Assembly (NCBI GenBank): GCA_963780185.1
Contig: CAWABA010000001.1
Location: forward strand, 96,001-160,000
Length of the DNA: 64,000 bases
DNA from: Candidatus Bathyarchaeota archaeon
GTDB lineage: Archaea; Thermoproteota; Bathyarchaeia; Bathyarchaeales; Bathycorpusculaceae
Reading direction: 5' to 3'
Position numbers and translations under genes: made by a program. The notes under the pieces were generated by a model. The model searched no databases. It had not been told where the DNA came from and saw only the letters and a list, made by a program, of their open reading frames with translations. Positions 1 through 64,000 of the stretch are shown piece after piece; the first letter of the stretch is position 1; the number at the start of each line of letters is the position of its first letter.

Positions 1-1005
1 GAAGCTTGTCGGTATTACAGGCAGAAAATATCGTTAACCCGCTGCAGCTGCAAAACTCATCCTCATGATACCCTTCATCGGCACGTTGCTGCTGGCAATT
101 GACCACATGAAAAGCGGTTTGCTTAAAGTACCTTCTCTCGCAGGTCCAATTGGATTAACCGACGTAGTGAACGGCAATGGAGGCGGAACGGGATATCCTG
201 GATTTGGCGCGTACATGCGCAGTTGCTTCGCTAATGCGAACCTCTCGAATTCCAACAACGACTATGAACAATTTGCTTCCAAGCAATGTTTTTGGACAAG
301 TTCCACGGATGGCCCTGGCGGAGCATCGACAATCGCGGTTCTCATCGTCGGCATAGCCTTCTTTGTCGTCGCACGCAGATACGTTAAATGGAGAATTACA
401 GTCAGCTACATTGTCGTGGTCGCTGTGCTTTCGGTGATTTTCTCTGCAGCTTACGGTGACGCAGGGGTTCAGGCTACCTTGTGCGATTGCTGTTCCTGCT
501 GTTCATCGGCAGCTCAATATTCTTGGCGTTCTTCATGGCAACGGATCCTGCAACAACCCCGTTAACCTACATGGGACAGATGATCTTCGGTGTCGGCACG
601 GCAATATTAACGGTGCTTATGGTTACTTACCTGCAGTTCTTCGGAGCCTCTTTCGTAGCGCTAGTTATCATGAACCTGACGGTGCCTGCACTTGACAAAG
701 TCGGCAGAATGAAGCCTACAACTGAATCTAAAGAGCCTAAACTGCCTAAAGCCCAAGCATTCGCTGCTGACAAAGTCAAAGAATACCAGTGTATGAGATG
801 CGGCGCATGTATGAGAGTTTGCTGCCACGGATTAAGCCCGATACTGATTAAGCAGGCATTTGACAAGATGAATTTCGACGCTATGAGCAAGCTAAACGCT
901 GATTATTGCACCGGATGCGGTCACTGCACTTACGTTTGCCCCTCAAGAATCGACCTCAGAAAAGCTGTACTGCAATCTAAAGGCATGCTTAGGCAACAAG
1001 AGTAA
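1..1005 (+). CDS. rnfD: RnfD/NqrB-family membrane subunit fused to a C-terminal 2x[4Fe-4S] (RnfC-like) domain; 5'-truncated, frameshifted
   Basis: NPAAAAKL, GGAS..AVLIVG and FFMATDPATTP RnfD motifs across ORFs 65..565 and 481..1005; C-terminal CMRCGACMRVC / CTGCGHCTYVCPSRIDL. Confidence 0.75.
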
Positions 1006-1011
1006 ACCCAA

Positions 1012-1050
1012 TTTCCTTAATCTTTTCTTTTCTTTTATCTTTCTTTTCTG
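1012..1050 (+). terminator. Oligo-T archaeal terminator
   Basis: T/C-rich tract directly after the stop at 1005. Confidence 0.55.
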
Positions 1051-1193
1051 CCAGAATACAGGCTTGCCCAAGACAGGTCTCTGCTTTTGTTTTCTAGGCT
1101 AAATACTTGCCGCTTTGGGGTTTTTGCATGTCAAGCTTGCAAGCATTAAGCTTATTAACATGCCACCACGTAAATAGTTCCAAGGGATAAAAA

Positions 1194-1905
1194 TTGGAAA
1201 CACCAAAATTTAAACTGGCTGACATATTCTACGGCATAATAATACCGCTAATTCTTGTGTTCCTCATCTACTTCCTCGCAATCGAAATTAACCCAACCGG
1301 ATCTGCTCACGTCCTCGGCAACACGGCGGCCAGGCGCTACAATCGGAATCATTTTCACTCAAGGCTTTGCTTCAATGATTATTCTCGGAGTCCCACTGAT
1401 TCTTGGGTTGCTATGGAATAAATGGGCTGGCGGTGCAGCTGGCTTCATCACTGGAGGCGCATACTACCTCGCCAGCGCAGGATACTCCAACGGATCCTAT
1501 GCTCTCTATAACGTCTTCACCTACAACTTCTACGGCGACATGAGCATGCTCGGATACCTCGTCATGGCTATTATCATAGGCTATATGGCTGGTGCATTAA
1601 ACAACGGATCGACGAACTTCAAACGAATGCTAGGTGCAGGCTTGACTGCTGCAATAATAACAGCTTTGATCCAATTCTACTTGAACTATAATTTTTCATT
1701 AGCACCCGGTCAATCCATGGCTCATGGACTTTGGGCGATAAAGGATAGTGCAGGAAATGCGATCCTACCTTTGCAATACAATGCGGGCTCCATTTTGTAC
1801 GGATTCACGTTAGCCTTCATCCCAAGCATTGCCTTAGGAGTGATAGTACCAATCCTTGCGAAAGTAATGACTTGGTATGGGCTTCAGCCAGTAAGGCATC
1901 AATAA
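1194..1905 (+). CDS. Multi-pass membrane protein of unknown function (possibly ECF S-component-like), frameshift near 1330
   Basis: ORFs 1194..1421 and 1255..1905 join into about 6 hydrophobic helices; TATA-like cttattaa upstream, T-tract downstream. Confidence 0.6.
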
Positions 1906-1988
1906 AATCCCTATTTCCCTTTTCTTTTTTAATTTCAGAAACTTCCCGACTTCCTGTTTGACCCATAGTTGGGTTCTGCTTTTGAAAA

Positions 1989-2188
1989 CCTCCGCCATTT
2001 TTCCACGTCATTTTTGTGGTGGGTTTTGGTTGTAAAAATGGGGGACCCTCCCGTAGTAGGCTGCTTCTGTTGGCTTGTTTTGGGTTGCTTTTTGGGTTTG
2101 GGGTATTGTTTCTATTTGTGGGCTTGGCTTGGTTGCTCCGAGAAAAATGGGCGTTTTTGCGTGGAGTTTTGGAATATTCCAAAAGTTT
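1989..2188. repeat. Dispersed hairpin/GT-skewed element, copy A
   Basis: Aligns by eye with 16721..17000 (gtaaaaatgggg[g/t]accctccc ... ggcgtttttg ... gttttg[g/t]aatatt[c/t]caaaagtt). Confidence 0.7.
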
Positions 2189-2199
2189 AGCGATGTGCC

Positions 2200-2343
2200 T
2201 AGAGTCGGCTATTGCCAGACGCATCGACGCTTAGTAACCCAAGGGCTTTCGGCGCTTGCATGCGCTGGAAGAGTCTCGACCGAAAAAATCAATACTGCAA
2301 CAGCCATGATTCCAACACATATTTTTGCTCTATCAATCGCCAT
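2200..2343 (-). pseudogene. Truncated N-terminus of a secreted (Kelch-like) protein
   Basis: Signal-peptide-like MAIDRAKICVGIMAVAVLIFSVETLPAHASAESPWVTK, then a frameshift and abrupt junction with the repeat. Confidence 0.4.
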
Positions 2344-2486
2344 CGGCACCGCACACAGTACATGCAGTGTGAACCCGATTAGCTCTTCCCAAAGAACAGT
2401 GTTCCGCACAGGGAAGGGTGCAGACGCAAGGGTTTTTATGGCTTGACTTCTAATTGCGAAGTATCCAAAATCGGAGAAACAGCAGG

Positions 2487-4048
2487 TTGCCAGCCGACTT
2501 AACCTTCATCAACGGAAAAATCAGAACTATGAACCCGCAGCAACCCGAAGCTCAAGCCGTGGCTGTGAGGCGAGGCAAAATCGTCAGGGTCGGCAGCGAC
2601 GAAGAGGTACAGCAGCTAATCGGCAAAGCCACCCAAGTCGTTGACCTCTGCGGCAAAACCGTGGTTCCAGGCTTAATCGACACTCACATCCACGTGGCAG
2701 ACTTCGGCAGATGCCTCCTCTGGCTCGACCTGACTGAGGCAGATTCAATCGGGATGCTTCAGCGTCTGCTCAAAGAAAAGGCTAGGCAAATGCAAGCTGG
2801 CAAATGGATTATCGGTCGCGGCTGGAACGAAACCCGATTTGTGGAAAAACGTCTCCCAAACGTCTCGGACCTAGACGCGGCTGCACCTGACAACCCTGTA
2901 ATTCTTTATCGTGAAGCCGCCATGACATGTGCCGTCAATTCCAAAGCCATCGCGCTCGCAGGCGTATCGGAGAAAACCGTCGTGCCCCAAGGCGGCGCCG
3001 TCGACAAAAACCCCAAAACAGGTGAGCTAACAGGTATTTTTCGGGACACCGCCACCAGCCTAATCTGGAAAGCCGTTCCTGAGCCGACAGTTGATGAGCT
3101 TGTGGATGCGTCGGCGTTGGCTTGCCAAAAAATCGCAGAAGCAGGAATAACCAGCATCCACTGGATACTGATTTCGCAGGGCGAACTCGCAATAGCCCAG
3201 CGGCTTGACGCAGAAGGAAAGCTTCCCATAAGGGTCAACGTCATAGTTCCCTGCGAGTTCCTCAAAGAAGCAGACGGGTTCAAGCCAAAAGACCCCTCGA
3301 TGCTTCACTTAGCTGGGGTTTTCATCACAACCGACGGGTACTTGGATTCAAAAACCGCAGCCCTAACCCAGCCGTACAGTGACGACCCAGTCAACAGCGG
3401 CAAAATGCTCCTAACCCAGCAAGAACTGGCAGCTTCCGTCGCCAAAGTTTTGGGTTTGGGTCTTCAACCCGTCCTCCACGCCATGGGCGACAAAGCCATC
3501 GACACGGCGCTAAAAGTCATCGAGCAAACCAAACCCGCCGAAGGCATCCGTTTTCGAATTGAGCAGGCGGCAGTTCTGAACACGGGTTTAATCAAGCGCC
3601 TCAAAGTCTCAGGCGCCGTAGTCACAGTTCAGCCAACCGTTATTTCCACGGAGTTTGCGGTTTGGTCGGCTTTGGCGCGTCTTGGCTTGGATAGGGCTGA
3701 GGCTTCTTCACCCACTTAAGACCCTTCTGAACGCAGGCATCAAGGTTGCAGGCGGCTCAGACTGCCCAATGGAGCCCCTAAGCCCAATGCTTGGCATACA
3801 AGAAGCCGTCCAAAGAGCCAGTTTCCCCGAGCAACGCCTAACCGTCGGAAGAAGCCCTCCGCATGTACACCGTCGACGCAGCCTACTGCTCCGGCGAAGA
3901 AAACATGAAAGGTACAATCGAAGAGGGAAAAGTTGCGGATTTAACGGTACTTTCGGAAGACCCATTTACGTCTGCAGCGGAAAAAATCAAGGACATCAGC
4001 GTTGAAATGACCGTCATCAACGGGAAAACCGTTTTCAGCAAGCTCTAG
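2487..4048 (+). CDS. YtcJ-like amidohydrolase-3 family metal-dependent hydrolase (two frameshifts near 3700 and 3850)
   Basis: PGLIDTHIH, GRGWNE, HAMGDKAID, GGSDCP and GTIEEGKVADLTVL across ORFs 2454..3719, 3655..4005 and 3863..4048. Confidence 0.85.
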
Positions 4049-4052
4049 ATTT

Positions 4053-4319
4053 CTAATCAATTTGCGGTTTGCCGTGTTCAGCCTTTGTGAGTTCAGCGAC
4101 TATTCGCCAAAGGAAGAACCCGAAGGCGCTGACAAAAAACATGGCGATGGTAAAGTTGTCTGTTCTTATGTTTAGAAGGTGGGAAACAGGCAACGGTAGC
4201 CATTCAGGGTGGGTAATCTGTATGACTACGCCGTCTAGCCATGCGAGGAAACCGAAAAAGAACAACATCTCCCCAACAACCTTGACTATAAGTGTTAATC
4301 GGCTGGAAGAAACATTCAT
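4053..4319 (-). CDS. Small two-helix membrane protein
   Basis: 88-aa ORF with two hydrophobic segments; TATA-like element upstream. Confidence 0.55.
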   Translation of the reverse strand: MNVSSSRLTLIVKVVGEMLFFFGFLAWLDGVVIQITHPEWLPLPVSHLLNIRTDNFTIAMFFVSAFGFFLWRIVAELTKAEHGKPQID

Positions 4320-4567
4320 GCTTAAGATTGAACCTGAAACGACATTATAAAACTTGCTGGAATCTTTGAACCCTCTTCCATCTGCATCTATCTACTGCTC
4401 CACCTGCCGAGATAGAGTAAAATCTGGGCTTTCTAGCGGGCGCTCCACCTTAAACCAATTTTTCTAAAGACGGTAACTGCCTTTTTTGTTAATTGTTGTA
4501 GGCAAGGCGTGACAACAAACGCTAATACGCTTGGCGGGTACTGTACCGTACGGTAAAGTGTATTCGA

Positions 4568-4696
4568 ATGGCTAGATGCCCTAATTGTCATGAAGAGGTT
4601 CTAAAACCTCAAGTTGTATTAGAAAACAGCTGTTTCACAATCCAATCCTTCACTTGCAATGAATGCAAAGAAAAATTCAAAATAATAATGAACTAA
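4568..4696 (+). CDS. 42-aa zinc-ribbon microprotein (not in ORF track)
   Basis: MARCPNCHEEVLKPQVVLENSCFTIQSFTCNECKEKFKIIMN; two CxxC motifs; paralog at 53074..53277. Confidence 0.65.
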   Translation: MARCPNCHEEVLKPQVVLENSCFTIQSFTCNECKEKFKIIMN

Positions 4697-4774
4697 AGGC
4701 TATTTCTCCGATAAATTTCCAGATTGCTAACACCTATTTTTTAGCTTTAAAAAAGAAACGCCTAATTCTTGTCG

Positions 4775-6232
4775 CTATTTTATTTTGAGTAGTATTTTGG
4801 CGGTTTTCTTGGGGTGGCGGATAGCCCTTGCGATTTTGGCTCTGGTGAAGGTTGGGTTTGCCATGTTTGCTCGCATGCATAGAACCTGTAGGTCCTGCGC
4901 CGTGAATTCAGGGGTTTCAATCAGGGGTTCCGTGGCTGCTAAGGCGTAGTCGCAGAAGCCTTCTCTTAGGTATCCGCCCTGCTTCGCCTGTTCGTAGAGC
5001 GCTGTGCCGTAGACGGGCATAGCTATGCTAAAGATGAGGCTGTCGGCGCCGAGGCTTCGGAGTTTGTAGGCGAATTTTATGGTTTCTTCGATGTCAGCTT
5101 TGGTTTCGCCAATCAACCCGAGGACGAAGAAGCAGCCGACTTTGACGCCGACTTTTTTACATAAAATAACCGCGTTCTCAACAGCCTTCAAATCTAAGCT
5201 TTTCCCGATAACATCGTTGACAACTCGTTGGACTCCTGATTCTGGGGCAACACGGATTTTCTTGCAGCCTGCCCGCTTCATTTTTCGAAGCAAAGTTTCA
5301 TCCAGTGTGTCTGCACGAATGCCGTTCGGCGTAAACCATTCAAAATGCAAGCCTCTCTCGACGATTTGGTCGCAGATGTCTGCCATGCGCTTCTTGTCCA
5401 GCGTCATGTTCTCGTCGTAGAAGTCAATCTGCTTGACCCCGTAAGTCTTCACGACCGATTCAAGCTCGTCTACGACGTTTTTTGGGCTTCTGCCACGCCA
5501 AGTTCTTCCCCAAACCACGAAGTTTGAGCAGAAAACGCACTTGTACGGGCATCCTCTGCTGGTTGTCACGATTGTCCACGGTTTGCTTATCTCGCCTCTT
5601 AGCGGGTTCTCTTTGACGGCTTCGTTGTAAACCTTCATGGGAAGCAGATGCCTAGCGGGAAACGGCAGATAATCCAAATCCGCAATTAAAGTACGTGGAC
5701 CTGTGAGAGTCGGCTTTCCATCCTTCATGAACCCTAAACCACCGATACCGTTGAAATTTTTCTTGCCTAACTCGAGAGCATCAATTAACTCTAAAATTGT
5801 GTTCTCAGGTTCACCTATGACAACGAAATCTACGTTGGAATCTTCAAGGCATGCTTCGGGTCTGGCGGAGGGATGCTGACCCATCAGCACGACCAAAATC
5901 TTCTTGTTAACCGCTTTAACTGCTTCAACTACTTCAAAAGCGGTTTTCGACCAGCCTGAAAAGGGAATTTCAATGATGACTATTTCGGGTCTCCATTGCC
6001 CTACGCGTTCAGCGATAGTTTGCGCACTTAAACCGACACGGTACTTGGTTTCGTCCATTTCCACAAGGTTTTTCCAGCCCTCAGTCGGCGCGTCGATAAT
6101 GCAGACGGCATTCTTTTTTTCCAAGACAGCAGCCACTGAAGCTAAGACTATGGGTGGAAAAACGTTTGGTTTACCCCACGCTTTAGGCTGTATACGCGGC
6201 GGATTAATCAAGCAAACACGCATGCCGAGCAC
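4775..6232 (-). CDS. B12-binding (class B) radical SAM enzyme
   Basis: N-terminal LINPP..PP..LASVAAVL, GQHPS, IGEPE; TSRGCPYKCVFC; APESG. Confidence 0.9.
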   Translation of the reverse strand: MLGMRVCLINPPRIQPKAWGKPNVFPPIVLASVAAVLEKKNAVCIIDAPTEGWKNLVEMDETKYRVGLSAQTIAERVGQWRPEIVIIEIPFSGWSKTAFEVVEAVKAVNKKILVVLMGQHPSARPEACLEDSNVDFVVIGEPENTILELIDALELGKKNFNGIGGLGFMKDGKPTLTGPRTLIADLDYLPFPARHLLPMKVYNEAVKENPLRGEISKPWTIVTTSRGCPYKCVFCSNFVVWGRTWRGRSPKNVVDELESVVKTYGVKQIDFYDENMTLDKKRMADICDQIVERGLHFEWFTPNGIRADTLDETLLRKMKRAGCKKIRVAPESGVQRVVNDVIGKSLDLKAVENAVILCKKVGVKVGCFFVLGLIGETKADIEETIKFAYKLRSLGADSLIFSIAMPVYGTALYEQAKQGGYLREGFCDYALAATEPLIETPEFTAQDLQVLCMRANMANPTFTRAKIARAIRHPKKTAKILLKIK

Positions 6233-6276
6233 TTCTTAAGCCATAAGTACCCTTGGGGTTTGATTAAAACTTTGCA

Positions 6277-7272
6277 CTAAAACGGCAAAAAGTACAAACG
6301 CACGCCCACGATGACGCCGACGCAGATGAGCCCCCACAGAATAATCGTCACATCACGAATCCTCAAAGCACCCAGAATCTTCTCACCCGTCAGAGGCTCC
6401 TGGCTGTCGCCGAGAATGTATTGCCCAGGCTTTTCCAGTTGAATCCGTAGGGCCCCAGCCATCGCCGCCATCGGCCAACCGTGGTTTCTGCTCGGCGTTT
6501 TCTTATGGTCTCGGCGGGCGATTCTCCAAGCGTTCTTGGAGTCTTTCCGCAGAAGTGCAGCCGCCACAATCATGAGCAGGGCGGTGAGGCGTGTGGGTAT
6601 GTAGTTGACGACGGTGTCGAGGTTTGCGCTGAACCAGCCCGTGTTGATGTGTTCTTTGTCTTTGAAGCCAACCATTCCGTCAAGGGTGTTGATTGCTCGA
6701 AAAGCGATTGCGCCTGTGACGCCGAAGAGGGCGAAGGACATCATAGGTGAGAGTTTGAAGTCAATTAGGTTTTCAGCCATGGATTCGATGACTGCGCTGC
6801 CCATCTGCGCCCCGTTGAGGTTTGTTGAGTCTCGTCTTGAGAAATGACTGTATTTTTTTGCTTCATCAACCTCATCAGCTGCAATCGCTTTAGCCACGGC
6901 TTTCGCCCAGTCAGTTTCCAGCTTGATGCAGATAGTCATCTTCACTAAGATGATGCCGACGATGGCGTAGACGAAGATGCTGATGTAGGTGTAGATTGCC
7001 CACAAGCCAAAGTAGGCTGGGACGGCGAACGTGGCGATTACGGTTAAGCCGAGGAGGACGCCTAGGAATTTTTCGATTTTCGGGTTTGGGTTTTTGAAGT
7101 AAGGCTCAATTTTCTTGGTGAAATTGCCCATGACTACGGTGGGGTGAAGCTTGAAAACCCACTTCTCAGGGTAATTCGGCGACGGGTCCCCGACAGCCAA
7201 ATCTAACAGAATAGCCAAAGCCATGACGGCAACAGCGACTAATATGTTCAGTGCGGAGACGTTTGACACCAA
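6277..7272 (-). CDS. cbiB: Adenosylcobinamide-phosphate synthase CbiB (divergent)
   Basis: LDLAVGDP..HP, ESMAEN, RAINTLDGMVGFK, NYIPTRLTA, GWPMAAMAGAL. Confidence 0.85.
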   Translation of the reverse strand: MVSNVSALNILVAVAVMALAILLDLAVGDPSPNYPEKWVFKLHPTVVMGNFTKKIEPYFKNPNPKIEKFLGVLLGLTVIATFAVPAYFGLWAIYTYISIFVYAIVGIILVKMTICIKLETDWAKAVAKAIAADEVDEAKKYSHFSRRDSTNLNGAQMGSAVIESMAENLIDFKLSPMMSFALFGVTGAIAFRAINTLDGMVGFKDKEHINTGWFSANLDTVVNYIPTRLTALLMIVAAALLRKDSKNAWRIARRDHKKTPSRNHGWPMAAMAGALRIQLEKPGQYILGDSQEPLTGEKILGALRIRDVTIILWGLICVGVIVGVRLYFLPF

Positions 7273-7415
7273 CCAAGATTACGCTAAACAACGCCGCAAA
7301 AACTAATATCGATTACGGTTTGCGGTGGCGGCTGGGGGTGTGTTCCTGTTTTGGAACGTTTTGTTCCATGCGTAGAACTAAAAGCAGTCGCTGGCTATTG
7401 GTTGACGGTGAACCG

Positions 7416-8516
7416 ATGCGAAAAGGTTTCCTCTTAATCCTGTTAATATTGGCGGCTCTTAGCGTAGCTTGCGTCCTGCCAGTTAAAGCCCAGTTGGCGC
7501 AAACCATGCACATCAACACTGACGGCAGCGTTACCCCTTCAGGTTCCGCCATCGACCGAGTCGGGTCTACCTACACTTTAACCGCCGACTTGAGCAGCCC
7601 CATAATGGTTGAAGCAAACAACATTGTGCTGGACGGAGCAGGGTACACTCTTAGCGGTCCAAGCACAAGTGTACTCGTGAACAGCATTGGCGTAAACCTG
7701 ACCGCAGCCAACGTTACCGTGCAAAACATGCATGTAAGCAATTGGGGGGTCGGGGTGTTGGGCGCGTGGAACAACAACACGGTAGAAAACAACGTCTTCA
7801 CAGGTAACAACGAAGCTGTCGTCATTTACGGAGACACCTACGTCATACGCCAAAACAGCATAACAAACAGCACAACGGGACTATTCATTGACGGCGGCTT
7901 TCAACCACAAGGCGACAACATCCTCATAACTCAAAACCAAATAACAGAAAACAGTCAAGCATTCGACGTAACCAACAACAACATGGCAACTATTACAGGA
8001 AACAACGTGGCGGACAACGGTTTGATTTTGCTTCTTGCCACAAACACCGCAGGCACACTGCTTTACTACAACAATTTTACAAACAACCAACAAGTCCTGA
8101 CGATTCCGTTCGGGGGACCTACCGTGGAGGGTATTGTTCCGTTTTCGCCTGCTGGACAATGGGATAACGGGTCAGTTGGAAACTACTGGAGCGACTACAC
8201 GACAAGGTACCCTGATGCCGCGGAAATCGGTCACACGGGCATCGGCAACACTGCTTACGTAATCGTCAGCACCGTATCATACACGGAAGGCGACATAAGT
8301 GGAGTGGCAGTTTTGGGAAACGCTGCCGACAACTACCCGTTGATGGCGCCTGCCACGGTTTTGATCCAGCCGTCGCCAAACGCTTCTCCCGCCGCTTCAC
8401 CCGCGGTTCCAGAATATCCAACCTCAACGTTTCTGATGGTCTTGCTTGTCACAGCATGTTCGGCTGCTTTACTTATCTTTAAGCGCCAAGCAAAAAAGGT
8501 CAAATCGCAGGTTTAG
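7416..8516 (+). CDS. Secreted NosD/parallel beta-helix surface protein with C-terminal PEF-like membrane anchor
   Basis: Signal peptide, N-rich repeats, WDNGSVGNYWSDY, DNYPLM, VPEYP + TM + basic tail. Confidence 0.8.
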   Translation: MRKGFLLILLILAALSVACVLPVKAQLAQTMHINTDGSVTPSGSAIDRVGSTYTLTADLSSPIMVEANNIVLDGAGYTLSGPSTSVLVNSIGVNLTAANVTVQNMHVSNWGVGVLGAWNNNTVENNVFTGNNEAVVIYGDTYVIRQNSITNSTTGLFIDGGFQPQGDNILITQNQITENSQAFDVTNNNMATITGNNVADNGLILLLATNTAGTLLYYNNFTNNQQVLTIPFGGPTVEGIVPFSPAGQWDNGSVGNYWSDYTTRYPDAAEIGHTGIGNTAYVIVSTVSYTEGDISGVAVLGNAADNYPLMAPATVLIQPSPNASPAASPAVPEYPTSTFLMVLLVTACSAALLIFKRQAKKVKSQV

Positions 8517-8534
8517 GGGTGGCTGAGCGCTTTT

Positions 8535-9929
8535 TTATTTGCTGAGTTTCAGCTTGGTGTACGCGTAAAGGTTGTAGGCGACGACTAGGGCGGTGTTGAG
8601 TTTGAATCTTCTTCTTTTGTCAAAGTAGTATCCTCTCCGCAGGTAGAAGTGCATGTAGGCAGCTTGGCGTAGTTTTCCAAGTTCTTTCATGCTCATTGTC
8701 GGCGTTTCGAAGATGGGGTGGCAGGTGTCGTACATGTCAAAGTCCGTAACTCTGAGCCAGCCTTTCTCCTTAACCATGTCATACATCGGCGTCCCTGGAA
8801 AAGGCGTCGCGACGTTGTAGAAGCCTGTGTCATGGGGCGAAATCTTTTCGACGAAGCGGATGGTTTTCCACGCGCTCTCCTTGGTTTCGCCTGGGAACCC
8901 TAAGATAACGTTCGGGATTGGCGTCATGCCCATTTCTTCGAGCCAGCCCAGAACTTTCATGGTTAATTCGGGACTAATGCCTTTTTTCATGGCGTCCAGT
9001 ACCTGTTGAGAGCCCGATTCGACGCCGAACCACACGGTGATGCAGCCCGCGTTCTTCATTTTCACAAGCAAGTCTTTGGTAAGCATGTCTACTCGTGTTC
9101 CGCAGTTCCACTCGATTTTTAAGCCGCGTTTGAGGATTTCGCTGCATAGCTCTTCGGTTCGGGGCTGATCCACGGTGAAGGCGTCGTCGCAGAACGTGAA
9201 TTTGCTGATGCCGTAGGTTTTGTGCAGTAGTTCGATTTCGTCGACGACGTTTTTGGGGCTGCGCATGCGGTATTTGCGCCCGTGCATTCGTACGGTTGAG
9301 CAGAATTCGCACCAGTAAACGCAGCCGCGGCTTGTTGCAAGGTAGAGTATGTCTTCTAATTCGCGAAAACGCTCCATCGGCCAAAGATGACGCGCTGGAA
9401 ACGGCAAGGAATCTAAATCTTCAATGTATGGTCGATCGGGGTTTCTGACGATTTTTCCGTCTTTCCTACATGTTGTCCCGACGACGTCGTCGAAGCTTTT
9501 GCCTTCCTCAACCCGCTGCGCCAACTCCAAAAGGGTATATTCGCCTTCTCTTCTCACAACAACATCCAGTTGCGGGCACTCCTCAAGCGCTTTGTCATCC
9601 CAAAACGTAACGTGCGCTCCGCCAGCAACGGTAATGCATTTGGGGCAAGCTTCCTTGACGATTTTAACCAGTTTCATCGCGGTGTTATAGGTCAGCGTTG
9701 AAGAAGTAAACCCGACAATGTCAGGTTGACGCTTCGCAATCTCACTTCTAAAATCTTCAAACGACAACTTAAGCACTTGACAATCAATAACATCAACCGG
9801 GAACTGGTTTTTCTCCAGCACCGCGCCTAAATATCCTAAGCCTAAAAGCGCAAACGGCAAATGCATCACAGCCATAGCTGGAGCCGCCGGGTTAACGAGG
9901 GTTACATGAGGCTTCATTTTCTGCTTCAC
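8535..9929 (-). CDS. B12-binding radical SAM enzyme (paralog group A)
   Basis: VTLVNP, LGLGYLGAVL, GGAHVTF, SRGCVYWCEFC, WFGVESG, ATPFPGT. Confidence 0.9.
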   Translation of the reverse strand: MKQKMKPHVTLVNPAAPAMAVMHLPFALLGLGYLGAVLEKNQFPVDVIDCQVLKLSFEDFRSEIAKRQPDIVGFTSSTLTYNTAMKLVKIVKEACPKCITVAGGAHVTFWDDKALEECPQLDVVVRREGEYTLLELAQRVEEGKSFDDVVGTTCRKDGKIVRNPDRPYIEDLDSLPFPARHLWPMERFRELEDILYLATSRGCVYWCEFCSTVRMHGRKYRMRSPKNVVDEIELLHKTYGISKFTFCDDAFTVDQPRTEELCSEILKRGLKIEWNCGTRVDMLTKDLLVKMKNAGCITVWFGVESGSQQVLDAMKKGISPELTMKVLGWLEEMGMTPIPNVILGFPGETKESAWKTIRFVEKISPHDTGFYNVATPFPGTPMYDMVKEKGWLRVTDFDMYDTCHPIFETPTMSMKELGKLRQAAYMHFYLRRGYYFDKRRRFKLNTALVVAYNLYAYTKLKLSK

Positions 9930-10023
9930 AGCTCACTTTACCCCTCAAAAAGAACCGTTTCATGCTTAAACATTTCGCATTTTAGAAGCGAAACCGAACA
10001 AAGGAAGATTTTGGAAGAATTTT

Positions 10024-11047
10024 TTATTCTTTGGGCCAGTATTTTGGTTTCATGCAATCGCCTTCAAGCAGCGACGGAAACAAGTTTAGAGGCCATGAAT
10101 GCGGGGCAGGAACTGGGAAAACATCGGCTTTCTCCACCCCTGGGATCCTGATAATTTTCCCATAAACTTCAAAAAACCTCTCGAAATCCTCAAGAGGAAT
10201 TGCACAGTACAAATCGTAGGGACCCATCAGCCTTATGATGACTATTACGTTTGGGATCTGCAGCAGCTGGGTATAGATGTCTGGCATTTTGCTGCGGTTT
10301 GAAAGTTTTATGTACACGTTTGCCTAGCGCTTGGTAACCGAGCTTATGCAAGTTAACCGTTATGGTTGAAAGCGTCAGCAGCCCTCCTCGAAGCTTCTTG
10401 TATCGTTGGATCACCGTTTTGCTTGAAATCTGCAACTCGGCTGCAATGTTCTTAAACGGCGTTCGAGAGTTCTGTGAAAGAATCAAGGCAATTCTCTTAT
10501 CAACATCATCCAAGTCAATTGACGCATGCATATGGTTGTTTAAAGTGGGCGGCTCAACGGTTTTTCGCGTGTCCTTCTGACCAAGCGGCTTGATAATTAG
10601 GTTCGCGGGAAACTCGACGTTTACCGCCTCTGCCCAAATCAATGCATCAACATGTTTGATGTTGCCGTTTGACTCTAAATCTTCAATTATGTCGCGCAAC
10701 TTGTGAAGGTCGCGCAATGCAACTTTTCCGAAAAAACTGTAGTGCCCCATGGGACCTACTAGCTCGCCTATGTAAGGTTTACTTTCAATAAATTTTCTAA
10801 CTTCTTTCTCGTTTTCAACCGAAGTTATCATTCCCAAATCAGCGATATGCTGATACCCCAAGCTGTGAGGGTTAACAAGCATCTTTTCGCCGTTGATTAC
10901 ACCGTCTCGCCACAACCGTTTATACCGCATTCGGACGGCAGTCACAGTGATTTTGCATTCGCCAGCGATGTCTGTGAAACTAGTTCGCGACTCTAAAAGT
11001 AGGATTTTAATAATTCTCGCATCAACTGCATCTAACTTTGCCGCCAA
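10024..11047 (-). CDS. Tandem-duplicated Lrp/AsnC transcriptional regulator (frameshift near 10320)
   Basis: Two wHTH units (LDAVDARIIKILLLESRTSF; LDDVDKRIALILSQNSRTPF), each followed by a RAM-like domain. Confidence 0.85.
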
Positions 11048-11096
11048 ACTCCTTGAACCCTTTAACTCTTGAAATCAACAGCCAAATCATATGACT

Positions 11097-11148
11097 CTTT
11101 TATATAAAATTTCTCTTCACAATATTCAAAGAATAGTTCTATTGTGAA
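11097..11148. promoter_or_regulatory. TATA box plus perfect 9-bp inverted repeat upstream of the Lrp gene
   Basis: ttttatataaaa near 11097-11108; ttcacaata (11116-11124) N15 tattgtgaa (11140-11148). Confidence 0.5.
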
Positions 11149-11501
11149 ACTGAAGACGCTTGTTTCTACGGCGCCCTCCGCCCAGGTTTCAAATGTGGCT
11201 AAAACAGAAAACTCTTATACCCGTCCAACTTCGTACCTTTACAGCAAAACATAGAGCTTGCTTGGTTTTCAAACACCACCTCAATTTGGCGTTACGCTGG
11301 CGCATTTAACGCAACTGTTCTGATTGAAAGACGATTACCCGCACCGTTAGAGAACTCTGATTTTGTAAAAAACCAAGTGAGCTTCACTAAGCGTCTTGGC
11401 TTTGTCAACCGATTTTTTAGTGTAAACACTGAGCATAAAAGATTTCAAAAAGATACTTTCTCGGGGGAAAAGAAGCGCTAATTTGAATGCTCAACAATAA
11501 A

Positions 11502-11549
11502 TTTATAAGCAAATTTCTCTGTAGTAATAATTACCGATTTTATAGGAGA
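11502..11549 (+). promoter_or_regulatory. TATA box and RBS of the large surface-protein gene
   Basis: tttataa at 11502-11508; aggaga shortly before the ATG at 11558. Confidence 0.55.
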
Positions 11550-11557
11550 AAGAAAAA

Positions 11558-14272
11558 ATGCAAATTGGAAAAAACAAAGAATTGTCAATTGCACTTTCGA
11601 TACTCTTCATATTCTCAATGACAGCTTCAATGATGCTTATACCCACAGCCAATGCACACACGCCACGTCTGCAAATTCCAACATACGCTTTCGTTAACGT
11701 AGCACCTAATCCAATTGGTATTGGTCAACAATGTTACGTTATCATGTGGCTGGACAAACTTTACGAAAACGCATACATTGCCACTCCCTACAGATTCCAT
11801 AACTATCAGCTAGTCATCACAGATCCCAACGGCAAGAACACCACAGCGAATTTCCCAATCATCTACGACACAACCTCCGCGCAAGACTATGCATTCACTC
11901 CAGATACAGTTGGCACCTACACGGTCACATTCATCTTCCCAGGGCAGACAATAACGGCTGACAACGCAGCTTCAGGTGATGCATTCATCAACGACACCTA
12001 CCTACAAAGCAGTGCCTCAACAACTCTCACCGTTCAGTCTTCACCCATTGCAGCAGCCATAGGAAGCGGACCACTACCAACGGCTTACTGGACTCGACCA
12101 ATATACGGTGAAAACACCTATTGGTACACCCTCTCATCAAATTGGCTGGGAACAACATGGCCAGGCTACGCAGCTTGGGGTACTTTTACTGCAAATTCGC
12201 AGTCATACCCGGGCGACGCAGTCGGATCACTGACAAGCCACATCATGTGGACTAAGCCCATACAATCTGGTGGAGTCGTCGGAGGAAACACTTATCCAGC
12301 ACTACCAGGCAACACGTGGTTCGAAGGATCAGCTTACAGTCAAAGATACGAGAACCCAATAATTGTCGATGGAATGCTATTCTACAATACACCACTCGGC
12401 TGGTCAGGTGTCGCAGGCTCATTCAACGCAGGCGAGGCATATGGACCAGAAACAGCCGTTGACCTACAAACAGGAAAAGTACTCTGGACTAACCCGAACA
12501 TGGGAGCAATATCCTTCGCGTACGTCTACGATGCTGAAGACCCCAACCAACACGGCGTATGGCCACCAGTGCTGGTCAGATCCACCGTCAGCAGCGGACT
12601 CTTCGGAGCAGCCCCAGGCAACTGGTACGGCTACGATGCCTTCACAGGGGAATCGATTTTCAACGTAACCAATGTCCCCGCAGGAACAGTCATGCTTGGC
12701 CCATCAGGTGAATATCTGTCACTATCCTTCGTAAACTACGGCCCAACCACTATGACTCCGTATGGTCCAGTTCCTTCAGGCCCAGTTAAAGTGTACCTAC
12801 AAGAATGGAACTCATCAAGACTTTGGGACAACACATACTCAGGTCCGTCAACAGTACCAAACCTGCAGCCGCCAATAGCCGACGGATCCAATCCAAGCCT
12901 GTTAGACTTCAACATTTCGTTGCCAACCCTTACCAGCGTACCTACGATAAATGATGCTTTCTACAACAAGGAACTGATCGTAAACACCGGCTCGTTCCCA
13001 GGACCAGGCGATTTCGCTGGATCTCCACCTTGGTCAGAGTCACCATACACCTACTATGGCATCAACATGGCAGCAGGCAGCATCGGCAGTATTCTCTGGA
13101 GTAACACAATTCAAGCACCAGCAGGCAACATCTCAGTATCAGCAGGTCCCGCAGATATAACAGCTGACAACGGTCACGGAGTCTTCACAGAAGCCTACAA
13201 AGAAACCATGCAGTGGGTAGGCTACAGCATGGCGGATGGCCACAAATTGTGGGGTCCAACCGCGCCTATGGCGTCTCTTGACTACTACGGCAACCCAGCA
13301 GTTCCAATCATCGGCGGAGTTGCTGCAAACGGAAAACTCTACAGCACAGGATACGCAGGAATACTCTACTGTTGGGACTTGACTACTGGAAACCTACTGT
13401 GGACTTGGGGTAATGGCGAAATCGGCTCAAGCAACAGCTCATTCGCTGGCTTCAACTCGCCGTTCGGTGTCTATCCGATGCAGATCAATGCCATCGGCGA
13501 CGGCGTAGTATACATGGTCACTACAGAGCACACAATTGAAACACCGCTCTTCAAAGGTGGATTTGAATCCGCTATTAACGCGACAACTGGTCAACTCATC
13601 TGGACGCTTTCAGGATACACTGGTGAATTCTTCACAATTTCATATGCTATGGCAGACGGCTATAACACTTGGTTCAACGGCTACGACAACTCAGTCTATG
13701 TTGTAGGCAGAGGACCCAGCCAAACAACCGTCAACGCACCAAACACTGCAACGGAAGTCGGAGTACCAGTAGTAATACGCGGCTCAGTCACGGACACTGC
13801 AGCAGGCACACAGGGAACACAGCAGAAAGGCGACTTTCCAAACGGTGTCCCATGCTCATCTGACGCAAGCATGACAGATTGGATGGGCTACGTCTACCAG
13901 CAACAGGCTATGCCAACCAACTTCACAGGCGTTAAAGTGCAAATCGCTGTCTTAGACTCTAACGGAAACCACTACACAGTCGGAACAGCAACAACTGATG
14001 CAAGCGGCATGTACACCCTCACCTACACACCAACAATCTCAGGCAACTACACAGTATTCGCCACCTTCGCAGGCACCAACGGTTACTGGCCATCATCAGC
14101 TGAATCAAGCTTCTACGCTACTGGATCTCATGCAACCATAGCGCCAACCGCATCACCGCTCACTGGGATAGCAAGTACATCCACAGTCGAATACGTTGGT
14201 ATCGCAACCATAATTGTGATAATCATAATCGGCGCAGTACTCGCACTGTTAATGACAAGAAGACACCCATAA
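11558..14272 (+). CDS. Large secreted PQQ-like beta-propeller surface protein with C-terminal membrane anchor
   Basis: Signal peptide; VAPNPIGIGQ, YWTRPIYGEN, repeated DLxTGxxLW motifs; Ig-like C-terminus; TM + RRH. Confidence 0.8.
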   Translation: MQIGKNKELSIALSILFIFSMTASMMLIPTANAHTPRLQIPTYAFVNVAPNPIGIGQQCYVIMWLDKLYENAYIATPYRFHNYQLVITDPNGKNTTANFPIIYDTTSAQDYAFTPDTVGTYTVTFIFPGQTITADNAASGDAFINDTYLQSSASTTLTVQSSPIAAAIGSGPLPTAYWTRPIYGENTYWYTLSSNWLGTTWPGYAAWGTFTANSQSYPGDAVGSLTSHIMWTKPIQSGGVVGGNTYPALPGNTWFEGSAYSQRYENPIIVDGMLFYNTPLGWSGVAGSFNAGEAYGPETAVDLQTGKVLWTNPNMGAISFAYVYDAEDPNQHGVWPPVLVRSTVSSGLFGAAPGNWYGYDAFTGESIFNVTNVPAGTVMLGPSGEYLSLSFVNYGPTTMTPYGPVPSGPVKVYLQEWNSSRLWDNTYSGPSTVPNLQPPIADGSNPSLLDFNISLPTLTSVPTINDAFYNKELIVNTGSFPGPGDFAGSPPWSESPYTYYGINMAAGSIGSILWSNTIQAPAGNISVSAGPADITADNGHGVFTEAYKETMQWVGYSMADGHKLWGPTAPMASLDYYGNPAVPIIGGVAANGKLYSTGYAGILYCWDLTTGNLLWTWGNGEIGSSNSSFAGFNSPFGVYPMQINAIGDGVVYMVTTEHTIETPLFKGGFESAINATTGQLIWTLSGYTGEFFTISYAMADGYNTWFNGYDNSVYVVGRGPSQTTVNAPNTATEVGVPVVIRGSVTDTAAGTQGTQQKGDFPNGVPCSSDASMTDWMGYVYQQQAMPTNFTGVKVQIAVLDSNGNHYTVGTATTDASGMYTLTYTPTISGNYTVFATFAGTNGYWPSSAESSFYATGSHATIAPTASPLTGIASTSTVEYVGIATIIVIIIIGAVLALLMTRRHP

Positions 14273-14294
14273 AACAGCCATGGGAAAAAACAAT

Positions 14295-14320
14295 TTCCCT
14301 CTCTTCTTTTTTTTATTTTA
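14295..14320 (+). terminator. Oligo-T terminator
   Basis: ctcttcttttttttatttta after the stop at 14272. Confidence 0.55.
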
Positions 14321-14404
14321 GTTTAAAGCAGCATTTTTTCAAATTATTTAAATCTTGAAAAGCGTTTATTGGCAAGGCTAACCCGCTAAAGTAGGGACTA
14401 CACT

Positions 14405-15220
14405 TTGCTTCAAGACCCAACGCTTAAAGAAAAAATTCATCAGGCAAACATATCCGTTCACCATCTTGAAGCACAATACTATGAACTTCTTCACCCCGAA
14501 GTGTACTCTAAACAGGAACAAAAAAGAATAACAGCTAAACTGAAAATGATCGACAAGCTTGTGACAGATAACCGCAAGATGGCTCTGGACTTTGGAGCAG
14601 GCACAGGCAACCTGACAGGCAAGCTTTTGCACTTGGGCTACACGGTTACAGCTGTAGATATCTCGCAGGAAATGTGCGGGATCCTGCAGAAAAAATACTT
14701 TGCCTACATGCAAAGCAAAAAGTTAACCGTGGTTTGCTCGCCTATTGAGGAGTTGACTTTTGAAGAGGGGCAATTTGACTTAATCACATGTTACTCTGTG
14801 CTGCATCATTTGCCCGACTACGTCGGCGCCCTCCGTTGCCTCTCTGTTTTTCTTAAGGAAGGCGGAGTCATCTACCTTGACCATGAAGCATCCCCTTTCT
14901 ACTGGAAAAATGAGCCAACCATGCTTGCAAGCCTTGTGAAAGGAATCTATTTGCATTCAAACCCGCTGTTAAACAGCTTGTACTTTCAAATGACTGGTTT
15001 GAGGGTTCCTTCAATCGATTATGAGTTGTCGGATTATTGGCATAAAAAAGAGCATGCGCTAGACCACGGCAGCATCGGGCAAGTGTTCAAAGACGAAAAC
15101 TACGAGTTTTCAACACGCACAGACTACTATGAAACCAGCACTTGGATTCCCAGCCCACTATCCATCATTTACCGTCTGTTGTGCAGCCCCGAAATGAGCT
15201 GTTGGATAGCCAAAAAGTAG
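14405..15220 (+). CDS. Class I SAM-dependent methyltransferase
   Basis: ALDFGAGTG, AVDIS, FDLITCYSVLHHLPD, LKEGG. Confidence 0.85.
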   Translation: MLQDPTLKEKIHQANISVHHLEAQYYELLHPEVYSKQEQKRITAKLKMIDKLVTDNRKMALDFGAGTGNLTGKLLHLGYTVTAVDISQEMCGILQKKYFAYMQSKKLTVVCSPIEELTFEEGQFDLITCYSVLHHLPDYVGALRCLSVFLKEGGVIYLDHEASPFYWKNEPTMLASLVKGIYLHSNPLLNSLYFQMTGLRVPSIDYELSDYWHKKEHALDHGSIGQVFKDENYEFSTRTDYYETSTWIPSPLSIIYRLLCSPEMSCWIAKK

Positions 15221-16625
15221 CTAGGCGATTCCTTCGGTTTTGTGTGCGCCGGGGTTTAGTCTGCGTTTGGCAAAGTTTATGGCGCCTTCACGTCTGACCC
15301 GCTTGATTATCTGTTTGGGTGAGCGGTGGAAATCTATGAAGAATCTTCGCTGAACTGCAAGCAGCGAGTTGTAGTCCCACTCTTTGGTTTTCACCGCGAG
15401 CAAGAAGTCGTCGAGTTGCGTGTAGCTTTTTGAGTCTAAGAGTTCTTGGTAGAGTCGGCTGTCCGGGTTAGCTATGAAGACGTTGAAAATGCACCAGTCG
15501 GGGCTCAAGCTTCTTGGCAAACTTTGAGCGACATCTCCATGTCCTTGAGCGTTTCGTCGGGAACCCCAAGCATAAACGAGCAAGCCGTCTGTATCCCGAG
15601 TTTGCGGCAAAGCCTAAAAGCGGTTTCTATCTGCTCAAGCGTTGTGTTTCGCCCGATGCGCTGCAGAACCCGTTGCGAACCCGATTCCACGCCAAACCAA
15701 ATCGTCTTGCAACCTGCTTTCTTCATGGTCTCCAAAAGTTCTTGATTAACTAAATCGACGCGGGTGTCGCATACCCACTCTAAATCCAGCTTGTTCTCAA
15801 CCATCAAGTTGCATAGTTGGACGGTTTGGTTTTTTCTGAGGGTAAAGTTGTCGTTGATGAAGTAGATTCCTTTGGTGCCGTACCTGCTTTGCAAATCCTT
15901 AATTTCGCCGATGACCCGCTGCGGACTGAAACCTCGGCAGATGTTTCCCCAGAGCTTTTTGGTTTCGCAGAAGCCGCAGTTGTAGACGCATCCCCGCGAG
16001 ATGCTCATGATGTCTGCGGGTTTAACGCCTAAGTATTCAACTGTCCTGTCGTAGAGCTCCAACTGCAGAAGGTGTCTTGCTGGGTAGGGGATTTCATCCA
16101 TGTTTTCGATGAATTTAGGCGGGTTCTTGATGTTTACGCCCAGATGCTTGCAGGCGACGCCGGGTATCGTCAAGGCGGCGGGTTCGTCGCCGTTTGTTAT
16201 GCAGGTGGCAAGCTGGGTCATTGCCGCGTTCGCCTTCGCCCATGACGACGTAGTCGATTTCGGGGTTGTCCAGCAGGCTGTCGGGTACGTAGCTGGCGTG
16301 CCATCCGCCGACGACGATTTTGCAGTCTGGGCAGGGTTTGTTTGATGGCTTTTGCGGTTTCTATGCAGCGTGCGTAGGTTGCTGAGCCGCAGGTGATGCC
16401 GACGATTTGCGGGTTAAGCTTAGACACAAACTGCTTGACTTCGTCAATGGGCTTCTTTTGCAGGTAGTTGTCGAGCATCTGCACCTCAAAGCCCGCTTTC
16501 TCAAGAGCCGCAGCAACATACATCAAGCCTATCGGAGGCAGCCGTTTGCCATGGTACCACGCGCTGTTTTCGGGAGGAGCAGTAGTCATCAAAAGAATCA
16601 AATCAGCAACCCCCAACCCAAACAC
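15221..16625 (-). CDS. B12-binding radical SAM enzyme (paralog group B), several frameshifts; start uncertain
   Basis: LLMTTAPPE..RLPPIGLMYVAAAL; SRGCVYNCGFC; WFGVESG; pieces 16218..16625, 15505..16221 and 15221.. Confidence 0.8.
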
Positions 16626-16720
16626 CCAGCAAACCCAACGACACCTCTGTCCCCCATGAAACGTTTGCTAACCCAAAACAGAAGGCAACCTAATAGCTTT
16701 AACTGAAACCCACACCCCGC

Positions 16721-17000
16721 CCCTCCGCCGCCGAAAAATGCTGAAATGGCAGATTCAACCCATATTTGTGATGAGGTTTTGGTCACAAATACTAGACCCC
16801 CTCCCTCGGTCGTTTGTATCCATCTTTACGTTGGTATTTTGAGGTAAAAATGGGGTACCCTCCCCATGTTGGCGGCTTTTGCTTGGGGCTTGTTTCGGGT
16901 TGCTTTTTTGGTTTAGGTTGTAATTCTGTTGTGGGCTTGGATTGGAAAGGCGTGGGAAAGAGGCGTTTTTGTCTTGCAGTTTTGTAATATTTCAAAAGTT
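16721..17000. repeat. Dispersed hairpin/GT-skewed element, copy B (two tandem hairpin-ACCC(C)CTCCC modules)
   Basis: tatttgtga/tcacaaata inverted repeat at 16763-16791; 16844..17000 homologous to 2032..2188. Confidence 0.7.
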
Positions 17001-17059
17001 CATGGGCTCGGCGTTTTGCAATAAAGCACCCGGAAAGTCTACTCCCGTTGACGCCATTG

Positions 17060-17898
17060 CCGGTTGTCTTTAGACTCAGAAACTGTCACAACCCAATTTT
17101 ACCTAACCTTTCTTCGGTGACTTATCCACGGCTTCGCGGACTGGCGGTTTTTTCGATGCCTAACTATCACAGCAACAGAGAAGATAGAAAGAAGCATAGG
17201 CACAATCACCAAACAAGAAAGCTCTGGAACGGCAGCGGTTGAAGTTGAAGTTGAGGATGAACTTGGTGTCAGATTGAGGTTGGTAAAGTGGTTGAAACTG
17301 AATCATCAGCCAAGTTTATAGTTTGTGTTGGACTCCAATCACTTGAATATCCGTGATGTTATAATAATATGGAAAGATGTGATCGTATCTGTAGGTGGTT
17401 AGATAGCCTATTGATGCTTGCACTTGAAAGTCCATTTGACCTTCATATAGGAATATTTTGATTGAATTCCATAACAGTGATATTAGTGAATTGTACGTTT
17501 TCTCATGATATGGATTTATCCCTGGGTCACTTCCATTGGGGACCAAAAGTTATACAGATGTCCAATTTGGAGTGAAATGTCCTTTGAATGACGCTATAGA
17601 ACAAGTTTATTGTTTCATAGATTGTTTTGTCATAATATTGGTTGAATGGTTGATTTACAACTGTGATTTCTATGTTTTCTTAGCTTCATACTGACTGCCA
17701 CTGTTGTAGTTGTTTTTCCTGTGTAAGGGTCAATGAGGTTGTTGGGGAATAGTTAGTGAGGATCGAGAAGTCTGACTGAAAACTGCGGAAGGAAGTATTG
17801 GTTGAGCATTTGCAGGTTTAACCATTAATAAGACCTACACATGAGATAGCCATTGTTAGAATCAGGACTAAAGCCAAACCCTTACTTAGACAGCCCAT
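17060..17898 (-). pseudogene. Indel-riddled secreted surface-protein gene, paralog of 27350..28219
   Basis: MGCLSKGLALVLIL...VKPANAQ, DPYTGKT, DFQVQASIGY and S/T linker fragments in shifting frames. Confidence 0.6.
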
Positions 17899-18115
17899 AA
17901 TAACTCATGCGCTCAAGTTTGAGATAAAAGCCTATTCGTAAAGATTCCTTGACTAAGCCAAGTCAAAGTTTCTTGACTGAACTCCTCTTTCAATTATTTC
18001 CATTAGGCTCCGAAAATCCAGCCGTAAGCTTTGAACGAGCAGGCTCTGCAAGATTCGCTTTTATGAAAAGGTTTATAGCCCTTTTAAGAGCCTTTCCAAC
18101 CGAAGAGGGGTTCAC

Positions 18116-18853
18116 GTGAAAGTTGTTGTTCACTGGAGCGGAGGAAAAGAATGCTGCTTAGCCTACCACAAAGTCATCGCGCAGGGGCATCAAGTTGCTT
18201 GCCTTCTCAGCTTCGAATACCAGCGTCCCTACGTCTTCCACAGTTTCCAGCTGATGCAGCTTCAATCCCAAACGTTGGCGACACCGCTTAAGGTTGTGCG
18301 GATAAAGAAGCCTTACGAGGACATTCTTGGCGCCCTTGGCAAGCTGAAGGATGAGGCGGGCATCGAAGGCATCGTTACAGGCGACATAGCTGGTGCAGGA
18401 TGCGCCATCGTGCACAGCAGCTACTATGAGAGTATGGCTAAACAGTTGGGGTTAGCTTTCTTGATGCCTAACGAAGGCGACACATACGAAGTGCTAAAAG
18501 ACACCGTGGACAGAGGTCTAAGACCCGTCTTGAACTGCGTCAACACCAACTTTTTCGGCGAAGAGTGGCTGGGACGCAAACTTGACCCCGAATCCGTCAA
18601 GGAACTCAAAGCGTTAGCCGACGAAAAAGGCATCGACGTAGCCAGCGAAGACGGGCAAGGCTACCACAGCACCGTGGTTGAAGCGCCGCTATTCAAGGAA
18701 TCCTTAGTCATCGACAAGTTCAAAACCAAGAAAAAGAAGGAAAAATCGAAGAATTGGAAACGAAACTGGCTTTACATGGACATCAAAGAATGCCATCTGA
18801 CACCCGAAAGAAACACCCAACATAAGATTCCCTATCCGTTTTTGAGCGCCTAA
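18116..18853 (+). CDS. DUF71/Dph6-like ATP pyrophosphatase, degenerate motifs
   Basis: VVVHWSGGKECC, GIVTGDI, EEWLGR, SEDGQGYHSTVVEAPLF. Confidence 0.8.
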   Translation: MKVVVHWSGGKECCLAYHKVIAQGHQVACLLSFEYQRPYVFHSFQLMQLQSQTLATPLKVVRIKKPYEDILGALGKLKDEAGIEGIVTGDIAGAGCAIVHSSYYESMAKQLGLAFLMPNEGDTYEVLKDTVDRGLRPVLNCVNTNFFGEEWLGRKLDPESVKELKALADEKGIDVASEDGQGYHSTVVEAPLFKESLVIDKFKTKKKKEKSKNWKRNWLYMDIKECHLTPERNTQHKIPYPFLSA

Positions 18854-18957
18854 CTGTCCTGCCGAGTTTGTTAAATCGGCGTCTGACAGAAAATTGTGTG
18901 TTTTTGCATAAAGTAAATGAACCCCAAGGCATAAACTCTATTGCTTCAGGGAAGAAC

Positions 18958-20402
18958 ATGAAAACTCGCATTACTCTTGTCAATCCGCCGTACCCTGCAG
19001 GTTCAGCCATCAGCATCCGCCTTTCATGCCGCTGGGCATCGGGTACTTGGGCGCTGTTTTGTACAAGAACCATTTTAACGTTAACGTGATTGATTGCCAA
19101 GCGCAAAAAATCACTCATAGCCGATTCGAGAGGAAATCGCAAAGTTCAGCCTGACATAGTCGGAGTCACATGCACCACGCTCACCTACAAGTCAGCGCTC
19201 AGAATCGTGAAGATAGCTAAGGAAGTTTGGCCAAATTGCATAATTGCAATCGGGGGACCCCACGTTACTTTCTGGGATGAAAAGGCGCTGCAAGAAGGAA
19301 CCCTCAATCGACGTCGTTGTCCGAAGGGAGGGCGAAGAACACGATTCTTGAGCTTGCACAAAGAGTCGAAAACGGCCAACCTTACTTCGACCTTGTCGGC
19401 ACCACTTGCAGAAACGGCGCGGCAACAGTGAAAAACCCTGACCGACCTCTTCTGGAAACCTAGACAGCTTGCCTTACCCAGCGCTTCACCTTTGGGAGCA
19501 CACCGCGAACCTGCGCAAGTACGGAACAATTCCATATCCCGTGATGACCAGTCGAGGATGCGTTTTCTGGTGCAACTTTTGCACGACTGTGCGAATGTTC
19601 GGCAGAAGATACCGCATGCGCAGCACAAAAAGCGTAGTCGACGAATTGGAGTATCTGCACAGAAACTATTATGCAAGCCAATTCACGTTTTACGACGACG
19701 CATTCACCGTAGATCAACCGCGAACCATGCAGATATGCGACGAAATCATCCGTAGAGGACTAAAAATCAAGTGGGATTGCGAAACCCGCGTTGACATGGT
19801 GTCCAAAGAACTCTTCGTCAAGATGCGTGAGGCAGGCTGCATAGCGGTTTGGTTCGGTGTTGAGTCAGGTTCAAAGAAGCTTCTAACAAGCATGGGCAAA
19901 GGGTTCTCGCTTGCCCAGACAAGACGGGCTTTCAAATGGGCGAAAGAGGCGGGGTTAATGACGGTTGCAGGCGTCATTTTGGGTTTTCCAGGCGAAACCA
20001 AAGAGACCGCTTGGGAAACAATCCGATTCGTGAAGGAGCTAAACCCCAACGACGTGGGCTTCTACATAGCGACGCCTTACCCGGGAACACCGCATGTACG
20101 AGGAAGTGAAAGCCAACGGCACGCTCAAAGTAACTGACTTCGACAAATACGACACCGCAACCCCAACCTTTGAAATCCCAAACATGACCATGCAGGAGCT
20201 ATCGCAGCTACGAGAACAAGCCTTCCAAAGCTTCTACCTTAGCCCAGCATACTTCGTCAGCGCACTTGGCATGTTTAGGCAAGGCAAAATGTGGGGTTTA
20301 GGCGCAACCCGACTGATTCTGGCTCATGCAAGACGGGCAATCAGAGCCAAGAGCAAACAGCATCATGAAGTAAAGAAGAACTTTGCAGGAGAACAACGCT
20401 AA
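18958..20402 (+). CDS. B12-binding radical SAM enzyme (group A), multiple frameshifts
   Basis: MKTRITLVNPPYP; GGPHVTFWDE; TSRGCVFWCNFC; WFGVESG; DFDKYDTATP. Confidence 0.8.
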
Positions 20403-21775
20403 ATTGATTCTGCTCATGACCACCGCGCCGCCGGAAAAGTCGCCTTGGGGCATGCCTGGGAAGACTTCCTCCGCTGGGTTTGGCTTATGTCGCGGCGGTT
20501 CTGGAGAAAGGCGGCTTTCAGGTTGAAATCTACGACAACTACCTGCTTGAGCGACCCATCGAAGAAGTCAAATCCGAAATAAAAAAGCGGTCGCCGGAAA
20601 TCGTCGGCATCACCTGCAATTCCCTGTCTTATGAGCGTTGCGTCGAATTGGCTAAAGCAGTCAAAGAGGCGGTTCCTTCCTGCCGCGTCGTCGTCGGCGG
20701 TCCCCACGCTTCGTACATGCCTCAGACCCTTCTGCAGCACCCGGAAATCGATTATGTGGTTGTCGGCGAGGGTGAACAAGCGATGGCTCAGCTTGCCTCC
20801 AGCATAGCGAAAGGCGAAAAAGCCTCTGCGGCGGCGCAGATTCCTGGGGTAGCATGCATGGTCGGCGGCGAAATTGTGAAGAGTGCGCCTCAATTCATCA
20901 GCGATTTGGATACGGTTCCTTTTCCCGCTCGTCACCTGCTGCCGATGCGGATGTACCACCGTGAACTAAGCTATTTGACGGTTAAACCTGTTGACACCAT
21001 GAGCGTACACCGCGGTTGCCCCTATCGGTGCGCTTACTGCGAAACCAGGGAGCTTTGGGGGTCAGCTTGCCGAGCGTTTTCGCCTCAGCGAGTCATAGAC
21101 GAAATCCAGCATATGACCCAGACCTACGGCACACGGGGCATCTACTTTGTCGGCGACAACTTTACCATCAACAAAAAACGCACCTCCGAGCTGTGCCGCC
21201 TCATAAAAAGCAGCAAGCTGGACTTGAAATGGACCTGCGAAACCAGAGCCGACCTCATCAACAAAGAGCTGCTGACTGAAATGAAGTCCGCCGGGTGCCA
21301 AACCATGTTTTTCGGCGTCGAATCGGGTTCACCCAAAATCCAGCAGAAGCTCAACAAGGGCATTGATTTGCAGGAGGTTGTGAAGGCGTTTGAGCTTTGC
21401 AGAGAAGTGGGTGTGCAGACTGTGACTTCTTTTATGCTTGGGATTCCAGGCGAAACCGTCGCCGACATGAATGAAACCTTCAACTTCGCCAAAAAGCTGA
21501 AGGCGGATTGGTGCCAATTCAACATTTACATCGCTTGCCCAGGCAGCGTGCTCTACGACGAAGTAGTAAGCAAAGGCCTCTACGACCAAATGTACGGCTA
21601 CCTCGCGCGAGTAAAAACCGACCAGTTCGACTACGACATGCTCACGAAGATTCAGAGGGATTTTCAGCGAAGCTTCCAGAAATCCGCCGCCCAAAACTTC
21701 ATGCGGGTGGTAAAGCGGGACGGCTTAGGCAGCGCAGTCAAAAAAGGCGCATCAATGGTTTTTCGCCGCTCATAA
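20383..21775 (+). CDS. B12-binding radical SAM enzyme (group B), frameshift near 20460
   Basis: LILLMTTAPPE N-terminus upstream of ORF 20480; GGPHAS, VGEGE, HRGCPYRCAYC, FFGVESG. Confidence 0.88.
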
Positions 21776-21931
21776 AAAGGGATTTATTCACCCGAAAAGG
21801 CGTTCAAACTTTAGCGTGGTTTCTTGTTTTAGCATTTGCACGCGAATGCGCCGACTTTGACGCGAAACTAGACAACTATATTAACGCGTGGAGTTAATCT
21901 AACTAAAATATTACAAATTTAGGGGAGAAAA

Positions 21932-23368
21932 ATGAAAACTCACGTAACCCTTGTCAACCCACCCTACCCCGGCCACTCATTTCCGCATCCGCCCTTCCCG
22001 CCGCTGGGTCTCGGCTACGTCGCCGCTGTTTTAGAGCAGAACAAATTTGTCATTGACGTCGCCGACTGCCTCGTGATGGGCACAGGCTACGAAGGTTTGA
22101 AGCAGGAACTCGGCAAACGGAAACCAGACATTGTCGGCTGCACATGCAACACGCTCACCTACAAGTCTGCGCTCCTGTGTTTGAAAGCCGCTAAGGAAGC
22201 CTTGCCGAACTGCGTAACCGTCATCGGCGGACACCACGTAACCTTTGAAGACGAGCAGGCGCTAAAAGATGCCGCTCACTTGGACGTGGTTATCAGGAAC
22301 GAAGGTGAATACACCATGCTGGAGCTTGCTCAGCGAGTGGAAGCAGGCAAAGATTACCGCGACGTAATCGGCACAACCGTGCGAAGCAAAGACGGCGCAA
22401 TCGTGAGGAACCCTAAAAGAGCCCACATCGAAAACCTCGATGAACTTCCGTTCCCAGCCCGTCACATGTGGCCGCTGGAAGCCACTTCAAAGTACGGCAG
22501 AGTAATGTTTGACATCATAGCAAGCCGCGGCTGCTCCTTCGCCTGTGACTTCTGCATAGAAGTACGAATGCATGGACAAAAATTCCGAAAACGCAGCGTG
22601 GAGAACGTCTGCGCCGAACTTGAACAATGCAAAAAAGACTTCGGCGCCACCTGGTTCAGCTTTGTCGACGCCGCATTCACAGTAGACCAACAATTCACCT
22701 CTGATTTATGCGACGAAATCATCAAACGAAACCTCAACATCAACTGGGTTGCCGGAACCCGCGTTGACATGGTTACCAAAGAACTTCTGCAAAAGATGGC
22801 TCAGGCAGGCTGCAAATCCATGTGGTACGGCGTCGAATCCGGCGCACAAAACGTCCTCAACGAAATGCGCAAAGGCATCACGTTGGAGCAAACCAAGAAG
22901 GCGTTCGCGTGGACTGTTGAGGCGGGAATGAAGCCTGACCCCAACGTTGTGTTGGGTTTCCCAGGTGAAACCAAAGAGTCCGCGTGGGCAACCATAAAGC
23001 TCTGTCAGGAAATCGCCCCATACTACATGGCTTCCTACACCATAGCCACACCGTACCCAGGCACGCCACTCTACTACCAGGTTAAAGAGAAGGGCTATCT
23101 GAAAGACACAGACTTCGACCACTACGACACCGCTACACCCACCTTCGAAACCCCCACAATGACGATTCAAGAACTCCGCAAGCTCCGCGCCAAAGCGTGG
23201 TCAAGCTTCTACGAGCGACCAAGCTACATCCGCGCCATGTTCAAAAAAGGATTCATCTACGGGTTAGCCGCGATGAAAGCAGCCGTCACCTACAGGATCA
23301 TAGACCTCAGAATCGCCCTCCAACCCAACAGGGTACCGCCGAAGCCACCGTCAAAAAGCCACTTCTAA
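21932..23368 (+). CDS. B12-binding radical SAM enzyme (group A)
   Basis: VTLVNPPYP, PPLGLGYVAAVL, GGHHVTF, SRGCSFACDFC, ATPYPGTP. Confidence 0.9.
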   Translation: MKTHVTLVNPPYPGHSFPHPPFPPLGLGYVAAVLEQNKFVIDVADCLVMGTGYEGLKQELGKRKPDIVGCTCNTLTYKSALLCLKAAKEALPNCVTVIGGHHVTFEDEQALKDAAHLDVVIRNEGEYTMLELAQRVEAGKDYRDVIGTTVRSKDGAIVRNPKRAHIENLDELPFPARHMWPLEATSKYGRVMFDIIASRGCSFACDFCIEVRMHGQKFRKRSVENVCAELEQCKKDFGATWFSFVDAAFTVDQQFTSDLCDEIIKRNLNINWVAGTRVDMVTKELLQKMAQAGCKSMWYGVESGAQNVLNEMRKGITLEQTKKAFAWTVEAGMKPDPNVVLGFPGETKESAWATIKLCQEIAPYYMASYTIATPYPGTPLYYQVKEKGYLKDTDFDHYDTATPTFETPTMTIQELRKLRAKAWSSFYERPSYIRAMFKKGFIYGLAAMKAAVTYRIIDLRIALQPNRVPPKPPSKSHF

Positions 23369-23489
23369 ACACATCAAACCTAAACGTCACACCTGTGCCT
23401 AATTTCTTGTCTTCCAGCAAGCTGAAGCGCCGCTCCTACAATTCGAGCTAAAGCAGGATTTTAACTTTTAAAACGCGAGATTTTCCTGG

Positions 23490-24202
23490 CTATATCTTAT
23501 CTTGAATATTAAATATTGCATGCCTGCCAACAAGTTTAATCATTATCTTCTCGACTTGACTTCTTGTTTTCCGGTCTTTTATAATTACATAAGCAAATGT
23601 CTCGGCAGTAGGGGGCCTGAACCAGTAGTTTTGTTCATACTCTTTAATGCGTCGTGTTAAGTCTTCTGTCTCGCCTATTCTTACAGGGGCATTTAATGAG
23701 TCATAAAAAACGTAAACACAAGGAATATCACCTTTACCGATGTTTTCTTGCCATTTGTTAATTGGAAAAGGTCCCAGATACTGAAATTCACCTACTTCTC
23801 TTCCTTCTTCGACGTCTTTGACCAATCTGCCAGGTAGATTTCCTAACGCATTTTCCAATTTCTTTAGGTAGCTTCTTGAGGGCTTTTTGTTGTGCCGTTT
23901 TCTATGAAATAAATTGTCAGTGGACTAATGCCAGCTTTCTCTGCAAGCTGATCCCGACTCAGACCATTTTTTTCACGTTGTTCTTGCAACCACTCGCCTA
24001 AGTCTATATCCAAAAAATTTTCATCGATGTCTGATTCTAATATCGCTGAAAGTTTTTGTAGAGTTTCGTTATTGGGTTGAACCCCGCCGCCTTCCCATTG
24101 TGAGACAAGTGGCTGCGAAATCCCCATTTTATCAGCTAATTGCTGTTGACTAAGCTTTGACTTCATTCTGCTGTTTTTAAGCCACTCTGAGATTTTTGTC
24201 AT
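23490..24202 (-). CDS. Tandem XRE-HTH + GIY-YIG nuclease fusion (one-base frameshift near 23866)
   Basis: Two HTHs (LSQQQLADKMGISQPLVSQWE; LSRDQLAEKAGIS); adding one base gives ATLKKLENALG into CVYVFYD..VRIGET..LTRRI..E..FN; AT-rich. Confidence 0.7.
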
Positions 24203-24222
24203 GCGGCATCCTACTTAGCCAG

Positions 24223-24240
24223 TAGTTATGAGAATAACTA
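24223..24240. promoter_or_regulatory. Palindromic operator upstream of the HTH-GIY-YIG gene
   Basis: tagttat-gaga-ataacta between a TATA-like element and the start codon. Confidence 0.5.
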
Positions 24241-24378
24241 AATAAGGCTATAGTCAGGGGTGAGTAATAATCGTCAGCTTGTTTCCTGTTTTAGCATACC
24301 TCGATCAGGATAGATAGAGATTCTAAGCATAGTTGGGTAAGCTTAAGCAACTTGGATTTATCGCCAATTTTGCGTACT

Positions 24379-24672
24379 CTATATTTTTTGGTTGATTGTT
24401 TCCAAAATGTCTTTGTAGGCTTTGATTGGGGTTTCTTTGTCGTGTACGCCTTTGATGAGCATGCGTCCGCCGTCGAAAAGGCTCACATCAAGCTTGACGT
24501 AGTCGAACATTAGGCACATGGGGGATTTTACGCGGATTTTGCAGCTTTTCTTGATTTTTTCGCAGGCGTCGTTCATGTTGATTTTTAGGGGTTGCGCTGG
24601 AGTAATATCCGCTGTTGTTCCTCCGCAGAGCCAAACCACACTGAGGTTGCCGACAACTTCTTTTTCAACCAT
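24379..24672 (-). CDS. Stand-alone MoeB/ThiF C-terminal-like domain protein
   Basis: WLCGGTTADITP...VSLFDGGRMLIKGV resembles the LCG..VQI / LF.DGR.LI.G tail of MoeB. Confidence 0.5.
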   Translation of the reverse strand: MVEKEVVGNLSVVWLCGGTTADITPAQPLKINMNDACEKIKKSCKIRVKSPMCLMFDYVKLDVSLFDGGRMLIKGVHDKETPIKAYKDILETINQKI

Positions 24673-24758
24673 CCAGCCTCAACTCCAGCCTTGATACAGT
24701 TTTAGGCGTAGGTTTGCTTAATCAACATTGCCATAAAACGGCTAAAAAACTTGGTTTC

Positions 24759-25505
24759 TCATGTGGGGCTGGCTTGGTCTTTGGGTTTAAGGGTGGCTTC
24801 TTCGACGTCCATGTAGAAGAAGTCTCCTTCGCGGAACGGGGAACCGCCAAAATCGACGACTTTGCTTTTCTTGGTGAATTTGGTTATTTCGACGTGTTGC
24901 TTAAACAGCGGCGCATCAAGCGATGTGGAATGGTACTCTCCTGGCTCACCCGAGACGTCGATGCCTTTGCCTGCGGGGCCAACCAGGGGCTGCATGTCTT
25001 CGATGCATTTGCGGTCTATTTGCCTGCCCAGCCACTCCTCGCCAAAGTATCTTTTGTCGATGCAGCTCAGAATCGCTTTTACGCCTGTGGTCTGCTCCAT
25101 TTCCATGATGCGTTTTCGGTGGCGGTTGCCTGGAATGAGGTTGAGCGGGCGGTCCCAAAGAGGCATAATGAGTTGGACGCCGAGTTTTTTGCAGGCGTCT
25201 TTCCAGACGCGGCGGTGGTGTACGTTGTCGATGTCGCCTGTGACGATGGCTTGGGCTCCCTCTTCCTTATGCAGCCGCTCCAATGTTCTCATGATGTCGT
25301 CGTAGCGGTTGTCAGTGATTTTGACGAATTGGTGGGGCATGCCTAATGCTTTGGCTTGTTGCTCGATGACTTTGAGGCTGTGGAAAACGTAGGGTTCCAT
25401 GTAAACGTACGTGACTAGGGACGCTACTTCGTGACCCTGCTCAACGACTTTATGCAGCGCCGTGCAGCAGTCTTTTCCGCCGCTCCAATGAACAATAACC
25501 TTCAT
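24759..25505 (-). CDS. DUF71/Dph6-like ATP pyrophosphatase
   Basis: VIVHWSGGKDCC, IVTGDID, MPLW, GEEWLGR, SGEPGEYHSTSLDAPLF. Confidence 0.85.
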   Translation of the reverse strand: MKVIVHWSGGKDCCTALHKVVEQGHEVASLVTYVYMEPYVFHSLKVIEQQAKALGMPHQFVKITDNRYDDIMRTLERLHKEEGAQAIVTGDIDNVHHRRVWKDACKKLGVQLIMPLWDRPLNLIPGNRHRKRIMEMEQTTGVKAILSCIDKRYFGEEWLGRQIDRKCIEDMQPLVGPAGKGIDVSGEPGEYHSTSLDAPLFKQHVEITKFTKKSKVVDFGGSPFREGDFFYMDVEEATLKPKDQASPT

Positions 25506-25702
25506 TCTAACTTAACACCTAAAGTTAATTTTGACCTGTTAACTGATGGATAAACATCCGAAACCTAATAAGCGTTTACAGAAACTGGTTCACATGACCT
25601 TAACTGTGCATTCGGCAAATTTCTTTGCGGTCGAACTCTTTCTTGTGGCAGGGCTGTTTTCGTAATTCTTAAATATCGTCGCGGGACTGTATTTATTCAG
25701 CT

Positions 25703-27214
25703 TTGAAGGCAAAGCAGGAATCATTCTTGAAAGAAACTTTTACTTCAAATCAAGGTGTTGCGGTCTCAGATGACCAAAATTCCCTTACAGTCAGCAACAA
25801 CGGGCCAGTCGTTTTCCAAGATGTCCACCTGATTGAGAAGCTTGCGCATTTCAACCGTGAACGCATCCCTGAAAGAATCGTCCACGCCAAAGGAGCAGGC
25901 GCAGGAGGCTACTTTGAAGTAACCCGCGACGTAACCAAATACACCAAAGCCAAATTCCTCAGCGAAGTCGGCAAACGAACCGAGGTTTTCGCAAGGTTCT
26001 CCACTGTTGGCGGCGAAAAAGGCTCAGCCGACGCAGAACGCGACCCACGCGGGTTCGCCGTGAAATTCTACACTGAAGACGGCAACTACGACCTTGTCGG
26101 AAACAACACGCCCGTGTTCTTCATCCGCGACCCCTTAAAGTTTCCAGACTTCATCCACACGCAGAAACGCAACCCAGGAACAAACCTCAAAGACCCGAAC
26201 ATGTTCTGGGATTTTCTGTCGTTGACGCCTGAGTCGATTCATCAAGTAACAATTTTGTTCTCTGACAGGGGAACACCTCGCTCTTTCCGTCACATGAACG
26301 GGTACGGAAGCCACACCTTCAAATGGTACAATGAGGGTGGCGAAGTCTTCTGGGTGAAGTACCACTTCAAAACCGACCAAGGCGCACAAAACCTAACCCG
26401 CCAAGAAGCCGAACACATAAAAGGCACAGACCCAGACCACGCCACACGCGACCTTTTCAACGCCATAAAAGAAGGCAACTTCCCCTCTTGGACGCTGCAA
26501 ATGCAAATAATGCCCCTCAAAGACGCCGCAAACTACCGTTTCGACATCTTTGACGTCACCAAAGTTTGGCCTCACAGCGATTATCCGCCGATGGATGTTG
26601 GCAAAATGGTGCTCAACCGCAACCCTTCGAATTACTTTGCTGAAGTGGAGCAGGCGGCGTTTTCACCCGCAAACTTTGTGCCCGGCATCGCGGCTTCACC
26701 TGACAAGATGCTTCAGGGACGACTCTTCGCCTACAACGACGCCCACAGATACCGTCTCGGAGCCAACTACCTTCTGCTGCCCGTCAACCAGCCTAAAGGC
26801 GTCAAAGCCATGAACTATCAGCGGGACGGAGCCATGCGCTTCGACGGCAACCAAGCAGACGCACCCAACTACTACCCCAACAGCATGGGCGGACCCGAAC
26901 CCAACCCGCAAGCGGCGGAACCAGCGTTTGAAGTTTCAGGCAAAGTCGAGCGGCAACCATACACGCACCCCAACAGCGACTTTGTGCAGCCAGGAGACCT
27001 CTACCGAAAAGTCATGACGGACATCGACCGCGAACACCTCATCGGCAACATCGTGTCTCACCTGGGCAACGCAAGCAAAGACATCCAGCTTAGGCAGCTT
27101 CAAATCTTCTACAAAGCCGATCAAGAATGGGGGCAACGCGTCGCCGAAGGCTTAGGCATAACCCTGCCAAAAACGATGGAAAACCCAGTTTCCACTCCCC
27201 TTATGGCTCCATAA
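25703..27214 (+). CDS. katA: Monofunctional heme catalase (small-subunit type)
   Basis: [57 protein letters not shown]. Confidence 0.95.
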
Positions 27215-27349
27215 GCTTAAGCGCAACATCGAAATTCAGCAGATTCACACAAACATCCCTTAAGATAGCTGCCCCTCCAAACTCCATTTTCTTTGCGAAA
27301 ACATTTCGTTTTTTATGGTGCGTTCCAGTTTTCGCGTTTTTCAAATAAT

Positions 27350-28219
27350 TTAGGTATCGGTGCCATGAGAAAGGGTGATTCTTCGTTTTCTAAAGTAAAT
27401 CAGCAGAGCAATAATCACCGCCAGCAAGAACGCAATTGCTACCAAAGCTATGGTGGTTATGAGCAGGAGTGATGCGTAGGAAGTACTGCTGACAGTTGTT
27501 GAGGTTTTCGTTTGAGTTGGGGTTTGAGTTGATGTCGAATATGATGGGGCGGGGGTAGGGCTTGGGGAAATGCTTGTGGGTATGGTTATTGTTTGTGAAT
27601 TACTCCACTCGCTTGTAACACCTATAAGTGCCGTATGGGAACCAAACAATGATTCCTCAAATTTATTGTATCCATTAACTGCTTGCACTTGAAATTCTAT
27701 TGAAGCCCCCGATTCAAAGTTGAAACTTCGTTCATAATAAGATACAAATGAGTAGCCTTGCACCATTTGCTGTGTTTCACCTATCTCAAAAGAACCGTAA
27801 GTGCCTGAAAAGGTTAGAGTCGATGCCCCGCCAGAAGATTTTGAAAGAGTTCCATTGAAATCTTCTTCATAAATATAAGACCAGCCAGTTGCGTAAGGCG
27901 TCGTGTACCTGATAACGTAATCGGTGGCATCAGGTTGATTCTGAATTGTGAAGGTGAGATTCTCACGATTTACAAAGTAGCCGGCGTTAGTGATTTTAGC
28001 GCCTGTTTGCGGGTCAGTGGAATAGGTCGTGGGCACAGCGTAAGACGTGTTTGTAAGTGTGATTGTGAAGGTTGGAGTGGATGGTACACAAAGTGTGTTC
28101 AGGTTGGGAGTAGGCGTTGGCGTAGGGGTCTGGGCAAACGCTGGTTTAGCCATTATAAGAATTGATGCAGCTAAGATAAGGACAAGAAGTACCGAGAAAC
28201 TCTTCTTGAGGCTGCCCAT
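27350..28219 (-). CDS. Secreted, membrane-anchored surface protein with P/T/S linkers
   Basis: Signal peptide MGSLKKSFSVLLVL..AFAQ; IEFQVQA..G; SEWSNSQTITIP; C-terminal TM + RKRR. Confidence 0.75.
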   Translation of the reverse strand: MGSLKKSFSVLLVLILAASILIMAKPAFAQTPTPTPTPNLNTLCVPSTPTFTITLTNTSYAVPTTYSTDPQTGAKITNAGYFVNRENLTFTIQNQPDATDYVIRYTTPYATGWSYIYEEDFNGTLSKSSGGASTLTFSGTYGSFEIGETQQMVQGYSFVSYYERSFNFESGASIEFQVQAVNGYNKFEESLFGSHTALIGVTSEWSNSQTITIPTSISPSPTPAPSYSTSTQTPTQTKTSTTVSSTSYASLLLITTIALVAIAFLLAVIIALLIYFRKRRITLSHGTDT

Positions 28220-28350
28220 GTTTGGTCTTAAAGAAGGTTGGCGATAAAAAGCTTCCCCAAATTCTAACTTTAATTCATTTTGCCGCAGGGATTCTGCGTT
28301 TGAAAACTGCGACTCTATAAAATCCCTTAAAGGTTTCGAACTGAAGACGT

Positions 28351-29464
28351 TTAACACTCGATAATCAGTTTTATTGCATTGACGAGTTTTTGGTTGTCTT
28401 TGGCTGAGCGCACCGTAACTCGGAAGTACTTGTCGTCCAGGCCCATGAAGGTGCAGCAGTCCCGGATAAGCATACGCTCCTTAATCAGCGCTTCTTTGAG
28501 CTTGGTTGATGTGACTTTGCCGTTTTCGATTTTCACCAGCAGAAAGTTGGTTACGGACGGGTAAACGTGGAAGCCTTCGATTTCGCCCAGGCCTTTGGCA
28601 AGAGCGGCTCTTTCTTTGTTGATGGTTTTCTTTGTGTTTTCGATGAATTCTGTGTCGCCGAAAGCCGCCAGCGTCGCGCAGCTTGCAAGGCTGTTTATGC
28701 TCCAGGGCAAACGCACATTCTCCAGTTTCCCAACCATCGCTCGGCGAAGCTAACCCGTAGCCCAGGCGTATGCCTGCCATGCCGTAGAATTTGGTAACTG
28801 AGCGAATCACGAAGAGGTTGTCGTATTCTTTGACCATGCCAGCCAAAGTGGTTTCTTCGCCTTGATCGGCAAATTCAATGTAGTTTTCGTCCACGCTGAA
28901 TATGACGTCTTTTTTGTGGCAGAAATCAACCAGCTCCAAAACCTCTTCTTTGCTGTAGAGTCTTCCTGAGGGGCTGTGGGGGTTGCAGATGGAGAGGATT
29001 TTTGTTTCAGGCGTTATTGCCTGCTTTATTTTTTCGTTGTCCATGGCGAATCCGTCTGGCAACTGCAGAAACGTGACTTCGCTGCCTACCCGAAGCGCCG
29101 CCTTCTCGTATTCGCTGAATGATGGGATAGGAATTAGTGCTTTGAAGCCTCGGGGCAGGATTTCGGTTATGGCGTAGATGAGTTCGATTGAGCCGTTGCC
29201 TAAAACCACGTTTTCTTCGCCGACGCCGTGTCCCACGTATTTGGCTATTTGCGCTTTGAATTCGACTGGGTTTGGGTCGGGGTAGAATTTGATGAGTTTC
29301 GCCTGTTGCTTGACGGCTTCGACGGCTTTAGGTGAGGGTCCTAAAAAGTTGATGGGTCCGCTGAACTCCAGCACTTCATCTAACGGGACGTTGTATTTTC
29401 GGCTGAAGCCCCAGATGTCTCCGCCGTGACTGACGAATCTGCGTTCCCTACATTGACCCTGCAG
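28351..29464 (-). CDS. cobD: Threonine-phosphate decarboxylase CobD (PLP, HisC-like), frameshift near 28740; start uncertain
   Basis: HGGDIWG upstream of ORF 29374; YPDPNP, GNGSIELI, RSVTKFYGMAGIRLGY, PWSINSLA, LIRDCCTF. Confidence 0.8.
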
Positions 29465-30023
29465 CTTTGTTTTCCTCCATCAACCTTGCGATTTCTTTTT
29501 CAACTACAACGTGAGCTTTAAAGTGGGCATTGTACAGGTTAGTAACCTTGTATAGCCAGTAGATTCCGCCCACGCCGAGCGTAACAATTGTTATTAAAAC
29601 ATATGTTTTTATCGGTATCGTCTGCGGCATAAACATCCGCTCTGGAAAAGCAGAAGCAAGAAAAGCATCTTGGCTTCGCTCATGCACCAGCAAATCCCTA
29701 GACAACATGTAAGTGATGATGAAAGCTGGAATAATTAGTATGATGCTGGCTGCCCAAACCTTCGAGTTTCTTTCAGGGAAAACCGCACTTGCAGCAGGCA
29801 CCTGACCCCCCTTGCCTTTGCTCTTGAGATAATCAGCAACCTGCTTCTCCAATTCCGCCTCATGGCTAAAATGCCTATTTCTTCCCTCAACCAAACGGTA
29901 AAACATTGGGAAAAACGCTGCTCCAAAGGTTACGATGGCTGAGAGGAACCACATGGAAAACCAAAGTTTCCTGTCAGCGCCAACTTTGCTTTGGATAGCG
30001 GTTTGCATCTGGTTACTTTCCAT
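29448..30023 (-). CDS. DUF4234-like membrane protein
   Basis: Repeated L..VT.G....(Y/W).Y helices ending in N.HF. Confidence 0.55.
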   Translation of the reverse strand: MESNQMQTAIQSKVGADRKLWFSMWFLSAIVTFGAAFFPMFYRLVEGRNRHFSHEAELEKQVADYLKSKGKGGQVPAASAVFPERNSKVWAASIILIIPAFIITYMLSRDLLVHERSQDAFLASAFPERMFMPQTIPIKTYVLITIVTLGVGGIYWLYKVTNLYNAHFKAHVVVEKEIARLMEENKAAGSM

Positions 30024-30102
30024 TCGGGTGCTTACAAGGTTGGAGCACCCAAACTTTATAAGGTCTTCCATTGGCATCTAAGAATAAATTGAGCGAGGGG
30101 AA

Positions 30103-30786
30103 ATGCTGCTTTCCATAATAATTCCCGTGTACAACGAGGAATTAACGATAGGCGACATAATCGACCGCGTAAAAGCAGCTGCCCTGCAAACAGGATTAGA
30201 AACTGAAGTAATAGTGGTGGATGACCATTCATCGGACAGGTCGCTTTTGCAAGCCTCCAAACGCAACGTCAAAGTTTACTCGTTAAAGCTGCATTTAGGG
30301 AAGGGCTACGCTTTGCGGGCGGGTTTCGCCAAGGCAAAAGGCGACGTAATAGTCACTTTGGACTCAGATGGTTCGCATCGTCCCGAAGAGCTGTCGGAAA
30401 TTTTAGCTCCGATCTTGCAGGGTGAGGCAGACCTTGTGATCGGCTCAAGATACATGAACCATAAACACGTGGCTGCAAGGCGGCTGAACGCTTTCGGCGT
30501 TCGACTCTTCAATAGCTTCATACAGCTGCTAACTGGCGCCGCTGTAACTGATTCCCAGTCAGGCTACCGCGCTATGAAACGGGAAGTTATGAAAAGCCAA
30601 AAATTAAAGTCAGGCGGATATGAAATAGAATCAGAAATGCTCGTGAAAACAGCCAAGAAAAAATCTCGAATCACCGAGGTGCCGATTAGTTTTGAGCAGC
30701 GAACCTACGGCCGCTCAGGCGTGGATCCGTTGTGGGACGGCTTCAAGATTCTGGTGTCGATAGTTTCAGCTTACATGCGGGGTTAA
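30103..30786 (+). CDS. GT2 glycosyltransferase (DPM-synthase-like)
   Basis: SIIIPVYNEE, VVDDHSSD, LDSDGSH, VIGSR, DSQSGYRA. Confidence 0.9.
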   Translation: MLLSIIIPVYNEELTIGDIIDRVKAAALQTGLETEVIVVDDHSSDRSLLQASKRNVKVYSLKLHLGKGYALRAGFAKAKGDVIVTLDSDGSHRPEELSEILAPILQGEADLVIGSRYMNHKHVAARRLNAFGVRLFNSFIQLLTGAAVTDSQSGYRAMKREVMKSQKLKSGGYEIESEMLVKTAKKKSRITEVPISFEQRTYGRSGVDPLWDGFKILVSIVSAYMRG

Positions 30787-30791
30787 GCGGG

Positions 30792-31785
30792 TTGGCTGAC
30801 GAACTGTTTCCTAAGGTTTCAATTATCGTCGCATCCTACAACAACGAGCAGACCATAGAGGAATGCCTCAAATCCATTTTGGCGCTTGATTACCCCGCGG
30901 GCTTCGTTGAAGTCATAGTTATGGATGGGGCGTCAAAGGACGGCACCGTAAAAAAAGCTGAGCAGTTCCCGGTTAAGGTTGTTTCAATCCGCTTGAACGC
31001 GCCTGCCGCCTACAACTACGCCATGAAAAACGTGGCGGCAAACCCGATTTTAGGCTTCATCGACTCCGACGCAAAAGTGGAGCCGCAGTGGCTACGAAAA
31101 CTTGTCCCCCGCCTAGGCGAAGCCGCAGGTTGCGGGCGTCAGCGGCACCATCGAAACTTGGAACGCCGAAAACCCGTGGGCAAAAAACATCGGGTACGAA
31201 CTCAAAAACCGTTACCGCCGCATAGGCAAGTACACAAGCCGAATCGCCACCATGAACTTGCTGCTGAAAAAGGCGGTTATCGAGGAGGCTGGCGGATGGG
31301 ATGAGAACCTTCCAAGCCAATACGACACCGACTTAGGTTTCCGCCTAAGCGCAAAAGGCTACAAGATTGCCTATGAACCCAGCGCAGTCTGCTACCACTA
31401 CAACAGGCCGACGCTTAGAGGTTACTATAAGCAGCAGCGGCAGTACGGGAAGAACACTTTGAAACTTTATTTCAAGCACGGCGGCTTAGCGAAAGGCGAT
31501 GAAATCACCGATTTCGGAATGAACATCCAGCCCGTGCTTCTTTTGGCGGTCATCGTTTTTTTCCTTGTCGGAATCATTCCCGCTGTCAGGCTTCTCTGGC
31601 TTGGGTCAGGCGTAATCTTAGTCTTCATGCTTCTCTACTTCGACTACTGCGCCACCCGAATCGCCGTCAAATTCCACGACACAGACGCTTTTCGCCTCGT
31701 TGTGCTGTATTTTGTGCGGGCGTGGGCTTGGTTTGTCGGGGCAACAGCAACCGCCCTTCGGTATCTGACTGGGAGGCGCACCTGA
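30792..31785 (+). CDS. GT2 glycosyltransferase with C-terminal TM helices (frameshift near 31125)
   Basis: SIIVASYN, MDGASKD, IDSD, GGWDE..YDTDLGFRL, KQQRQYG. Confidence 0.85.
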
Positions 31786-32981
31786 TGCCGCCTAAGGTTT
31801 GCTTCATTTCGCCCGAGTATTGGCCGCTCACGGGAGGCACAGGCTCCTATGTCTACTACCTGTCCAACGAACTCCTAAAAAACGGCTACAAAATCTACGT
31901 CGTCACAGGAGGCAACCAAGCCCAAGACATCCAAGTTAACCCGCAGCTAAACGTGTCTTTCCTCAAAATCCCAAAGACACCCATCGTCAAATCGTTTATG
32001 CTTGCAGGCGCAAGCTACCGAAAACTCCAAAGCGTCCGCGACAACGCAGGCGTCGACGTCACCCTTCCTCAGCTTCCGTTGACACCTAATTTTGCGGTGC
32101 CGCCCAACTTCGGTAAAACCCTCGTCTGCACTGTGCATTCGACTTGGCGGGGCGAGGCGGAAGCCATCCGAGGGGAACCTTACAGTCGCCTCAACGCCAA
32201 CGAAAAGTTTCTTGTGAGCTTTAACTGGTTTCTGCGTTTTTTTGAGGAAGGCATGCTTCATAGGGCGCGAAGAATTATTGCGGTGAGCCACTTCACAAAA
32301 TGGGAACTTACGAACTACTACAAGATTCCAGCGGGCAAAATCAAAGTCATCCACAACGGCGTTGACACCCACAAGTTCCAGCCCGCCGTGGATAAACGGA
32401 AGGTCAAGCAGGAACTCGGGTTCAACCCAGACGACATAGCCATCGTGTCCGTCGGCAGACTCTACGCACGCAAAGGTCTCTTCACGCTTATCGAAAGTAT
32501 GCCTGCCGTGGTGAAGCGGTTTCCAAAGGCGAAGTTCATCGTTTCAGGCAAGGGACAAAGCGACGAAATGCATAAACTCATCGCTTACGCAGAAAAAATC
32601 GGCGTTAAGGATAACCTTGTTTTCACGGGTTACTACCCTGACAAGAAGCTGCCGCTGCTGTACCAAGCCGCAGACGTCTTCGCCTTCAGCACCTTCTACG
32701 AGCACCACCCATTCGCCGTCCTCGAAGCCCTCTCAACAGGCTTGCCCGTGGTGACAACATGGGTCGGGGGGATTCCTGAAACCATCGAAAACGGCAAAAA
32801 CGGCTTCCTCGTCGAGCCCTTCAATGCAAAACAGTTCTCGGAGAAAATAATTTATTTGCTTGATCACCCCGCGGAAGCAGCGGAGATGGGACGACTTGCG
32901 AGAAAAACCATCGTGGAGCAGTATGACTGGCGCATAGTCGTCAAAGATGCCATAAAAGTCTATGACAAAGCGCTAAGCTAA
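31785..32981 (+). CDS. GT4 glycosyltransferase
   Basis: PEYWPLTGG, IHNGVD, VGRLYARKG, EHHPFAVLEALSTGLPVV. Confidence 0.9.
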   Translation: MPPKVCFISPEYWPLTGGTGSYVYYLSNELLKNGYKIYVVTGGNQAQDIQVNPQLNVSFLKIPKTPIVKSFMLAGASYRKLQSVRDNAGVDVTLPQLPLTPNFAVPPNFGKTLVCTVHSTWRGEAEAIRGEPYSRLNANEKFLVSFNWFLRFFEEGMLHRARRIIAVSHFTKWELTNYYKIPAGKIKVIHNGVDTHKFQPAVDKRKVKQELGFNPDDIAIVSVGRLYARKGLFTLIESMPAVVKRFPKAKFIVSGKGQSDEMHKLIAYAEKIGVKDNLVFTGYYPDKKLPLLYQAADVFAFSTFYEHHPFAVLEALSTGLPVVTTWVGGIPETIENGKNGFLVEPFNAKQFSEKIIYLLDHPAEAAEMGRLARKTIVEQYDWRIVVKDAIKVYDKALS

Positions 32982-33040
32982 ATGAGGCTTGAGCCCAGCA
33001 TTCTTTAAAAGGCGAGTAGACTAACTGTATTTCGATTAGA

Positions 33041-33334
33041 ATGCAGACCGTTGAGAGGCTAAAGGCAACTTTGGCTTTACACAAGGAAGAGTTAAAGGAA
33101 AAGTTTAGGGTAAAAGAGATCGGGATTTTCGGCTCTTACGTCAGAGGAGAGCAAAAAAAGAGAAGCGACGTAGATGTCCTGGTAACTTTCTACGAGACGA
33201 TTGATCTTTTCACGTTTGTTGAGCTTGAAAACTATTTGAGCGATATTCTAGGGGTTAAAGTTGATCTTGTTATGCAAGAAGGGATTAAGCCTCGGTTGAA
33301 GGAGAGAATTTTAAGCGAGGCAGTTTACGTTTGA
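33041..33334 (+). CDS. mntA: Minimal nucleotidyltransferase antitoxin (MNT)
   Basis: [16 protein letters not shown] (GSx10DxD); VDLV. Confidence 0.9.
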
Positions 33335-33699
33335 GGGATTTTCAAGTCTACGTTGAAGACATAATCGACGCTATTGACAGCATAGAGGCATACACTCAAG
33401 GACTGACTTACGAGGGATTTGTCAACGATAAGAAAACAGTTGATGCCGTCATTAGAAACTTCGAGATTATCGGTGAAGCAACCAAGCAAATCCCTTTGGC
33501 AGTACGGAGAGACTATCCGAAAGTGCCTTGGCGAGATATGGCAGGAATGAGAGACAAGCTGATACATGGATATTTTGGCGTTCAATTAGATGTTGTTTGG
33601 AAAACGGTTAAGGCGCGTTTACCAACCGTGCGGTCTTTGGTAATTGAGGCTTTAGCCAATATGAAAGCTAAGATAAACGCACATCAAAATATCAGATAG
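33331..33699 (+). CDS. hepT: HEPN/DUF86 RNase toxin
   Basis: RNFEIIGEA; RDKLIHGY (Rx4HxY); overlaps MNT by 4 nt. Confidence 0.9.
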
Positions 33700-33749
33700 T
33701 TTATCTTCATTTCATTTGGGTTCAAAAATTTCTAACTCCCTTACAGCGG

Positions 33750-34715
33750 CTAAGCAATCTGTACTGGTTCGCGTCGATAAGTCATTGTAACCTTCTGGAA
33801 CAGCTTAACTATGTCCAGCGAGCAAAAGAACATTTTAGTCAGGTACTCATGTTGGTAAATCATCATCTGCGCCTTCACAGGCAAGTCAATTCGTGGAGGT
33901 TCAAACCTTCGTTCAACCGTGGAAACCTGAAGCCCTTCAACACTGACGTCATCTTCATGCATACCCGTTTTGTTGGCGATGTAGCCCAGATAGGTTTCTT
34001 TCCAGTTTAGCATCATGACTTTGGCGGCGGCAATATCCACGGCTAGGGCGTCGTTGCCTGTCAGCATTAATCCCATTTTGACGGGTTTGCCTTTTGTTGG
34101 ACCGTTGCCTTCAATGCCGACCCGTGCATCCATAATCGTGAGCTGCGGCTTGAACAGGGTGTAGAGGCGATAGAACACTTCAGGCAGGTAGGGGTGCAGG
34201 TAGATGCGTTTGTTGCTGGGGACGCAGCCGAAGAGGTTTTTGATTGCGCCGCTGTAAGCCATAAACTCGTGCGTTTTCATCAGGGGCAAATCCACGACGG
34301 CGTCGGCGTCAAGGACGGTTTTGGGTAGAAACAGCCGCTTCAATGGGGTGTTGCCCGCAAATTTTACTTCGACGAGTTTGTCTTCGGAGAGGTTGATTAC
34401 GGTGCCGCCTGCAGCCTTCACCGCAGCTTGGGCGCCTGTTTTATCGAAGGCTGTCCAGCAGGGATAATTGAACCCGTTGGATTCGCCTACGATGACTTCG
34501 CTGTTGCCGTCGCGGAGCAAACCGACGAGTTGCCGCATAAGCTCTGGGCTCGTCACCACGCCCGGCAGGTATTCGGGGTGGCTCAAGTTAGGCTTAATGA
34601 AAATCTTGCGTTTGCCGTGCAGCCCTGATTTAGCGACGGCTTCCTTTACAATGTCGCTTATGTCGTCTTTGGCACGGAAAATTTTAACGGTTTGTGGGTT
34701 AGGCACTGTTAGCAC
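33750..34715 (-). CDS. DUF362 family protein
   Basis: IKPNL, VTSPE, VGES, PLMKTH, GAIKNLFGC, GIEGNGP. Confidence 0.85.
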   Translation of the reverse strand: MLTVPNPQTVKIFRAKDDISDIVKEAVAKSGLHGKRKIFIKPNLSHPEYLPGVVTSPELMRQLVGLLRDGNSEVIVGESNGFNYPCWTAFDKTGAQAAVKAAGGTVINLSEDKLVEVKFAGNTPLKRLFLPKTVLDADAVVDLPLMKTHEFMAYSGAIKNLFGCVPSNKRIYLHPYLPEVFYRLYTLFKPQLTIMDARVGIEGNGPTKGKPVKMGLMLTGNDALAVDIAAAKVMMLNWKETYLGYIANKTGMHEDDVSVEGLQVSTVERRFEPPRIDLPVKAQMMIYQHEYLTKMFFCSLDIVKLFQKVTMTYRREPVQIA

Positions 34716-36126
34716 CTTTCACTCCCGTTATGCAGCCAGGGTCGCCATTAAGCATGTCACCGTTATGGTAAGCTGCTGAACGTGCCCTGCAGCCGCCGCA
34801 GATGAACTTGTAGTCGCATTTGCCGCAGGACCCTTTAAGGTTGGCTCTGTTTCGAAAAGCGTTGAAGAGCGGCGCTTTGAGCCAGATGTCTTGGAACTTT
34901 TCGTTTTTGAGGTTGCCCACGTTTACTGGCAGGAAGACGCATGGGTGGACATCGCCTTGAGGTGACAGTGAGCAGTATAGTCGTCCTGCGCCACATCCGC
35001 CGATGAAGTCGCCAAGCGGAACCGCTTTTTTAGTTACCTTGACTGTTTGCATGTGCGCCAGGGACATGGTTACTTCGCCTGTACCTGATGAACCCTGACA
35101 CTGCAGGGCTACACGCGCAAGCTGAGGCGCAGTGGCTAAGATTGTGGTTTTGCAGCCAGCAGACATACGATTCAGCAGGTAACGCAGCACCTTTTCGCGT
35201 TCTTGAGGCGACAAATCTTGGTCAACATGTGCTTTGCCCCGTCCAGTTGGAATAAAATTGAAGTAGGTGAATCGTTCCGCATGAATTTCCTCGGCTAAAT
35301 CGATAATGGCTGGCAACTCCGCCATGTTATTTTTGCCCACCGTCGTAGCAATGCAAACACACAGGTCAGCTTCAACACAATTCTTAAGGCCAGCCAAAGC
35401 CTTATCAAACGTGCCTGGGACGCCTCGAAACTCATCATGCGTTTTGGCAGAGGCGCCGTCTATACTGACGTCGATGTAGTTTACTTTAGCTTGCTTGATT
35501 TTCTGCACATTCTCTTTTGTTAGCAGAGTGCCGTTTGAAGCAAGTGACACGTAGAGTCCACGGTCAGATGCGTGCCGCGCAACCTCAAAGAAGTCACTGC
35601 GCGTCAAAGGTTCACCTCCGCTGAAAGCCAACGCAGTCACACCAGCATCCGCCAGCTGATCCACAACCGCCAACGCCTGCTCAGTGGTTAATTCTTCCTC
35701 TTGAACTGCGCCGCTGTTGGAGTAGCAGTGCTTGCAGGCTAAGTTGCATTTGTGGGTGAAATCCCAAACAACCAGAAACGGGGCGGAAAGCGACATGGGT
35801 TTTTTTATGCCGAAATAAGCAAACGACCGAACTAAATTAAGAACCGCTGTTCGGGCGTAGCGGTCCGACAGAAGCTTCTCTACTTTTTCACGCTTAAAGT
35901 TGAGGCTTCTGCGCAAAAACTCGATCCAGAAACCCACAACCTGTGAATAGAATCGGCTGCAGGCTTCACATTTTTTGTCCGTTTTGCCCGCGTAATCATC
36001 CAACGCTGCTTCAAGAACTGTCCTTCCGCAAGCAGGGCACTTCTTAAGTGACAGCTTGAGCATCCGCTTAGTCATCGGCAGCGTTATCACTGCATTCCAG
36101 AAGGTATCATGGCTAAGTAAGCTCAT
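34699..36126 (-). CDS. Radical SAM/SPASM protein with N-terminal Cys-containing extension
   Basis: WDFTHKCNLACKHCY, FSGGEPL, GCGAGR, PCVF, CGKC..ICGGCRAR..GDPGC. Confidence 0.88.
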   Translation of the reverse strand: MSLLSHDTFWNAVITLPMTKRMLKLSLKKCPACGRTVLEAALDDYAGKTDKKCEACSRFYSQVVGFWIEFLRRSLNFKREKVEKLLSDRYARTAVLNLVRSFAYFGIKKPMSLSAPFLVVWDFTHKCNLACKHCYSNSGAVQEEELTTEQALAVVDQLADAGVTALAFSGGEPLTRSDFFEVARHASDRGLYVSLASNGTLLTKENVQKIKQAKVNYIDVSIDGASAKTHDEFRGVPGTFDKALAGLKNCVEADLCVCIATTVGKNNMAELPAIIDLAEEIHAERFTYFNFIPTGRGKAHVDQDLSPQEREKVLRYLLNRMSAGCKTTILATAPQLARVALQCQGSSGTGEVTMSLAHMQTVKVTKKAVPLGDFIGGCGAGRLYCSLSPQGDVHPCVFLPVNVGNLKNEKFQDIWLKAPLFNAFRNRANLKGSCGKCDYKFICGGCRARSAAYHNGDMLNGDPGCITGVKGANSA

Positions 36127-36199
36127 CCGAGGCGAGTCTCCTGAAACAGCAACAGGGGAAGAGTAGGTTGGGCGGGGATGTTAAATATTTCCCTAAACG

Positions 36200-36817
36200 T
36201 TAAAATTTGGTTTTCATGATTTTTTCTGCTATTTCCAGGTCTTTGAGCGTGTTAATGTTGAGTAGGACTTCGAGTTCTTGCGTGATTAAGGCATTTGTTT
36301 CGATTTTTCCTTCGCCTTGGATTCTTGCGCCGTTTACAATGTTGACTCCTGACACCGCGTACCATATGCCCATGTACTCGTCGGTGGAGTCAATGGAGAG
36401 CCCCAAAGCTTCGCGGGCTTGAATGGGAACGAAAACCGCATAGAAATCTTTCCCGCAAGCCTCAAACTGGTTGACGATTTTGTCGAGAAACTTGCCTGTG
36501 ACAGCTGGCGAATCCGCTGGAACCGTCAAAACAGGACCCATCAAGTTGGCCATCCGCGTTGCCTGCTTGAGGTCGTTGTGGTACCCGTTGGCGTCGGTGC
36601 AAAGAACCTTCCAGCCCCTCTGCTTGCAGTGCAACTCGGTTTGGGGCGTGTTGGGGCTTGTGACCACGTAAAACTCGGAAACCCGCTCTGCGTCTGCAAC
36701 CGCTTCGACAACCCAGTCCAAGAGCGGTTTGCCCAGAAAGGGCAGAAGCGGCTTCTCCACTGGCAACCCGATGCGTTTGCCCCTGCCGCCAGCCATAATC
36801 AACGCGGGAACCTTCAT
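36200..36817 (-). CDS. cobY: Adenosylcobinamide-phosphate guanylyltransferase CobY (copy 1)
   Basis: ALIMAGGRGKR..EKPL, TSPNTP.T, GYHNDL, NINTLKDL; coupled to cobS. Confidence 0.85.
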   Translation of the reverse strand: MKVPALIMAGGRGKRIGLPVEKPLLPFLGKPLLDWVVEAVADAERVSEFYVVTSPNTPQTELHCKQRGWKVLCTDANGYHNDLKQATRMANLMGPVLTVPADSPAVTGKFLDKIVNQFEACGKDFYAVFVPIQAREALGLSIDSTDEYMGIWYAVSGVNIVNGARIQGEGKIETNALITQELEVLLNINTLKDLEIAEKIMKTKF

Positions 36818-37644
36818 AGAAGAATCAACACGCCTGCAAACAAAATAAGCGTAACTGCCCTTGCCACCTCGTTTGTTGCGCCGATGGCGTCGCCTGAAAC
36901 CCCGCCGAAAACTCTCTGCGAAACCTTCGCCATCACAAACGCCACTGGAACGCTAACAAGAACCAGCCCGACGGCAACCAACCCCACGTAAGGTTTGCCT
37001 ATCAAAGCGAAAAACGGGTAAACAATCAAGACTGAGAGCGGGTAGGCGATTGCGTTAAGTTTGGTTTTTGCTTTCTTCAGGAAAATCGAGCCTAACCCCT
37101 TATGCGTGGGTTTGCCGACCCAGACGATGGTAACCATGGATAGTTTGGCTGAGAGTTCGGCGGTGAGGATGGCTCCGAAAGCGTAGAGTGGGTTAATCAG
37201 GAACAAGCCTGCGAACGCGGCAAACTCTACAACCATCGCCAGCAGGGCTCCCCAGTAGGTTACGGTCCAGGCGTGGGCGACCATTTTGCGGTCATGGAGG
37301 TTTCGCAGTCCGAAGGCGTTGCCTAGGTCGATTAAGCCGTCGAAGTGTTGGAGTCCTGTGAGGACCAGTAGGAACGCGACGGTCATGGCGGCGACCGCAA
37401 GCTTCGAAAGCAAGTCAACTGGCAGGGCAACTAACGAGTTAACTAAGCTGAGCAGATAGTGGACTATGATGTTTACGCCGACAAAGTAGGTGCCTGCAAG
37501 CACGCCGATTAAGCCGCCTACGATGGGAAAAAGATAAACGTGCTCTGCAGTGGTGAATATGAAATCTTCTTTTCCGCCCACGGGGATTATGGTTAGGAAA
37601 GACAGCAAATCCCTAAAAGTTTTTATAGCTTTCGCAGGCGACAT
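36814..37644 (-). CDS. cobS: Cobamide synthase CobS (copy 1, altered motifs)
   Basis: SFLTIIP, FPIVG, TGLQHFDGLIDLGNA, FGGVSGDAIGATNE. Confidence 0.8.
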   Translation of the reverse strand: MSPAKAIKTFRDLLSFLTIIPVGGKEDFIFTTAEHVYLFPIVGGLIGVLAGTYFVGVNIIVHYLLSLVNSLVALPVDLLSKLAVAAMTVAFLLVLTGLQHFDGLIDLGNAFGLRNLHDRKMVAHAWTVTYWGALLAMVVEFAAFAGLFLINPLYAFGAILTAELSAKLSMVTIVWVGKPTHKGLGSIFLKKAKTKLNAIAYPLSVLIVYPFFALIGKPYVGLVAVGLVLVSVPVAFVMAKVSQRVFGGVSGDAIGATNEVARAVTLILFAGVLILL

Positions 37645-37691
37645 ATACCCTACAACTAGTGAATGGAAATATAGGCTTTGTCGTGGTAGTT

Positions 37692-38621
37692 ATGGGGGAC
37701 CTTAAAGGGAAAAAGATACTTGTAACGGGCGGAGCAGGGTTCATCGGGTTCCACCTATGCAAGAAGCTATCCGGTTTAACGTCTAACTTGACGGTTTACG
37801 ATAACATGTCAAACGGCAAAATGGAAAACGTCAAAGACGCGGCTGTGCCAAATTTTGTGAAAGGCGACATTCTTGACCTAAAAAAACTTCAGTCGCTTGA
37901 AAAACAGGAATTGATCTACCATTTAGCGGCCCAGGTCGTTGTCCCCTACTCCATGGAGAACCCGCTTATCGATTTTGAAACCAACGCCAAAGGAGCGCTG
38001 CATGTGCTTGAGAAAGCCCGCAAAGACGATGCAAAAATGGTTTTCGCGTCCAGCGCAGCGGTGTACGGTAACCCAACTCAGCTTCCGACCACGGAAGATT
38101 ACGGTTTTCACCCTGTCTCATGCTACGGCATGTCTAAGGTGGTCGGCGAAGAATACTGCCAGATGTACAGAGACCAATATCGGTTAGACGTAACCGTCGT
38201 GAGGTTCGCTAACGTGTACGGGCTCAGATGCCACGGCGTCATCCATGACTTCCTCGACAAAATCGCAAAGGACCCGAGCAAGCTAGAGATAATTGGCACG
38301 GGATTGCAGTCACGGGACCTGGTGAACGTCGCCGACGTGGTCGACGCACTCTTAACTGTGGGAGCAGACGAATCAACCAACGGCGAAGTCTACAACATCG
38401 GCATCGGGAAAACCACCAAAATCATCGACCTCGCCCACCTGATGCTCCAAATTCTTAACCTGCAAAACAAAACCAAAGTGACAACAACAGGCGTCTCTTG
38501 GCAAGGAGACATCGACACGATCTGGTTTGACAACTCCAAAGCCAAGAAAGCGTTACATTGGAACCCCAAAATAAGCCTCGAAGAAAGCATCAAAGAAGTC
38601 ATCGCTGACAGGAAACTTTAA
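37692..38621 (+). CDS. NAD-dependent nucleotide-sugar epimerase/dehydratase
   Basis: LVTGGAGFIG, HLAAQ, ASSAAVYG, YGMSK, RFANVYG. Confidence 0.9.
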   Translation: MGDLKGKKILVTGGAGFIGFHLCKKLSGLTSNLTVYDNMSNGKMENVKDAAVPNFVKGDILDLKKLQSLEKQELIYHLAAQVVVPYSMENPLIDFETNAKGALHVLEKARKDDAKMVFASSAAVYGNPTQLPTTEDYGFHPVSCYGMSKVVGEEYCQMYRDQYRLDVTVVRFANVYGLRCHGVIHDFLDKIAKDPSKLEIIGTGLQSRDLVNVADVVDALLTVGADESTNGEVYNIGIGKTTKIIDLAHLMLQILNLQNKTKVTTTGVSWQGDIDTIWFDNSKAKKALHWNPKISLEESIKEVIADRKL

Positions 38622-39514
38622 TGACTGCTCCAGCCCCAGCCAGAGGACTAATCGCCCTTCTGAGGCTTCCCTACTGGCTGATGACTGGCGGCTTATCTCT
38701 CTTAACAGCTTTTGCCATCACAAAAAACCCCACAGACCTAAACGTACAAACGATTCTGCTGATTTTCTTCTCGATGGCTTTCATAACATCCGCTGGCTTC
38801 GCAGTAAACGACTACTTCGACAGAGAAAGCGACGCATTAATCAAGCCAAAACGCCCCATACCCTCAGGCAGCCTGTCTCTTCGGCAAGTCGTGGCGGTTT
38901 CAAGCGTGCTTTTCACGGCAGGCTTAATCATGGCTTTATTCATCAACCCGCTCAGCTTCACAATAATCGCCGCAGACTCCGCCTTGCTGCTGGTTTACTC
39001 AACAGTTGTAAAGCGCAAGTCAGGGTTCGCAGCCAACGTCTTGGTGGGAATCCTAACAGGCACCGCCTTTCTCTTCGGGGAAGCAACGATCTCCAGCCCC
39101 CCAACCGTAAGCATAATTTCCCTGAGCCTGTACCCGATAGCGTTAGGCACAGTAGGCGGCAACATCCTGCGCGATGTGCTGAGCCTTGACGGTGACTCAA
39201 AAACGGGGTACCCGACGCTTCCGCAGAAAATCGGCATAAACGATTCAGCGAAGGTGGCGGCTGGGTTTTTCTTGTTAACTGGTTTTCTTGTGCCGCTTCC
39301 ATTCTTCGTTGGCGAGGGCAACTTTGACTTTTTCTATCTGGTGCCCATCCTTGTTTGGAGTGTGCTTCTGATTTACTCTTCAATTCGCCTAGCAACGGCG
39401 TCTTCGAATGTTTTGAATGTACGCAAGTATGAACGGGTAATTACCATGTCGATGATTCTGCTTCCGTTAGCGTTGATTCTTGAGGCAGTGTCCCACATGA
39501 TTGGAGGACTATAG
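38621..39514 (+). CDS. UbiA-family prenyltransferase, DGGGP synthase-like
   Basis: NDYFDRESD..KPKRPIPSG; YS..K; RDVLSLDGD...YPTLP. Confidence 0.85.
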   Translation: MTAPAPARGLIALLRLPYWLMTGGLSLLTAFAITKNPTDLNVQTILLIFFSMAFITSAGFAVNDYFDRESDALIKPKRPIPSGSLSLRQVVAVSSVLFTAGLIMALFINPLSFTIIAADSALLLVYSTVVKRKSGFAANVLVGILTGTAFLFGEATISSPPTVSIISLSLYPIALGTVGGNILRDVLSLDGDSKTGYPTLPQKIGINDSAKVAAGFFLLTGFLVPLPFFVGEGNFDFFYLVPILVWSVLLIYSSIRLATASSNVLNVRKYERVITMSMILLPLALILEAVSHMIGGL

Positions 39515-39515
39515 A

Positions 39516-40982
39516 GTGAGCGAAACAAAAAGTATCTGTCCAGAATGCCAGAAAAAAATAGACGCCCAACTGCGGCAAGCTAACGGCAAAATAAAAATCA
39601 CCAAACAATGCCCCGAACACGGCGACTTCGAAGCCACCCACTGGCAAAGCACACCCGTCTTCAACCACATGCAAACCTACGACCAATTCCAGTACCTCGG
39701 CGACTTAAACGCCCCCAAAAACCCAGAAGGCTGCCCCTACAAATGCGAAACCTGCACCGAACACGCCTCGGGTACGGTCATCGGCGTCATTGACGTGACG
39801 AAACGTTGCAACCTTCGCTGCGCAATTTGCTTCTCCACGTTTCCCGAGCAAGGAACCGACTATGAGCCAACCAAAGAGCACCTTGTAAAAATGCTTGAGT
39901 TCGTAAGTCAAGCTAACCCCAAGCCGCCAGCCATCCTGTTCTCAGGCGGAGAACCTCTCGAACGGGAGGACATGCCTGAAATCATCGGTGTTGCCCACAA
40001 ACTAAAGTTCATGACTATTTTGGCAACCAACGGGACCCATTTGGTTGACACTCCAGGGTTGGCGAAGAAACTGAAAGCCAATGGCTTAAACATTGTTTAT
40101 TTATCGTTTGACAGTTTTCACGACGATTTTAACACAAAGATTCGGGGAAAAGCGCTGCTTGAGGAGAAACTGAAGGCTATTGAAGTTTGCCGCAAATACG
40201 ACATGGAGATCATTTTAGTTAACACGTTGATGAAGAGCCTAAACGACAAAGAAGTCGGCGACATGATACGGTTCGCCGCAAAAAACACCGACATAGTCCG
40301 CGGATTAATCTTCCAACCCATCGCGTTCACCGGCAGAGCCACCGAGAACCCTTTCCGCGAAAACTTCCGCGAATGGTCCTTCGCAGAAGACGTTGAAAAA
40401 CAAACAAACGGCGAAATCAAAGCCACCGACCTATTCCCCATGTCCGTTATGACTTCGCCGATCAAGATAATGCGCAAATTCATGCAGAAGCCATGGCCCC
40501 TCTTCTCCTGCAGCCCACAGTGCGGCATCGTAAACTGGATCTACGTTTCAAAAGAGGGCAAAATGTTCCCCATTAACCGCTTCGTCAACTTTGACCGCTT
40601 CTTCTCCACCATCAGAAAAACCGCTGAATCCGCAGAATCCAGAGGCAAATTCTCGCTGCTTTCCTCACTGTTTATGGCGTCCATGCTTTCTATGAACATG
40701 TTGCTGGTGACGCAGGAAGTGGGCATGCTGACCTTGGTGAACTCGGTTATGCGTATGCATCTTTCGCCGTCGTATCAGTCGCTTGGCAAAATCCGCCGAA
40801 GAATCTTTCTGCTGGGCTGCATGGCGTTCATGGACAGCTACAACTTTGACGTTAACCGTGTCCGACGTTGCGTCGTGCACTACATCACGCCTGACCTGAA
40901 AATCATACCGTTCTGCGCCTACAACAACATCCACAGAGTCGCCATCGAGAAACAATACGCAGAAAAACAAAAAAAGCGATAG
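39516..40982 (+). CDS. tes: Tetraether lipid synthase Tes (GDGT-MAS/MJ0619 family radical SAM)
   Basis: CPEC..CPEHG N-terminal metal site, GCPYKCETC..H, CNLRCAICF, CSPQCG, MAFMDSYNFD, RCVVHYITPD..IPFCAYN. Confidence 0.85.
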   Translation: MSETKSICPECQKKIDAQLRQANGKIKITKQCPEHGDFEATHWQSTPVFNHMQTYDQFQYLGDLNAPKNPEGCPYKCETCTEHASGTVIGVIDVTKRCNLRCAICFSTFPEQGTDYEPTKEHLVKMLEFVSQANPKPPAILFSGGEPLEREDMPEIIGVAHKLKFMTILATNGTHLVDTPGLAKKLKANGLNIVYLSFDSFHDDFNTKIRGKALLEEKLKAIEVCRKYDMEIILVNTLMKSLNDKEVGDMIRFAAKNTDIVRGLIFQPIAFTGRATENPFRENFREWSFAEDVEKQTNGEIKATDLFPMSVMTSPIKIMRKFMQKPWPLFSCSPQCGIVNWIYVSKEGKMFPINRFVNFDRFFSTIRKTAESAESRGKFSLLSSLFMASMLSMNMLLVTQEVGMLTLVNSVMRMHLSPSYQSLGKIRRRIFLLGCMAFMDSYNFDVNRVRRCVVHYITPDLKIIPFCAYNNIHRVAIEKQYAEKQKKR

Positions 40983-41182
40983 TTCAACGGCCACGTTGAT
41001 ATCTGTCTTAGATAAGGTGTGGATGCCCTAGATAATTAGGCAAAATTCACTCTTGACCTTTTCCAGCGATGTCGTGCCCAACACCCTATTCCAGACATTT
41101 TTGGCTGTTCTTTTGGTGGAACAGGCTGTTCTTTAGGGAGAGTAATATCCGACTTTGAGACATTGTCTTTGAGCGAGTAGAA

Positions 41183-41947
41183 ATGCAATTGATGAAACGC
41201 CAAAAGATTGTTATCGCTTTTATCGTATCTGCATTGCTTTTAAGTTCAATCTTAGCTGTGACCCATGGCAACTTCAGCACTCGACAATCTGCAGCCACCT
41301 TAGAACTGCCAACTCCTCTGCCAACCCCTCTATCGTTTCAAGTTCAGGTTATTTTCCCCGTAGATAACCAGACGTATGGCATTTACAATGGACCCGAAAA
41401 CATTACATCAGACGAAACAGCACATCAAACTACATACAGCCTAATACTGCCGCTGAACATAACCGTGAACCAAGAAACTTCAAGAATTACCTATAGTCTG
41501 GATGGGTCTGACAATATTGATTTCAACGAAAATACAACTGCTGCTCTGACCTTGCGCTATGGAGTTCACAACTTAACAGCTTATGCCACCAACATCGAAG
41601 GTGTAGCTACTGAATCCAGCATAACATTTACTGTGGGTTACGATTATCTTCCTATCAATAAAATAACCCTGGAGCAGGTGCAGGAAGCCACCCGTTACTT
41701 TGAAAGCAGAGGATTAAGCGTCCAAGTCGACACAGTAGACGAAAGCAAATGGCAAAACCTCGGCCACTTTCTCTACGCTGGCTCGGTCGATGTGGTTTCA
41801 AAAGAGAATTTTGCGGATGTTGTAATTGCACGTGGCATAGACACAATTTGGCTCAGACAAGATTCCAATTATATTAGTTTTTACGCCAACTATTACGATA
41901 ATTCATGGTTACCGACAGTCTACGAATATTATGCAACCTTAACCTAA
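41183..41947 (+). CDS. Secreted protein with Ig-like domain
   Basis: N-terminal hydrophobic helix; ITYSLDG...GVHNLTAYA..G....ITFTV. Confidence 0.65.
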   Translation: MQLMKRQKIVIAFIVSALLLSSILAVTHGNFSTRQSAATLELPTPLPTPLSFQVQVIFPVDNQTYGIYNGPENITSDETAHQTTYSLILPLNITVNQETSRITYSLDGSDNIDFNENTTAALTLRYGVHNLTAYATNIEGVATESSITFTVGYDYLPINKITLEQVQEATRYFESRGLSVQVDTVDESKWQNLGHFLYAGSVDVVSKENFADVVIARGIDTIWLRQDSNYISFYANYYDNSWLPTVYEYYATLT

Positions 41948-41978
41948 CCAATATGGTCACTTTTTAGAAAGCTCAAGC

Positions 41979-42503
41979 TTAACTTACGACTTGAATCGGC
42001 AACACACAGAAGTCATACGTAAACTGCCATGAGCCGCCGTTCAAAGAATTGTAACTGTACAGTTCAAAAACAACCCAGTAGCTGCCAACCTGATTTTCAG
42101 TCACCGTGATTGACTGATGCCAGCTTTTCCCATCCGCCAAAGTCGTGTTGTAGGTTGCGGTGGGTTGGGTATTGACTGGGGATGAGTCAAGGTTGCTGGT
42201 TATTTTCACTTGAACTTGGTATTGCACGGTCCACCCCATGTTGTTGATAACTGTAAGCGGTACACTAAAGGTGCTGTTCTGGTTAGCAACCAGAAGCTGC
42301 GGGTAATTCTCCGCTTTGTTCTGTGCATCAAGAAGGTAAATCGTGCTGTACCCTTTCGGCGCGGGTTTGAAGAACACGTAGTAGCCTGCAAGCATCGACG
42401 CAATGATGATTAAGGCCAGAAAGATAGCGACTATGTAGCCTTTATCATCGTTTATGCCTATTTTCTTTCCAATGTTTTTGACAGACTCTAACCGTATCCG
42501 CAT
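41979..42503 (-). CDS. DUF1616-like membrane-anchored protein
   Basis: TM followed by YSTIYLLD..KAENYP; VVFELY. Confidence 0.65.
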   Translation of the reverse strand: MRIRLESVKNIGKKIGINDDKGYIVAIFLALIIIASMLAGYYVFFKPAPKGYSTIYLLDAQNKAENYPQLLVANQNSTFSVPLTVINNMGWTVQYQVQVKITSNLDSSPVNTQPTATYNTTLADGKSWHQSITVTENQVGSYWVVFELYSYNSLNGGSWQFTYDFCVLPIQVVS

Positions 42504-43182
42504 CTAGAAATCCCTTGAATATAGTGCTAAATATTTCGATACCTGACTTAAATGGTTTAAGCTTGGTCTTGCCGTATATCCGGGGCTTGTAGGTCGTGGG
42601 GATTTCAACCATATTGTACCCAACCTTGGCGAACTGCACCAGCATTTCCGTGGCAAACGCCATGTCCCCTTCTACCAGCGGCACGTTGTCAATGCATTCG
42701 TGTGATATTGCTCGGAAACCTGATTGGGTGTCGCTGAGTATTTGGCTGTAGAAGAAGTCGTAAACCATTGTTATGATTTTGTTTCCGATGAAGTTGGTGA
42801 ATCCCATCGCTTTTTTCGGGTCGAACATGCGGGTGGCTAAAACCATGTCCGCGTCCTTCTCAAGCATCCGCTCAACTAAGCGGTTGATGTGTTTTACTTC
42901 GTAGGTTCCGTCACCGTCAACCATAACGATGATGTTTCCCTTCGCGTTTTTCATGCCTGTCCGCAAGGCTATTCCGTAGCCGCGTCTTGGCTCAATAATT
43001 AGCCTGCAAAAATTTGTGTCTTTAACAAGTTCCATTGTTCCGTCGGTGGAGTTGCCGTCGACAACGATGATTTCGTTGGGGTACGCTAACTCTTTGTGGA
43101 TAGTGTTGACTGCCTCAAGTATGTTTCCTGCTTCGTTAAGTGTCGGAATGACCACCGAAACCATTTCGACTTTTGATGTCAT
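42445..43182 (-). CDS. GT2 glycosyltransferase (DPM-synthase-like)
   Basis: VVIPTLNEA, VVDGNSTDGT, DGDGTY, DTQSGFRA. Confidence 0.9.
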   Translation of the reverse strand: MTSKVEMVSVVIPTLNEAGNILEAVNTIHKELAYPNEIIVVDGNSTDGTMELVKDTNFCRLIIEPRRGYGIALRTGMKNAKGNIIVMVDGDGTYEVKHINRLVERMLEKDADMVLATRMFDPKKAMGFTNFIGNKIITMVYDFFYSQILSDTQSGFRAISHECIDNVPLVEGDMAFATEMLVQFAKVGYNMVEIPTTYKPRIYGKTKLKPFKSGIEIFSTIFKGFLDADTVRVCQKHWKENRHKR

Positions 43183-43226
43183 AGCTAAACTTTCCCTGCG
43201 AAGGCTATACTGTTTCCACATCTTGG

Positions 43227-44384
43227 TTAAATAAGCTCTTCGTATATTTCCACGAGACGTTCAACGTTTCTGTCCCAGCTGTATTTTTCTTCAACCGCAG
43301 CTCGAAGCTCCGGCTTACGAGAAGATAAATCATCACTTGAATATTCAAAGATTGCTTTCGCCATAGGCTCAGGCTGGTTGGGCGGCACAAGAGCACCGAA
43401 GTCATCAGTCAAGATTTCGCGGATTCCGCCAACGTCCGTGGCTACAACTGGCAAGCCGCAAGCCATGGCTTCCAGCGCAACCAAAGGCAAACCTTCCCCG
43501 GATTTAGATGGCAACACAAAAAAGTCAGCCGCGTTATAGCAAAACGGCAAATCCTCATCGCTGACAAACCCGGCAAGCCGAAAGTTCTTTTCTATCCCTA
43601 ACTCCCGAATTCTGGTTTGAACGCCGTTTTGGTCGGGTCCTTTTCCAACGACGAGGAAAACAACGTTCGGGTTCTTTTTGATGGCGAGGTTTGCGCTTTC
43701 AATAAGGGTGTCGATGCCGTTCTTGTAAACCAGACGCCTCACAGTTATCGCTACCTTTGCGCTCTTCGGAATCCCAAATTTAGCTCGCATTTCCTCCCGT
43801 TTTCCCGGCAGATGCCTGAAATGCTCCAAGTCAACGCCGTTGTGGAGGACTTTGATTTTGTCTGGTTTTGCACCTAAGCTTAGGACGTACTCTTTAGTCG
43901 CGTTGCTTACAGTAATTATTCTGTCAGCTTCCCTGAGTGTCTCTTTCCCAACGGCTAGGTCGTTGAGGCGCTCGACGTTGTCAAACATGCTGTCGTACTG
44001 GATGAACGTGTTATGCTGGGTTAAAACGAAGGGCTTGTGGTATCTTTTGGCAAGTTTAGCGGCGATAAGCGAGGTTAGGTAGGGGTGACCGTGCGCGTGG
44101 ACTATGTCGCTGCCTTTTACGGCGCTGAGGAAGGTTCCAAGGCTTGTCGGCGTCGGGATAGAGTAGGGTATGCCGAGGCGGAAGCCCGTGTTTAGAGACT
44201 CATAGCATTCGACAGGTATGCCATCAACTACGTAGGTTTTTGGGGTGTCGATGCGGTTTGTAACAACCGTGGGTTTAAAGTTCAGGTTCATCAGCCGTTT
44301 GCTCTGTTCATAAACAACCCTTTCTATCCCGCCAACATGGGGCAGAAAAGTATGCGTAACAATGCACAGCCTTGTTTGAACCAT
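43227..44384 (-). CDS. GT4 glycosyltransferase
   Basis: FLPHVGGIE, HNGVD, EGLPLVALEAMACGLPVVATDVGG. Confidence 0.9.
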   Translation of the reverse strand: MVQTRLCIVTHTFLPHVGGIERVVYEQSKRLMNLNFKPTVVTNRIDTPKTYVVDGIPVECYESLNTGFRLGIPYSIPTPTSLGTFLSAVKGSDIVHAHGHPYLTSLIAAKLAKRYHKPFVLTQHNTFIQYDSMFDNVERLNDLAVGKETLREADRIITVSNATKEYVLSLGAKPDKIKVLHNGVDLEHFRHLPGKREEMRAKFGIPKSAKVAITVRRLVYKNGIDTLIESANLAIKKNPNVVFLVVGKGPDQNGVQTRIRELGIEKNFRLAGFVSDEDLPFCYNAADFFVLPSKSGEGLPLVALEAMACGLPVVATDVGGIREILTDDFGALVPPNQPEPMAKAIFEYSSDDLSSRKPELRAAVEEKYSWDRNVERLVEIYEELI

Positions 44385-44804
44385 GGAGCCCAACAGCGTA
44401 AACTCCCAGCCAACATACGATAATAAGCTTTCTGGTAAATCTGCAGACAAGTGTTGCCGTCGGGAAATTTCAAATGGAAACATTTAATTGAAATCGGCGT
44501 TTTGCATCGAATTTTTTCTTGTATGTTTGTTGGCTGCTTAAACCGTAATGCTTATATGAAAAGGTTGGATAAACCAACCAAACATGGAATTGATAATTTG
44601 CTGAACATCGAGAAAAAATCGCTTGTTCGAGTCAAACTTCTATCGAAGGGCAAGTTATCTGCATATTTGACTGCCAAAACCCTATTTAGTTGTTCACCCG
44701 TTTCTGGACTTTTTCCCCTTCAATCGTTTGCAAGTCACGTTCACCTTAAACCCGCACGGAATTCGGGGTTGAGGGTGAAGGACATTTAGGGAGGACAAAA
44801 TGAA

Positions 44805-45492
44805 ATGAAAGTTGTTGCTTCTTGGAGCGGCGGCAAAGACAGCTGCCTACGCATATTACTTGGCAACCCAGCAAGGCTGCGAAGTAGTCAAAATCTTGAC
44901 CATGATGATGAGCAAAGAAAAATCAAACTTCCACATGATACCAGCAGGCATCCTTGACGCCCAATCCGACGCAATAGGCATTCCCATAGTGAAACAGCAG
45001 GCAACTCCAAAAACCTACGAAGATGACTTCAAAGCTGCGCTGCGACAGTTCAAAGCCGAAGGCGCCGAAGGCTTAGTCACAGGCGACATCTACGAGGTAT
45101 CGGGGCATGAAGAGGGTTGGCTGGGCAGGGTACTTAAAGAAGTCGGGTTGAAACCGATTAAGCCGCTGTGGATGCTTGACACGAAGCAGATTTACCTAGA
45201 CTACTTAAAAACGGGTTTCAAAGCCACGGTGGTTCGCACTAACCTGGAGAAGCTGGGCGTGGAGTGGCTTGGGAGGGTGCTGGACAGAAAATTCTACGAC
45301 GACATCCTCAAACTCGGCAACGTTGACCCATGCGGCGAAGGCGGCGAATACCACACCGTCATCACGGATGGACCCACGTTTAAGAAAAAGATTGAAATCC
45401 TAGAAACACAAAAGCACAAGCTAGACGGCGGCTTCGGATGCCTCGAAATCAAAAGGTTCGAAGTCAAGCCGAAAGGCAAGGGTAAAGCGTAG
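44805..45492 (+). CDS. DUF71/Dph6-like ATP pyrophosphatase, cob-operon associated (frameshift near 44846)
   Basis: MKVVASWSGGKDSC read from ATG 44805; TGDI, PLW, WLGR, DPCGEGGEYHT. Confidence 0.85.
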
Positions 45493-45493
45493 A

Positions 45494-46595
45494 ATGGACC
45501 AATCACTCGACGTAATAATCGCGAATAACGAGTTGAAAGCGAAGGCTTTCCTCGACGAAATCTCAGGCAAAAACCCTCTTTTCATCTGCACAATAGCAAC
45601 AACTGAAACCGGCAAAATCGCGGGAATATCTGCGGCTGGTGCGAACCCTGAGTTCACGGATTATACTCCTCCCGCCGATGCTGAATTGCTCCTTCTTGGC
45701 AGATGCAAATCCATCAGCGGCGTCCCCATAACTCCTGACGGTATCCCCACGCCTGGGTTGATCACAAGGTCTGCTCTGCAGCTTGCCGACATTCCCGTGT
45801 TGATTGCCAGCGGCGGCGTTGAGGATAAAGCCGCAGATTCCCTTTTTGGATTTAGGCGGAAGTCCCGGCAGAGACATTCGAAGCGGCAACGCAGTTGACA
45901 ATGTTGCGGAAGTTATTGAACGAGCAAAGACTGCGGGGAAAAACCTCGCGAAAGCTGTGGATTACCTTGTGATTGGCGAGAGCATCCCCGGTGGGACAAC
46001 AACCGCGCTTGGCGTGTTGTCGGCGCTGGGTGTGAAGGCGGAGGGAAAAGTAAGCAGCACCTTGCCCAACAATCCCCATAGCTTGAAGGCTGAGACGGTT
46101 CGGGCGGGTTTGGCGGCTGCAGGCGAACGTTTCGGCAGTTTAGCCAAAGACCCTGTTAAGGCTATCTCCTGCGTTGGCGATCCGATGATGGCAGCGTTTA
46201 CAGGTTTGGTTGTCGGCGCGGCGGGGCAGGTTCCTGTTTTGATGGCGGGTGGAACGCAGATGAGCGCTGTTTTAGCCCTCATTAATGCTTTGCAGCCCGA
46301 TGTTCTCTGCAACGTGGCGGTTGGCACGACCCGGTGGGTTGCAAAGGACAAGTCGTCTGACCTCAAAGGCATAGTGAAGCAGTTCTGTGATGTGCCGATT
46401 TTAGCCGCGGACCTGAACTTTGGCGGTTCACGTTTCCCAGGGCTGCAAATTTATGAGACTGGTTTGGTGAAGGAAGGGGTGGGCGCAGGCGGCGCTTCAA
46501 TTGCGGCGATGGCTAAGCTTGGCGGCGCTGTGACGGCTGACCTATTGCTTAAAGAGATAGAGCGCAATTATGGTTTGCTGATGGGTTTGAAGTGA
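45494..46595 (+). CDS. cobT: Archaeal nicotinate-nucleotide:base phosphoribosyltransferase CobT (frameshift near 45820)
   Basis: GISAAGA..YTPPADAE, PTPGLITR, GESIPGGTTTA, GGTQM, VKEGVGAGG. Confidence 0.88.
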
Positions 46596-46596
46596 G

Positions 46597-47370
46597 ATGG
46601 TTATTAAAGAGCTCAAGAACCTTCTGTCTTTCCTCACAATCTTTCCCGTAGCAATGGACAAGGACATGCTTACTGACTGCGCAAAAGGCATGTGGACTTT
46701 TCCGCTTATCGGCGCTTTCCTCGGTTTAATTGCAGGAGTTTTCGGCTGGGTAGCTGACCAATTTGTGCCAGGCATCGTTGTGGGCGCTTTGGTCTTGGCG
46801 GTTCTGCTGCTTATAACTGGGCTTCACCACACGGACGGGCTGCTGGATTTCGGCGACGGCGTCATGGCTCACGGCACACCCCAACACAAAATTGAGGTTA
46901 TGCATGACCAGCTAACAGGCGCAGGCGGCTTATCGTTGGGCATCATGACGATGCTGATTACCGCTTTAGCTATCGGGCAAATCAGCGGCAACGGACTCTT
47001 CAAAATCCCTCTAATCGTCGGCGGCATCATCGCCGTTGAGGCTTCAGCTAAGCTTTCGATGACCGTGATGGCTTGGGCTGGAAAATCGGTTCATCAAGGC
47101 ATGAACTCATCGTTCCTCGAAGCCATGAGCGGCAGCAAAGGCACCCTGCGTTTGGTCGCTGCGCTGGTGCTTTCTTTCGCGGTGGCTTTGCCTCTGCTGG
47201 GTTGGGCAGGCGCCTTCGTCGTTTTAACGGCTGTGGTTACGAGTTTGGTGATGGTTGCAGTTGCCCACAGAAACTTCGGCGGGGTCACAGGCGACGTTTT
47301 CGGAGCCACAAACGAGATAACCCGAATGGTCTGCGTGATTGTTTTGTTGGCGGTGGCTGCTTGGGCGTAA
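46597..47370 (+). CDS. cobS: Cobamide synthase CobS (copy 2, canonical)
   Basis: TGLHHTDGLLDFGDG, MHD..TGAGG, FGGVTGDVFGATNE. Confidence 0.9.
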   Translation: MVIKELKNLLSFLTIFPVAMDKDMLTDCAKGMWTFPLIGAFLGLIAGVFGWVADQFVPGIVVGALVLAVLLLITGLHHTDGLLDFGDGVMAHGTPQHKIEVMHDQLTGAGGLSLGIMTMLITALAIGQISGNGLFKIPLIVGGIIAVEASAKLSMTVMAWAGKSVHQGMNSSFLEAMSGSKGTLRLVAALVLSFAVALPLLGWAGAFVVLTAVVTSLVMVAVAHRNFGGVTGDVFGATNEITRMVCVIVLLAVAAWA

Positions 47371-47980
47371 CTGCGCTTGTGATGGCTGGCGGCAAAGGAA
47401 CCCGCATGCAAATCCGCGAGGAAAAACCCTTAATCAAAGTCTGCGGCAAACCCGTTATCGAATACGTGATTGCGGCGTTGCAGCACGCAAAGAAAATCAA
47501 CCGCATCATCGTGGCAACAAGTGCATGTACGCCTAAAACCGCCCATCACCTGAGCAGCTTTCCCGTGCAGGTGGTTGAGACGCCTGGGCAAAGACTATGT
47601 TTCGGACATGGGCTATGCGAGCCAAAACCTCAAACTCGGCGTTTTCTTAGCTATCGCGGCTGATTTGCCTTTGGTCACGGGCGAAGTGCTCGACGCAATT
47701 GTTGAACGTTACGAATGCTGCGGCAAACCCGCGTTGACCGTTGCGGTTCCCCTCGAAACTAAAGAGGCGGCTCGGAATGAGCGTAGAGTACTCGTTTAAG
47801 ATGGATGATAAAGACGTGGTTCCCGTCGGCATCAACGTGATTGACGGTCGCAAACGGTACGGCGACGAATGGCTCGACCAAGACATCTACCTGCTGGACC
47901 TAGAAGAACTCGCAGTCAACATCAACACCGTGCATGAGCTGCAACTCGCCGAACATTTACTTGCCAATCGGAAACAATGA
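47361..47980 (+). CDS. cobY: CobY (copy 2), two frameshifts
   Basis: ALVMAGGKGTRM..EKPL; YVSD; ADLP; PVGIN; NINTVHEL. Confidence 0.8.
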
Positions 47981-47984
47981 CTTT

Positions 47985-48074
47985 TTAGTTTTTTGAAGAT
48001 TTACTTTCCAGCACTTCCTTGAGCGTTTCTTTCATTTTCCGAGCGTCGATGTCCAGAATCGGGGATTCATGGAT
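47985..48074 (-). pseudogene. Displaced duplicate of the 3' end of nfo (att-like scar)
   Basis: Encodes IHESPILDIDARKMKETLKEVLESKSSKN* versus the nfo C-terminus ICESPVLDIDARKMKETLTKVLKE. Confidence 0.8.
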
Positions 48075-48273
48075 CAAGGCTTGTTAGCTAATGAAAGAGA
48101 GTAAATCCCTTTTGGGAGTCCATTGTCAATAGTTTCGGGTTGGTGGTGATAGTGGTGGTAATGGTCACAATAATGCTTTTAATCTGGGGTAAATGAATAA
48201 ACAGATGTGGTATGAGTTGGGCAATCAATATGATGGGAAGACTTAAAAGAAAGAATACATTATTAAGATTTAG

Positions 48274-48582
48274 ATGTTAAATATGCCTGTCAAAAGCATA
48301 GACGAGAAAAAACTCAATCTGATCGATGCATCAGAAGTCCCACCCGGAAGGATAAGAGTCACAAGATGGCAAGTTATTTTTGATGAGATTCCTGCGGGAA
48401 AGGCTTGGGTTGTTACTGAGAAAGAGATTAGTTTCACAGCTGTTAGATGTTCTCTTTATGAGCTTCAACGTAAAGGTCAATTTAAGAATCTTGCCGCGCG
48501 TAAGGTCAAGGAACCTGACGGTTCCTACAGGCTATACGTGATCAATACAACCGAGGTAAAACAAAAGAAGTTAGCAGTATAG
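48274..48582 (+). CDS. Small basic hypothetical protein (possible winged-helix DNA-binder)
   Basis: 102-aa ORF with AT-rich codon usage inside the insert. Confidence 0.55.
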   Translation: MLNMPVKSIDEKKLNLIDASEVPPGRIRVTRWQVIFDEIPAGKAWVVTEKEISFTAVRCSLYELQRKGQFKNLAARKVKEPDGSYRLYVINTTEVKQKKLAV

Positions 48583-48698
48583 TAACGGTAATCTCGGAAA
48601 CGGATGAGCGCCCAAACTGGTTGCGCCACATCTCGCGAATGCGGCGAGCAGGATTGAGATGGTTCACTCGATGTTCTCCGCTTTCGAGACTACCTTAC
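48582..48698. other. Structured ~115-nt element closed by a ~22-bp imperfect inverted repeat
   Basis: gtaacggtaatctcggaaacgga pairs with tccgctttcgagactaccttac; inner catctc/gagatg stem. Confidence 0.55.
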
Positions 48699-48743
48699 AA
48701 CTTACTATTATCTTTTGTAATCAGTTATAAAGCAAGTGCTCCT

Positions 48744-49630
48744 TCATTGCTTCATGCTTTTAAAAATGAGTCTTTCCTTTAGAACTTTCGTGAGCGTTTC
48801 CTTCATCTTCCTCGCGTCAATATCCAAGACCGGCGACTCGCAAATCATTGTCGGATGCATCTGGAAATCCGCGATAACTTCAGCCAGCATGCGGAAGTCT
48901 GGACCGTACTCTTCCTCGTCAAGGGTGTGATGTTTTTTTTCGCCTTGGGCGCTGTACTCGATTTTTGAGAAGTGACAATGCATGCTGCGCATCGCTTCAG
49001 TGCCGAGCCTCTCTTCGACTTTTTCCGCGATTGCCCTGAAATCCTCAGTTTTCTTCAAGGTCCCTTGGTGGAGGGCATGCAGGTGTGCCCAGTCAACGAC
49101 GAGTTGTGTGTCTTCGATTTCTTGGTTGAGCGTTAGGATTTCGTCTATGCTGCCGACTTGGAATTTTCTTCCCATGGTTTCGGGACCCAGCTTCACTTGA
49201 AGCCGAGGCTTCGCATTTCGGCGCTGACTTCTTTGAGTGCTTTGAGGCAGGTTTTGAAGGCGAAGTCTTTTTCGAATTTTCCGTGAAATCCCGTGTGGAA
49301 AACCATGACGTAAGCTCCCATCCAGTCCGCTGCGGTTGCAGAAGCGATTAGCCGCCGTTTGCTGGCTTCCACAACGTCGGGTTTGCCTGCGAAGTTGATG
49401 AAGTAGGAGCCGTGGAGGCTAAGCCGAACGTCGCTTTGTTTTGCAGCTTCCCCCAGCTTTATGGCGAGGTCTCTTGAAATCTGCGGTTTTGGACCCCAAC
49501 GCACTGCCTCGTACTCCAACGCATCCAAGCCTTCTTCACGCAGCAGTTTGGGCACGTCGGGCAAGTCTGCTCCCATAAGCCGAAACATCGGCGGCACGCC
49601 TGCGGGTCCAAAACGGGTACGCTCAGCCAT
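48744..49630 (-). CDS. nfo: Endonuclease IV (TIM-barrel AP endonuclease), frameshift near 49195
   Basis: RFGPAG, SLHGSYFIN, VFHTG, GPETMGR, DWAHLHA, HCHFSKIEY, ICESP. Confidence 0.88.
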
Positions 49631-49678
49631 CAAATCCCATCCTTCTCTTTTGGGTGGTCAATAAAGATTCCTTAACCG

Positions 49679-50035
49679 TTAAGTAACTATTCTTATTCTC
49701 TTTTTGCTGATAATAATTAGCTTGTTTCTTATTTCTTTGAGATCAATTTTTTGTTGAGCAATATTCAGAGTCTCTATGATATTTTCAGGAGTAGCAGGTT
49801 TTGCTCTTATGATTATTACCGTAATTTTATCTTTTTTGAAAGTCCGATAGATTTGTGAGAAGTCTTTATCCATGGTAATAATTGCTAAGTGGTTTTTTAA
49901 CGCGAATTGAGCTATAGCGAGGTCTTTGGTTCCTTTAAGAGGTGTTTGAGAGACACGTATAAGATCAAAGCCTTTCTTCAAAAGCCACTCTACGGCGTCT
50001 CTCGGAAGGCTTTCATCAACTATTAGCTGTGGCAA
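49679..50035 (-). CDS. DUF5615 PIN-like toxin
   Basis: LIVDESLP, D..I..A, ITMDKDF. Confidence 0.8.
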   Translation of the reverse strand: MPQLIVDESLPRDAVEWLLKKGFDLIRVSQTPLKGTKDLAIAQFALKNHLAIITMDKDFSQIYRTFKKDKITVIIIRAKPATPENIIETLNIAQQKIDLKEIRNKLIIISKKRIRIVT

Positions 50036-50051
50036 ATGTACGCAAGCTCTT

Positions 50052-50288
50052 TTACAATGTAATTGTCTCTTCGTTTTGCAAACATTTTGAGGCATAAAGA
50101 AGAGAGGCTTTGATGTCTTCACTTTTAATCGAAGGGTATTGCCTAAGAACTTCTTTTTCCGTCAAGCCATTACCGAGAAGTTCAATGATTAGATAAACTG
50201 GGATGCGTGTTCCCTTTATTACGGGTTTTCCAGCGAGGATTTCAGGGTCAATTACTATTCTGTCCATGACTTCTTCCATGAAATTCAT
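50052..50288 (-). CDS. DUF433 antitoxin
   Basis: IDPEILAGKPVIKGTRIPV...QYP.I..EDI. Confidence 0.9.
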   Translation of the reverse strand: MNFMEEVMDRIVIDPEILAGKPVIKGTRIPVYLIIELLGNGLTEKEVLRQYPSIKSEDIKASLLYASKCLQNEETITL

Positions 50289-50379
50289 CTTTCCTATCCA
50301 ACAGTTTTCCCGTTGATACTATTTAATGCTTGCAATAAATTTCAATTTTTCCCAGCAAATCTACAGCGTATGACGCTCA

Positions 50380-51163
50380 TTAGAGGAGATGGACGATTGT
50401 TGGGATGGGCACGTATAGGCGGATGTAGACGGATGCGACTATGATTCCGATGGTGATTGCCAGCAGGGCGTAGTCTCCTTTGTGGAGTTTTAGCGAGTAG
50501 AGGTTGGTGCGTTTTTTGGTTGCTCCCCAAGCTCGAGCTCTCCATCGCCTCCGCCAACTCGAGGCTTCTTCGGATCGCGCTGACGATAAGCGGGATAAGC
50601 ACGGGAATGTAGTTTCTAATCCGCTTCATCAAGCCGCCTTTCTCCAGCTCCAGTCCCCTGGCTTTTTGAGCATCCATAATCGTCTGGGCTTCCTCCGCCA
50701 GCACGGGCACGAAGCGGACTGCGGTGGTGAATGCGAAGGCGAATTCGTAGGGCACCCGCGATTCCTCCAGCGCCAAGCCCAGATGGTCTGGCGAGGTGGT
50801 TAGGAAGAAAACCGAGAAGGATTCTACAAGCACCACGAAACGCAGGGTCAAAGCCACCGCGCTTTCCACGGCAGGCGGCGTTACCTTGTAGCCTGCGTAG
50901 AAGAATGATGTGCCGACGTTGACGGCGAAGATGACTACTGCCAAGAAGGCGGCTCCCCGCAGGGAACGAAGCCACTGCCGCTGCACACGCGCAAGCAGCA
51001 CGAAGGGGATTTGCAGTACAAATAGGAAGAGCAGGGGGATGATTTGGGAGAAGATGATTGCGACGCTGAAGACGGCTATGACGTAGACGAATTTTACTCT
51101 GGGGTCCAAGTTGTGGATTGGAGAGTAAACTTTTCGGAACTTTAAGCCGTCGAAAACGCTCAT
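50380..51163 (-). CDS. ecfT: ECF transporter T component (frameshift near 50535)
   Basis: LDPRVK, RFVPVLAEE..IMDAQKARG, LAEAMES. Confidence 0.9.
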
Positions 51164-51984
51164 CGCTGTTTGCTCTCCTTGGCTTTGAGGATTATTTTTT
51201 CTGCTTCGTAAATGTCAATGACGTTTTTGGGGAACCCCAGCGGCGACAGCTTCGAGAAGACCTGCGCTATCTGAGGAAGAACAATCGAGGACTCCGCCAG
51301 AATCTGCGGGTTCGTCAGGATGTCTTTTCCTGAGCCTTCAGCAACGATTTTTCCTTCCTTCATCAAAACAACGCGGGGGTTGCATTCCGCGACGAACTCC
51401 ACGTCATGGGTAACTATTACTACGGTTTTTCCCTGCGACTGCATCTGCAAAATGAACTGGGTTAGCTTCTCTTTCTGCTCGTGGTCTTGCCCGATGGTGG
51501 GTTCATCCAGAATCAGCGTCTGCGGGTTCCATGCCAAAACCGAAGCCAACGCGACTCGTTTTCGTTCGCCTCCGCTTAAGAGGAAAGGCGACGTTTTGCG
51601 GTACTGCGTAAGTGACAGAAGCTCCAGAGCCCACGTTACCCTTTTCTCAACTACGTCTGGGGTGAACCCGAAGTTTTTGAGAGCAAACGCGATTTCTTCT
51701 TCGACGGTTTCGCTGAAAAGTTGATGGTCAGGGTTCTGGAACACAAAGCCGACGTTTCTTGCGAGTGTTGCGACGCTTGTTTTGGTTGTTTCAACCCCGT
51801 CCACAAGCACTTTTCCAGATGTTGGTTTCAGTAGGCCGTTGAAGTGTTTGACGAAGGTTGATTTTCCCGCCCCGTTTTGCCCCATTACCGCCAGGAACTC
51901 GCCGTCTTTTATGGTTATAGAGACGCCTTTGAGGGCTTCTACCTTGTTAGCGTAAGAGAAGTGAACGTCTTGTGCCTCAATCAT
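51160..51984 (-). CDS. ecfA2: ECF transporter ATPase
   Basis: GQNGAGKST, FQNPDHQLF, LSGGE, LDEPT. Confidence 0.9.
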   Translation of the reverse strand: MIEAQDVHFSYANKVEALKGVSITIKDGEFLAVMGQNGAGKSTFVKHFNGLLKPTSGKVLVDGVETTKTSVATLARNVGFVFQNPDHQLFSETVEEEIAFALKNFGFTPDVVEKRVTWALELLSLTQYRKTSPFLLSGGERKRVALASVLAWNPQTLILDEPTIGQDHEQKEKLTQFILQMQSQGKTVVIVTHDVEFVAECNPRVVLMKEGKIVAEGSGKDILTNPQILAESSIVLPQIAQVFSKLSPLGFPKNVIDIYEAEKIILKAKESKQR

Positions 51985-52833
51985 TTGGCTCCAAAAGCCT
52001 CCAACAGTTGGTCAGCTAACTCCTCCGAAGACAGGGGTGTGTTGTCGCCGAGGTTTAAGCCGTCTTTTTTGAGCAGTTGATAAAGCAGCGTTGCCTTGGG
52101 GATGCCCACCCCGATTAAACGGGTTTCTTCTGAGTTGAGGATTTCTCTCGGGTTGCCTTCGTAACAAACTTTTCCTTCATCCATAACGATAAGGTGATTG
52201 GCGTACTTCGCTGTCAAATCCAACCTGTGCTCAACAAGAACCACGGTTATTCCTTGTTTTCTGGTTTAAATCGTAAATGACGTCAAAAATTTTCTGGGCG
52301 CTCAACGGGTCAAGGAAAGATGTCGGCTCATCCAGAACGATGATTTCAGGCTCCATAGCTAAAACAGCTGCAATCGCCACCCGCTGCTGTTGTCCACCGC
52401 TGATTTCATGCGGAGACCGCTCACGCAAATCGTAAATGCCTGTCTGGTTAAGTGCCCAATCCACTTTTTTCCTCATTTCCTCTCTGGAGACCCCAAGGTT
52501 CTCCAATCCGAAAGCCACATCTTTCTCAACGGAGAGGGCGAACAACTGGTTTTCAGGGTTCTGAAACACCAACCCGACGCGTTTAGCCATCTCGAACGTG
52601 TGGCGTTTGAGTACATCTTCTCCTGCAACTGTAATTTCGCCTTTCAACTCACCCTGATAAAAATGCGGGACCAACCCGTTGAAGCATCGGCACAAAGTTG
52701 TTTTTCCGCAGCCGCTTGGACCCGTAATCAGCACGAACTCGCCCTTCTCAACCTTGATGGAGACGTCGACTATGGAGGGCTTGGCTGCGCCTGGGTACGT
52801 GTAGGTGAGGTTTTTGGTTTCGATTATCGCCAT
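51981..52833 (-). CDS. ecfA1: ECF transporter ATPase (frameshift near 52255)
   Basis: GPSGCGKTT, FQNPENQ, ISGGQ, LDEPT; continues in 51981..52244. Confidence 0.88.
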
Positions 52834-53073
52834 GACTTTGTGCCTGCATCCATAAGCGTTAACACCTGCTCATTTAAGCGTAACTACCCAAAAATGGCTA
52901 TTTTCTGACTTAGGGTTCTGGGAAATTCTCCAACAGTTGCTTCTCAATGTCACTTTTCGTCTGGAGGATTGCGCCCTGAATTAAGTTGTTGTATCCTTCT
53001 GTTGCCAACAAATCTTTATACTTATAAAACGCAGCTAGCAATTTAGAGTTAACTTATTTGTCGGCGGTTTTTT

Positions 53074-53277
53074 TTGACTAAATGCCCTAATTGTGGAGAA
53101 GAAGCTTCAAAACCTAAGAAATCATTCGAAAACCAAGATTTCCACGTTCATGCCTACACATGCAGAGTATGCGGAGCAGACTTCAAAGAAGCAAGAGATG
53201 GTTTTGACTCTGAAATCATATTGAGAACACCGTTAACAGAAGCTATGCTTTCTTGTCTGCATTCTGAATCAATGTAA
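53074..53277 (+). CDS. Small zinc-ribbon protein
   Basis: CPNC...CRVC; TATA-like tttatacttataaaa upstream; paralog of 4568..4696. Confidence 0.65.
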   Translation: MTKCPNCGEEASKPKKSFENQDFHVHAYTCRVCGADFKEARDGFDSEIILRTPLTEAMLSCLHSESM

Positions 53278-53490
53278 GCCACTGTTTTTTCTTTCAATCG
53301 TTATCCGCATACTTCGAAAGGGTTTTGCCGTCTTCTAAGGTAGAAAATCGTTACTTAAGTCGTTTCCATAGATTTCTTCTAAATGAACATGGCAAAAAGG
53401 CTCCCGAAAGATACTGCCTAAAAGGACGCAAACAAGAACCCGTATGCTATTTGGTTTTTGTCTTAAAAGATTTGCTAATCATAAAGAAAT

Positions 53491-54498
53491 TTACGTTGAT
53501 TGCCGAGAATTTTTCAGAACCTGCCTAAAAAGCGCAAGGCACTGCTTAAGTGTCGGCTCTATTTCGCCTGTGCCGCTTACTCCTGACGCCATGGCGTGTC
53601 CTCCGCCGACTCCCCCCAGAAACTCGCCGAGAGGCGCCGCAATGTCCTTTCCCAAATTCACGCCTGCCTCCTCCGTGAATTGGCGGGTGCAGCGTAGGCT
53701 TACCTCGATTTTCCCGTTTTTGAGCCCTGCCACCGCCGATGCGTGGGCGCCTAAATCAACCAGCGACTTCGCCGCTGGAGCTTGAAAGGCGCTAACATGC
53801 GAAACAGCGATTATCCAGCCGTTGATCCTCACGATTTTGGCTCTTTTGCAAGCCTTCAGCTTAGCTAAACGTTCTGAAATGTCAATGGGCAAGGAAAACT
53901 CCTGCAGCGTCGCCTGCACATCTATGCCAACGCTGACAAGTCTGGACACGATTGCGAAGGTTGAGGCGCTTGCCAACGCGAAATGCCTTGTGTCAAAAGC
54001 TATTCCTACAAACAAAGCCTTTGCCTCGTTGAAGTCAGGCTTAACTTTTGCTTGCTTGAAAAGTCTGTACACTATTTCGCAGTTGGCTGGGGCTTTCTGG
54101 TCTACGATGCAGAGCTTGCAGATTGCGGTGGTTTCTGGGCTTGGGTAGTGGTGGTCAACGATTATTTTGGGTGCGGGTGATTTTCTTATGGTTTCCGCGA
54201 CTTCGTCAAGCTGCTCAATCGTGTTTAGATCAAGAAAAACAATGACCTCTGCCGATTCAATGTTCGGCTTAAGGTTGACTGTTATGGGCATGCGTTCCAG
54301 AAGCAGCTTAGCTGGTTTGTTGACGCCTTGGGGGCAGCCGACTTCAAACACGACGTCGGGCATAAACCGCTTCAGCAAGCCCTGCAAAGCGTAGGCTGAG
54401 CAGATTGCGTCAGCGTCGGCGCTGCGGTGACACAGCAAAAGAACAAAAGACGCGTTGGTTTCCCGTAGGATTTGAAGAAAATTTTGGAGTTCGTTCAT
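53491..54498 (-). CDS. DHH/DHHA1 phosphoesterase
   Basis: HRSADADA, VDHH, GIAFDT, GGGH. Confidence 0.9.
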   Translation of the reverse strand: MNELQNFLQILRETNASFVLLLCHRSADADAICSAYALQGLLKRFMPDVVFEVGCPQGVNKPAKLLLERMPITVNLKPNIESAEVIVFLDLNTIEQLDEVAETIRKSPAPKIIVDHHYPSPETTAICKLCIVDQKAPANCEIVYRLFKQAKVKPDFNEAKALFVGIAFDTRHFALASASTFAIVSRLVSVGIDVQATLQEFSLPIDISERLAKLKACKRAKIVRINGWIIAVSHVSAFQAPAAKSLVDLGAHASAVAGLKNGKIEVSLRCTRQFTEEAGVNLGKDIAAPLGEFLGGVGGGHAMASGVSGTGEIEPTLKQCLALFRQVLKNSRQST

Positions 54499-54782
54499 TT
54501 TAGCTTTCTCAAATATTTTTCAACGGCCCTATGTGCAGCCCCAGTGGCTTCCTTAACCAGCACCTGCACGTCTACGTCTTTGGCTTCAGGCGTTAACTCA
54601 AGATCGACTTCCACAGCGACTTTCAGCGGCTTTGACCCTTCAGCTTCCACGCTGATGTCCAACTTTTCAATCATTCTAGAAGAGACTTTGGAGAGAACCA
54701 GTTTTCTGGCTTCGTTCTCTGCTGCCGCGCATAAAGTTTCTATTTGCTCGGTGGATAGCTCTGGTATTCCAAGCTCATCCAA
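54495..54782 (-). CDS. DUF3194 family protein
   Basis: IPELSTEQIE..AE..ARK; conserved position between pfdB and DHH. Confidence 0.7.
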   Translation of the reverse strand: MDELGIPELSTEQIETLCAAAENEARKLVLSKVSSRMIEKLDISVEAEGSKPLKVAVEVDLELTPEAKDVDVQVLVKEATGAAHRAVEKYLRKLK

Positions 54783-54793
54783 CGGGGATTCAC

Positions 54794-55168
54794 CTAAGAA
54801 GTCGGTGGCTGATTTACTGGGTTGAGGTCTTCTTGGAGTTTTGTCTGTGACTCTTTTATTTGGCTGCGCATTCGTTCTTCTTGCCGTGCCAGAACGGTGC
54901 TTCTTGTGTCGAGCAGTTCTTTGCGTTCAACAAGTTCCTCGGTCACTTTCGGCTTTTCAGCTTTAACCAACAGTGAACCGACTGCCTTGTAGATGACTGC
55001 GGTATCAGCTGTTTTTGTAAGTTCAGCTATTGTCTGTTCTACTTCTGATTTTTCCATTTCAACCTGCTGTTTCTGCTGCAGAATCGTCTGAAGCGTTTGC
55101 TGTAGCTGCTGCAGTCTAAGAAGCCTTTCTTGGACGTTAGGCGGTAATCTTGAAAGTTCATCACTCAA
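54794..55168 (-). CDS. pfdB: Prefoldin beta subunit
   Basis: LPPNVQ..L...QQLQQ; IYKAVGSLLVK; coiled coils. Confidence 0.92.
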   Translation of the reverse strand: MSDELSRLPPNVQERLLRLQQLQQTLQTILQQKQQVEMEKSEVEQTIAELTKTADTAVIYKAVGSLLVKAEKPKVTEELVERKELLDTRSTVLARQEERMRSQIKESQTKLQEDLNPVNQPPTS

Positions 55169-55204
55169 ATTTTATCCTTCCGTACCCAGCAATAAGAGAA
55201 GCTA

Positions 55205-56560
55205 TTAATTAAGTATTTCCAACAAGCGTATGCGTTCCAAAAGCAGGCTAAATCCCTGTTTGGTTCCAATAGTAAACATGCTGGTAAGCCCACGTTGGCT
55301 GACAGGGTACTGTGGGTCAGCGTAAACAATGTCAAGGCTTACCCTGTACTCTGACAGCAAATCGCTTGTGGCTTGCGCTATCTGCAGGGTTTTGCCGTCT
55401 TGGAGCCAGAAACCCCAAATTGTGTCGTTAGGGTTACGCATGCCCCACCCGTAGTTCTGAGGCAAAACCAACACGGCGTCTGGACCGCTTAAATCAGGAA
55501 ATTGCTTATGGTGGATGTCGTTCCAGAAGCTTTGCATGGCGATTAGTTGTTCGTTTGTTAATGCGCCGTAGGTGCTTCCGTTGTCGTATGGGTAGTTGAA
55601 GACAGCGATGTACTTTGCGCCTGCTTCGTAGGAGGTGAGCATTTGGTCGTAGATTTGCGGTCCGCTGTCAAGGTAGTAGGGTTCATCGTTGTATTTCCAA
55701 GTGATCATTGCACCCCACTCTTTGTCCTGCATTCTTGCGGCTCCTTTCACAAGGGCGATTTGCTCAGCTACGCTGCAGTTCCAACCCAGTTCTGCGAACA
55801 TAGTGTCGTATCCGCCTAAGTAATCGTACCAATACAGGGCGTAGTCGGAAGTGAAGGTTTCAACGTCCGCGGCTTTCAAAGCGTTAAGTCCGCTGTCTCC
55901 TTCAAGGATGTCTTGGATGAAAAAGTTGGCTTCCATATCGTAGTTTGGAGGATGCGTCCCATTTTCCATGTACCCGAGCATCTTTAGGAGGATTTGGTCA
56001 AGGTCCTTGGTTGACTGTACATAATTCTGATCAAAGCTGGCTACTCTCGAAAAGTTGGTGTTCAAAAAATACTTCTGGAACAGCTGAAAATAAGCCGACC
56101 AATTGCCGTCCAGCTGAATCCCGCCCGGCTCGTCATTGTAGTACATTCCCAAAAACTTGTTGCCCCAAAGTGCCTTCCATTGGTCGGTAACGTTTAGTGA
56201 ATTCTGCCAGAACCAGTAGCGGCTTGCGTCCATGTGCTGCTGGATGCCGACGTTTACGATGATGCTTAAGCCATTAGCGACTGCGTAGCTGCAGATTTCA
56301 TCTACTGCTGTTTCGTTTTGGGTAAGAGCGTTTCTTCCCGCATCTAAAATGAACAGGTTTGTGTAGCCTTTCACTTTGTCTATGAGGACTTTGGCTTCCT
56401 GCGTGGTGTTTCCGCCGAAAGCTACCCCAACGTAAACGTTCGGGTTAGGTTTAGGTTGGCTTCCAATCGTGTAAGAAGTGTAGGCTCCCACTGAAACCGC
56501 CAGTATCACGATGAGGACGGCAGGAATCAAGAATTTCTTGACCCGCTTGAATTTGCTCAT
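55205..56560 (-). CDS. Membrane-anchored extracellular hypothetical protein (C-terminal frameshift likely)
   Basis: N-terminal TM; DKVKGYTNLF, YYNDEPGG, TSDYALYWYDY, YGWGMR. Confidence 0.7.
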   Translation of the reverse strand: MSKFKRVKKFLIPAVLIVILAVSVGAYTSYTIGSQPKPNPNVYVGVAFGGNTTQEAKVLIDKVKGYTNLFILDAGRNALTQNETAVDEICSYAVANGLSIIVNVGIQQHMDASRYWFWQNSLNVTDQWKALWGNKFLGMYYNDEPGGIQLDGNWSAYFQLFQKYFLNTNFSRVASFDQNYVQSTKDLDQILLKMLGYMENGTHPPNYDMEANFFIQDILEGDSGLNALKAADVETFTSDYALYWYDYLGGYDTMFAELGWNCSVAEQIALVKGAARMQDKEWGAMITWKYNDEPYYLDSGPQIYDQMLTSYEAGAKYIAVFNYPYDNGSTYGALTNEQLIAMQSFWNDIHHKQFPDLSGPDAVLVLPQNYGWGMRNPNDTIWGFWLQDGKTLQIAQATSDLLSEYRVSLDIVYADPQYPVSQRGLTSMFTIGTKQGFSLLLERIRLLEILN

Positions 56561-56742
56561 GGCTAAACCTGCAGGTGACTGATAACTTGTTCCATCCTTA
56601 ATGTTTTACTGTAAAACCCCATCTTAGCTGGAAAAATGGCAGAGACCAGTTTCGGTTTTCCAAGTAAACGTTGCAAAGCCGTTTGAGAAGCTTTTAAAGG
56701 AGTCCCGTTATTAACCAACAATGAAAAGGAAGCGAAAACAAG

Positions 56743-57114
56743 TTGGAGCGTGCCAAAGTTACAAAGGAGGAAATCCAGCAGCAAGATACTCGTTTCCTAG
56801 CAGTTTACGTTGAATCGAAAAATTCATGCATGGTGATGCTGAGCGAAAGAGAAGACAAGCTTGGAACCTTGGCGATAGCTGTTCCCAAACCCAAAGACGG
56901 CGTAGGCGCCGTAACGTCTTCGGTGCTTCTCGGCGACAAAAACGTTATTACCGCACGAATGTTCGCTGAGTACGTCGCTTCAAAAAAGGGAAAAATCGCG
57001 ATTGTTTCCGTTTACTTGGAAAAAGTAGGTGAGGCTGAGGCACAGGGGTTCTTCAACAAGCTGATTGAAAAACTCATCAAAGGCGACAGCCAAAAAGAGC
57101 CAACGGCAGCCTGA
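56743..57114 (+). CDS. Hypothetical protein, proteasome assembly chaperone PAC4-like
   Basis: KLGTLAIAVP..SSVLLG...AR.FAE.VA...K...VSV. Confidence 0.5.
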   Translation: MERAKVTKEEIQQQDTRFLAVYVESKNSCMVMLSEREDKLGTLAIAVPKPKDGVGAVTSSVLLGDKNVITARMFAEYVASKKGKIAIVSVYLEKVGEAEAQGFFNKLIEKLIKGDSQKEPTAA

Positions 57115-57156
57115 GAAAATGCTCAACGTGAAGCCTACTGTGAACAGGGAAACTCG

Positions 57157-57651
57157 ATGATTAGCAGACTAACAAACGCCGATGTACCAGCTATATCAGC
57201 CGTGGTCAACAGCGCTGCATTTGCCTACAAAGGGAAAATCCCCAGCGACATGTGGAAAGAACCCTACATGCCGAAGGAAGAGCTTGAGGCGGAAATCCAG
57301 AGCGGCGTGCAATTCTACGGCTTCAAGGAAAACGGCTTATTGGCAGCGGTTATGGGAATCCAACCCGTGCAGGATGTCACTTTAATCAGGCATGCTTACG
57401 TGATGCCTACTCACCAGCGGCGAGGGCTAGGAAAAGACCTGCTGGCGTATTTGCTGGGTTTAGCCGCGACGGGTCAGGTTTATGTTGGGACGTGGCAGGC
57501 TGCAGAATGGGCAGTGAAATTCTACGAGAAAAACGGGTTCCAACTTATAGCCGAGGCAGAGAAAAACAGGCTTCTTAGGCGGTATTGGCGGATTTCGCAG
57601 CGGCAGGTTGAAACGTCAGTAGTGCTCAAACTAAAAAGGCAACCCAAATGA
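57157..57651 (+). CDS. GNAT acetyltransferase
   Basis: YVMPTHQRRGLG; AVKFYEKNGF. Confidence 0.88.
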   Translation: MISRLTNADVPAISAVVNSAAFAYKGKIPSDMWKEPYMPKEELEAEIQSGVQFYGFKENGLLAAVMGIQPVQDVTLIRHAYVMPTHQRRGLGKDLLAYLLGLAATGQVYVGTWQAAEWAVKFYEKNGFQLIAEAEKNRLLRRYWRISQRQVETSVVLKLKRQPK

Positions 57652-58709
57652 AAGAAACCCTGCTGCTCAAAGTCGACTCTGAAAAGCCAGATGCTTCCAA
57701 AATTGAGGTTGCCGCACAATTCATCCGTAAAGGCGGGTTGGTGGCTTTTCCAACCGAGACGGTTTACGGTTTAGGTGCAGATGCGCTTAACGCTGACGCT
57801 GTCTTGGCTCTTTTTGAAGCTAAAAAACGGCCTTTAGATAACCCGCCGATAGTCCATATCGCCGACCAAAATGAAATTTACCGTTTGGTTGAAGAGGTGC
57901 CGAAGAAGGCTGAGTTGCTTATGGAGAGGTTTTGGCCGGGTCCGTTGACGCTGGTTTTTAAGCGGTCAAATCTCGTGCCCAGCGTGACTGTTGCGGGTTT
58001 AGACACGGTTGCAATTAGAATGCCCAAGCACAATGTGGCTTTAGCGTTGATTAGGCAAAGCGGCTGCCCGATTGCTGCCCCCAGCGCGAACCTCGCAGGG
58101 AAACCCAGCCCGACAAATGCTCAGCATGTTTTTGAGGATTTAAACGGACGCATCGACGTTATCTTGGACGGCGGACCCACAAACATCGGCGTAGAATCCA
58201 CTGTTGTGGATTTGAGCGTTGATCCACCTATGGTTCTTCGTCCCGGCGGCACATCTTTTGAAGCGTTAAAGCAGGTTTTCGGCGACATGCGGCTTCATCC
58301 TTTCGTGTTGGCTGAGGCTGAGTTGCCTCTGGAAAAGACCCGTTCCCCAGGAATGAGGCATAAGCATTACGCGCCTAAAGCAGAAGTGATCCTTGTAGAA
58401 GGCAACGTTCCAGCGGTGATGGTTAAAATCAAGGAGCTGACGGAGTTTTACAGGCAAAAAGGCGTAACGGTAGGTGTTTTAGCCACGGACGAAACCCAAG
58501 CCAGCTACGAAGCCGACGTGGTAAAATCTTTGGGAAGCCGCTCCAACTTGGCGCTTGTAGCTCAGAGCCTTTTCCGTTTGCTTCGGGAGGTCGACGCCGA
58601 AAACGTTGGGGTCATAATTGCCGAGGGTGTTTCTTCTGAAGGTCTCGGATTAGCCGTCATGAACAGGCTCCGCAAAGCGTCAGGCTACCACATCATCAAA
58701 GCAAACTGA
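57648..58709 (+). CDS. sua5: Threonylcarbamoyl-AMP synthase Sua5
   Basis: FPTETVYGLGA, KKRP.DNP, PSAN, SPGMRHKHYAP, MNRL.KA. Confidence 0.95.
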   Translation: MKETLLLKVDSEKPDASKIEVAAQFIRKGGLVAFPTETVYGLGADALNADAVLALFEAKKRPLDNPPIVHIADQNEIYRLVEEVPKKAELLMERFWPGPLTLVFKRSNLVPSVTVAGLDTVAIRMPKHNVALALIRQSGCPIAAPSANLAGKPSPTNAQHVFEDLNGRIDVILDGGPTNIGVESTVVDLSVDPPMVLRPGGTSFEALKQVFGDMRLHPFVLAEAELPLEKTRSPGMRHKHYAPKAEVILVEGNVPAVMVKIKELTEFYRQKGVTVGVLATDETQASYEADVVKSLGSRSNLALVAQSLFRLLREVDAENVGVIIAEGVSSEGLGLAVMNRLRKASGYHIIKAN

Positions 58710-58712
58710 TCT

Positions 58713-59612
58713 TCACCTATGAATCAAAGCAAGAAGGTCATCCATATCCATCGTTGCGACGCAAATCACGCTGTCAGCGGCTCCATAGTAGATGAAAAGG
58801 CGGTCATCGATGATCACGTTGCCGCAACTGAAAACAACGTTTGGCACCTTGCCGAAGCGTTCGTAATCTTCTTTGGGACCCAAAATATGCTCTTTTGAAC
58901 GGTAAAGAACCTGCTCTGGATGGTCACTATCAAGCAGGGCGATGCCAAGCGAATAGACGCGGTCCACGCTTACCCCATGGTAGATTACAACCCAGCCTTC
59001 GTTGATTTTTATCGGTGTGCCTCCGACGCCTATTTTCCAGTTGTCCCAGCCTTCAACCTGTGGGCTCATCACACGAGAGATGTCGCACCAACGCAGCAAA
59101 TCATCCGAGTAAGCTATGCAGATGTCAGGTTCAATTCGATGAAGCATCACGTATCTTCCGTTGACTTTCTGCGGAAAAATCACGCCGTCCTTGTTTCGGA
59201 TGCCTGGAAACGGCAGCCTCCGTGGTCCCCAATTCCACTGGCCCTTGACGAAATCTTCTTTGGCTATGGTTGACATGGCAATCTGGTAGACTTGCATATG
59301 GCTGTATTCTCTGAGCGCTGTGTAAGTCATGACAATCTGATCGTTCACCTCGGTCAGTCTTGGGTCTTCGCATCCGTCCTTTTCGCTTTCAGTCGCAGGC
59401 TCAAAAACCGGGTTGGGAGTACGTTCTTTTATGCAATAGCCGTCGAGGGATGCGGCGTAGCCGAATCTTGAGGTACCGTCGTTGCCTATTGCCCTGTAGA
59501 GAAGGTGGACTTTGCCGCCGATGTAAATAGCCGCTGGATTAAACACTTCTCTTGACTCCCAAATGTGGTCTTCAATAGGCGACAAAATGGGGTTGTCTGA
59601 AAAGCGTTCCAT
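58713..59612 (-). CDS. GH130 glycoside phosphorylase/hydrolase
   Basis: FNPAA, LYRA, CEDPR, NKD, YHGV, PNVVF.CG, YYGAAD. Confidence 0.9.
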   Translation of the reverse strand: MERFSDNPILSPIEDHIWESREVFNPAAIYIGGKVHLLYRAIGNDGTSRFGYAASLDGYCIKERTPNPVFEPATESEKDGCEDPRLTEVNDQIVMTYTALREYSHMQVYQIAMSTIAKEDFVKGQWNWGPRRLPFPGIRNKDGVIFPQKVNGRYVMLHRIEPDICIAYSDDLLRWCDISRVMSPQVEGWDNWKIGVGGTPIKINEGWVVIYHGVSVDRVYSLGIALLDSDHPEQVLYRSKEHILGPKEDYERFGKVPNVVFSCGNVIIDDRLFIYYGAADSVICVATMDMDDLLALIHR

Positions 59613-59621
59613 AGAAAGTTC

Positions 59622-60038
59622 CTAAGTTGAACTCGGTATCGGCGTTTGGATTCCGTGAATTTCGTCAAAGAAAGCTCTGAGCGAAAAAAGCCCAATGACC
59701 TTTCCGCTTTCATCTGTCACAGGCAGGTGCCGTATGTTGTGGGACAGCATTAGTCGTTTGGCTTCGTGGAAAGAGGCTTCAATCGGCACAGTGACTGTGT
59801 GCCTGCTCATCACTTTTCCCAGCGGTTGATCTACTGGAAATTTCTGAGCAATTATGCGGATTGCGTCGCGTTCAGTGAAAATCCCGATGCACCTTTGCTC
59901 TTCGTCAACTATAACAAGTGACCCCACATGCCTCTCGCTGAGAAGCCGACACGCATCCAAAATGGACGTGTCCTCTTTCGCAGTCACAACTTTCTTGCAC
60001 ATGATGTCTCGGATTCTAAGCATGGGTTCACACATCAT
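59622..60038 (-). CDS. CBS-pair protein
   Basis: Two CBS repeats (GIFTERD; IRHLPV). Confidence 0.88.
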   Translation of the reverse strand: MMCEPMLRIRDIMCKKVVTAKEDTSILDACRLLSERHVGSLVIVDEEQRCIGIFTERDAIRIIAQKFPVDQPLGKVMSRHTVTVPIEASFHEAKRLMLSHNIRHLPVTDESGKVIGLFSLRAFFDEIHGIQTPIPSST

Positions 60039-60093
60039 TTCATCACCAAAAAACAAGAAACTTCCACTAAAAGAAACCTCGCGGCTCACTTCT

Positions 60094-61149
60094 TTAGGTT
60101 TTTCTTCTAAACCCCTCCCGTTTCAACCGCTCAAGCTTCAAACGAGCCAAAAGGTACGAGACACATGATTCTGCACCTTGATTCAGGTTTACCCCTCTTG
60201 AACTTAACCCGTCAAAGCATCCTCCCGTCTCGGCGCAGTATATTGTTGCTTTAAGGCTGTTCCTGCCCAAAAACCACTCAAACGCTGAGTTAGCAACCTC
60301 CAAGTAATCCTTGTTGTTTGTCGCGTAGAAAGCGTCAACCGCGGCTTCAACCATAGCTGCCGCCTCCAACGGTTGCTGGTCGTAAAGCGCCCGTTTTTCG
60401 CCCCGTCTGTACCATCCGTCGTTGCCGATCGGCACAAAAACGCCGTCTAACATTTGGGTTTTAATTAGAAAACCTAGGGATTCTTCGGCTACGTCTAAGT
60501 GTTTTTGATCGCCTGAAAGCATGTAGGCTTCGAATAGGGCTTGAGGCAATCTGGCGTTGTCATATGTGAGGCAGCACTCAAACCACCGCCAATCACTTCC
60601 AGCTTCACCTTGGTACATCCACACAAGGCTGTTAGCCAACTTTTCCGCGTCCTCTGCAATCTGTTCCTGCGGGATAGCTTGATAGTACTGCGTGAGCCCC
60701 AAAATAGTTGAAGCGTAGAACCTTGGCGGCTTCGATTTCCAAACCCACGGCAAAGCCCTCTCGAAAATTTCCTTGCAAGCCATTTTGGTCTGATTTGGGA
60801 AAGTGGAGTTGACTGCGCACCCTAAACTCCAAAGCGCGTGACCCACTGAGTCCTCGGAGCCATTAACATCCAAAAAGGTTCGCTCGTAGCTTAAGCAATT
60901 GTGAAAAGAGCCTTCGGGTTTTTGCATGTGATTGAGGAAAGCCAAGTAAACGTTGGCTAACGCTTCAATTCTCGCGTCTTTTTTTAAGCTTTGGTATCTT
61001 ACGCAGGCGATTAAGGCGCGGGCGTTGTCGTCGGTTGTGTAGCCTTCTTTGCGCAGTGGAACACAGAACTTGGCGTGTTGAAAAAGGCCTGTGTCATCTG
61101 TCATGTTCTTGAGGTAGTTTATTTTTACAGGCGGAAGCTGGATGGCCAC
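60094..61149 (-). CDS. Alpha/alpha-toroid protein usually associated with GT4
   Basis: MTDDTGLFQHA, GYTTDDNARAL, LTYDNARL, DQQPLE, NQGAES. Confidence 0.8.
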   Translation of the reverse strand: MAIQLPPVKINYLKNMTDDTGLFQHAKFCVPLRKEGYTTDDNARALIACVRYQSLKKDARIEALANVYLAFLNHMQKPEGSFHNCLSYERTFLDVNGSEDSVGHALWSLGCAVNSTFPNQTKMACKEIFERALPWVWKSKPPRFYASTILGLTQYYQAIPQEQIAEDAEKLANSLVWMYQGEAGSDWRWFECCLTYDNARLPQALFEAYMLSGDQKHLDVAEESLGFLIKTQMLDGVFVPIGNDGWYRRGEKRALYDQQPLEAAAMVEAAVDAFYATNNKDYLEVANSAFEWFLGRNSLKATIYCAETGGCFDGLSSRGVNLNQGAESCVSYLLARLKLERLKREGFRRKT

Positions 61150-62339
61150 TCCTCCTCAGACTGCCGAGTTAGCTCATCAAAAAGGGCCAGGTACTTTTTT
61201 GCAACTGAAGGCCAAGTGAATTTTCTGCTGTACAAATAAGCCTTATGCTCCAGAGACTTTCGAAGCGTCGGGTTCCCGATTATCTCCGTTACTTTTTCAG
61301 CGATGGAGTCTGAATCGTGGAAACGGCAAAAGACGCCTCGTCCCTCCCCCAGAGCCTCTTTAGCATGCAGATAAGGCGTAGAAACTATGGCTTTGCCTGC
61401 TCCCAACGCGTAAGACAAGGTGCCGCTGCTAACCTGGTCAGGAGAAAGATACGGCGTTACGTACACGTCTGTTGCCTGCAAATAGTTTATCAGCTCAGGC
61501 TTCGAAAGGAACCTGTTCAAAAACTTCACGTGACCGTTTAGGCCGAGGCTTTTGGCTTTCTGCAAAAGCATGTTGCGGTAGGCTTCTCCATCCGTTTTCT
61601 TCACCTCGGGATGCGTTACTCCTAAAACATAGTAGACTATTCTTGGTTCCTGCTTAATTATGGCGGGAAGAGCTTCAATGGCGTATTCGATTCCTTTGCC
61701 TCTGCTTAGCAAACCAAAAGACGACATCACAACCCTGTCTTGCAACCCCAGACTAGGCTTAGCTTTTGAACTTGGGACAAGCGCAACATCAGGGCACCCG
61801 TGAGGAATCAACTTTATTTTTCGTGGGTTAACCCCGTAGCTTTTAACCAGCTCACCAGTGGTTTTGTTGAGCACAATTACCGCTGAGCTTAAGTCAACGA
61901 TTTTGTTAAAAACCTCTTTTGCCTTTGGCTCAAAGTTGGGAAGAACCGTGTGAAGTGTTGTTGCAATGGGTTTTTTCAACTTATTCATGAAAGCAACGAT
62001 GTGCTCGCCGAATTCACCGCCGAAAATACCGAATTCATGCTGAACATTAACCACGTCTACTGCAGATTGGTTTAAGAACTCAGCCATAACCACGTAATCT
62101 TCGATGAAGTCACGGCCAATTTTATGCTGCACGCCGTCATGTACAGGTTTGAAAAGTCGGCGTCCATCGATTGAAATGACTTTTTGGTCTCTCAGCTTGT
62201 TAAGCTGGCTAATGTGATTAATCAAGTCGTTAGTGAAAGTTGCAATTCCGCATTTTCTTGGCGGAAAAGTGCTTACGTAGGCAACCTCCTTAACACTAGC
62301 CCGCGTAGAGGCGTCTAGAACATAGTTTGCCAACAACAA
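61125..62339 (-). CDS. GT4 glycosyltransferase
   Basis: PRKCGIATF, QHEFGIFGG, GLLSRGKG, SGTLSYALGAG. Confidence 0.9.
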   Translation of the reverse strand: MLLANYVLDASTRASVKEVAYVSTFPPRKCGIATFTNDLINHISQLNKLRDQKVISIDGRRLFKPVHDGVQHKIGRDFIEDYVVMAEFLNQSAVDVVNVQHEFGIFGGEFGEHIVAFMNKLKKPIATTLHTVLPNFEPKAKEVFNKIVDLSSAVIVLNKTTGELVKSYGVNPRKIKLIPHGCPDVALVPSSKAKPSLGLQDRVVMSSFGLLSRGKGIEYAIEALPAIIKQEPRIVYYVLGVTHPEVKKTDGEAYRNMLLQKAKSLGLNGHVKFLNRFLSKPELINYLQATDVYVTPYLSPDQVSSGTLSYALGAGKAIVSTPYLHAKEALGEGRGVFCRFHDSDSIAEKVTEIIGNPTLRKSLEHKAYLYSRKFTWPSVAKKYLALFDELTRQSEEEWPSSFRL

Positions 62340-62482
62340 ATCACGTTATATAGTGACGTTTGGCAGATTTTAAGCCCATGTGATTGCATCGTTACAGTCA
62401 CAAAGGCGACTTTCAACATACTTTCCCATGAAGTTTATATGTTACCTTGACAAATGTCTGCTTCAGAGGGAGAGGGGGATTC

Positions 62483-63376
62483 TTGAAACGTTTCGAACGA
62501 AATCCCATATTGGAGCCAATTAAAGAGAATTATTGGGAGGCTCAATCAGTTTTCAACGCTGCCGCAGTTTACGGCAACGGTTTAGTCCACATCGTTTACC
62601 GCGCGATGGGAACCGACAACATCTCAAGGCTTGGCTACGCCACATCCGTCGACGGATTCACCATCAAAGAGAGATTTAACACGCCAATTTTCAACCCAGC
62701 TAACCACGCAGAAAGCAGCGGCTGCGAAGACCCAAGGCTCACCGTAATCGGCGACGAATACTTTATGGCTTACACGGCTTACCGAAACCACGATTACCCA
62801 GCGGTCTACCAGATTTCGCTAACGTCGATAAAAACAAAAGATTTCCTTAATCGGCAATGGAACTGGAAAGAGCGGATTCTGCCGTTTCCAGGGGTACGTA
62901 ACAAAGACGCCGTGATTCTTCCAGGCAAAGTAGACGGAAAATACGTGATGTTCCACCGCATCGAACCAAGCATCTGCGTAGCTTACTCGGAAGACCTCAA
63001 GAAATGGTGGGGTTTCAAGTCGATAATGGAGCCACGCGACAAAATGTGGGATGACCAGAAAATCGGCGCCGCAGGCACACCTATCGAGCTCAACGAAGGC
63101 TACCTATTCATTTATCACGGAGTAGACCAAGCAAAGAATTACTCGCTTGGCGCCGCACTGCTTGACAAAAGCAACCCTGAAAATGTGCTTTACCGCTCAG
63201 AAAAACCAATACTGACGCCCTGCGAACGTTACGAACGCGTCGGCGATGTCCCGAACGTCGTGTTCAGCTGCGGAAACGTACAGTTAGATGACCAAGTCAT
63301 CGTCTACTACGGCGGCGCAGACAGCGTACTGTGCGCTGCAAGCTACGAACTCAACGAGTTGCTACCCAAAAAATAA
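62483..63376 (+). CDS. GH130 glycoside phosphorylase/hydrolase (second copy)
   Basis: FNAAA, CEDPR, NKD, YHGV, PNVVFSCG, YYGGAD. Confidence 0.9.
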   Translation: MKRFERNPILEPIKENYWEAQSVFNAAAVYGNGLVHIVYRAMGTDNISRLGYATSVDGFTIKERFNTPIFNPANHAESSGCEDPRLTVIGDEYFMAYTAYRNHDYPAVYQISLTSIKTKDFLNRQWNWKERILPFPGVRNKDAVILPGKVDGKYVMFHRIEPSICVAYSEDLKKWWGFKSIMEPRDKMWDDQKIGAAGTPIELNEGYLFIYHGVDQAKNYSLGAALLDKSNPENVLYRSEKPILTPCERYERVGDVPNVVFSCGNVQLDDQVIVYYGGADSVLCAASYELNELLPKK

Positions 63377-63647
63377 GGCAGCTTTTTCCAAGCCGTTTTC
63401 TTGTCGGCTGCCACTTTTTTTGTCTTTTCTAAGTTTATGTTGGAGTAGAATTACAGTCACATATTCTTAAATCAAGCCTCCAAAACTATGATTCTGTGAA
63501 TACGTCTAAAGACTGCCGATGATTCTTATTCTCCGTTAAAGAGCTGTCACGTGTAGAGTTAAGGAGCTAAAATCAGCAGCGAGGCTGTTGAATCCGTTCT
63601 TGTCAAAGGGAAAAACCAAATTAGGTGATGGTCTAGGAGGTGAAGAA

Positions 63648-64000
63648 GTGCCGAGGCCTTATGGGCAAGGCGACGACTCAAGTAAAAGTAAGTTTGAATT
63701 CTCGGGTGGTTCTGGCTCGATTGATATGCGTAATTTAGACGAGGAAGGCTACACTGGAGAAGCACTTGAAGACGAAACCGACGAGGAAGAAAACATGCAA
63801 CCTTCAAGTGGACCCCAATCGCCAATAGCAGGCAAAATGTCAGGCTCCAAGGAGGAACTGGATAGACTTCAAGCCTCAGAGGGAAACGACCAAGTCCGCG
63901 AATGCCTCGACGACTGCATAGAATGCTACAAAACCTGCTCTGAAACCTTAACGAAATGCCTGACGATGGGCGGAGAACACGCCAAACTTGAACACCTAAA
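63648..64000 (+). CDS. Cys-rich four-helix-bundle copper storage (Csp/DUF326-like) protein with acidic N-terminal extension; 3'-truncated, not in ORF track
   Basis: RBS aggaggtga then GTG 63648; ...ECLDDCIECYKTCSETLTKCLTMGGEHA; open to window end. Confidence 0.7.
   Translation, partial: MPRPYGQGDDSSKSKFEFSGGSGSIDMRNLDEEGYTGEALEDETDEEENMQPSSGPQSPIAGKMSGSKEELDRLQASEGNDQVRECLDDCIECYKTCSETLTKCLTMGGEHAKLEHL

Follow-up and report, generated by a model that had tools for sequence, protein, structure and literature searches.

A genomic island of ~85 kb (C1:60-148 kb), restricted to a subset of Bathyarchaeia, combines B12-binding (class B) radical SAM enzymes (B12-rSAMs), cobamide genes and second copies of tetraether lipid genes, and the conservation of these genes as a unit shows that they are not neighbors by chance. 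We propose, with a probability of roughly 45%, that the island encodes an accessory system which tailors tetraether lipids and carries its own cobamide supply. Family-level gene identities, paralogy, conserved linkage and phyletic co-occurrence are shown here, and every substrate and product named below is inferred. Most of the island is covered by the 64-kb stretch of DNA analyzed here (the window), whose host is described as a soil-type archaeon.

Pfam and NCBIfam profile scans of the window recovered, at or near the coordinates given in the initial annotation, all of the gene classes listed there: six class B radical SAM genes (R1-R6) with B12-binding and radical SAM domains; cbiB, a CobD-like gene, CobT, two CobS, two CobY-like and three DUF71 genes; and a class I methyltransferase, UbiA, Tes, an epimerase, five glycosyltransferases (GTs), an rSAM/SPASM protein and DUF362 (Table 1). 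At least nine window genes are frameshifted in assembly GCA_963780185.1 (R3 and R4, with at least two frameshifts apiece, CobT, CobY, the CobD-like gene, one GT2, one ABC ATPase, the PF01261 gene and RnfD-Fer4), and their orthologues in the related genome G003 are intact.

Table 1. Features of the window, with positions counted from its first nucleotide.
Feature	Position	Strand	Remarks
RnfD/NQR2-like domain fused to 4Fe-4S dicluster domain (RnfD-Fer4)	1..1005	+	frameshifted or cut; orthologue 453 aa in G003; kept in G115 island
Amidohydro_3 metal amidohydrolase	2454..3719	+	Pfam
R1, class B (B12-binding) radical SAM	4775..6232	-	485 aa
CbiB', adenosylcobinamide-phosphate synthase family	6277..7272	-	
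NosD-like beta-helix protein	7251..8516	+	
R2, class B radical SAM	8535..9929	-	464 aa
AsnC-type double-HTH regulator	10190..11047	-	adjoins R2 and methyltransferase, arrangement conserved
PQQ-like beta-propeller and Ig-like protein	11558..14272	+	904 aa
Class I SAM methyltransferase (Methyltransf_11)	14405..15220	+	conserved within island
R3, class B radical SAM	15221..16625	-	split over three frames; orthologue 458 aa in G003
DUF71/PF01902 PP-loop ATPase, first window copy	18116..18853	+	under Dph6 cut-off, DUF71-B12-like
R4, class B radical SAM	18958..20402	+	split over three frames; orthologue 448 aa in G003
R5, class B radical SAM	20480..21775	+	431 aa as called; orthologue 453 aa
R6, class B radical SAM	21932..23368	+	478 aa
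DUF71/PF01902, second window copy	24759..25505	-	
CobD', L-threonine-phosphate decarboxylase-like PLP enzyme	28369..29374	-	frameshifted
DUF4234/DUF6693 small membrane protein	29448..30077	-	CobD' neighbor in every case
GT2-GT2-GT4 run	30103..32981	+	middle GT2 frameshifted
GT2 genes	30103-30786, 30792-31785, 42445-43221		
GT4 genes	31722-32981, 43227-44483		
DUF362 protein	33750..34715	-	overlaps end of Gms-like gene
Gms-like rSAM/SPASM	34699..36126	-	
CobY', MobA-like nucleotidyltransferase	36200..36817	-	
CobS', divergent second CobS	36814..37644	-	
NAD-dependent epimerase/dehydratase (SDR)	37659..38621	+	first gene of Epim-UbiA'-Tes' operon
UbiA', divergent DGGGP-synthase-like prenyltransferase	38621..39514	+	
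Tes', divergent tetraether-synthase paralogue	39501..40982	+	NF045702
DUF1616 membrane protein, GT2, GT4	41979..44483	-	convergent on Tes'
DUF71/PF01902, third window copy	44812..45492	+	heads DUF71-CobT-CobS-CobY cluster
Archaeal-type CobT	45494..46595	+	one frameshift; 366 aa in G003
Canonical CobS	46597..47370	+	TIGR00317, 161.8 bits
Canonical CobY	~47331..47980	+	start approximate; frameshifted; 218 aa in G003
PF01261 gene (AP endonuclease 2 / xylose-isomerase-like TIM barrel)	48744..49633	-	frameshifted; 293 aa in G003
ECF-type transporter: CbiQ and two ABC ATPases	50342..52833	-	second ATPase frameshifted

Three further B12-rSAMs lie upstream of the window and, added to its six, place nine of the 14 B12-rSAM loci of the 2.75-Mb genome within 49 kb (C1:70.6-119.4 kb), a clustering that exceeds chance. 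These nine enzymes represent five old orthogroups; R6 is a long branch inside the R2/R4/Ru3 clade, while the orthogroup of R1, which has a CPYKCVFC motif at residue 228, serves as a marker of the island. The true start of R5 may be upstream of the call, given the longer orthologue. The CX3CX2C motif is retained in all 12 intact B12-rSAMs of the genome, which speaks for their competence. None of the B12-rSAMs attained the cut-off of any NCBIfam equivalog or characterized family, the top matches being generic (BchE, HpnJ, and ApyD, scoring 150-255 bits where the cut-offs are 480-750). The other radical SAMs of the island are three AhbD-like SPASM enzymes, one of which has the Gms architecture, and one HemN-like enzyme.

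The initial annotation depended on these genes staying linked in related genomes, and they do: gene order is maintained throughout the genus, G003 is nearly identical in order, G014 has the same blocks rearranged, and G115, from another family, carries a near-complete set at 40-63% identity in a compact 58 kb (C1:428.7-486.5 kb), bordered on one side by housekeeping GatB and an amidase. About 35 gene families remain together at this level of protein identity while the flanks differ, and across genera the gene order is reshuffled. In one sample of 151 genomes of the class Bathyarchaeia, orthologues of Tes' (at least 46% identity) are present in 15, and R1 orthologues occur in exactly those 15. 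Orthologues of the Gms-like protein reach at least 55% identity in the same 15 genomes and at most 49% elsewhere, and CobS' is clearly present in 14, the fifteenth, G171, having no more than a contig-end fragment. Two CbiB copies are found in 13 of the 15, compared with a single copy in all 23 other CbiB-positive genomes, and in families f1 and f7 the island-free relatives have no CbiB or CobS match. All five additional R1-bearing named genomes carry both Tes' and a canonical Tes. Because all 15 belong to just two families within a single order, few independent events stand behind this co-occurrence. It also occurs without adjacency, as R1 and Tes' are ~190 kb apart in G174; in genera g14 and g18 the closest B12-binding match on the same contig is 54-80 kb from Tes', and most matches are on other contigs.

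Within the island, the tightest partner of R1 is CbiB' and not a lipid gene. CbiB' precedes R1 by 45 bp in the same orientation and is found within 10 kb of it in 61 of 70 R1-carrying loci; an amidohydrolase (orthologue 522-535 aa) travels with both, with an Amidohydro_3 match in 48 of 77 R1 loci, and a CbiB'-amidohydrolase-SPASM block is conserved. In more distant relatives, the neighbors of R1 are other rSAM paralogues and surface proteins, not lipid genes. Tes' is 12-35 kb from the rSAMs in the source genome, with unrelated genes in between, including a catalase and toxin-antitoxin pairs, and in several genera Tes', UbiA' and the Gms-like gene stand between cobamide genes.

The Tes and DGGGP-synthase-like UbiA of the initial annotation are indeed present, as an SDR-UbiA'-Tes' operon, but they are divergent second copies of tetraether synthase and DGGGP synthase, not the housekeeping ones. 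Tes' scores 462 bits for NF045702 (cut-off 450) against 654.6 bits for the canonical copy on C11, with which it shares twelve Cys columns in an alignment, and UbiA' reaches 164.9 bits where the copy at C1:304270-305139 has 252.8. DUF1616 and GT4 are kept with Tes' in both families, and GT2 in family f1 only. Two Tes homologues in one genome, as here, are also known from methanogens (e.g., MA_1114), where 22 of 322 genomes have two copies, the role of the second is unknown and MA_1114 yielded no GDGT (Zeng et al., 2022, PMC8941075); the Tes' of the island differs in sharing its operon with an SDR and the second UbiA and in co-occurring with a B12-rSAM battery.

The rSAM/SPASM protein has an AhbD-like core (residues 118-466) behind a 117-aa N-terminal extension, which, judged against the published description of Gms, is the architecture of a GMGT synthase. 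Excerpts from Garcia et al. (2024, PMC11214058) describe Gms as an AhbD homologue with an extension of ~100 aa, report many Gms homologues and several Gmm2-clade B12-rSAMs in Bathyarchaeota, and show that gms, grs and gmm genes cluster, which together with the Gms-like protein strengthens the link to lipids. Those clusters resemble the island in placing an N-terminally extended, AhbD-like rSAM/SPASM near B12-rSAMs, while the island, compared with the clusters as excerpted, has nine B12-rSAMs from five orthogroups, a second Tes, a second DGGGPS-like UbiA and a full cobamide salvage kit. A Bathyarchaeal B12-rSAM has been described as a tetraether desaturase in the available part of a preprint (bioRxiv 10.1101/2025.10.20.683597), where the Ted-Hgs pair of Candidatus Bathyarchaeota B1_G15 exemplifies a B12-rSAM acting on GDGT chains without methylation. 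Unlike the hydratase pairing given there, a profile search of our source genome returned no CrtC/AttH-family match, and Ted homologues, defined in that part as at least 500 aa, are longer than the island enzymes (431-485 aa; Ru1 orthologues ~490 aa).

The cobamide genes were initially read as the locus's own source of the cofactor, and as de novo supply this fails: a profile search of the genome (93.5% complete) gave no match over cut-off for CbiC, CbiD or CobQ. Corrin-ring synthesis thus seems absent, and the genome would salvage and remodel cobamides. The locus is a salvage and remodeling kit (CbiZ, DUF71-B12, CbiR-like PF01261, ECF transporter); CbiZ and a fourth DUF71 gene lie upstream of the window, and the B12-rSAM region holds four of the five genomic PF01902 genes along with CbiZ, CbiB, CobD, CobT, two CobS and two CobY. 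Comparable archaeal cobinamide salvage clusters unite CbiZ, CbiB, CobD, CobY, CobS, CobT and sub-Dph6 PF01902 with a transporter, and DUF71-B12 is clustered with cbiB and genes of B12 transport, in the excerpted text of de Crecy-Lagard et al. (2012, PMC3541065); relative to that text, the island has four DUF71 genes, duplicated CbiB', CobD', CobY' and CobS', and interleaved rSAM and lipid genes. The PF01261 gene, flanked by CobY and the ECF transporter genes, is by family and neighborhood a candidate CbiR-like gene. In these two respects, a PF01261 gene beside loop-assembly genes, it resembles the CbiR phosphodiesterase of Akkermansia muciniphila, a homologue of which was reported from only one archaeal taxon (bioRxiv 10.1101/2020.09.02.280537).

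CbiB', CobD', CobS' and CobY' are divergent second copies specific to the island, which keeps alive the alternative of a non-standard cobamide. The intact orthologue of CobD' scores 269.5 bits, under the 290.55 cut-off, and CobY' 122.5 bits for TIGR00454 (cut-off 174.7), a model for which the G003 orthologue of the canonical CobY scores 147.4 bits. CobS' has seven hydrophobic segments and 112.4 bits for TIGR00317 (cut-off 110), and the larger piece of the CobT scores 275.7 bits for TIGR00303 (cut-off 240).

Several PQQ-propeller/Ig-like surface proteins are also encoded in the island, the 904-aa member starting with a signal-like segment, ending in an anchor and carrying 10 NxS/T sequons, as are large GT-C-like membrane proteins, including two 12-TM proteins. 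The NosD-like protein has a hydrophobic segment at each end and lacks an orthologue in the regions compared from G003 and G014. An MtrH-family methyltransferase adjoins Ru3, and its G115 orthologue adjoins a small B12-binding protein. The island further contains a ~1.1-kb insert with inverted repeats at its flanks, as well as the catalase and toxin-antitoxin pairs.

In the system that we propose, one module would salvage and remodel cobamides, comprising CbiZ, four DUF71-B12 proteins, the CbiR-like PF01261 protein, the amidohydrolase, the ECF transporter, DUF71-CobT-CobS-CobY and the island-specific CbiB', CobD', CobY' and CobS'. A second would consist of the nine class B, three AhbD-like SPASM (one of Gms architecture) and one HemN-like radical SAMs, and a third, for envelope lipids, of SDR-UbiA'-Tes', DUF1616, five GTs, GT-C-like membrane proteins and anchored surface proteins. 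Corrinoids would be imported and rebuilt into the cobamide required by the B12-rSAMs; UbiA' and Tes' may produce membrane-spanning ether lipid as a second pool, to be bridged by the Gms-like enzyme; the B12-rSAMs could add methyl groups to inert carbons of its chains or backbone or modify these carbons in other ways; and glycosyltransferases may decorate the products. The lipid system suggested by the initial annotation is thus supported in part, with a conserved unit and a firmer lipid link but neither de novo cobamide supply nor housekeeping Tes and UbiA.

The sub-cut-off scores of the B12-rSAMs, the distances separating them from Tes', the non-lipid neighbors of R1, the few independent events behind the co-occurrence and the many frameshifted island genes in the assembly weigh against this lipid reading, and the duplicated CbiB', CobD', CobY' and CobS' would be superfluous for simple cofactor supply, fitting equally well a reading centered on the cobamide. 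There, these enzymes and the amidohydrolase, assisted by DUF71-B12, CbiZ and the CbiR-like gene, would turn scavenged corrinoids into a cobamide peculiar to the lineage, distinguished, for instance, by its linker or lower ligand, and the lipid genes would be mere neighbors. Some B12-rSAMs would act on the cofactor or ligand, like BzaD and BzaE, class B rSAM methylases of the anaerobic benzimidazole pathway that are likewise encoded beside cobamide genes. A full second set of loop-assembly paralogues confined to island genomes, the proximity of CbiB' to R1, the conserved CbiB'-amidohydrolase-SPASM block, the four DUF71 copies with CbiZ and the PF01261 gene, the failure to find CbiC, CbiD and CobQ over cut-off and the island-free f1 and f7 relatives without CbiB or CobS matches all argue for it. 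We nevertheless regard it as unlikely, as nine paralogues from five old orthogroups far exceed what known cobamide pathways use, the island rSAMs score only 91-148 bits for the BzaD model (TIGR04385, cut-off 450), the genome has a single CobT, and mere neighborhood leaves unexplained the perfect co-occurrence of Tes', UbiA' and the Gms-like gene with the island and their interleaving with cobamide genes.

These same three genes would also be left without explanation if the island served B12-requiring envelope and accessory metabolism in general, its B12-rSAMs acting on anchored surface proteins, their glycans or plant-derived organic matter such as methoxylated aromatics. Anchored, sequon-rich PQQ-propeller/Ig-like proteins do stand amid the rSAMs in every lineage examined, and the two 12-TM proteins, the five glycosyltransferases and the MtrH-family gene with its B12-binding neighbor in G115 are consistent with such substrates; RiPP-type models (ApyD, TIGR03975) are among the top rSAM matches, but all of these fall far under cut-off and neither a precursor-peptide-like gene nor a protease/export set was seen in the island, making this improbable. 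It is quite unlikely, too, that the island is a mosaic of unrelated functions, inherited or transferred as a block and linked by shared descent only. The origin of all 15 positive genomes in two families of one order, the toxin-antitoxin pairs, catalase and inverted-repeat-flanked insert, and the gene order shuffled across genera point that way, yet ~35 families have stayed together at 40-63% protein identity while the flanks changed, Tes' and R1 co-occur in G174 despite their distance, and B12 users and B12 salvage genes make an obvious functional pair. If the lipid reading is correct, B12 scavenging, B12-dependent radical enzymes and extra lipid enzymes probably combine in these archaea to make unusual membrane lipids not yet assigned to genes.

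The ORF listing and the Pfam and NCBIfam scans from which the gene inventory of the window was compiled bore out the gene content described in the initial annotation. In the Pfam scan the combination of PF02310 and PF04055 marks six window genes, the class B (B12-binding) radical SAM genes R1-R6. The cobamide genes comprise CbiB, a CobD-like PLP enzyme, archaeal CobT, two CobS, two CobY-like nucleotidyltransferases and three PF01902/DUF71 genes, and the Pfam and NCBIfam scans also identify a class I methyltransferase, an SDR epimerase, a DGGGP-synthase-like UbiA, Tes, five glycosyltransferases, one rSAM/SPASM protein and one DUF362 protein. No Rfam family reaches its gathering score within the window. 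A further three B12-radical SAM genes (Ru1-Ru3) lie in the 40 kb upstream of the window, together with CbiZ, a fourth DUF71 gene, an MtrH-family methyltransferase, an asparagine-synthase-like protein, a CN hydrolase, a HemN-like protein, two AhbD-like rSAM/SPASM proteins, several large PQQ-propeller surface proteins and two 12-TM proteins, so that the annotated span of 4775..47980, right in its contents, covers part of the unit only and is too narrow in its boundaries. The whole unit is an accessory island in a genome (G000) of 2.75 Mb in 13 contigs, 93.5% complete, of which the window is C1:96001-160000. Within it, the MtrH-family gene could be a methyl-H4MPT-to-corrinoid link, and two conserved membrane proteins of 690 and 799 aa resemble GT-C glycosyltransferases in shape.

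Coordinates of features in and around the island (window positions are those of the stretch under study; C1, C6 and C9 are contigs; L010 is a fetched stretch of the source genome G000 upstream of the window; G003 and G014 are related genomes; G115 is a complete genome of another family)
Feature	Position	Observation
Island	G000:C1:60-148 kb	~85 kb
Class B radical SAM loci	G000:C1:70.6-119.4 kb	9 of the 14 in the genome
MtrH-family methyltransferase	L010:11143-12054 (G000:C1:87.1-88.1 kb)	Beside Ru3; 263 bits vs cut-off 271.4
Proteins of 690 and 799 aa	L010:12622-14694 and L010:14941-17340 (G000:C1:88.6-93.3 kb)	~12 N-terminal hydrophobic segments, then a large C-terminal part; no Pfam match
Frameshifted genes	window 15221-52833	At least nine
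Extra DNA between R3 and a DUF71 gene	window 16626-18115	~1.1 kb extra, ORF-poor; gap in G003 344 bp
16-nt inverted repeat	window 16936-16951 and 18090-18105	Brackets the extra DNA
Contig ends from other runs	window 16775-16860	Near the extra DNA
Catalase	window 25703-27214	PF00199, 663 bits, full length; no counterpart in fetched syntenic regions of G003 and G014
Small defence/addiction-type genes	window 33041-33699, 23490-24202, 49679-50122	Dispersed in island: MNT/HepT pair; double-HTH protein beside weak GIY-YIG match; DUF5615/PIN-like gene
Two GH130 (mannoside phosphorylase family)	window 58713-59612 and 62447-63376	Right of island; bracket GT4 and GH127-like gene
Second DUF362 paralogue	G000:C6:353.0-355.4 kb	Outside island; directly adjoins a B12-radical SAM gene, paralleling the window DUF362/Gms-like pair
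Canonical cbiB and cobD	G000:C9:154.9-156.9 kb	Frameshifted
Island set in G115	G115:C1:428.7-486.5 kb	CobS, MtrH, CbiZ, CN hydrolase, rSAM/SPASM, HemN-like; six B12-radical SAMs, CbiB, amidohydrolase, RnfD-Fer4, methyltransferases; PQQ/Ig proteins, Gms-like gene, GT4, GT2, GT2, DUF4234; CobD, CobS', Tes', UbiA', SDR, DUF1616, GT4; ends at housekeeping GatB and amidase
MtrH-family orthologue in G115	G115:C1:432.0-433.3 kb	Adjoins a small B12-binding protein

A survey of synteny, as proposed in the initial annotation, found the blocks of the island conserved. In G003 (~80% protein identity) gene order is near-identical from CbiZ through the ECF transporter, and in G014 (~70% protein identity) identical blocks occur in rearranged order. 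The strongest conservation result comes from G115, where the island set is found at 40-63% identity. Orthologues of R1 (61-87% identity) are found under the names Bathyarchaeota or Bathyarchaeia in about 74 records, and a few bear other labels; four loci deposited as Acidoferrum, Limnocylindrales, Methanocella and Actinomycetes MAGs (L044, L050, L077, L087) carry the Bathyarchaeial R1 neighborhood at 70-84% identity, and such non-Bathyarchaeial labels are probably due to mis-binning.

Several island enzymes are second, divergent copies, denoted here by a prime. Tes' scores 462 bits against the NF045702 cut-off of 450, carries the PF23545 zinc ribbon and has 12 Cys columns in common with canonical Tes; because the genome's other copies score higher (654.6 bits for the canonical Tes on contig C11; 252.8 for the other UbiA vs 164.9 for UbiA'), the window Tes and UbiA are divergent paralogues. 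In one sample of 151 genomes of the class Bathyarchaeia, Tes is present in 132, and an orthologue of Tes' (46-100% identity) in 15 only, 13 of which also have the canonical copy. The remaining 117 Tes-positive genomes encode homologues just 32-42% identical to the window Tes, which, with the C11 copy, rules out the window gene as the lineage's canonical Tes orthologue. R1 orthologues occur in exactly the 15 genomes that have Tes', and both Tes' and canonical Tes are found in all five further R1-bearing named genomes. The Gms-like gene is present in 78 of the 151, at ≥55% identity in the same 15 and ≤49% elsewhere. CobS' (≥42% identity) is found in 14 of the 15, the fifteenth having a contig-end fragment, and other CobS-positive genomes have a single copy in 25 of 26 cases. 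CbiB is encoded by 38 of the 151 genomes: 13 of the 15 with the island have two copies, the island copy being the lower-scoring, and the other 23 have one. In families f1 and f7, island-free genomes have no CbiB or CobS match at all.

Both PF02310 and PF04055 were found by Pfam in R1, R2, R5, R6 and Ru1-Ru3; in R3 they lie on separate fragments, and R4 has a Pfam score for the radical SAM core only, its N-terminal part having been located by tblastn. The CX3CX2C motif occurs once per ORF in all 12 intact B12-radical SAM proteins of the genome, the fragmented R3 and R4 being left out. None of the nine island proteins (or their intact orthologues) reached an NCBIfam equivalog cut-off among the families scored (HpnJ, BchE, HpnR, BzaD, PhpK, Sden_1168 and ApyD, with the further models TIGR04072, TIGR04013, TIGR04014 and TIGR04190); top scores were 150-255 bits against cut-offs of 251-750, the best being to generic BchE, HpnJ and ApyD. 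TIGR04190, tried as a proxy for Grs, stayed below its cut-off in every control genome, Sulfolobus acidocaldarius (S. acidocaldarius) included, and is therefore unfit to label Grs. The rSAMs have no close solved structure; the nearest (AprD4, 9ccb, OxsB and TokK, E 1e-26 to 1e-5) were uninformative on substrate. In the ESM Atlas, R2 falls in generic B12-radical SAM clusters only, with Bathyarchaeota the commonest taxon, and the best 120 matches to R1 are all ≥74% identical, so that no distant named relatives appear among the matches listed. In a tree of 233 homologues from the genome and fetched loci, the proteins fall into old orthogroups (SH-aLRT 99-100) of 68 (R1), 37 (R3/R5), 38 (Ru1), 13 (Ru2) and 65 (R2/R4/R6/Ru3) sequences. 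Judged from this phylogeny, the set is a battery of enzymes that diverged long ago and not a recent tandem array.

The rSAM/SPASM protein of the window matches the AhbD model from residue 118 onward (118-466; 311 bits, below the cut-off of 500), and its N-terminal part is common to many proteins of 460-500 aa, with alignments starting at residues 10-40. Garcia et al. (2024, PMC11214058) described Gms as an AhbD homologue with an N-terminal extension of roughly 100 aa and reported gms in clusters alongside grs and gmm; Grs and Gms encoders are tabulated briefly in the supplements of that study. By its predicted domain layout, an AhbD-like core with a ~100-aa N-terminal extension, the window protein has the Gms architecture. 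In a cluster look-up of 10 full-length Gms-like homologues, all bear generic names only, from Methanofastidiosum and Promethearchaeota, and there is no verified Gms among them. There is no AttH partner, Hgs (CrtC/AttH, PF07143) being without a match in the genome. Second Tes homologues, with role unassigned, have been described in methanogens (Zeng et al., 2022, PMC8941075). DUF362 may act with radical SAM enzymes as their redox partner.

Neither CbiC, CbiD nor CobQ was found over cut-off in this 93.5%-complete genome, and the initial annotation's claim that the locus supplies its own cobamide, if read as de novo supply, fails on that result. Given these absences and the presence of CbiZ, four DUF71 genes, a PF01261 gene and an ECF transporter, the cobamide side points to salvage and remodelling rather than synthesis. 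NCBIfam scores exceed the cut-off for CbiB' (236 bits vs 165.9), CobS and CobS' (161.8 and 112.4 vs 110) and CobT (275.7 vs 240); an intact orthologue of CobD' falls just under (269.5 vs 290.55), and CobY' and CobY score 122.5 and 147.4 against 174.7. Of the five PF01902 genes in the genome, one of them on C11, the four DUF71 genes of the island were scored and gave 88-123 bits, the Dph6 cut-off being 197.3. Being PF01902 proteins, not Dph6, and encoded beside cbiB or B12 transport genes, they fit the DUF71-B12 subgroup, which earlier work predicted to be linked with cbiB and B12 transport (PMC3541065). The PF01261 gene is positioned between CobY and the ECF transporter; CbiR (bioRxiv 10.1101/2020.09.02.280537) is a PF01261 enzyme whose gene adjoins cobamide genes, and by domain and context the island gene is a candidate counterpart of A. 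muciniphila CbiR. On contig C9 are a gene for a CbiA-like amidotransferase and another cbiB-cobD pair, both members of which are frameshifted.

Frameshifts also affect the island itself. R3 and R4 (two of the six window rSAMs) are each spread across three reading frames, and frameshifts disrupt another seven genes of the window (CobT, CobY, CobD-like, one GT2, one ABC ATPase, the PF01261 gene and the RnfD-Fer4 gene); G003 has intact orthologues of all nine. The junctions show short homopolymer runs only, which are not decisive as to cause. The public sequencing runs with the stretch are two DNA runs (shares 0.08 and 0.06), with no RNA run listed, and the short contigs from the two cover none of the junctions. 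Indel errors in the consensus may account for the frameshifts, or the system may truly be decaying in this genome. The extra DNA between R3 and the DUF71 gene may be a mobile-element remnant, and the catalase is an odd insert, given that the lineage is regarded as anaerobic.

The best-supported reading of the island, to which we assign a probability of roughly 0.45, is that of an accessory system: salvaged cobamide would supply the B12-radical SAM battery, these enzymes would tailor lipids from the dedicated UbiA' and Tes' pair, the Gms-like enzyme would bridge those lipids, and glycosyltransferases and surface proteins would complete an envelope module. In G000, G003, G014 and G115 the island holds the B12-radical SAM genes together with Tes' and the Gms-like gene. 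A system centered on the cobamide itself is unlikely, if a serious contender; in its favor are the duplicated CbiB', CobD', CobY' and CobS' set and the close pairing of CbiB' with R1. Of 77 R1 loci, 61 have a CbiB match within 10 kb and 48 an amidohydrolase, and other rSAM paralogues are found in 40-57 (R1 itself passes this filter in 70 of 77); at more distant R1 loci the CbiB adjacency is gone, and rSAM paralogues and surface proteins are retained. That the island is a mosaic, its parts merely co-inherited, seems improbable; few independent events lie behind the clean co-occurrence pattern, since the genomes are related, all coming from two families in a single order. Against a mosaic, Tes' and R1 co-occur in one further R1-bearing genome (G174) at a distance of ~190 kb. 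It is quite improbable that the B12-radical SAM enzymes act on other substrates. GDGT desaturation by a Bathyarchaeal B12-radical SAM enzyme is reported in a preprint (bioRxiv 10.1101/2025.10.20.683597), and many Gms homologues and several copies of Gmm2-clade B12-radical SAM proteins are reported from Bathyarchaeota (PMC11214058).

We are doubtful that the island is the genetic basis of the backbone-methylated butanetriol and pentanetriol tetraethers linked to this Bathyarchaeia order, a proposal that has two versions. In one, at least one of the nine B12-radical SAM enzymes would be a backbone C-methylase acting on UbiA'/Tes' lipids; in the other, more radical, CobD', CbiB', CobY' and CobS' would have departed from cobamide synthesis and would form the phosphate-linked backbone or head group of these lipids. 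The butanetriol backbone is built with a methionine-derived methyl, and threonine-phosphate, on which CobD acts, shares its carbon skeleton with a methylated glycerol phosphate. Butanetriol tetraethers are cited in a review as a biomarker of a genus in the same broad group (PMC12694404).

Taken separately, neither lipid-tailoring rSAM clusters nor cobamide salvage clusters are new. The literature searched contains no account of both cluster types fused in one conserved island, of island-specific second copies of six enzymes, or of the presence/absence pattern across genera. Bathyarchaeia tetraether lipids serve as sediment and peat biomarkers, and the literature searched names no genes for several of their modifications, among them backbone methylation and extra chain methylation. 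The island provides a short, testable list of candidates (nine B12-radical SAM enzymes, the second Tes, the second UbiA and the Gms-like enzyme), whose presence/absence pattern across sister genera is clean and could be matched to lipidomes. Genera g1, g14, g17, g18, g19 and g25 bear the island, and their sister genera g13, g15, g16, g20 and g7 are free of it. Cobamide salvage in this lineage appears to be kept mainly for feeding one accessory system, and the same lineage has a duplicated nucleotide-loop enzyme set.

Follow-up and report, generated by a model that had tools for sequence, protein, structure and literature searches.

Biomarker studies make use of tetraether lipids from Bathyarchaeia, archaea that are dominant in anoxic soils, peats and sediments. 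The lipid genes of the lineage have barely been tested. Tetraether synthase (Tes, or GDGT-MAS) is typified by MJ0619 (PMC9433317, PMC8941075), and the key residues used for comparison here are those given in PMC9433317. Gms, which acts on the Tes product, is described as an AhbD-like protein with an N-terminal extension of ∼100 aa and a length over 400–420 aa (PMC11214058), containing six N-terminal helices and a bridging two-helix/beta-hairpin region (PMC11186832). Bathyarchaeia also carry B12-dependent tetraether modifiers, namely Gmm homologues and Ted (PMC11214058, bioRxiv 2025.10.20.683597). On the cobamide side, the D89A change abolishes the function of Salmonella CobS and is the single substitution tested at that residue (PMC8092220), V. 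cholerae provides a known case of remodelling that depends on CobS (as cited in PMC7733943), and a histidine at position 188 separates DUF71-B12 salvage proteins from Dph6 (PMC3541065).

The window analysed here, 64,000 nucleotides of a bathyarchaeal contig, brings these themes together in two back-to-back gene sets at 33750–40982 (Table 1). The arrangement is read, with modest confidence, as a lineage-conserved tetraether-lipid cluster interleaved with cobamide salvage genes, to which are added a specialised CobS–CobY pair and a probable Gms on its own promoter. The epimerase would supply an NDP-sugar and the atypical UbiA protein would make a prenyl-ether bond; Tes would then join diethers head-to-head to give GDGT, two chains of which Gms would link into GMGT without B12. 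The lipid enzymes are mostly of known kinds.

Table 1. Features of the locus and its flanks (positions in the window; a point marks features without a single strand)
Feature	Position	Strand	Basis or remark
Flanking divergent block	28351..32981	.	cobD-like aminotransferase (frameshifted) and DUF4234 (-), against GT2, GT2 (split) and GT4 (+)
DUF362 protein without ferredoxin domain	33750..34715	-	Pfam PF04015, 169 bits
Radical SAM/SPASM protein, probable GMGT synthase Gms	34699..36126	-	475 aa; ∼110-aa N-terminal helical domain
Promoter-like element of gms, BRE/TATA type	36182..36193	-	∼60 nt upstream of the gms ATG
CobY1, adenosylcobinamide-phosphate guanylyltransferase paralogue	36200..36817	-	best PDB match M. 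jannaschii CobY
CobS1, cobamide-synthase paralogue	36814..37644	-	HxDxxxDxxN in place of HxDxxxDxxD; second loop motif altered
Inferred promoter of the epimerase-UbiA-tes operon	37610..37628	+	inside the first cobS1 codons; TATA-like TTTTTATA at 37620-37627
cobS1/epimerase spacer, 47 bp	37645..37691	.	conserved minus-strand BRE/TATA-like element at 37668-37684
NDP-sugar epimerase/dehydratase, extended SDR, GalE-like	37692..38621	+	Pfam PF01370, 181 bits
UbiA-family prenyltransferase, atypical	38621..39514	+	nearest solved relative DGGGP synthase
Tetraether synthase Tes (GDGT-MAS)	39516..40982	+	NF045702, 462 against cut-off 450
Flanking DUF1616-GT2-GT4 operon	41979..44483	-	family scans
DUF71/Dph6-like ATPase, operon head	44812..45492	+	PF01902
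CobT, frameshifted in the assembly	45494..46595	+	C-terminal piece passes TIGR00303, 276 against 240
CobS2, motifs intact	46597..47370	+	TIGR00317, 162 against 110
CobY2, frameshifted in the assembly	47361..47971	+	three in-order tblastn pieces

The geometry reported in a first-pass annotation is borne out: 47 bp separate the cobS1 start (37644, minus) from the epimerase ATG (37692, plus), epimerase and ubiA share a TAATG junction (38619–38623), tes abuts or overlaps ubiA, and overlaps link cobS1 to cobY1 (ATGA, 36814–36817) and the radical SAM gene to the DUF362 gene (34699–34715). The check on conservation of the divergent pair that it proposed has been run on the best 80 of 142 relatives found, whose Tes proteins are 69–95% identical and which form one family-level radiation. 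The host archaea, all Bathyarchaeia, come from soil, peat and termite gut. In this sample cobS1 and the epimerase gene diverge in all 74 testable loci, epimerase and ubiA are neighbours in 75 of 75 and ubiA and tes in 79 of 79, and a cobY follows cobS1 in 70 of 71. Such an arrangement is not due to chance.

Family scans back the gene names of the first-pass annotation, with the exception of the name DGGGP synthase, which is not secured for the UbiA protein. Membership of the Tes family is secure, and GDGT formation is predicted from it. The protein can be aligned from end to end with PDB entry 7TOL (E 4e-111) and, across 76 aligned rows, keeps the rubredoxin site C-x2-C-x20-C-x2-H, the three Cys and one His of the N-cluster, the radical SAM CxxxCxxC and C-cluster motifs, Met439 and Tyr459. 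It differs from described Tes proteins in standing just 12 bits over the family cut-off, a narrow margin repeated in 4/4 copies scanned (459–462 against 450), and in the operon partners of its gene, which encode an NDP-sugar epimerase and an atypical UbiA, whereas M. acetivorans tes sits beside a geranylgeranyl reductase. It falls short of the cut-off for TrsS (321 against 490). Translation more likely starts at GTG 39516, which follows GGAGG and lies 1 nt past the UbiA stop (39514), than at TTG 39501 inside ubiA; most relatives align to the protein from residue 6. The epimerase, for its part, scores 162 against a cut-off of 262 for GalE (TIGR01179).

The UbiA protein resembles MjDGGGPS (PDB 6M31; review PMC9385802), its best PDB match (E 1e-28), in keeping the equivalents of N62, D66 and D70 in motif 1 and of D180 and D187 in the Asp-rich motif 3. 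It departs from that enzyme in having Ser at the D183 position (72 of 73 loci, the remaining one unparsed) and in falling under every DGGGPS cut-off. The NCBIfam scores for DGGGP synthase are 159 against 296 and 97 against 353; PRK12884 gives 165 against 269, and the DGGGPS cut-offs are missed in 3/3 copies scanned, from the window and two relatives. Ser also occupies this column in chlorophyll synthase, and the Atlas neighbours of the protein are bathyarchaeal and Chloroflexota UbiA clusters. Judged from alignment, the conserved replacement of a catalytic Asp by Ser in a DGGGPS-like UbiA is new here.

These departures raise the question of whether the locus encodes a second, specialised tetraether branch, in which a paralogous Tes, the atypical UbiA, Gms and B12-dependent methylases would be co-regulated with cobamide supply and yield, for example, butanetriol-type or methylated lipids, the housekeeping tes and DGGGP synthase genes lying elsewhere. 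The low Tes scores and the UbiA variant favour such a branch, as do the six B12-binding radical SAM genes recognized by domain content in the window, 10–29 kb upstream of the span, the several Gmm homologues often present per Bathyarchaeota (PMC11214058) and the production of BDGTs by one genus (review PMC12694404). The first 24 labels of a Tes tree in the literature include 20 Bathyarchaeota genomes, 4 of them listed twice; repeated labels need not mean second Tes copies, because the tree includes 41 Grs outgroup sequences. Furthermore, no isolate occurs twice among the 80 loci, in a scan that reaches close relatives alone; B12-binding radical SAM genes appear in the fetched flanks (≤10 kb) of just 4/80 relatives, and the core lipid enzyme CarS is encoded nearby in 11/80, as befits a housekeeping cluster. 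A specialised branch is considered somewhat unlikely. The related proposal of the first-pass annotation, a dedicated lipid branch whose downstream steps need a cobamide, holds in so far as a Gms-like lipid gene lies on the minus strand, but a Pfam scan found no B12-binding domain in any protein of 33750–40982. In the favoured reading of a lineage-conserved lipid cluster, any B12 need of the pathway would arise indirectly, from B12-binding radical SAM methylases or desaturases whose genes lie elsewhere.

The minus-strand side probably holds a lipid gene, because its radical SAM/SPASM protein resembles Gms. The match extends to the AhbD-like core (best NCBIfam match AhbD, 311 against a cut-off of 500, with the profile beginning at residue 118), the N-terminal extension and the length. 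The AlphaFold model (pLDDT 90.9) agrees with the published fold, displaying six helices at residues 7–105 and a bridging region of two helices (307–322, 335–344) and two strands (351–356, 360–365). Two proteins that correspond in name and length to entries of the published Gms list share 42% and 40% identity with this protein, which scores 364 and 361 bits against them and 265 against an AhbD-like protein. A tree in which listed proteins stand for Gms places it with these two on the side of the extended proteins, as the deepest branch; the split has a support of only 92/90 and is imperfect, with one extended protein falling outside this group and a short one within it. The spacing of 68 between C378 and C446 equals that of C370 and C438 in the tested enzyme, and the position of C372 is taken by Ala, which most of the relatives inspected also have. 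The only domains recognized by Pfam are Radical_SAM, Fer4_12 and SPASM, with no B12-binding domain. Most likely this gene encodes Gms, a tetraether cross-linker without need of B12, and its host group is a main Gms reservoir in both PMC11214058 and PMC11186832. The candidate differs from listed members in its depth of branching and the lost cysteine, and in its setting: it is paired with DUF362 and near tes, whereas T. guaymasensis gms clusters with grs and gmm. UbiA, Tes and the probable Gms make up a compact, expressible set of a mesophilic lineage from which the GMGTs of peat may originate.

Of 52 testable loci, 48 have the DUF362 gene immediately after the radical SAM gene, and the two are probably co-transcribed. 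The order and overlaps that led to a single cobS–cobY–radical SAM–DUF362 unit being proposed are present, but two units are probable. A gap of 73 bp between cobY1 and the radical SAM gene contains a separate promoter-like motif, GAAATMTTTA, which occurs twice in the whole window and precedes gms in 51 of 55 loci that have the gene, both where gms is detached from cobY (28/30) and where it is adjacent (23/25); cobY and gms lie within 300 bp of each other in just 24/63 loci. This conservation suggests that gms and the DUF362 gene are transcribed from their own promoter.

The promoter inferred for the plus operon is marked by sequence conservation inside cobS1. Synonymous-codon conservation reaches 0.93 over cobS1 codons 4–13, against 0.50–0.70 at the corresponding codons in ten genes nearby and no more than 0.84 in every other 10-codon window. 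Across the 67 loci compared, the core motif of the spacer is found in 64 and the full motif in 61, and the spacer measures 47–48 bp in 42. The cobS1–cobY1 transcript is apparently leaderless, and it is probably co-regulated with the tes operon, because the inferred promoters overlap. The shared control region first suggested for the two sides finds support in the conserved divergence and overlapping promoter-like elements, but two further pairs of divergent genes nearby show about the same degree of conservation (20/20, for the DUF4234 gene against GT2, and 40/43), so that conservation of the arrangement by itself is no proof of functional coupling. It could be that a functional link is absent, a compact genome having placed housekeeping lipid and cobamide genes back to back, with CobS1 a non-catalytic or slowly drifting paralogue. 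The equally conserved neighbouring pairs, the sampling of one family-level radiation and the resistance of overlapping promoters to rearrangement would all fit. However, CobS1 is as conserved as CobS2 (mean identity 0.73 each, 25 loci), the residues altered in it do not drift but are invariant, and other junctions do break (tes–DUF1616 is kept in 58/74 loci, cobY–gms as given above); the absence of a link is considered unlikely.

CobS1 passes TIGR00317 marginally (112.4 bits against 110) and is 34% identical to CobS2. Like the tested cobamide synthase (PMC8092220) it belongs to Pfam CobS, keeps the equivalents of H80, D82, D86, D229 and G45 and the GxxGDxxG motif (G251, D252, G255 and G43/G47 invariant in 73 rows), and is ATGA-coupled to a cobY. 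It differs in the greater length of the segment that precedes the catalytic loop, in invariant changes at the D89 (Asn) and M104 (Ala) equivalents, and in the presence of another, normal CobS nearby. The last Asp of HxDxxxDxxD is Asn in 68/68 locus copies and in 120/120 homologues among the matches listed, a count that includes the protein of the window itself. A literature search, at the level of search results, returned no published account of such a CobS variant, and a conserved CobS with Asn for the Asp essential in Salmonella CobS is, on the alignments, new here. CobY1 is closest to M. jannaschii CobY in the PDB (2MZB/3RSB, E 6e-17) and keeps the family motifs; it scores below the CobY-family cut-offs (122 against 175 and 101 against 250), as do two CobY2 copies (145 against 175), and forms a clade apart from CobY2 (support 100/100).

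CobS1 and CobY1 are probably a specialised pair for cobamide remodelling, a second nucleotide-loop pair beside the normal one that most likely still acts on cobamides. CobS1 would cleave or exchange the lower ligand of imported cobamides, or handle an unusual one, and CobY1 would re-activate cobinamide phosphate. In favour of a cobamide role are the CobY motifs retained by CobY1, its replacement by a CobY2 orthologue in one clade, a cbiB gene beside cobY1 in a single locus of the 80, the catalytic-site equivalents that CobS1 retains, the equal conservation of the two CobS copies and the V. cholerae precedent. CobS1 may not act on cobamides at all, because of the Asn at the essential D89 and the Ala at M104. 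If it is not a synthase, automated cobS counts overstate the B12 synthesis capacity of these genomes; pipelines annotate both conserved active-site variants, CobS1 and UbiA, as ordinary. CobS1 would be an archaeal enzyme dedicated to cobamide remodelling or, alternatively, a cob enzyme that lipid synthesis has recruited. The latter would make the duplicated B12 module a lipid enzyme pair acting on the UbiA/Tes/Gms ether lipids, an undescribed route to head groups or backbones in which CobY1 with NTP activates a small phospho-alcohol or sugar phosphate and membrane-bound CobS1 transfers it to an archaeol or GDGT hydroxyl by the NDP-alcohol phosphotransfer chemistry of cobamide synthase: the invariant changes in a loop thought to contact AdoCbi-GDP, the constant company of cobS1 and the tes operon with their overlapping promoter elements, and the presence of a separate normal cobS–cobY pair speak for it, yet CobY1 retains CobY-specific motifs, a CobY2 orthologue has taken its place behind cobS1 in a clade of 9 loci (98/96) and no result points to a substrate; this reading is considered quite improbable.

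The normal cobT–cobS2–cobY2 operon is located 4–7 kb past tes, with cobS2 ∼5.6 kb away. HxDxxxDxxD is intact in 35/35 CobS2 locus copies, cobT precedes cobS2 in 41/41 loci and a cobY follows it in 38/38. This operon, the lack of the essential residue in CobS1 and the detachable gms–DUF362 pair weigh against the cobamide-dependent lipid branch of the first-pass annotation. The operon resembles DUF71-B12 salvage clusters (PMC3541065): its leading ATPase has the diagnostic His and is probably of the B12-salvage type, and the window also has cbiB and a cobD-like gene. In contrast to those clusters, lipid and glycosyltransferase operons are interspersed here among the salvage genes, in three divergent pairs. 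A cobZ-like gene, without a match in the window, heads the DUF1616–GT2–GT4 operon in 47/80 relatives, and in one of the 80 loci (L049) cbiB lies downstream of cobY1 in the same direction.

Two genes lie back to back with 47 bp between them, as the first-pass annotation had described: cobS1, read on the minus strand from 37644, and the epimerase gene, read on the plus strand from 37692. The epimerase and UbiA genes are coupled through a TAATG at 38619-38623, and UbiA is followed without a gap by tes, whose start is most likely the GTG at 39516. On the minus strand cobS1 and cobY1 overlap by an ATGA, and a 17-nt overlap joins the radical SAM/SPASM (rSAM) gene to the DUF362 gene. With Tes as query, a scan of genomes yielded 142 relatives, of which the best 80 (Tes identity 69-95%) were compared; their records, a sample of one radiation, are mostly labelled Bathyarchaeia, including Bathycorpusculum, with a minority otherwise labelled. 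Among testable loci, those with flanks long enough to judge, ubiA adjoins tes in 79/79, the epimerase gene adjoins ubiA in 75/75 and a cobY follows cobS in 70/71. Conservation of the divergent arrangement had been set beforehand as a check: cobS is divergent from the epimerase gene in all 74 testable loci. Two other divergent pairs nearby are also well kept (20/20 and 40/43 loci), and the tes-DUF1616 junction is kept in 58/74. The window contains three consecutive divergent pairs; in each, one operon is cobamide-related and the other carries lipid or glycosyltransferase genes (Table). Two loci, L009 (Acidoferrum sp.) and L014 (Limnocylindrales), carry bacterial labels yet display the archaeal gene order, with Tes identity of 83-86%; these records are probably mislabelled or misbinned.

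What the sequence shows directly is the identity of the genes to family level, the conservation of their order and of promoter-like elements, and invariant changes in motifs. The mechanism proposed here has, taken as a whole, a slightly better than even chance of being correct. UbiA would form a prenyl ether, Tes would join diethers into GDGT and Gms would cross-link GDGT to GMGT; sugars for lipids or the S-layer would come from the epimerase and the glycosyltransferases in the flanks, and CobS1-CobY1 would remodel or specialise cobamides for CobT-CobS2-CobY2. The rival readings are not fully exclusive of one another.

The plus-strand operon had been labelled Tes/DGGGP synthase. Membership of the Tes family holds: the protein lies above the NF045702 cut-off by a small margin (462 vs 450), aligns to 7TOL over its full length and retains, as judged by alignment and conservation among relatives, the rubredoxin, N-cluster and radical SAM motifs, Met439 and Tyr459, all named for Tes in the accessible part of PMC9433317. 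The second half of the label fares less well. The closest solved relative of UbiA is the M. jannaschii DGGGP synthase; in the family profile scan UbiA falls below the DGGGPS cut-offs, and the position of D183 is Ser in 72/73 loci. D183A strongly lowers DGGGP synthase activity, according to an excerpt of the review PMC9385802. UbiA may still make DGGGP. A second, specialised lipid branch at this locus would be one reading of the altered UbiA, possible but on the unlikely side. In the portion of the PMC8941075 supplement tree available, the first 24 labels cover 20 Bathyarchaeota genomes, four of which occur twice, but doubled labels are no proof of two Tes because the tree includes 41 Grs outgroup sequences; the available text of PMC11868695 holds no information on copy number. 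The gene after tes encodes an exported-looking hypothetical protein with no family match in the window scan, and a similar protein is present only in L018 and L021 among the loci viewed.

The rSAM gene quite probably encodes Gms. Its top family match is AhbD, below cut-off and with the profile alignment beginning at residue 118; the accessible part of PMC11214058, which counts 188 Bathyarchaeota Gms sequences, defines Gms as an AhbD-like protein extended by 100 aa at the N-terminus. The predicted model (pLDDT 90.9) has six N-terminal helices and a bridging two-helix and beta-hairpin region, matching the helical N-terminal domain and bridging beta-hairpin region of Gms in an excerpt of PMC11186832. 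Identity to P0279 and P0370, matched by name and length to the Gms that are listed for Pyrodictium and Caldisphaera in the literature, is 42% and 40% over ~460 residues (364 and 361 bits), compared with 265 bits to an AhbD-like protein; the cut-off, the N-terminal domain and these pairwise scores speak against AhbD (heme synthase) identity, which was rejected. In a 45-row tree, where two Gms-list proteins stand for Gms, a split supported at 92/90 separates extended from short proteins, the exceptions being one extended row and one short row that each fell on the opposite side; the protein branches deepest among the extended ones. It differs from the tested Gms in having no equivalent of the C372 ligand. 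A homologue search with P0134, a protein taken to be Thermococcales-like, gave no tested Gms among the best 120 matches, and an Atlas search with the N-terminal part gave only matches <0.9; the fold search matched SuiB and other SPASM enzymes, with no Gms structure among the matches listed.

The overlaps behind the earlier cobS-cobY-rSAM-DUF362 unit are genuine, but a single unit is not supported. Of 63 testable loci, 24 have gms <=300 bp from cobY and 22 have it further upstream; in 8 it lies at another place in the flanks, and in 9 it was not seen. A promoter-like motif stands ~60 nt upstream of gms in 51/55 loci, whether cobY is adjacent or not, and the DUF362 gene directly follows gms in 48/52. 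Its own motif, frequent separation from cobY and pairing with DUF362 indicate that the minus-strand genes most likely constitute two transcription units.

The spacer between cobS1 and the epimerase gene contains a conserved element, its core present in 64/67 loci, which reads as BRE and TATA on the minus strand and is placed ~25 nt ahead of the cobS ATG. Given the general layout of archaeal promoters, this distance suggests a leaderless cobS transcript. Codons 4-13 of cobS are almost frozen (synonymous-site conservation 0.93, against 0.50-0.70 for codons 4-13 of ten neighbouring genes and <=0.84 for other 10-codon windows); read on the plus strand, they contain a TATA-like run at 37620-37627. 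The two predicted promoters therefore appear interdigitated, each within the region transcribed from the other. This overlap supports shared control of the cobS and tes operons; by itself it would also keep the divergent genes locked together, as expected were the lipid and cob genes without a functional link, a reading that we find doubtful. A sigma-70 promoter/terminator scan, whose bacterial model is wrong for archaea, performed at chance level, and an Rfam search of the window gave no match.

A second cob operon is also present, cobT occurring together with cobS2 in 33/47 loci having full flanks, and the window further carries a cobD-like gene, cbiB and two additional DUF71 genes. The HxDxxxDxxD motif is intact in 35/35 CobS2 copies; its last position in CobS1 is Asn in 68/68 locus copies and in 120/120 homologues listed. 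With Salmonella numbering carried over by motif, D82, D86 and D229 are conserved in CobS1, whereas D89 is replaced by N and M104 by A; in Salmonella CobS, activity is abolished by D82A, D86A, D89A or D229A and impaired by M104A (PMC8092220, excerpt). CobS1 is not decaying, as its mean identity over 25 loci equals that of CobS2 (0.73 for both). CobY1 retains the CobY motifs. In a CobY tree built from 50 of 106 extracted sequences, one clade of 9 loci (98/96) has a CobY2 orthologue in its place behind cobS1, and in L049 cobY1 is followed by cbiB. Together these observations favour a role of CobS1/CobY1 on cobamides; recruitment of the pair into lipid head-group synthesis, which the altered CobS1 motif might accommodate, appears unlikely. 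The accessible part of PMC7733943 cites cobamide remodelling that depends on CobS in V. cholerae.

The replacement clade (L056-L060, L062, L063, L068 and L072) is mostly labelled Bathycorpusculum, and cobT-cobS2 was not seen within the flanks examined of these loci. The CobS1 model (pLDDT 91.9) had no Foldseek match at E<=0.001, and a PDB sequence search found no CobS structure. Its best VIA match was the CDP-DAG synthetase 4Q2E (Z 8.1, rmsd 4.2, 160 aligned), a likeness dropped because MgtE ties at Z 7.8 and unrelated helical proteins reach such scores. An AP-endonuclease-2 gene that converges on cobY2 was weighed as a CbiR-like remodelling enzyme; it gave no NCBIfam match at 1e-30 and is presumably an archaeal endonuclease IV. 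The three DUF71/Dph6-like ATPases are all under the Dph6 cut-off, the other two being 29-31% identical to the copy heading the cobT operon; such DUF71 proteins are tied to B12 salvage in an excerpt of PMC3541065. In 47/80 loci (e.g. L042:14103-14594 (-)) GT4 and the DUF71 gene are separated by a cobZ-like gene for a ribazole phosphatase, which has no match in the window, including the gap near 44483-44866. The CDP-archaeol synthase CarS is found in the flanks of 11/80 loci (e.g. L035:5537-6049 (+)), its neighbourhood being an alternative arrangement downstream of cobY1.

The first-pass annotation had also proposed a lipid branch needing a cobamide. Known B12-dependent tetraether modifiers include Gmm, of which many Bathyarchaeota have several copies (PMC11214058), and the bathyarchaeal Ted (bioRxiv 2025.10.20.683597); BDGT lipids are reported in one genus (review PMC12694404). 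Six B12-binding radical SAM genes, two of them frameshifted, lie within a 19-kb stretch inside the window, those compared being 31-57% identical to one another; by domain content they are candidate Gmm-type lipid methylases. Such genes occur in the flanks of only 4/80 relatives' loci. The link is plausible genome-wide, but for this locus hypothetical. The domain scan found no B12-binding domain in the rSAM protein. The Wood-Ljungdahl pathway and methyl transfer of these archaea depend on corrinoids as well.

Table. Coordinates of features in the window
Feature	Position	Strand	Remark
B12-binding radical SAM gene	4775-6232	-	
B12-binding radical SAM gene	8535-9929	-	
B12-binding radical SAM gene	~15263-16625	-	
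B12-binding radical SAM gene	~18952-20402	+	
B12-binding radical SAM gene	20480-21775	+	
B12-binding radical SAM gene	21932-23368	+	
DUF71	18116-18853	+	
DUF71	24759-25505	-	
DUF71	44812-45492	+	heads cobT operon
Heme catalase	25703-27214	+	
Divergent pairs cobD/GTs; cobS1/tes; GTs with cobZ/cobT	28351-47971		each conserved in relatives
cobD-like	28351-29374		split
GT2	30732-31785		split
MntA-HepT-like toxin-antitoxin pair	33041-33699	+	between GT4 and DUF362
Exported-looking hypothetical protein	41183-41947	+	after tes
DUF71-cobT-cobS2-cobY2	44812-47971		cobT, cobY2 frameshifted in this assembly
cobT	45494-46595		split
cobY2	47361-47971		split
AP-endonuclease-2	48744-49633		split

Tes, Gms, CobS, CobY and the DUF71-B12 connection are already known, and published work already records Gms in Bathyarchaeota. 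None of the titles and abstracts listed by searches of an open-access library deals with the divergon, the CobS clade with D89N or the UbiA with D183S; supplementary figures S7 and S13 of PMC11214058 and the bioRxiv supplements may already show the tes-gms neighbourhood in Bathyarchaeia. The locus is real, conserved and composed mostly of known enzymes, with two active-site variants, CobS1 and UbiA. The split genes are probably assembly frameshifts and not true pseudogenes. The MntA-HepT-like pair is probably a mobile insertion, since it is present in few relatives (L061 and L064, with MntA alone in L019). The window also encodes a heme catalase, the host being a presumed anaerobe.
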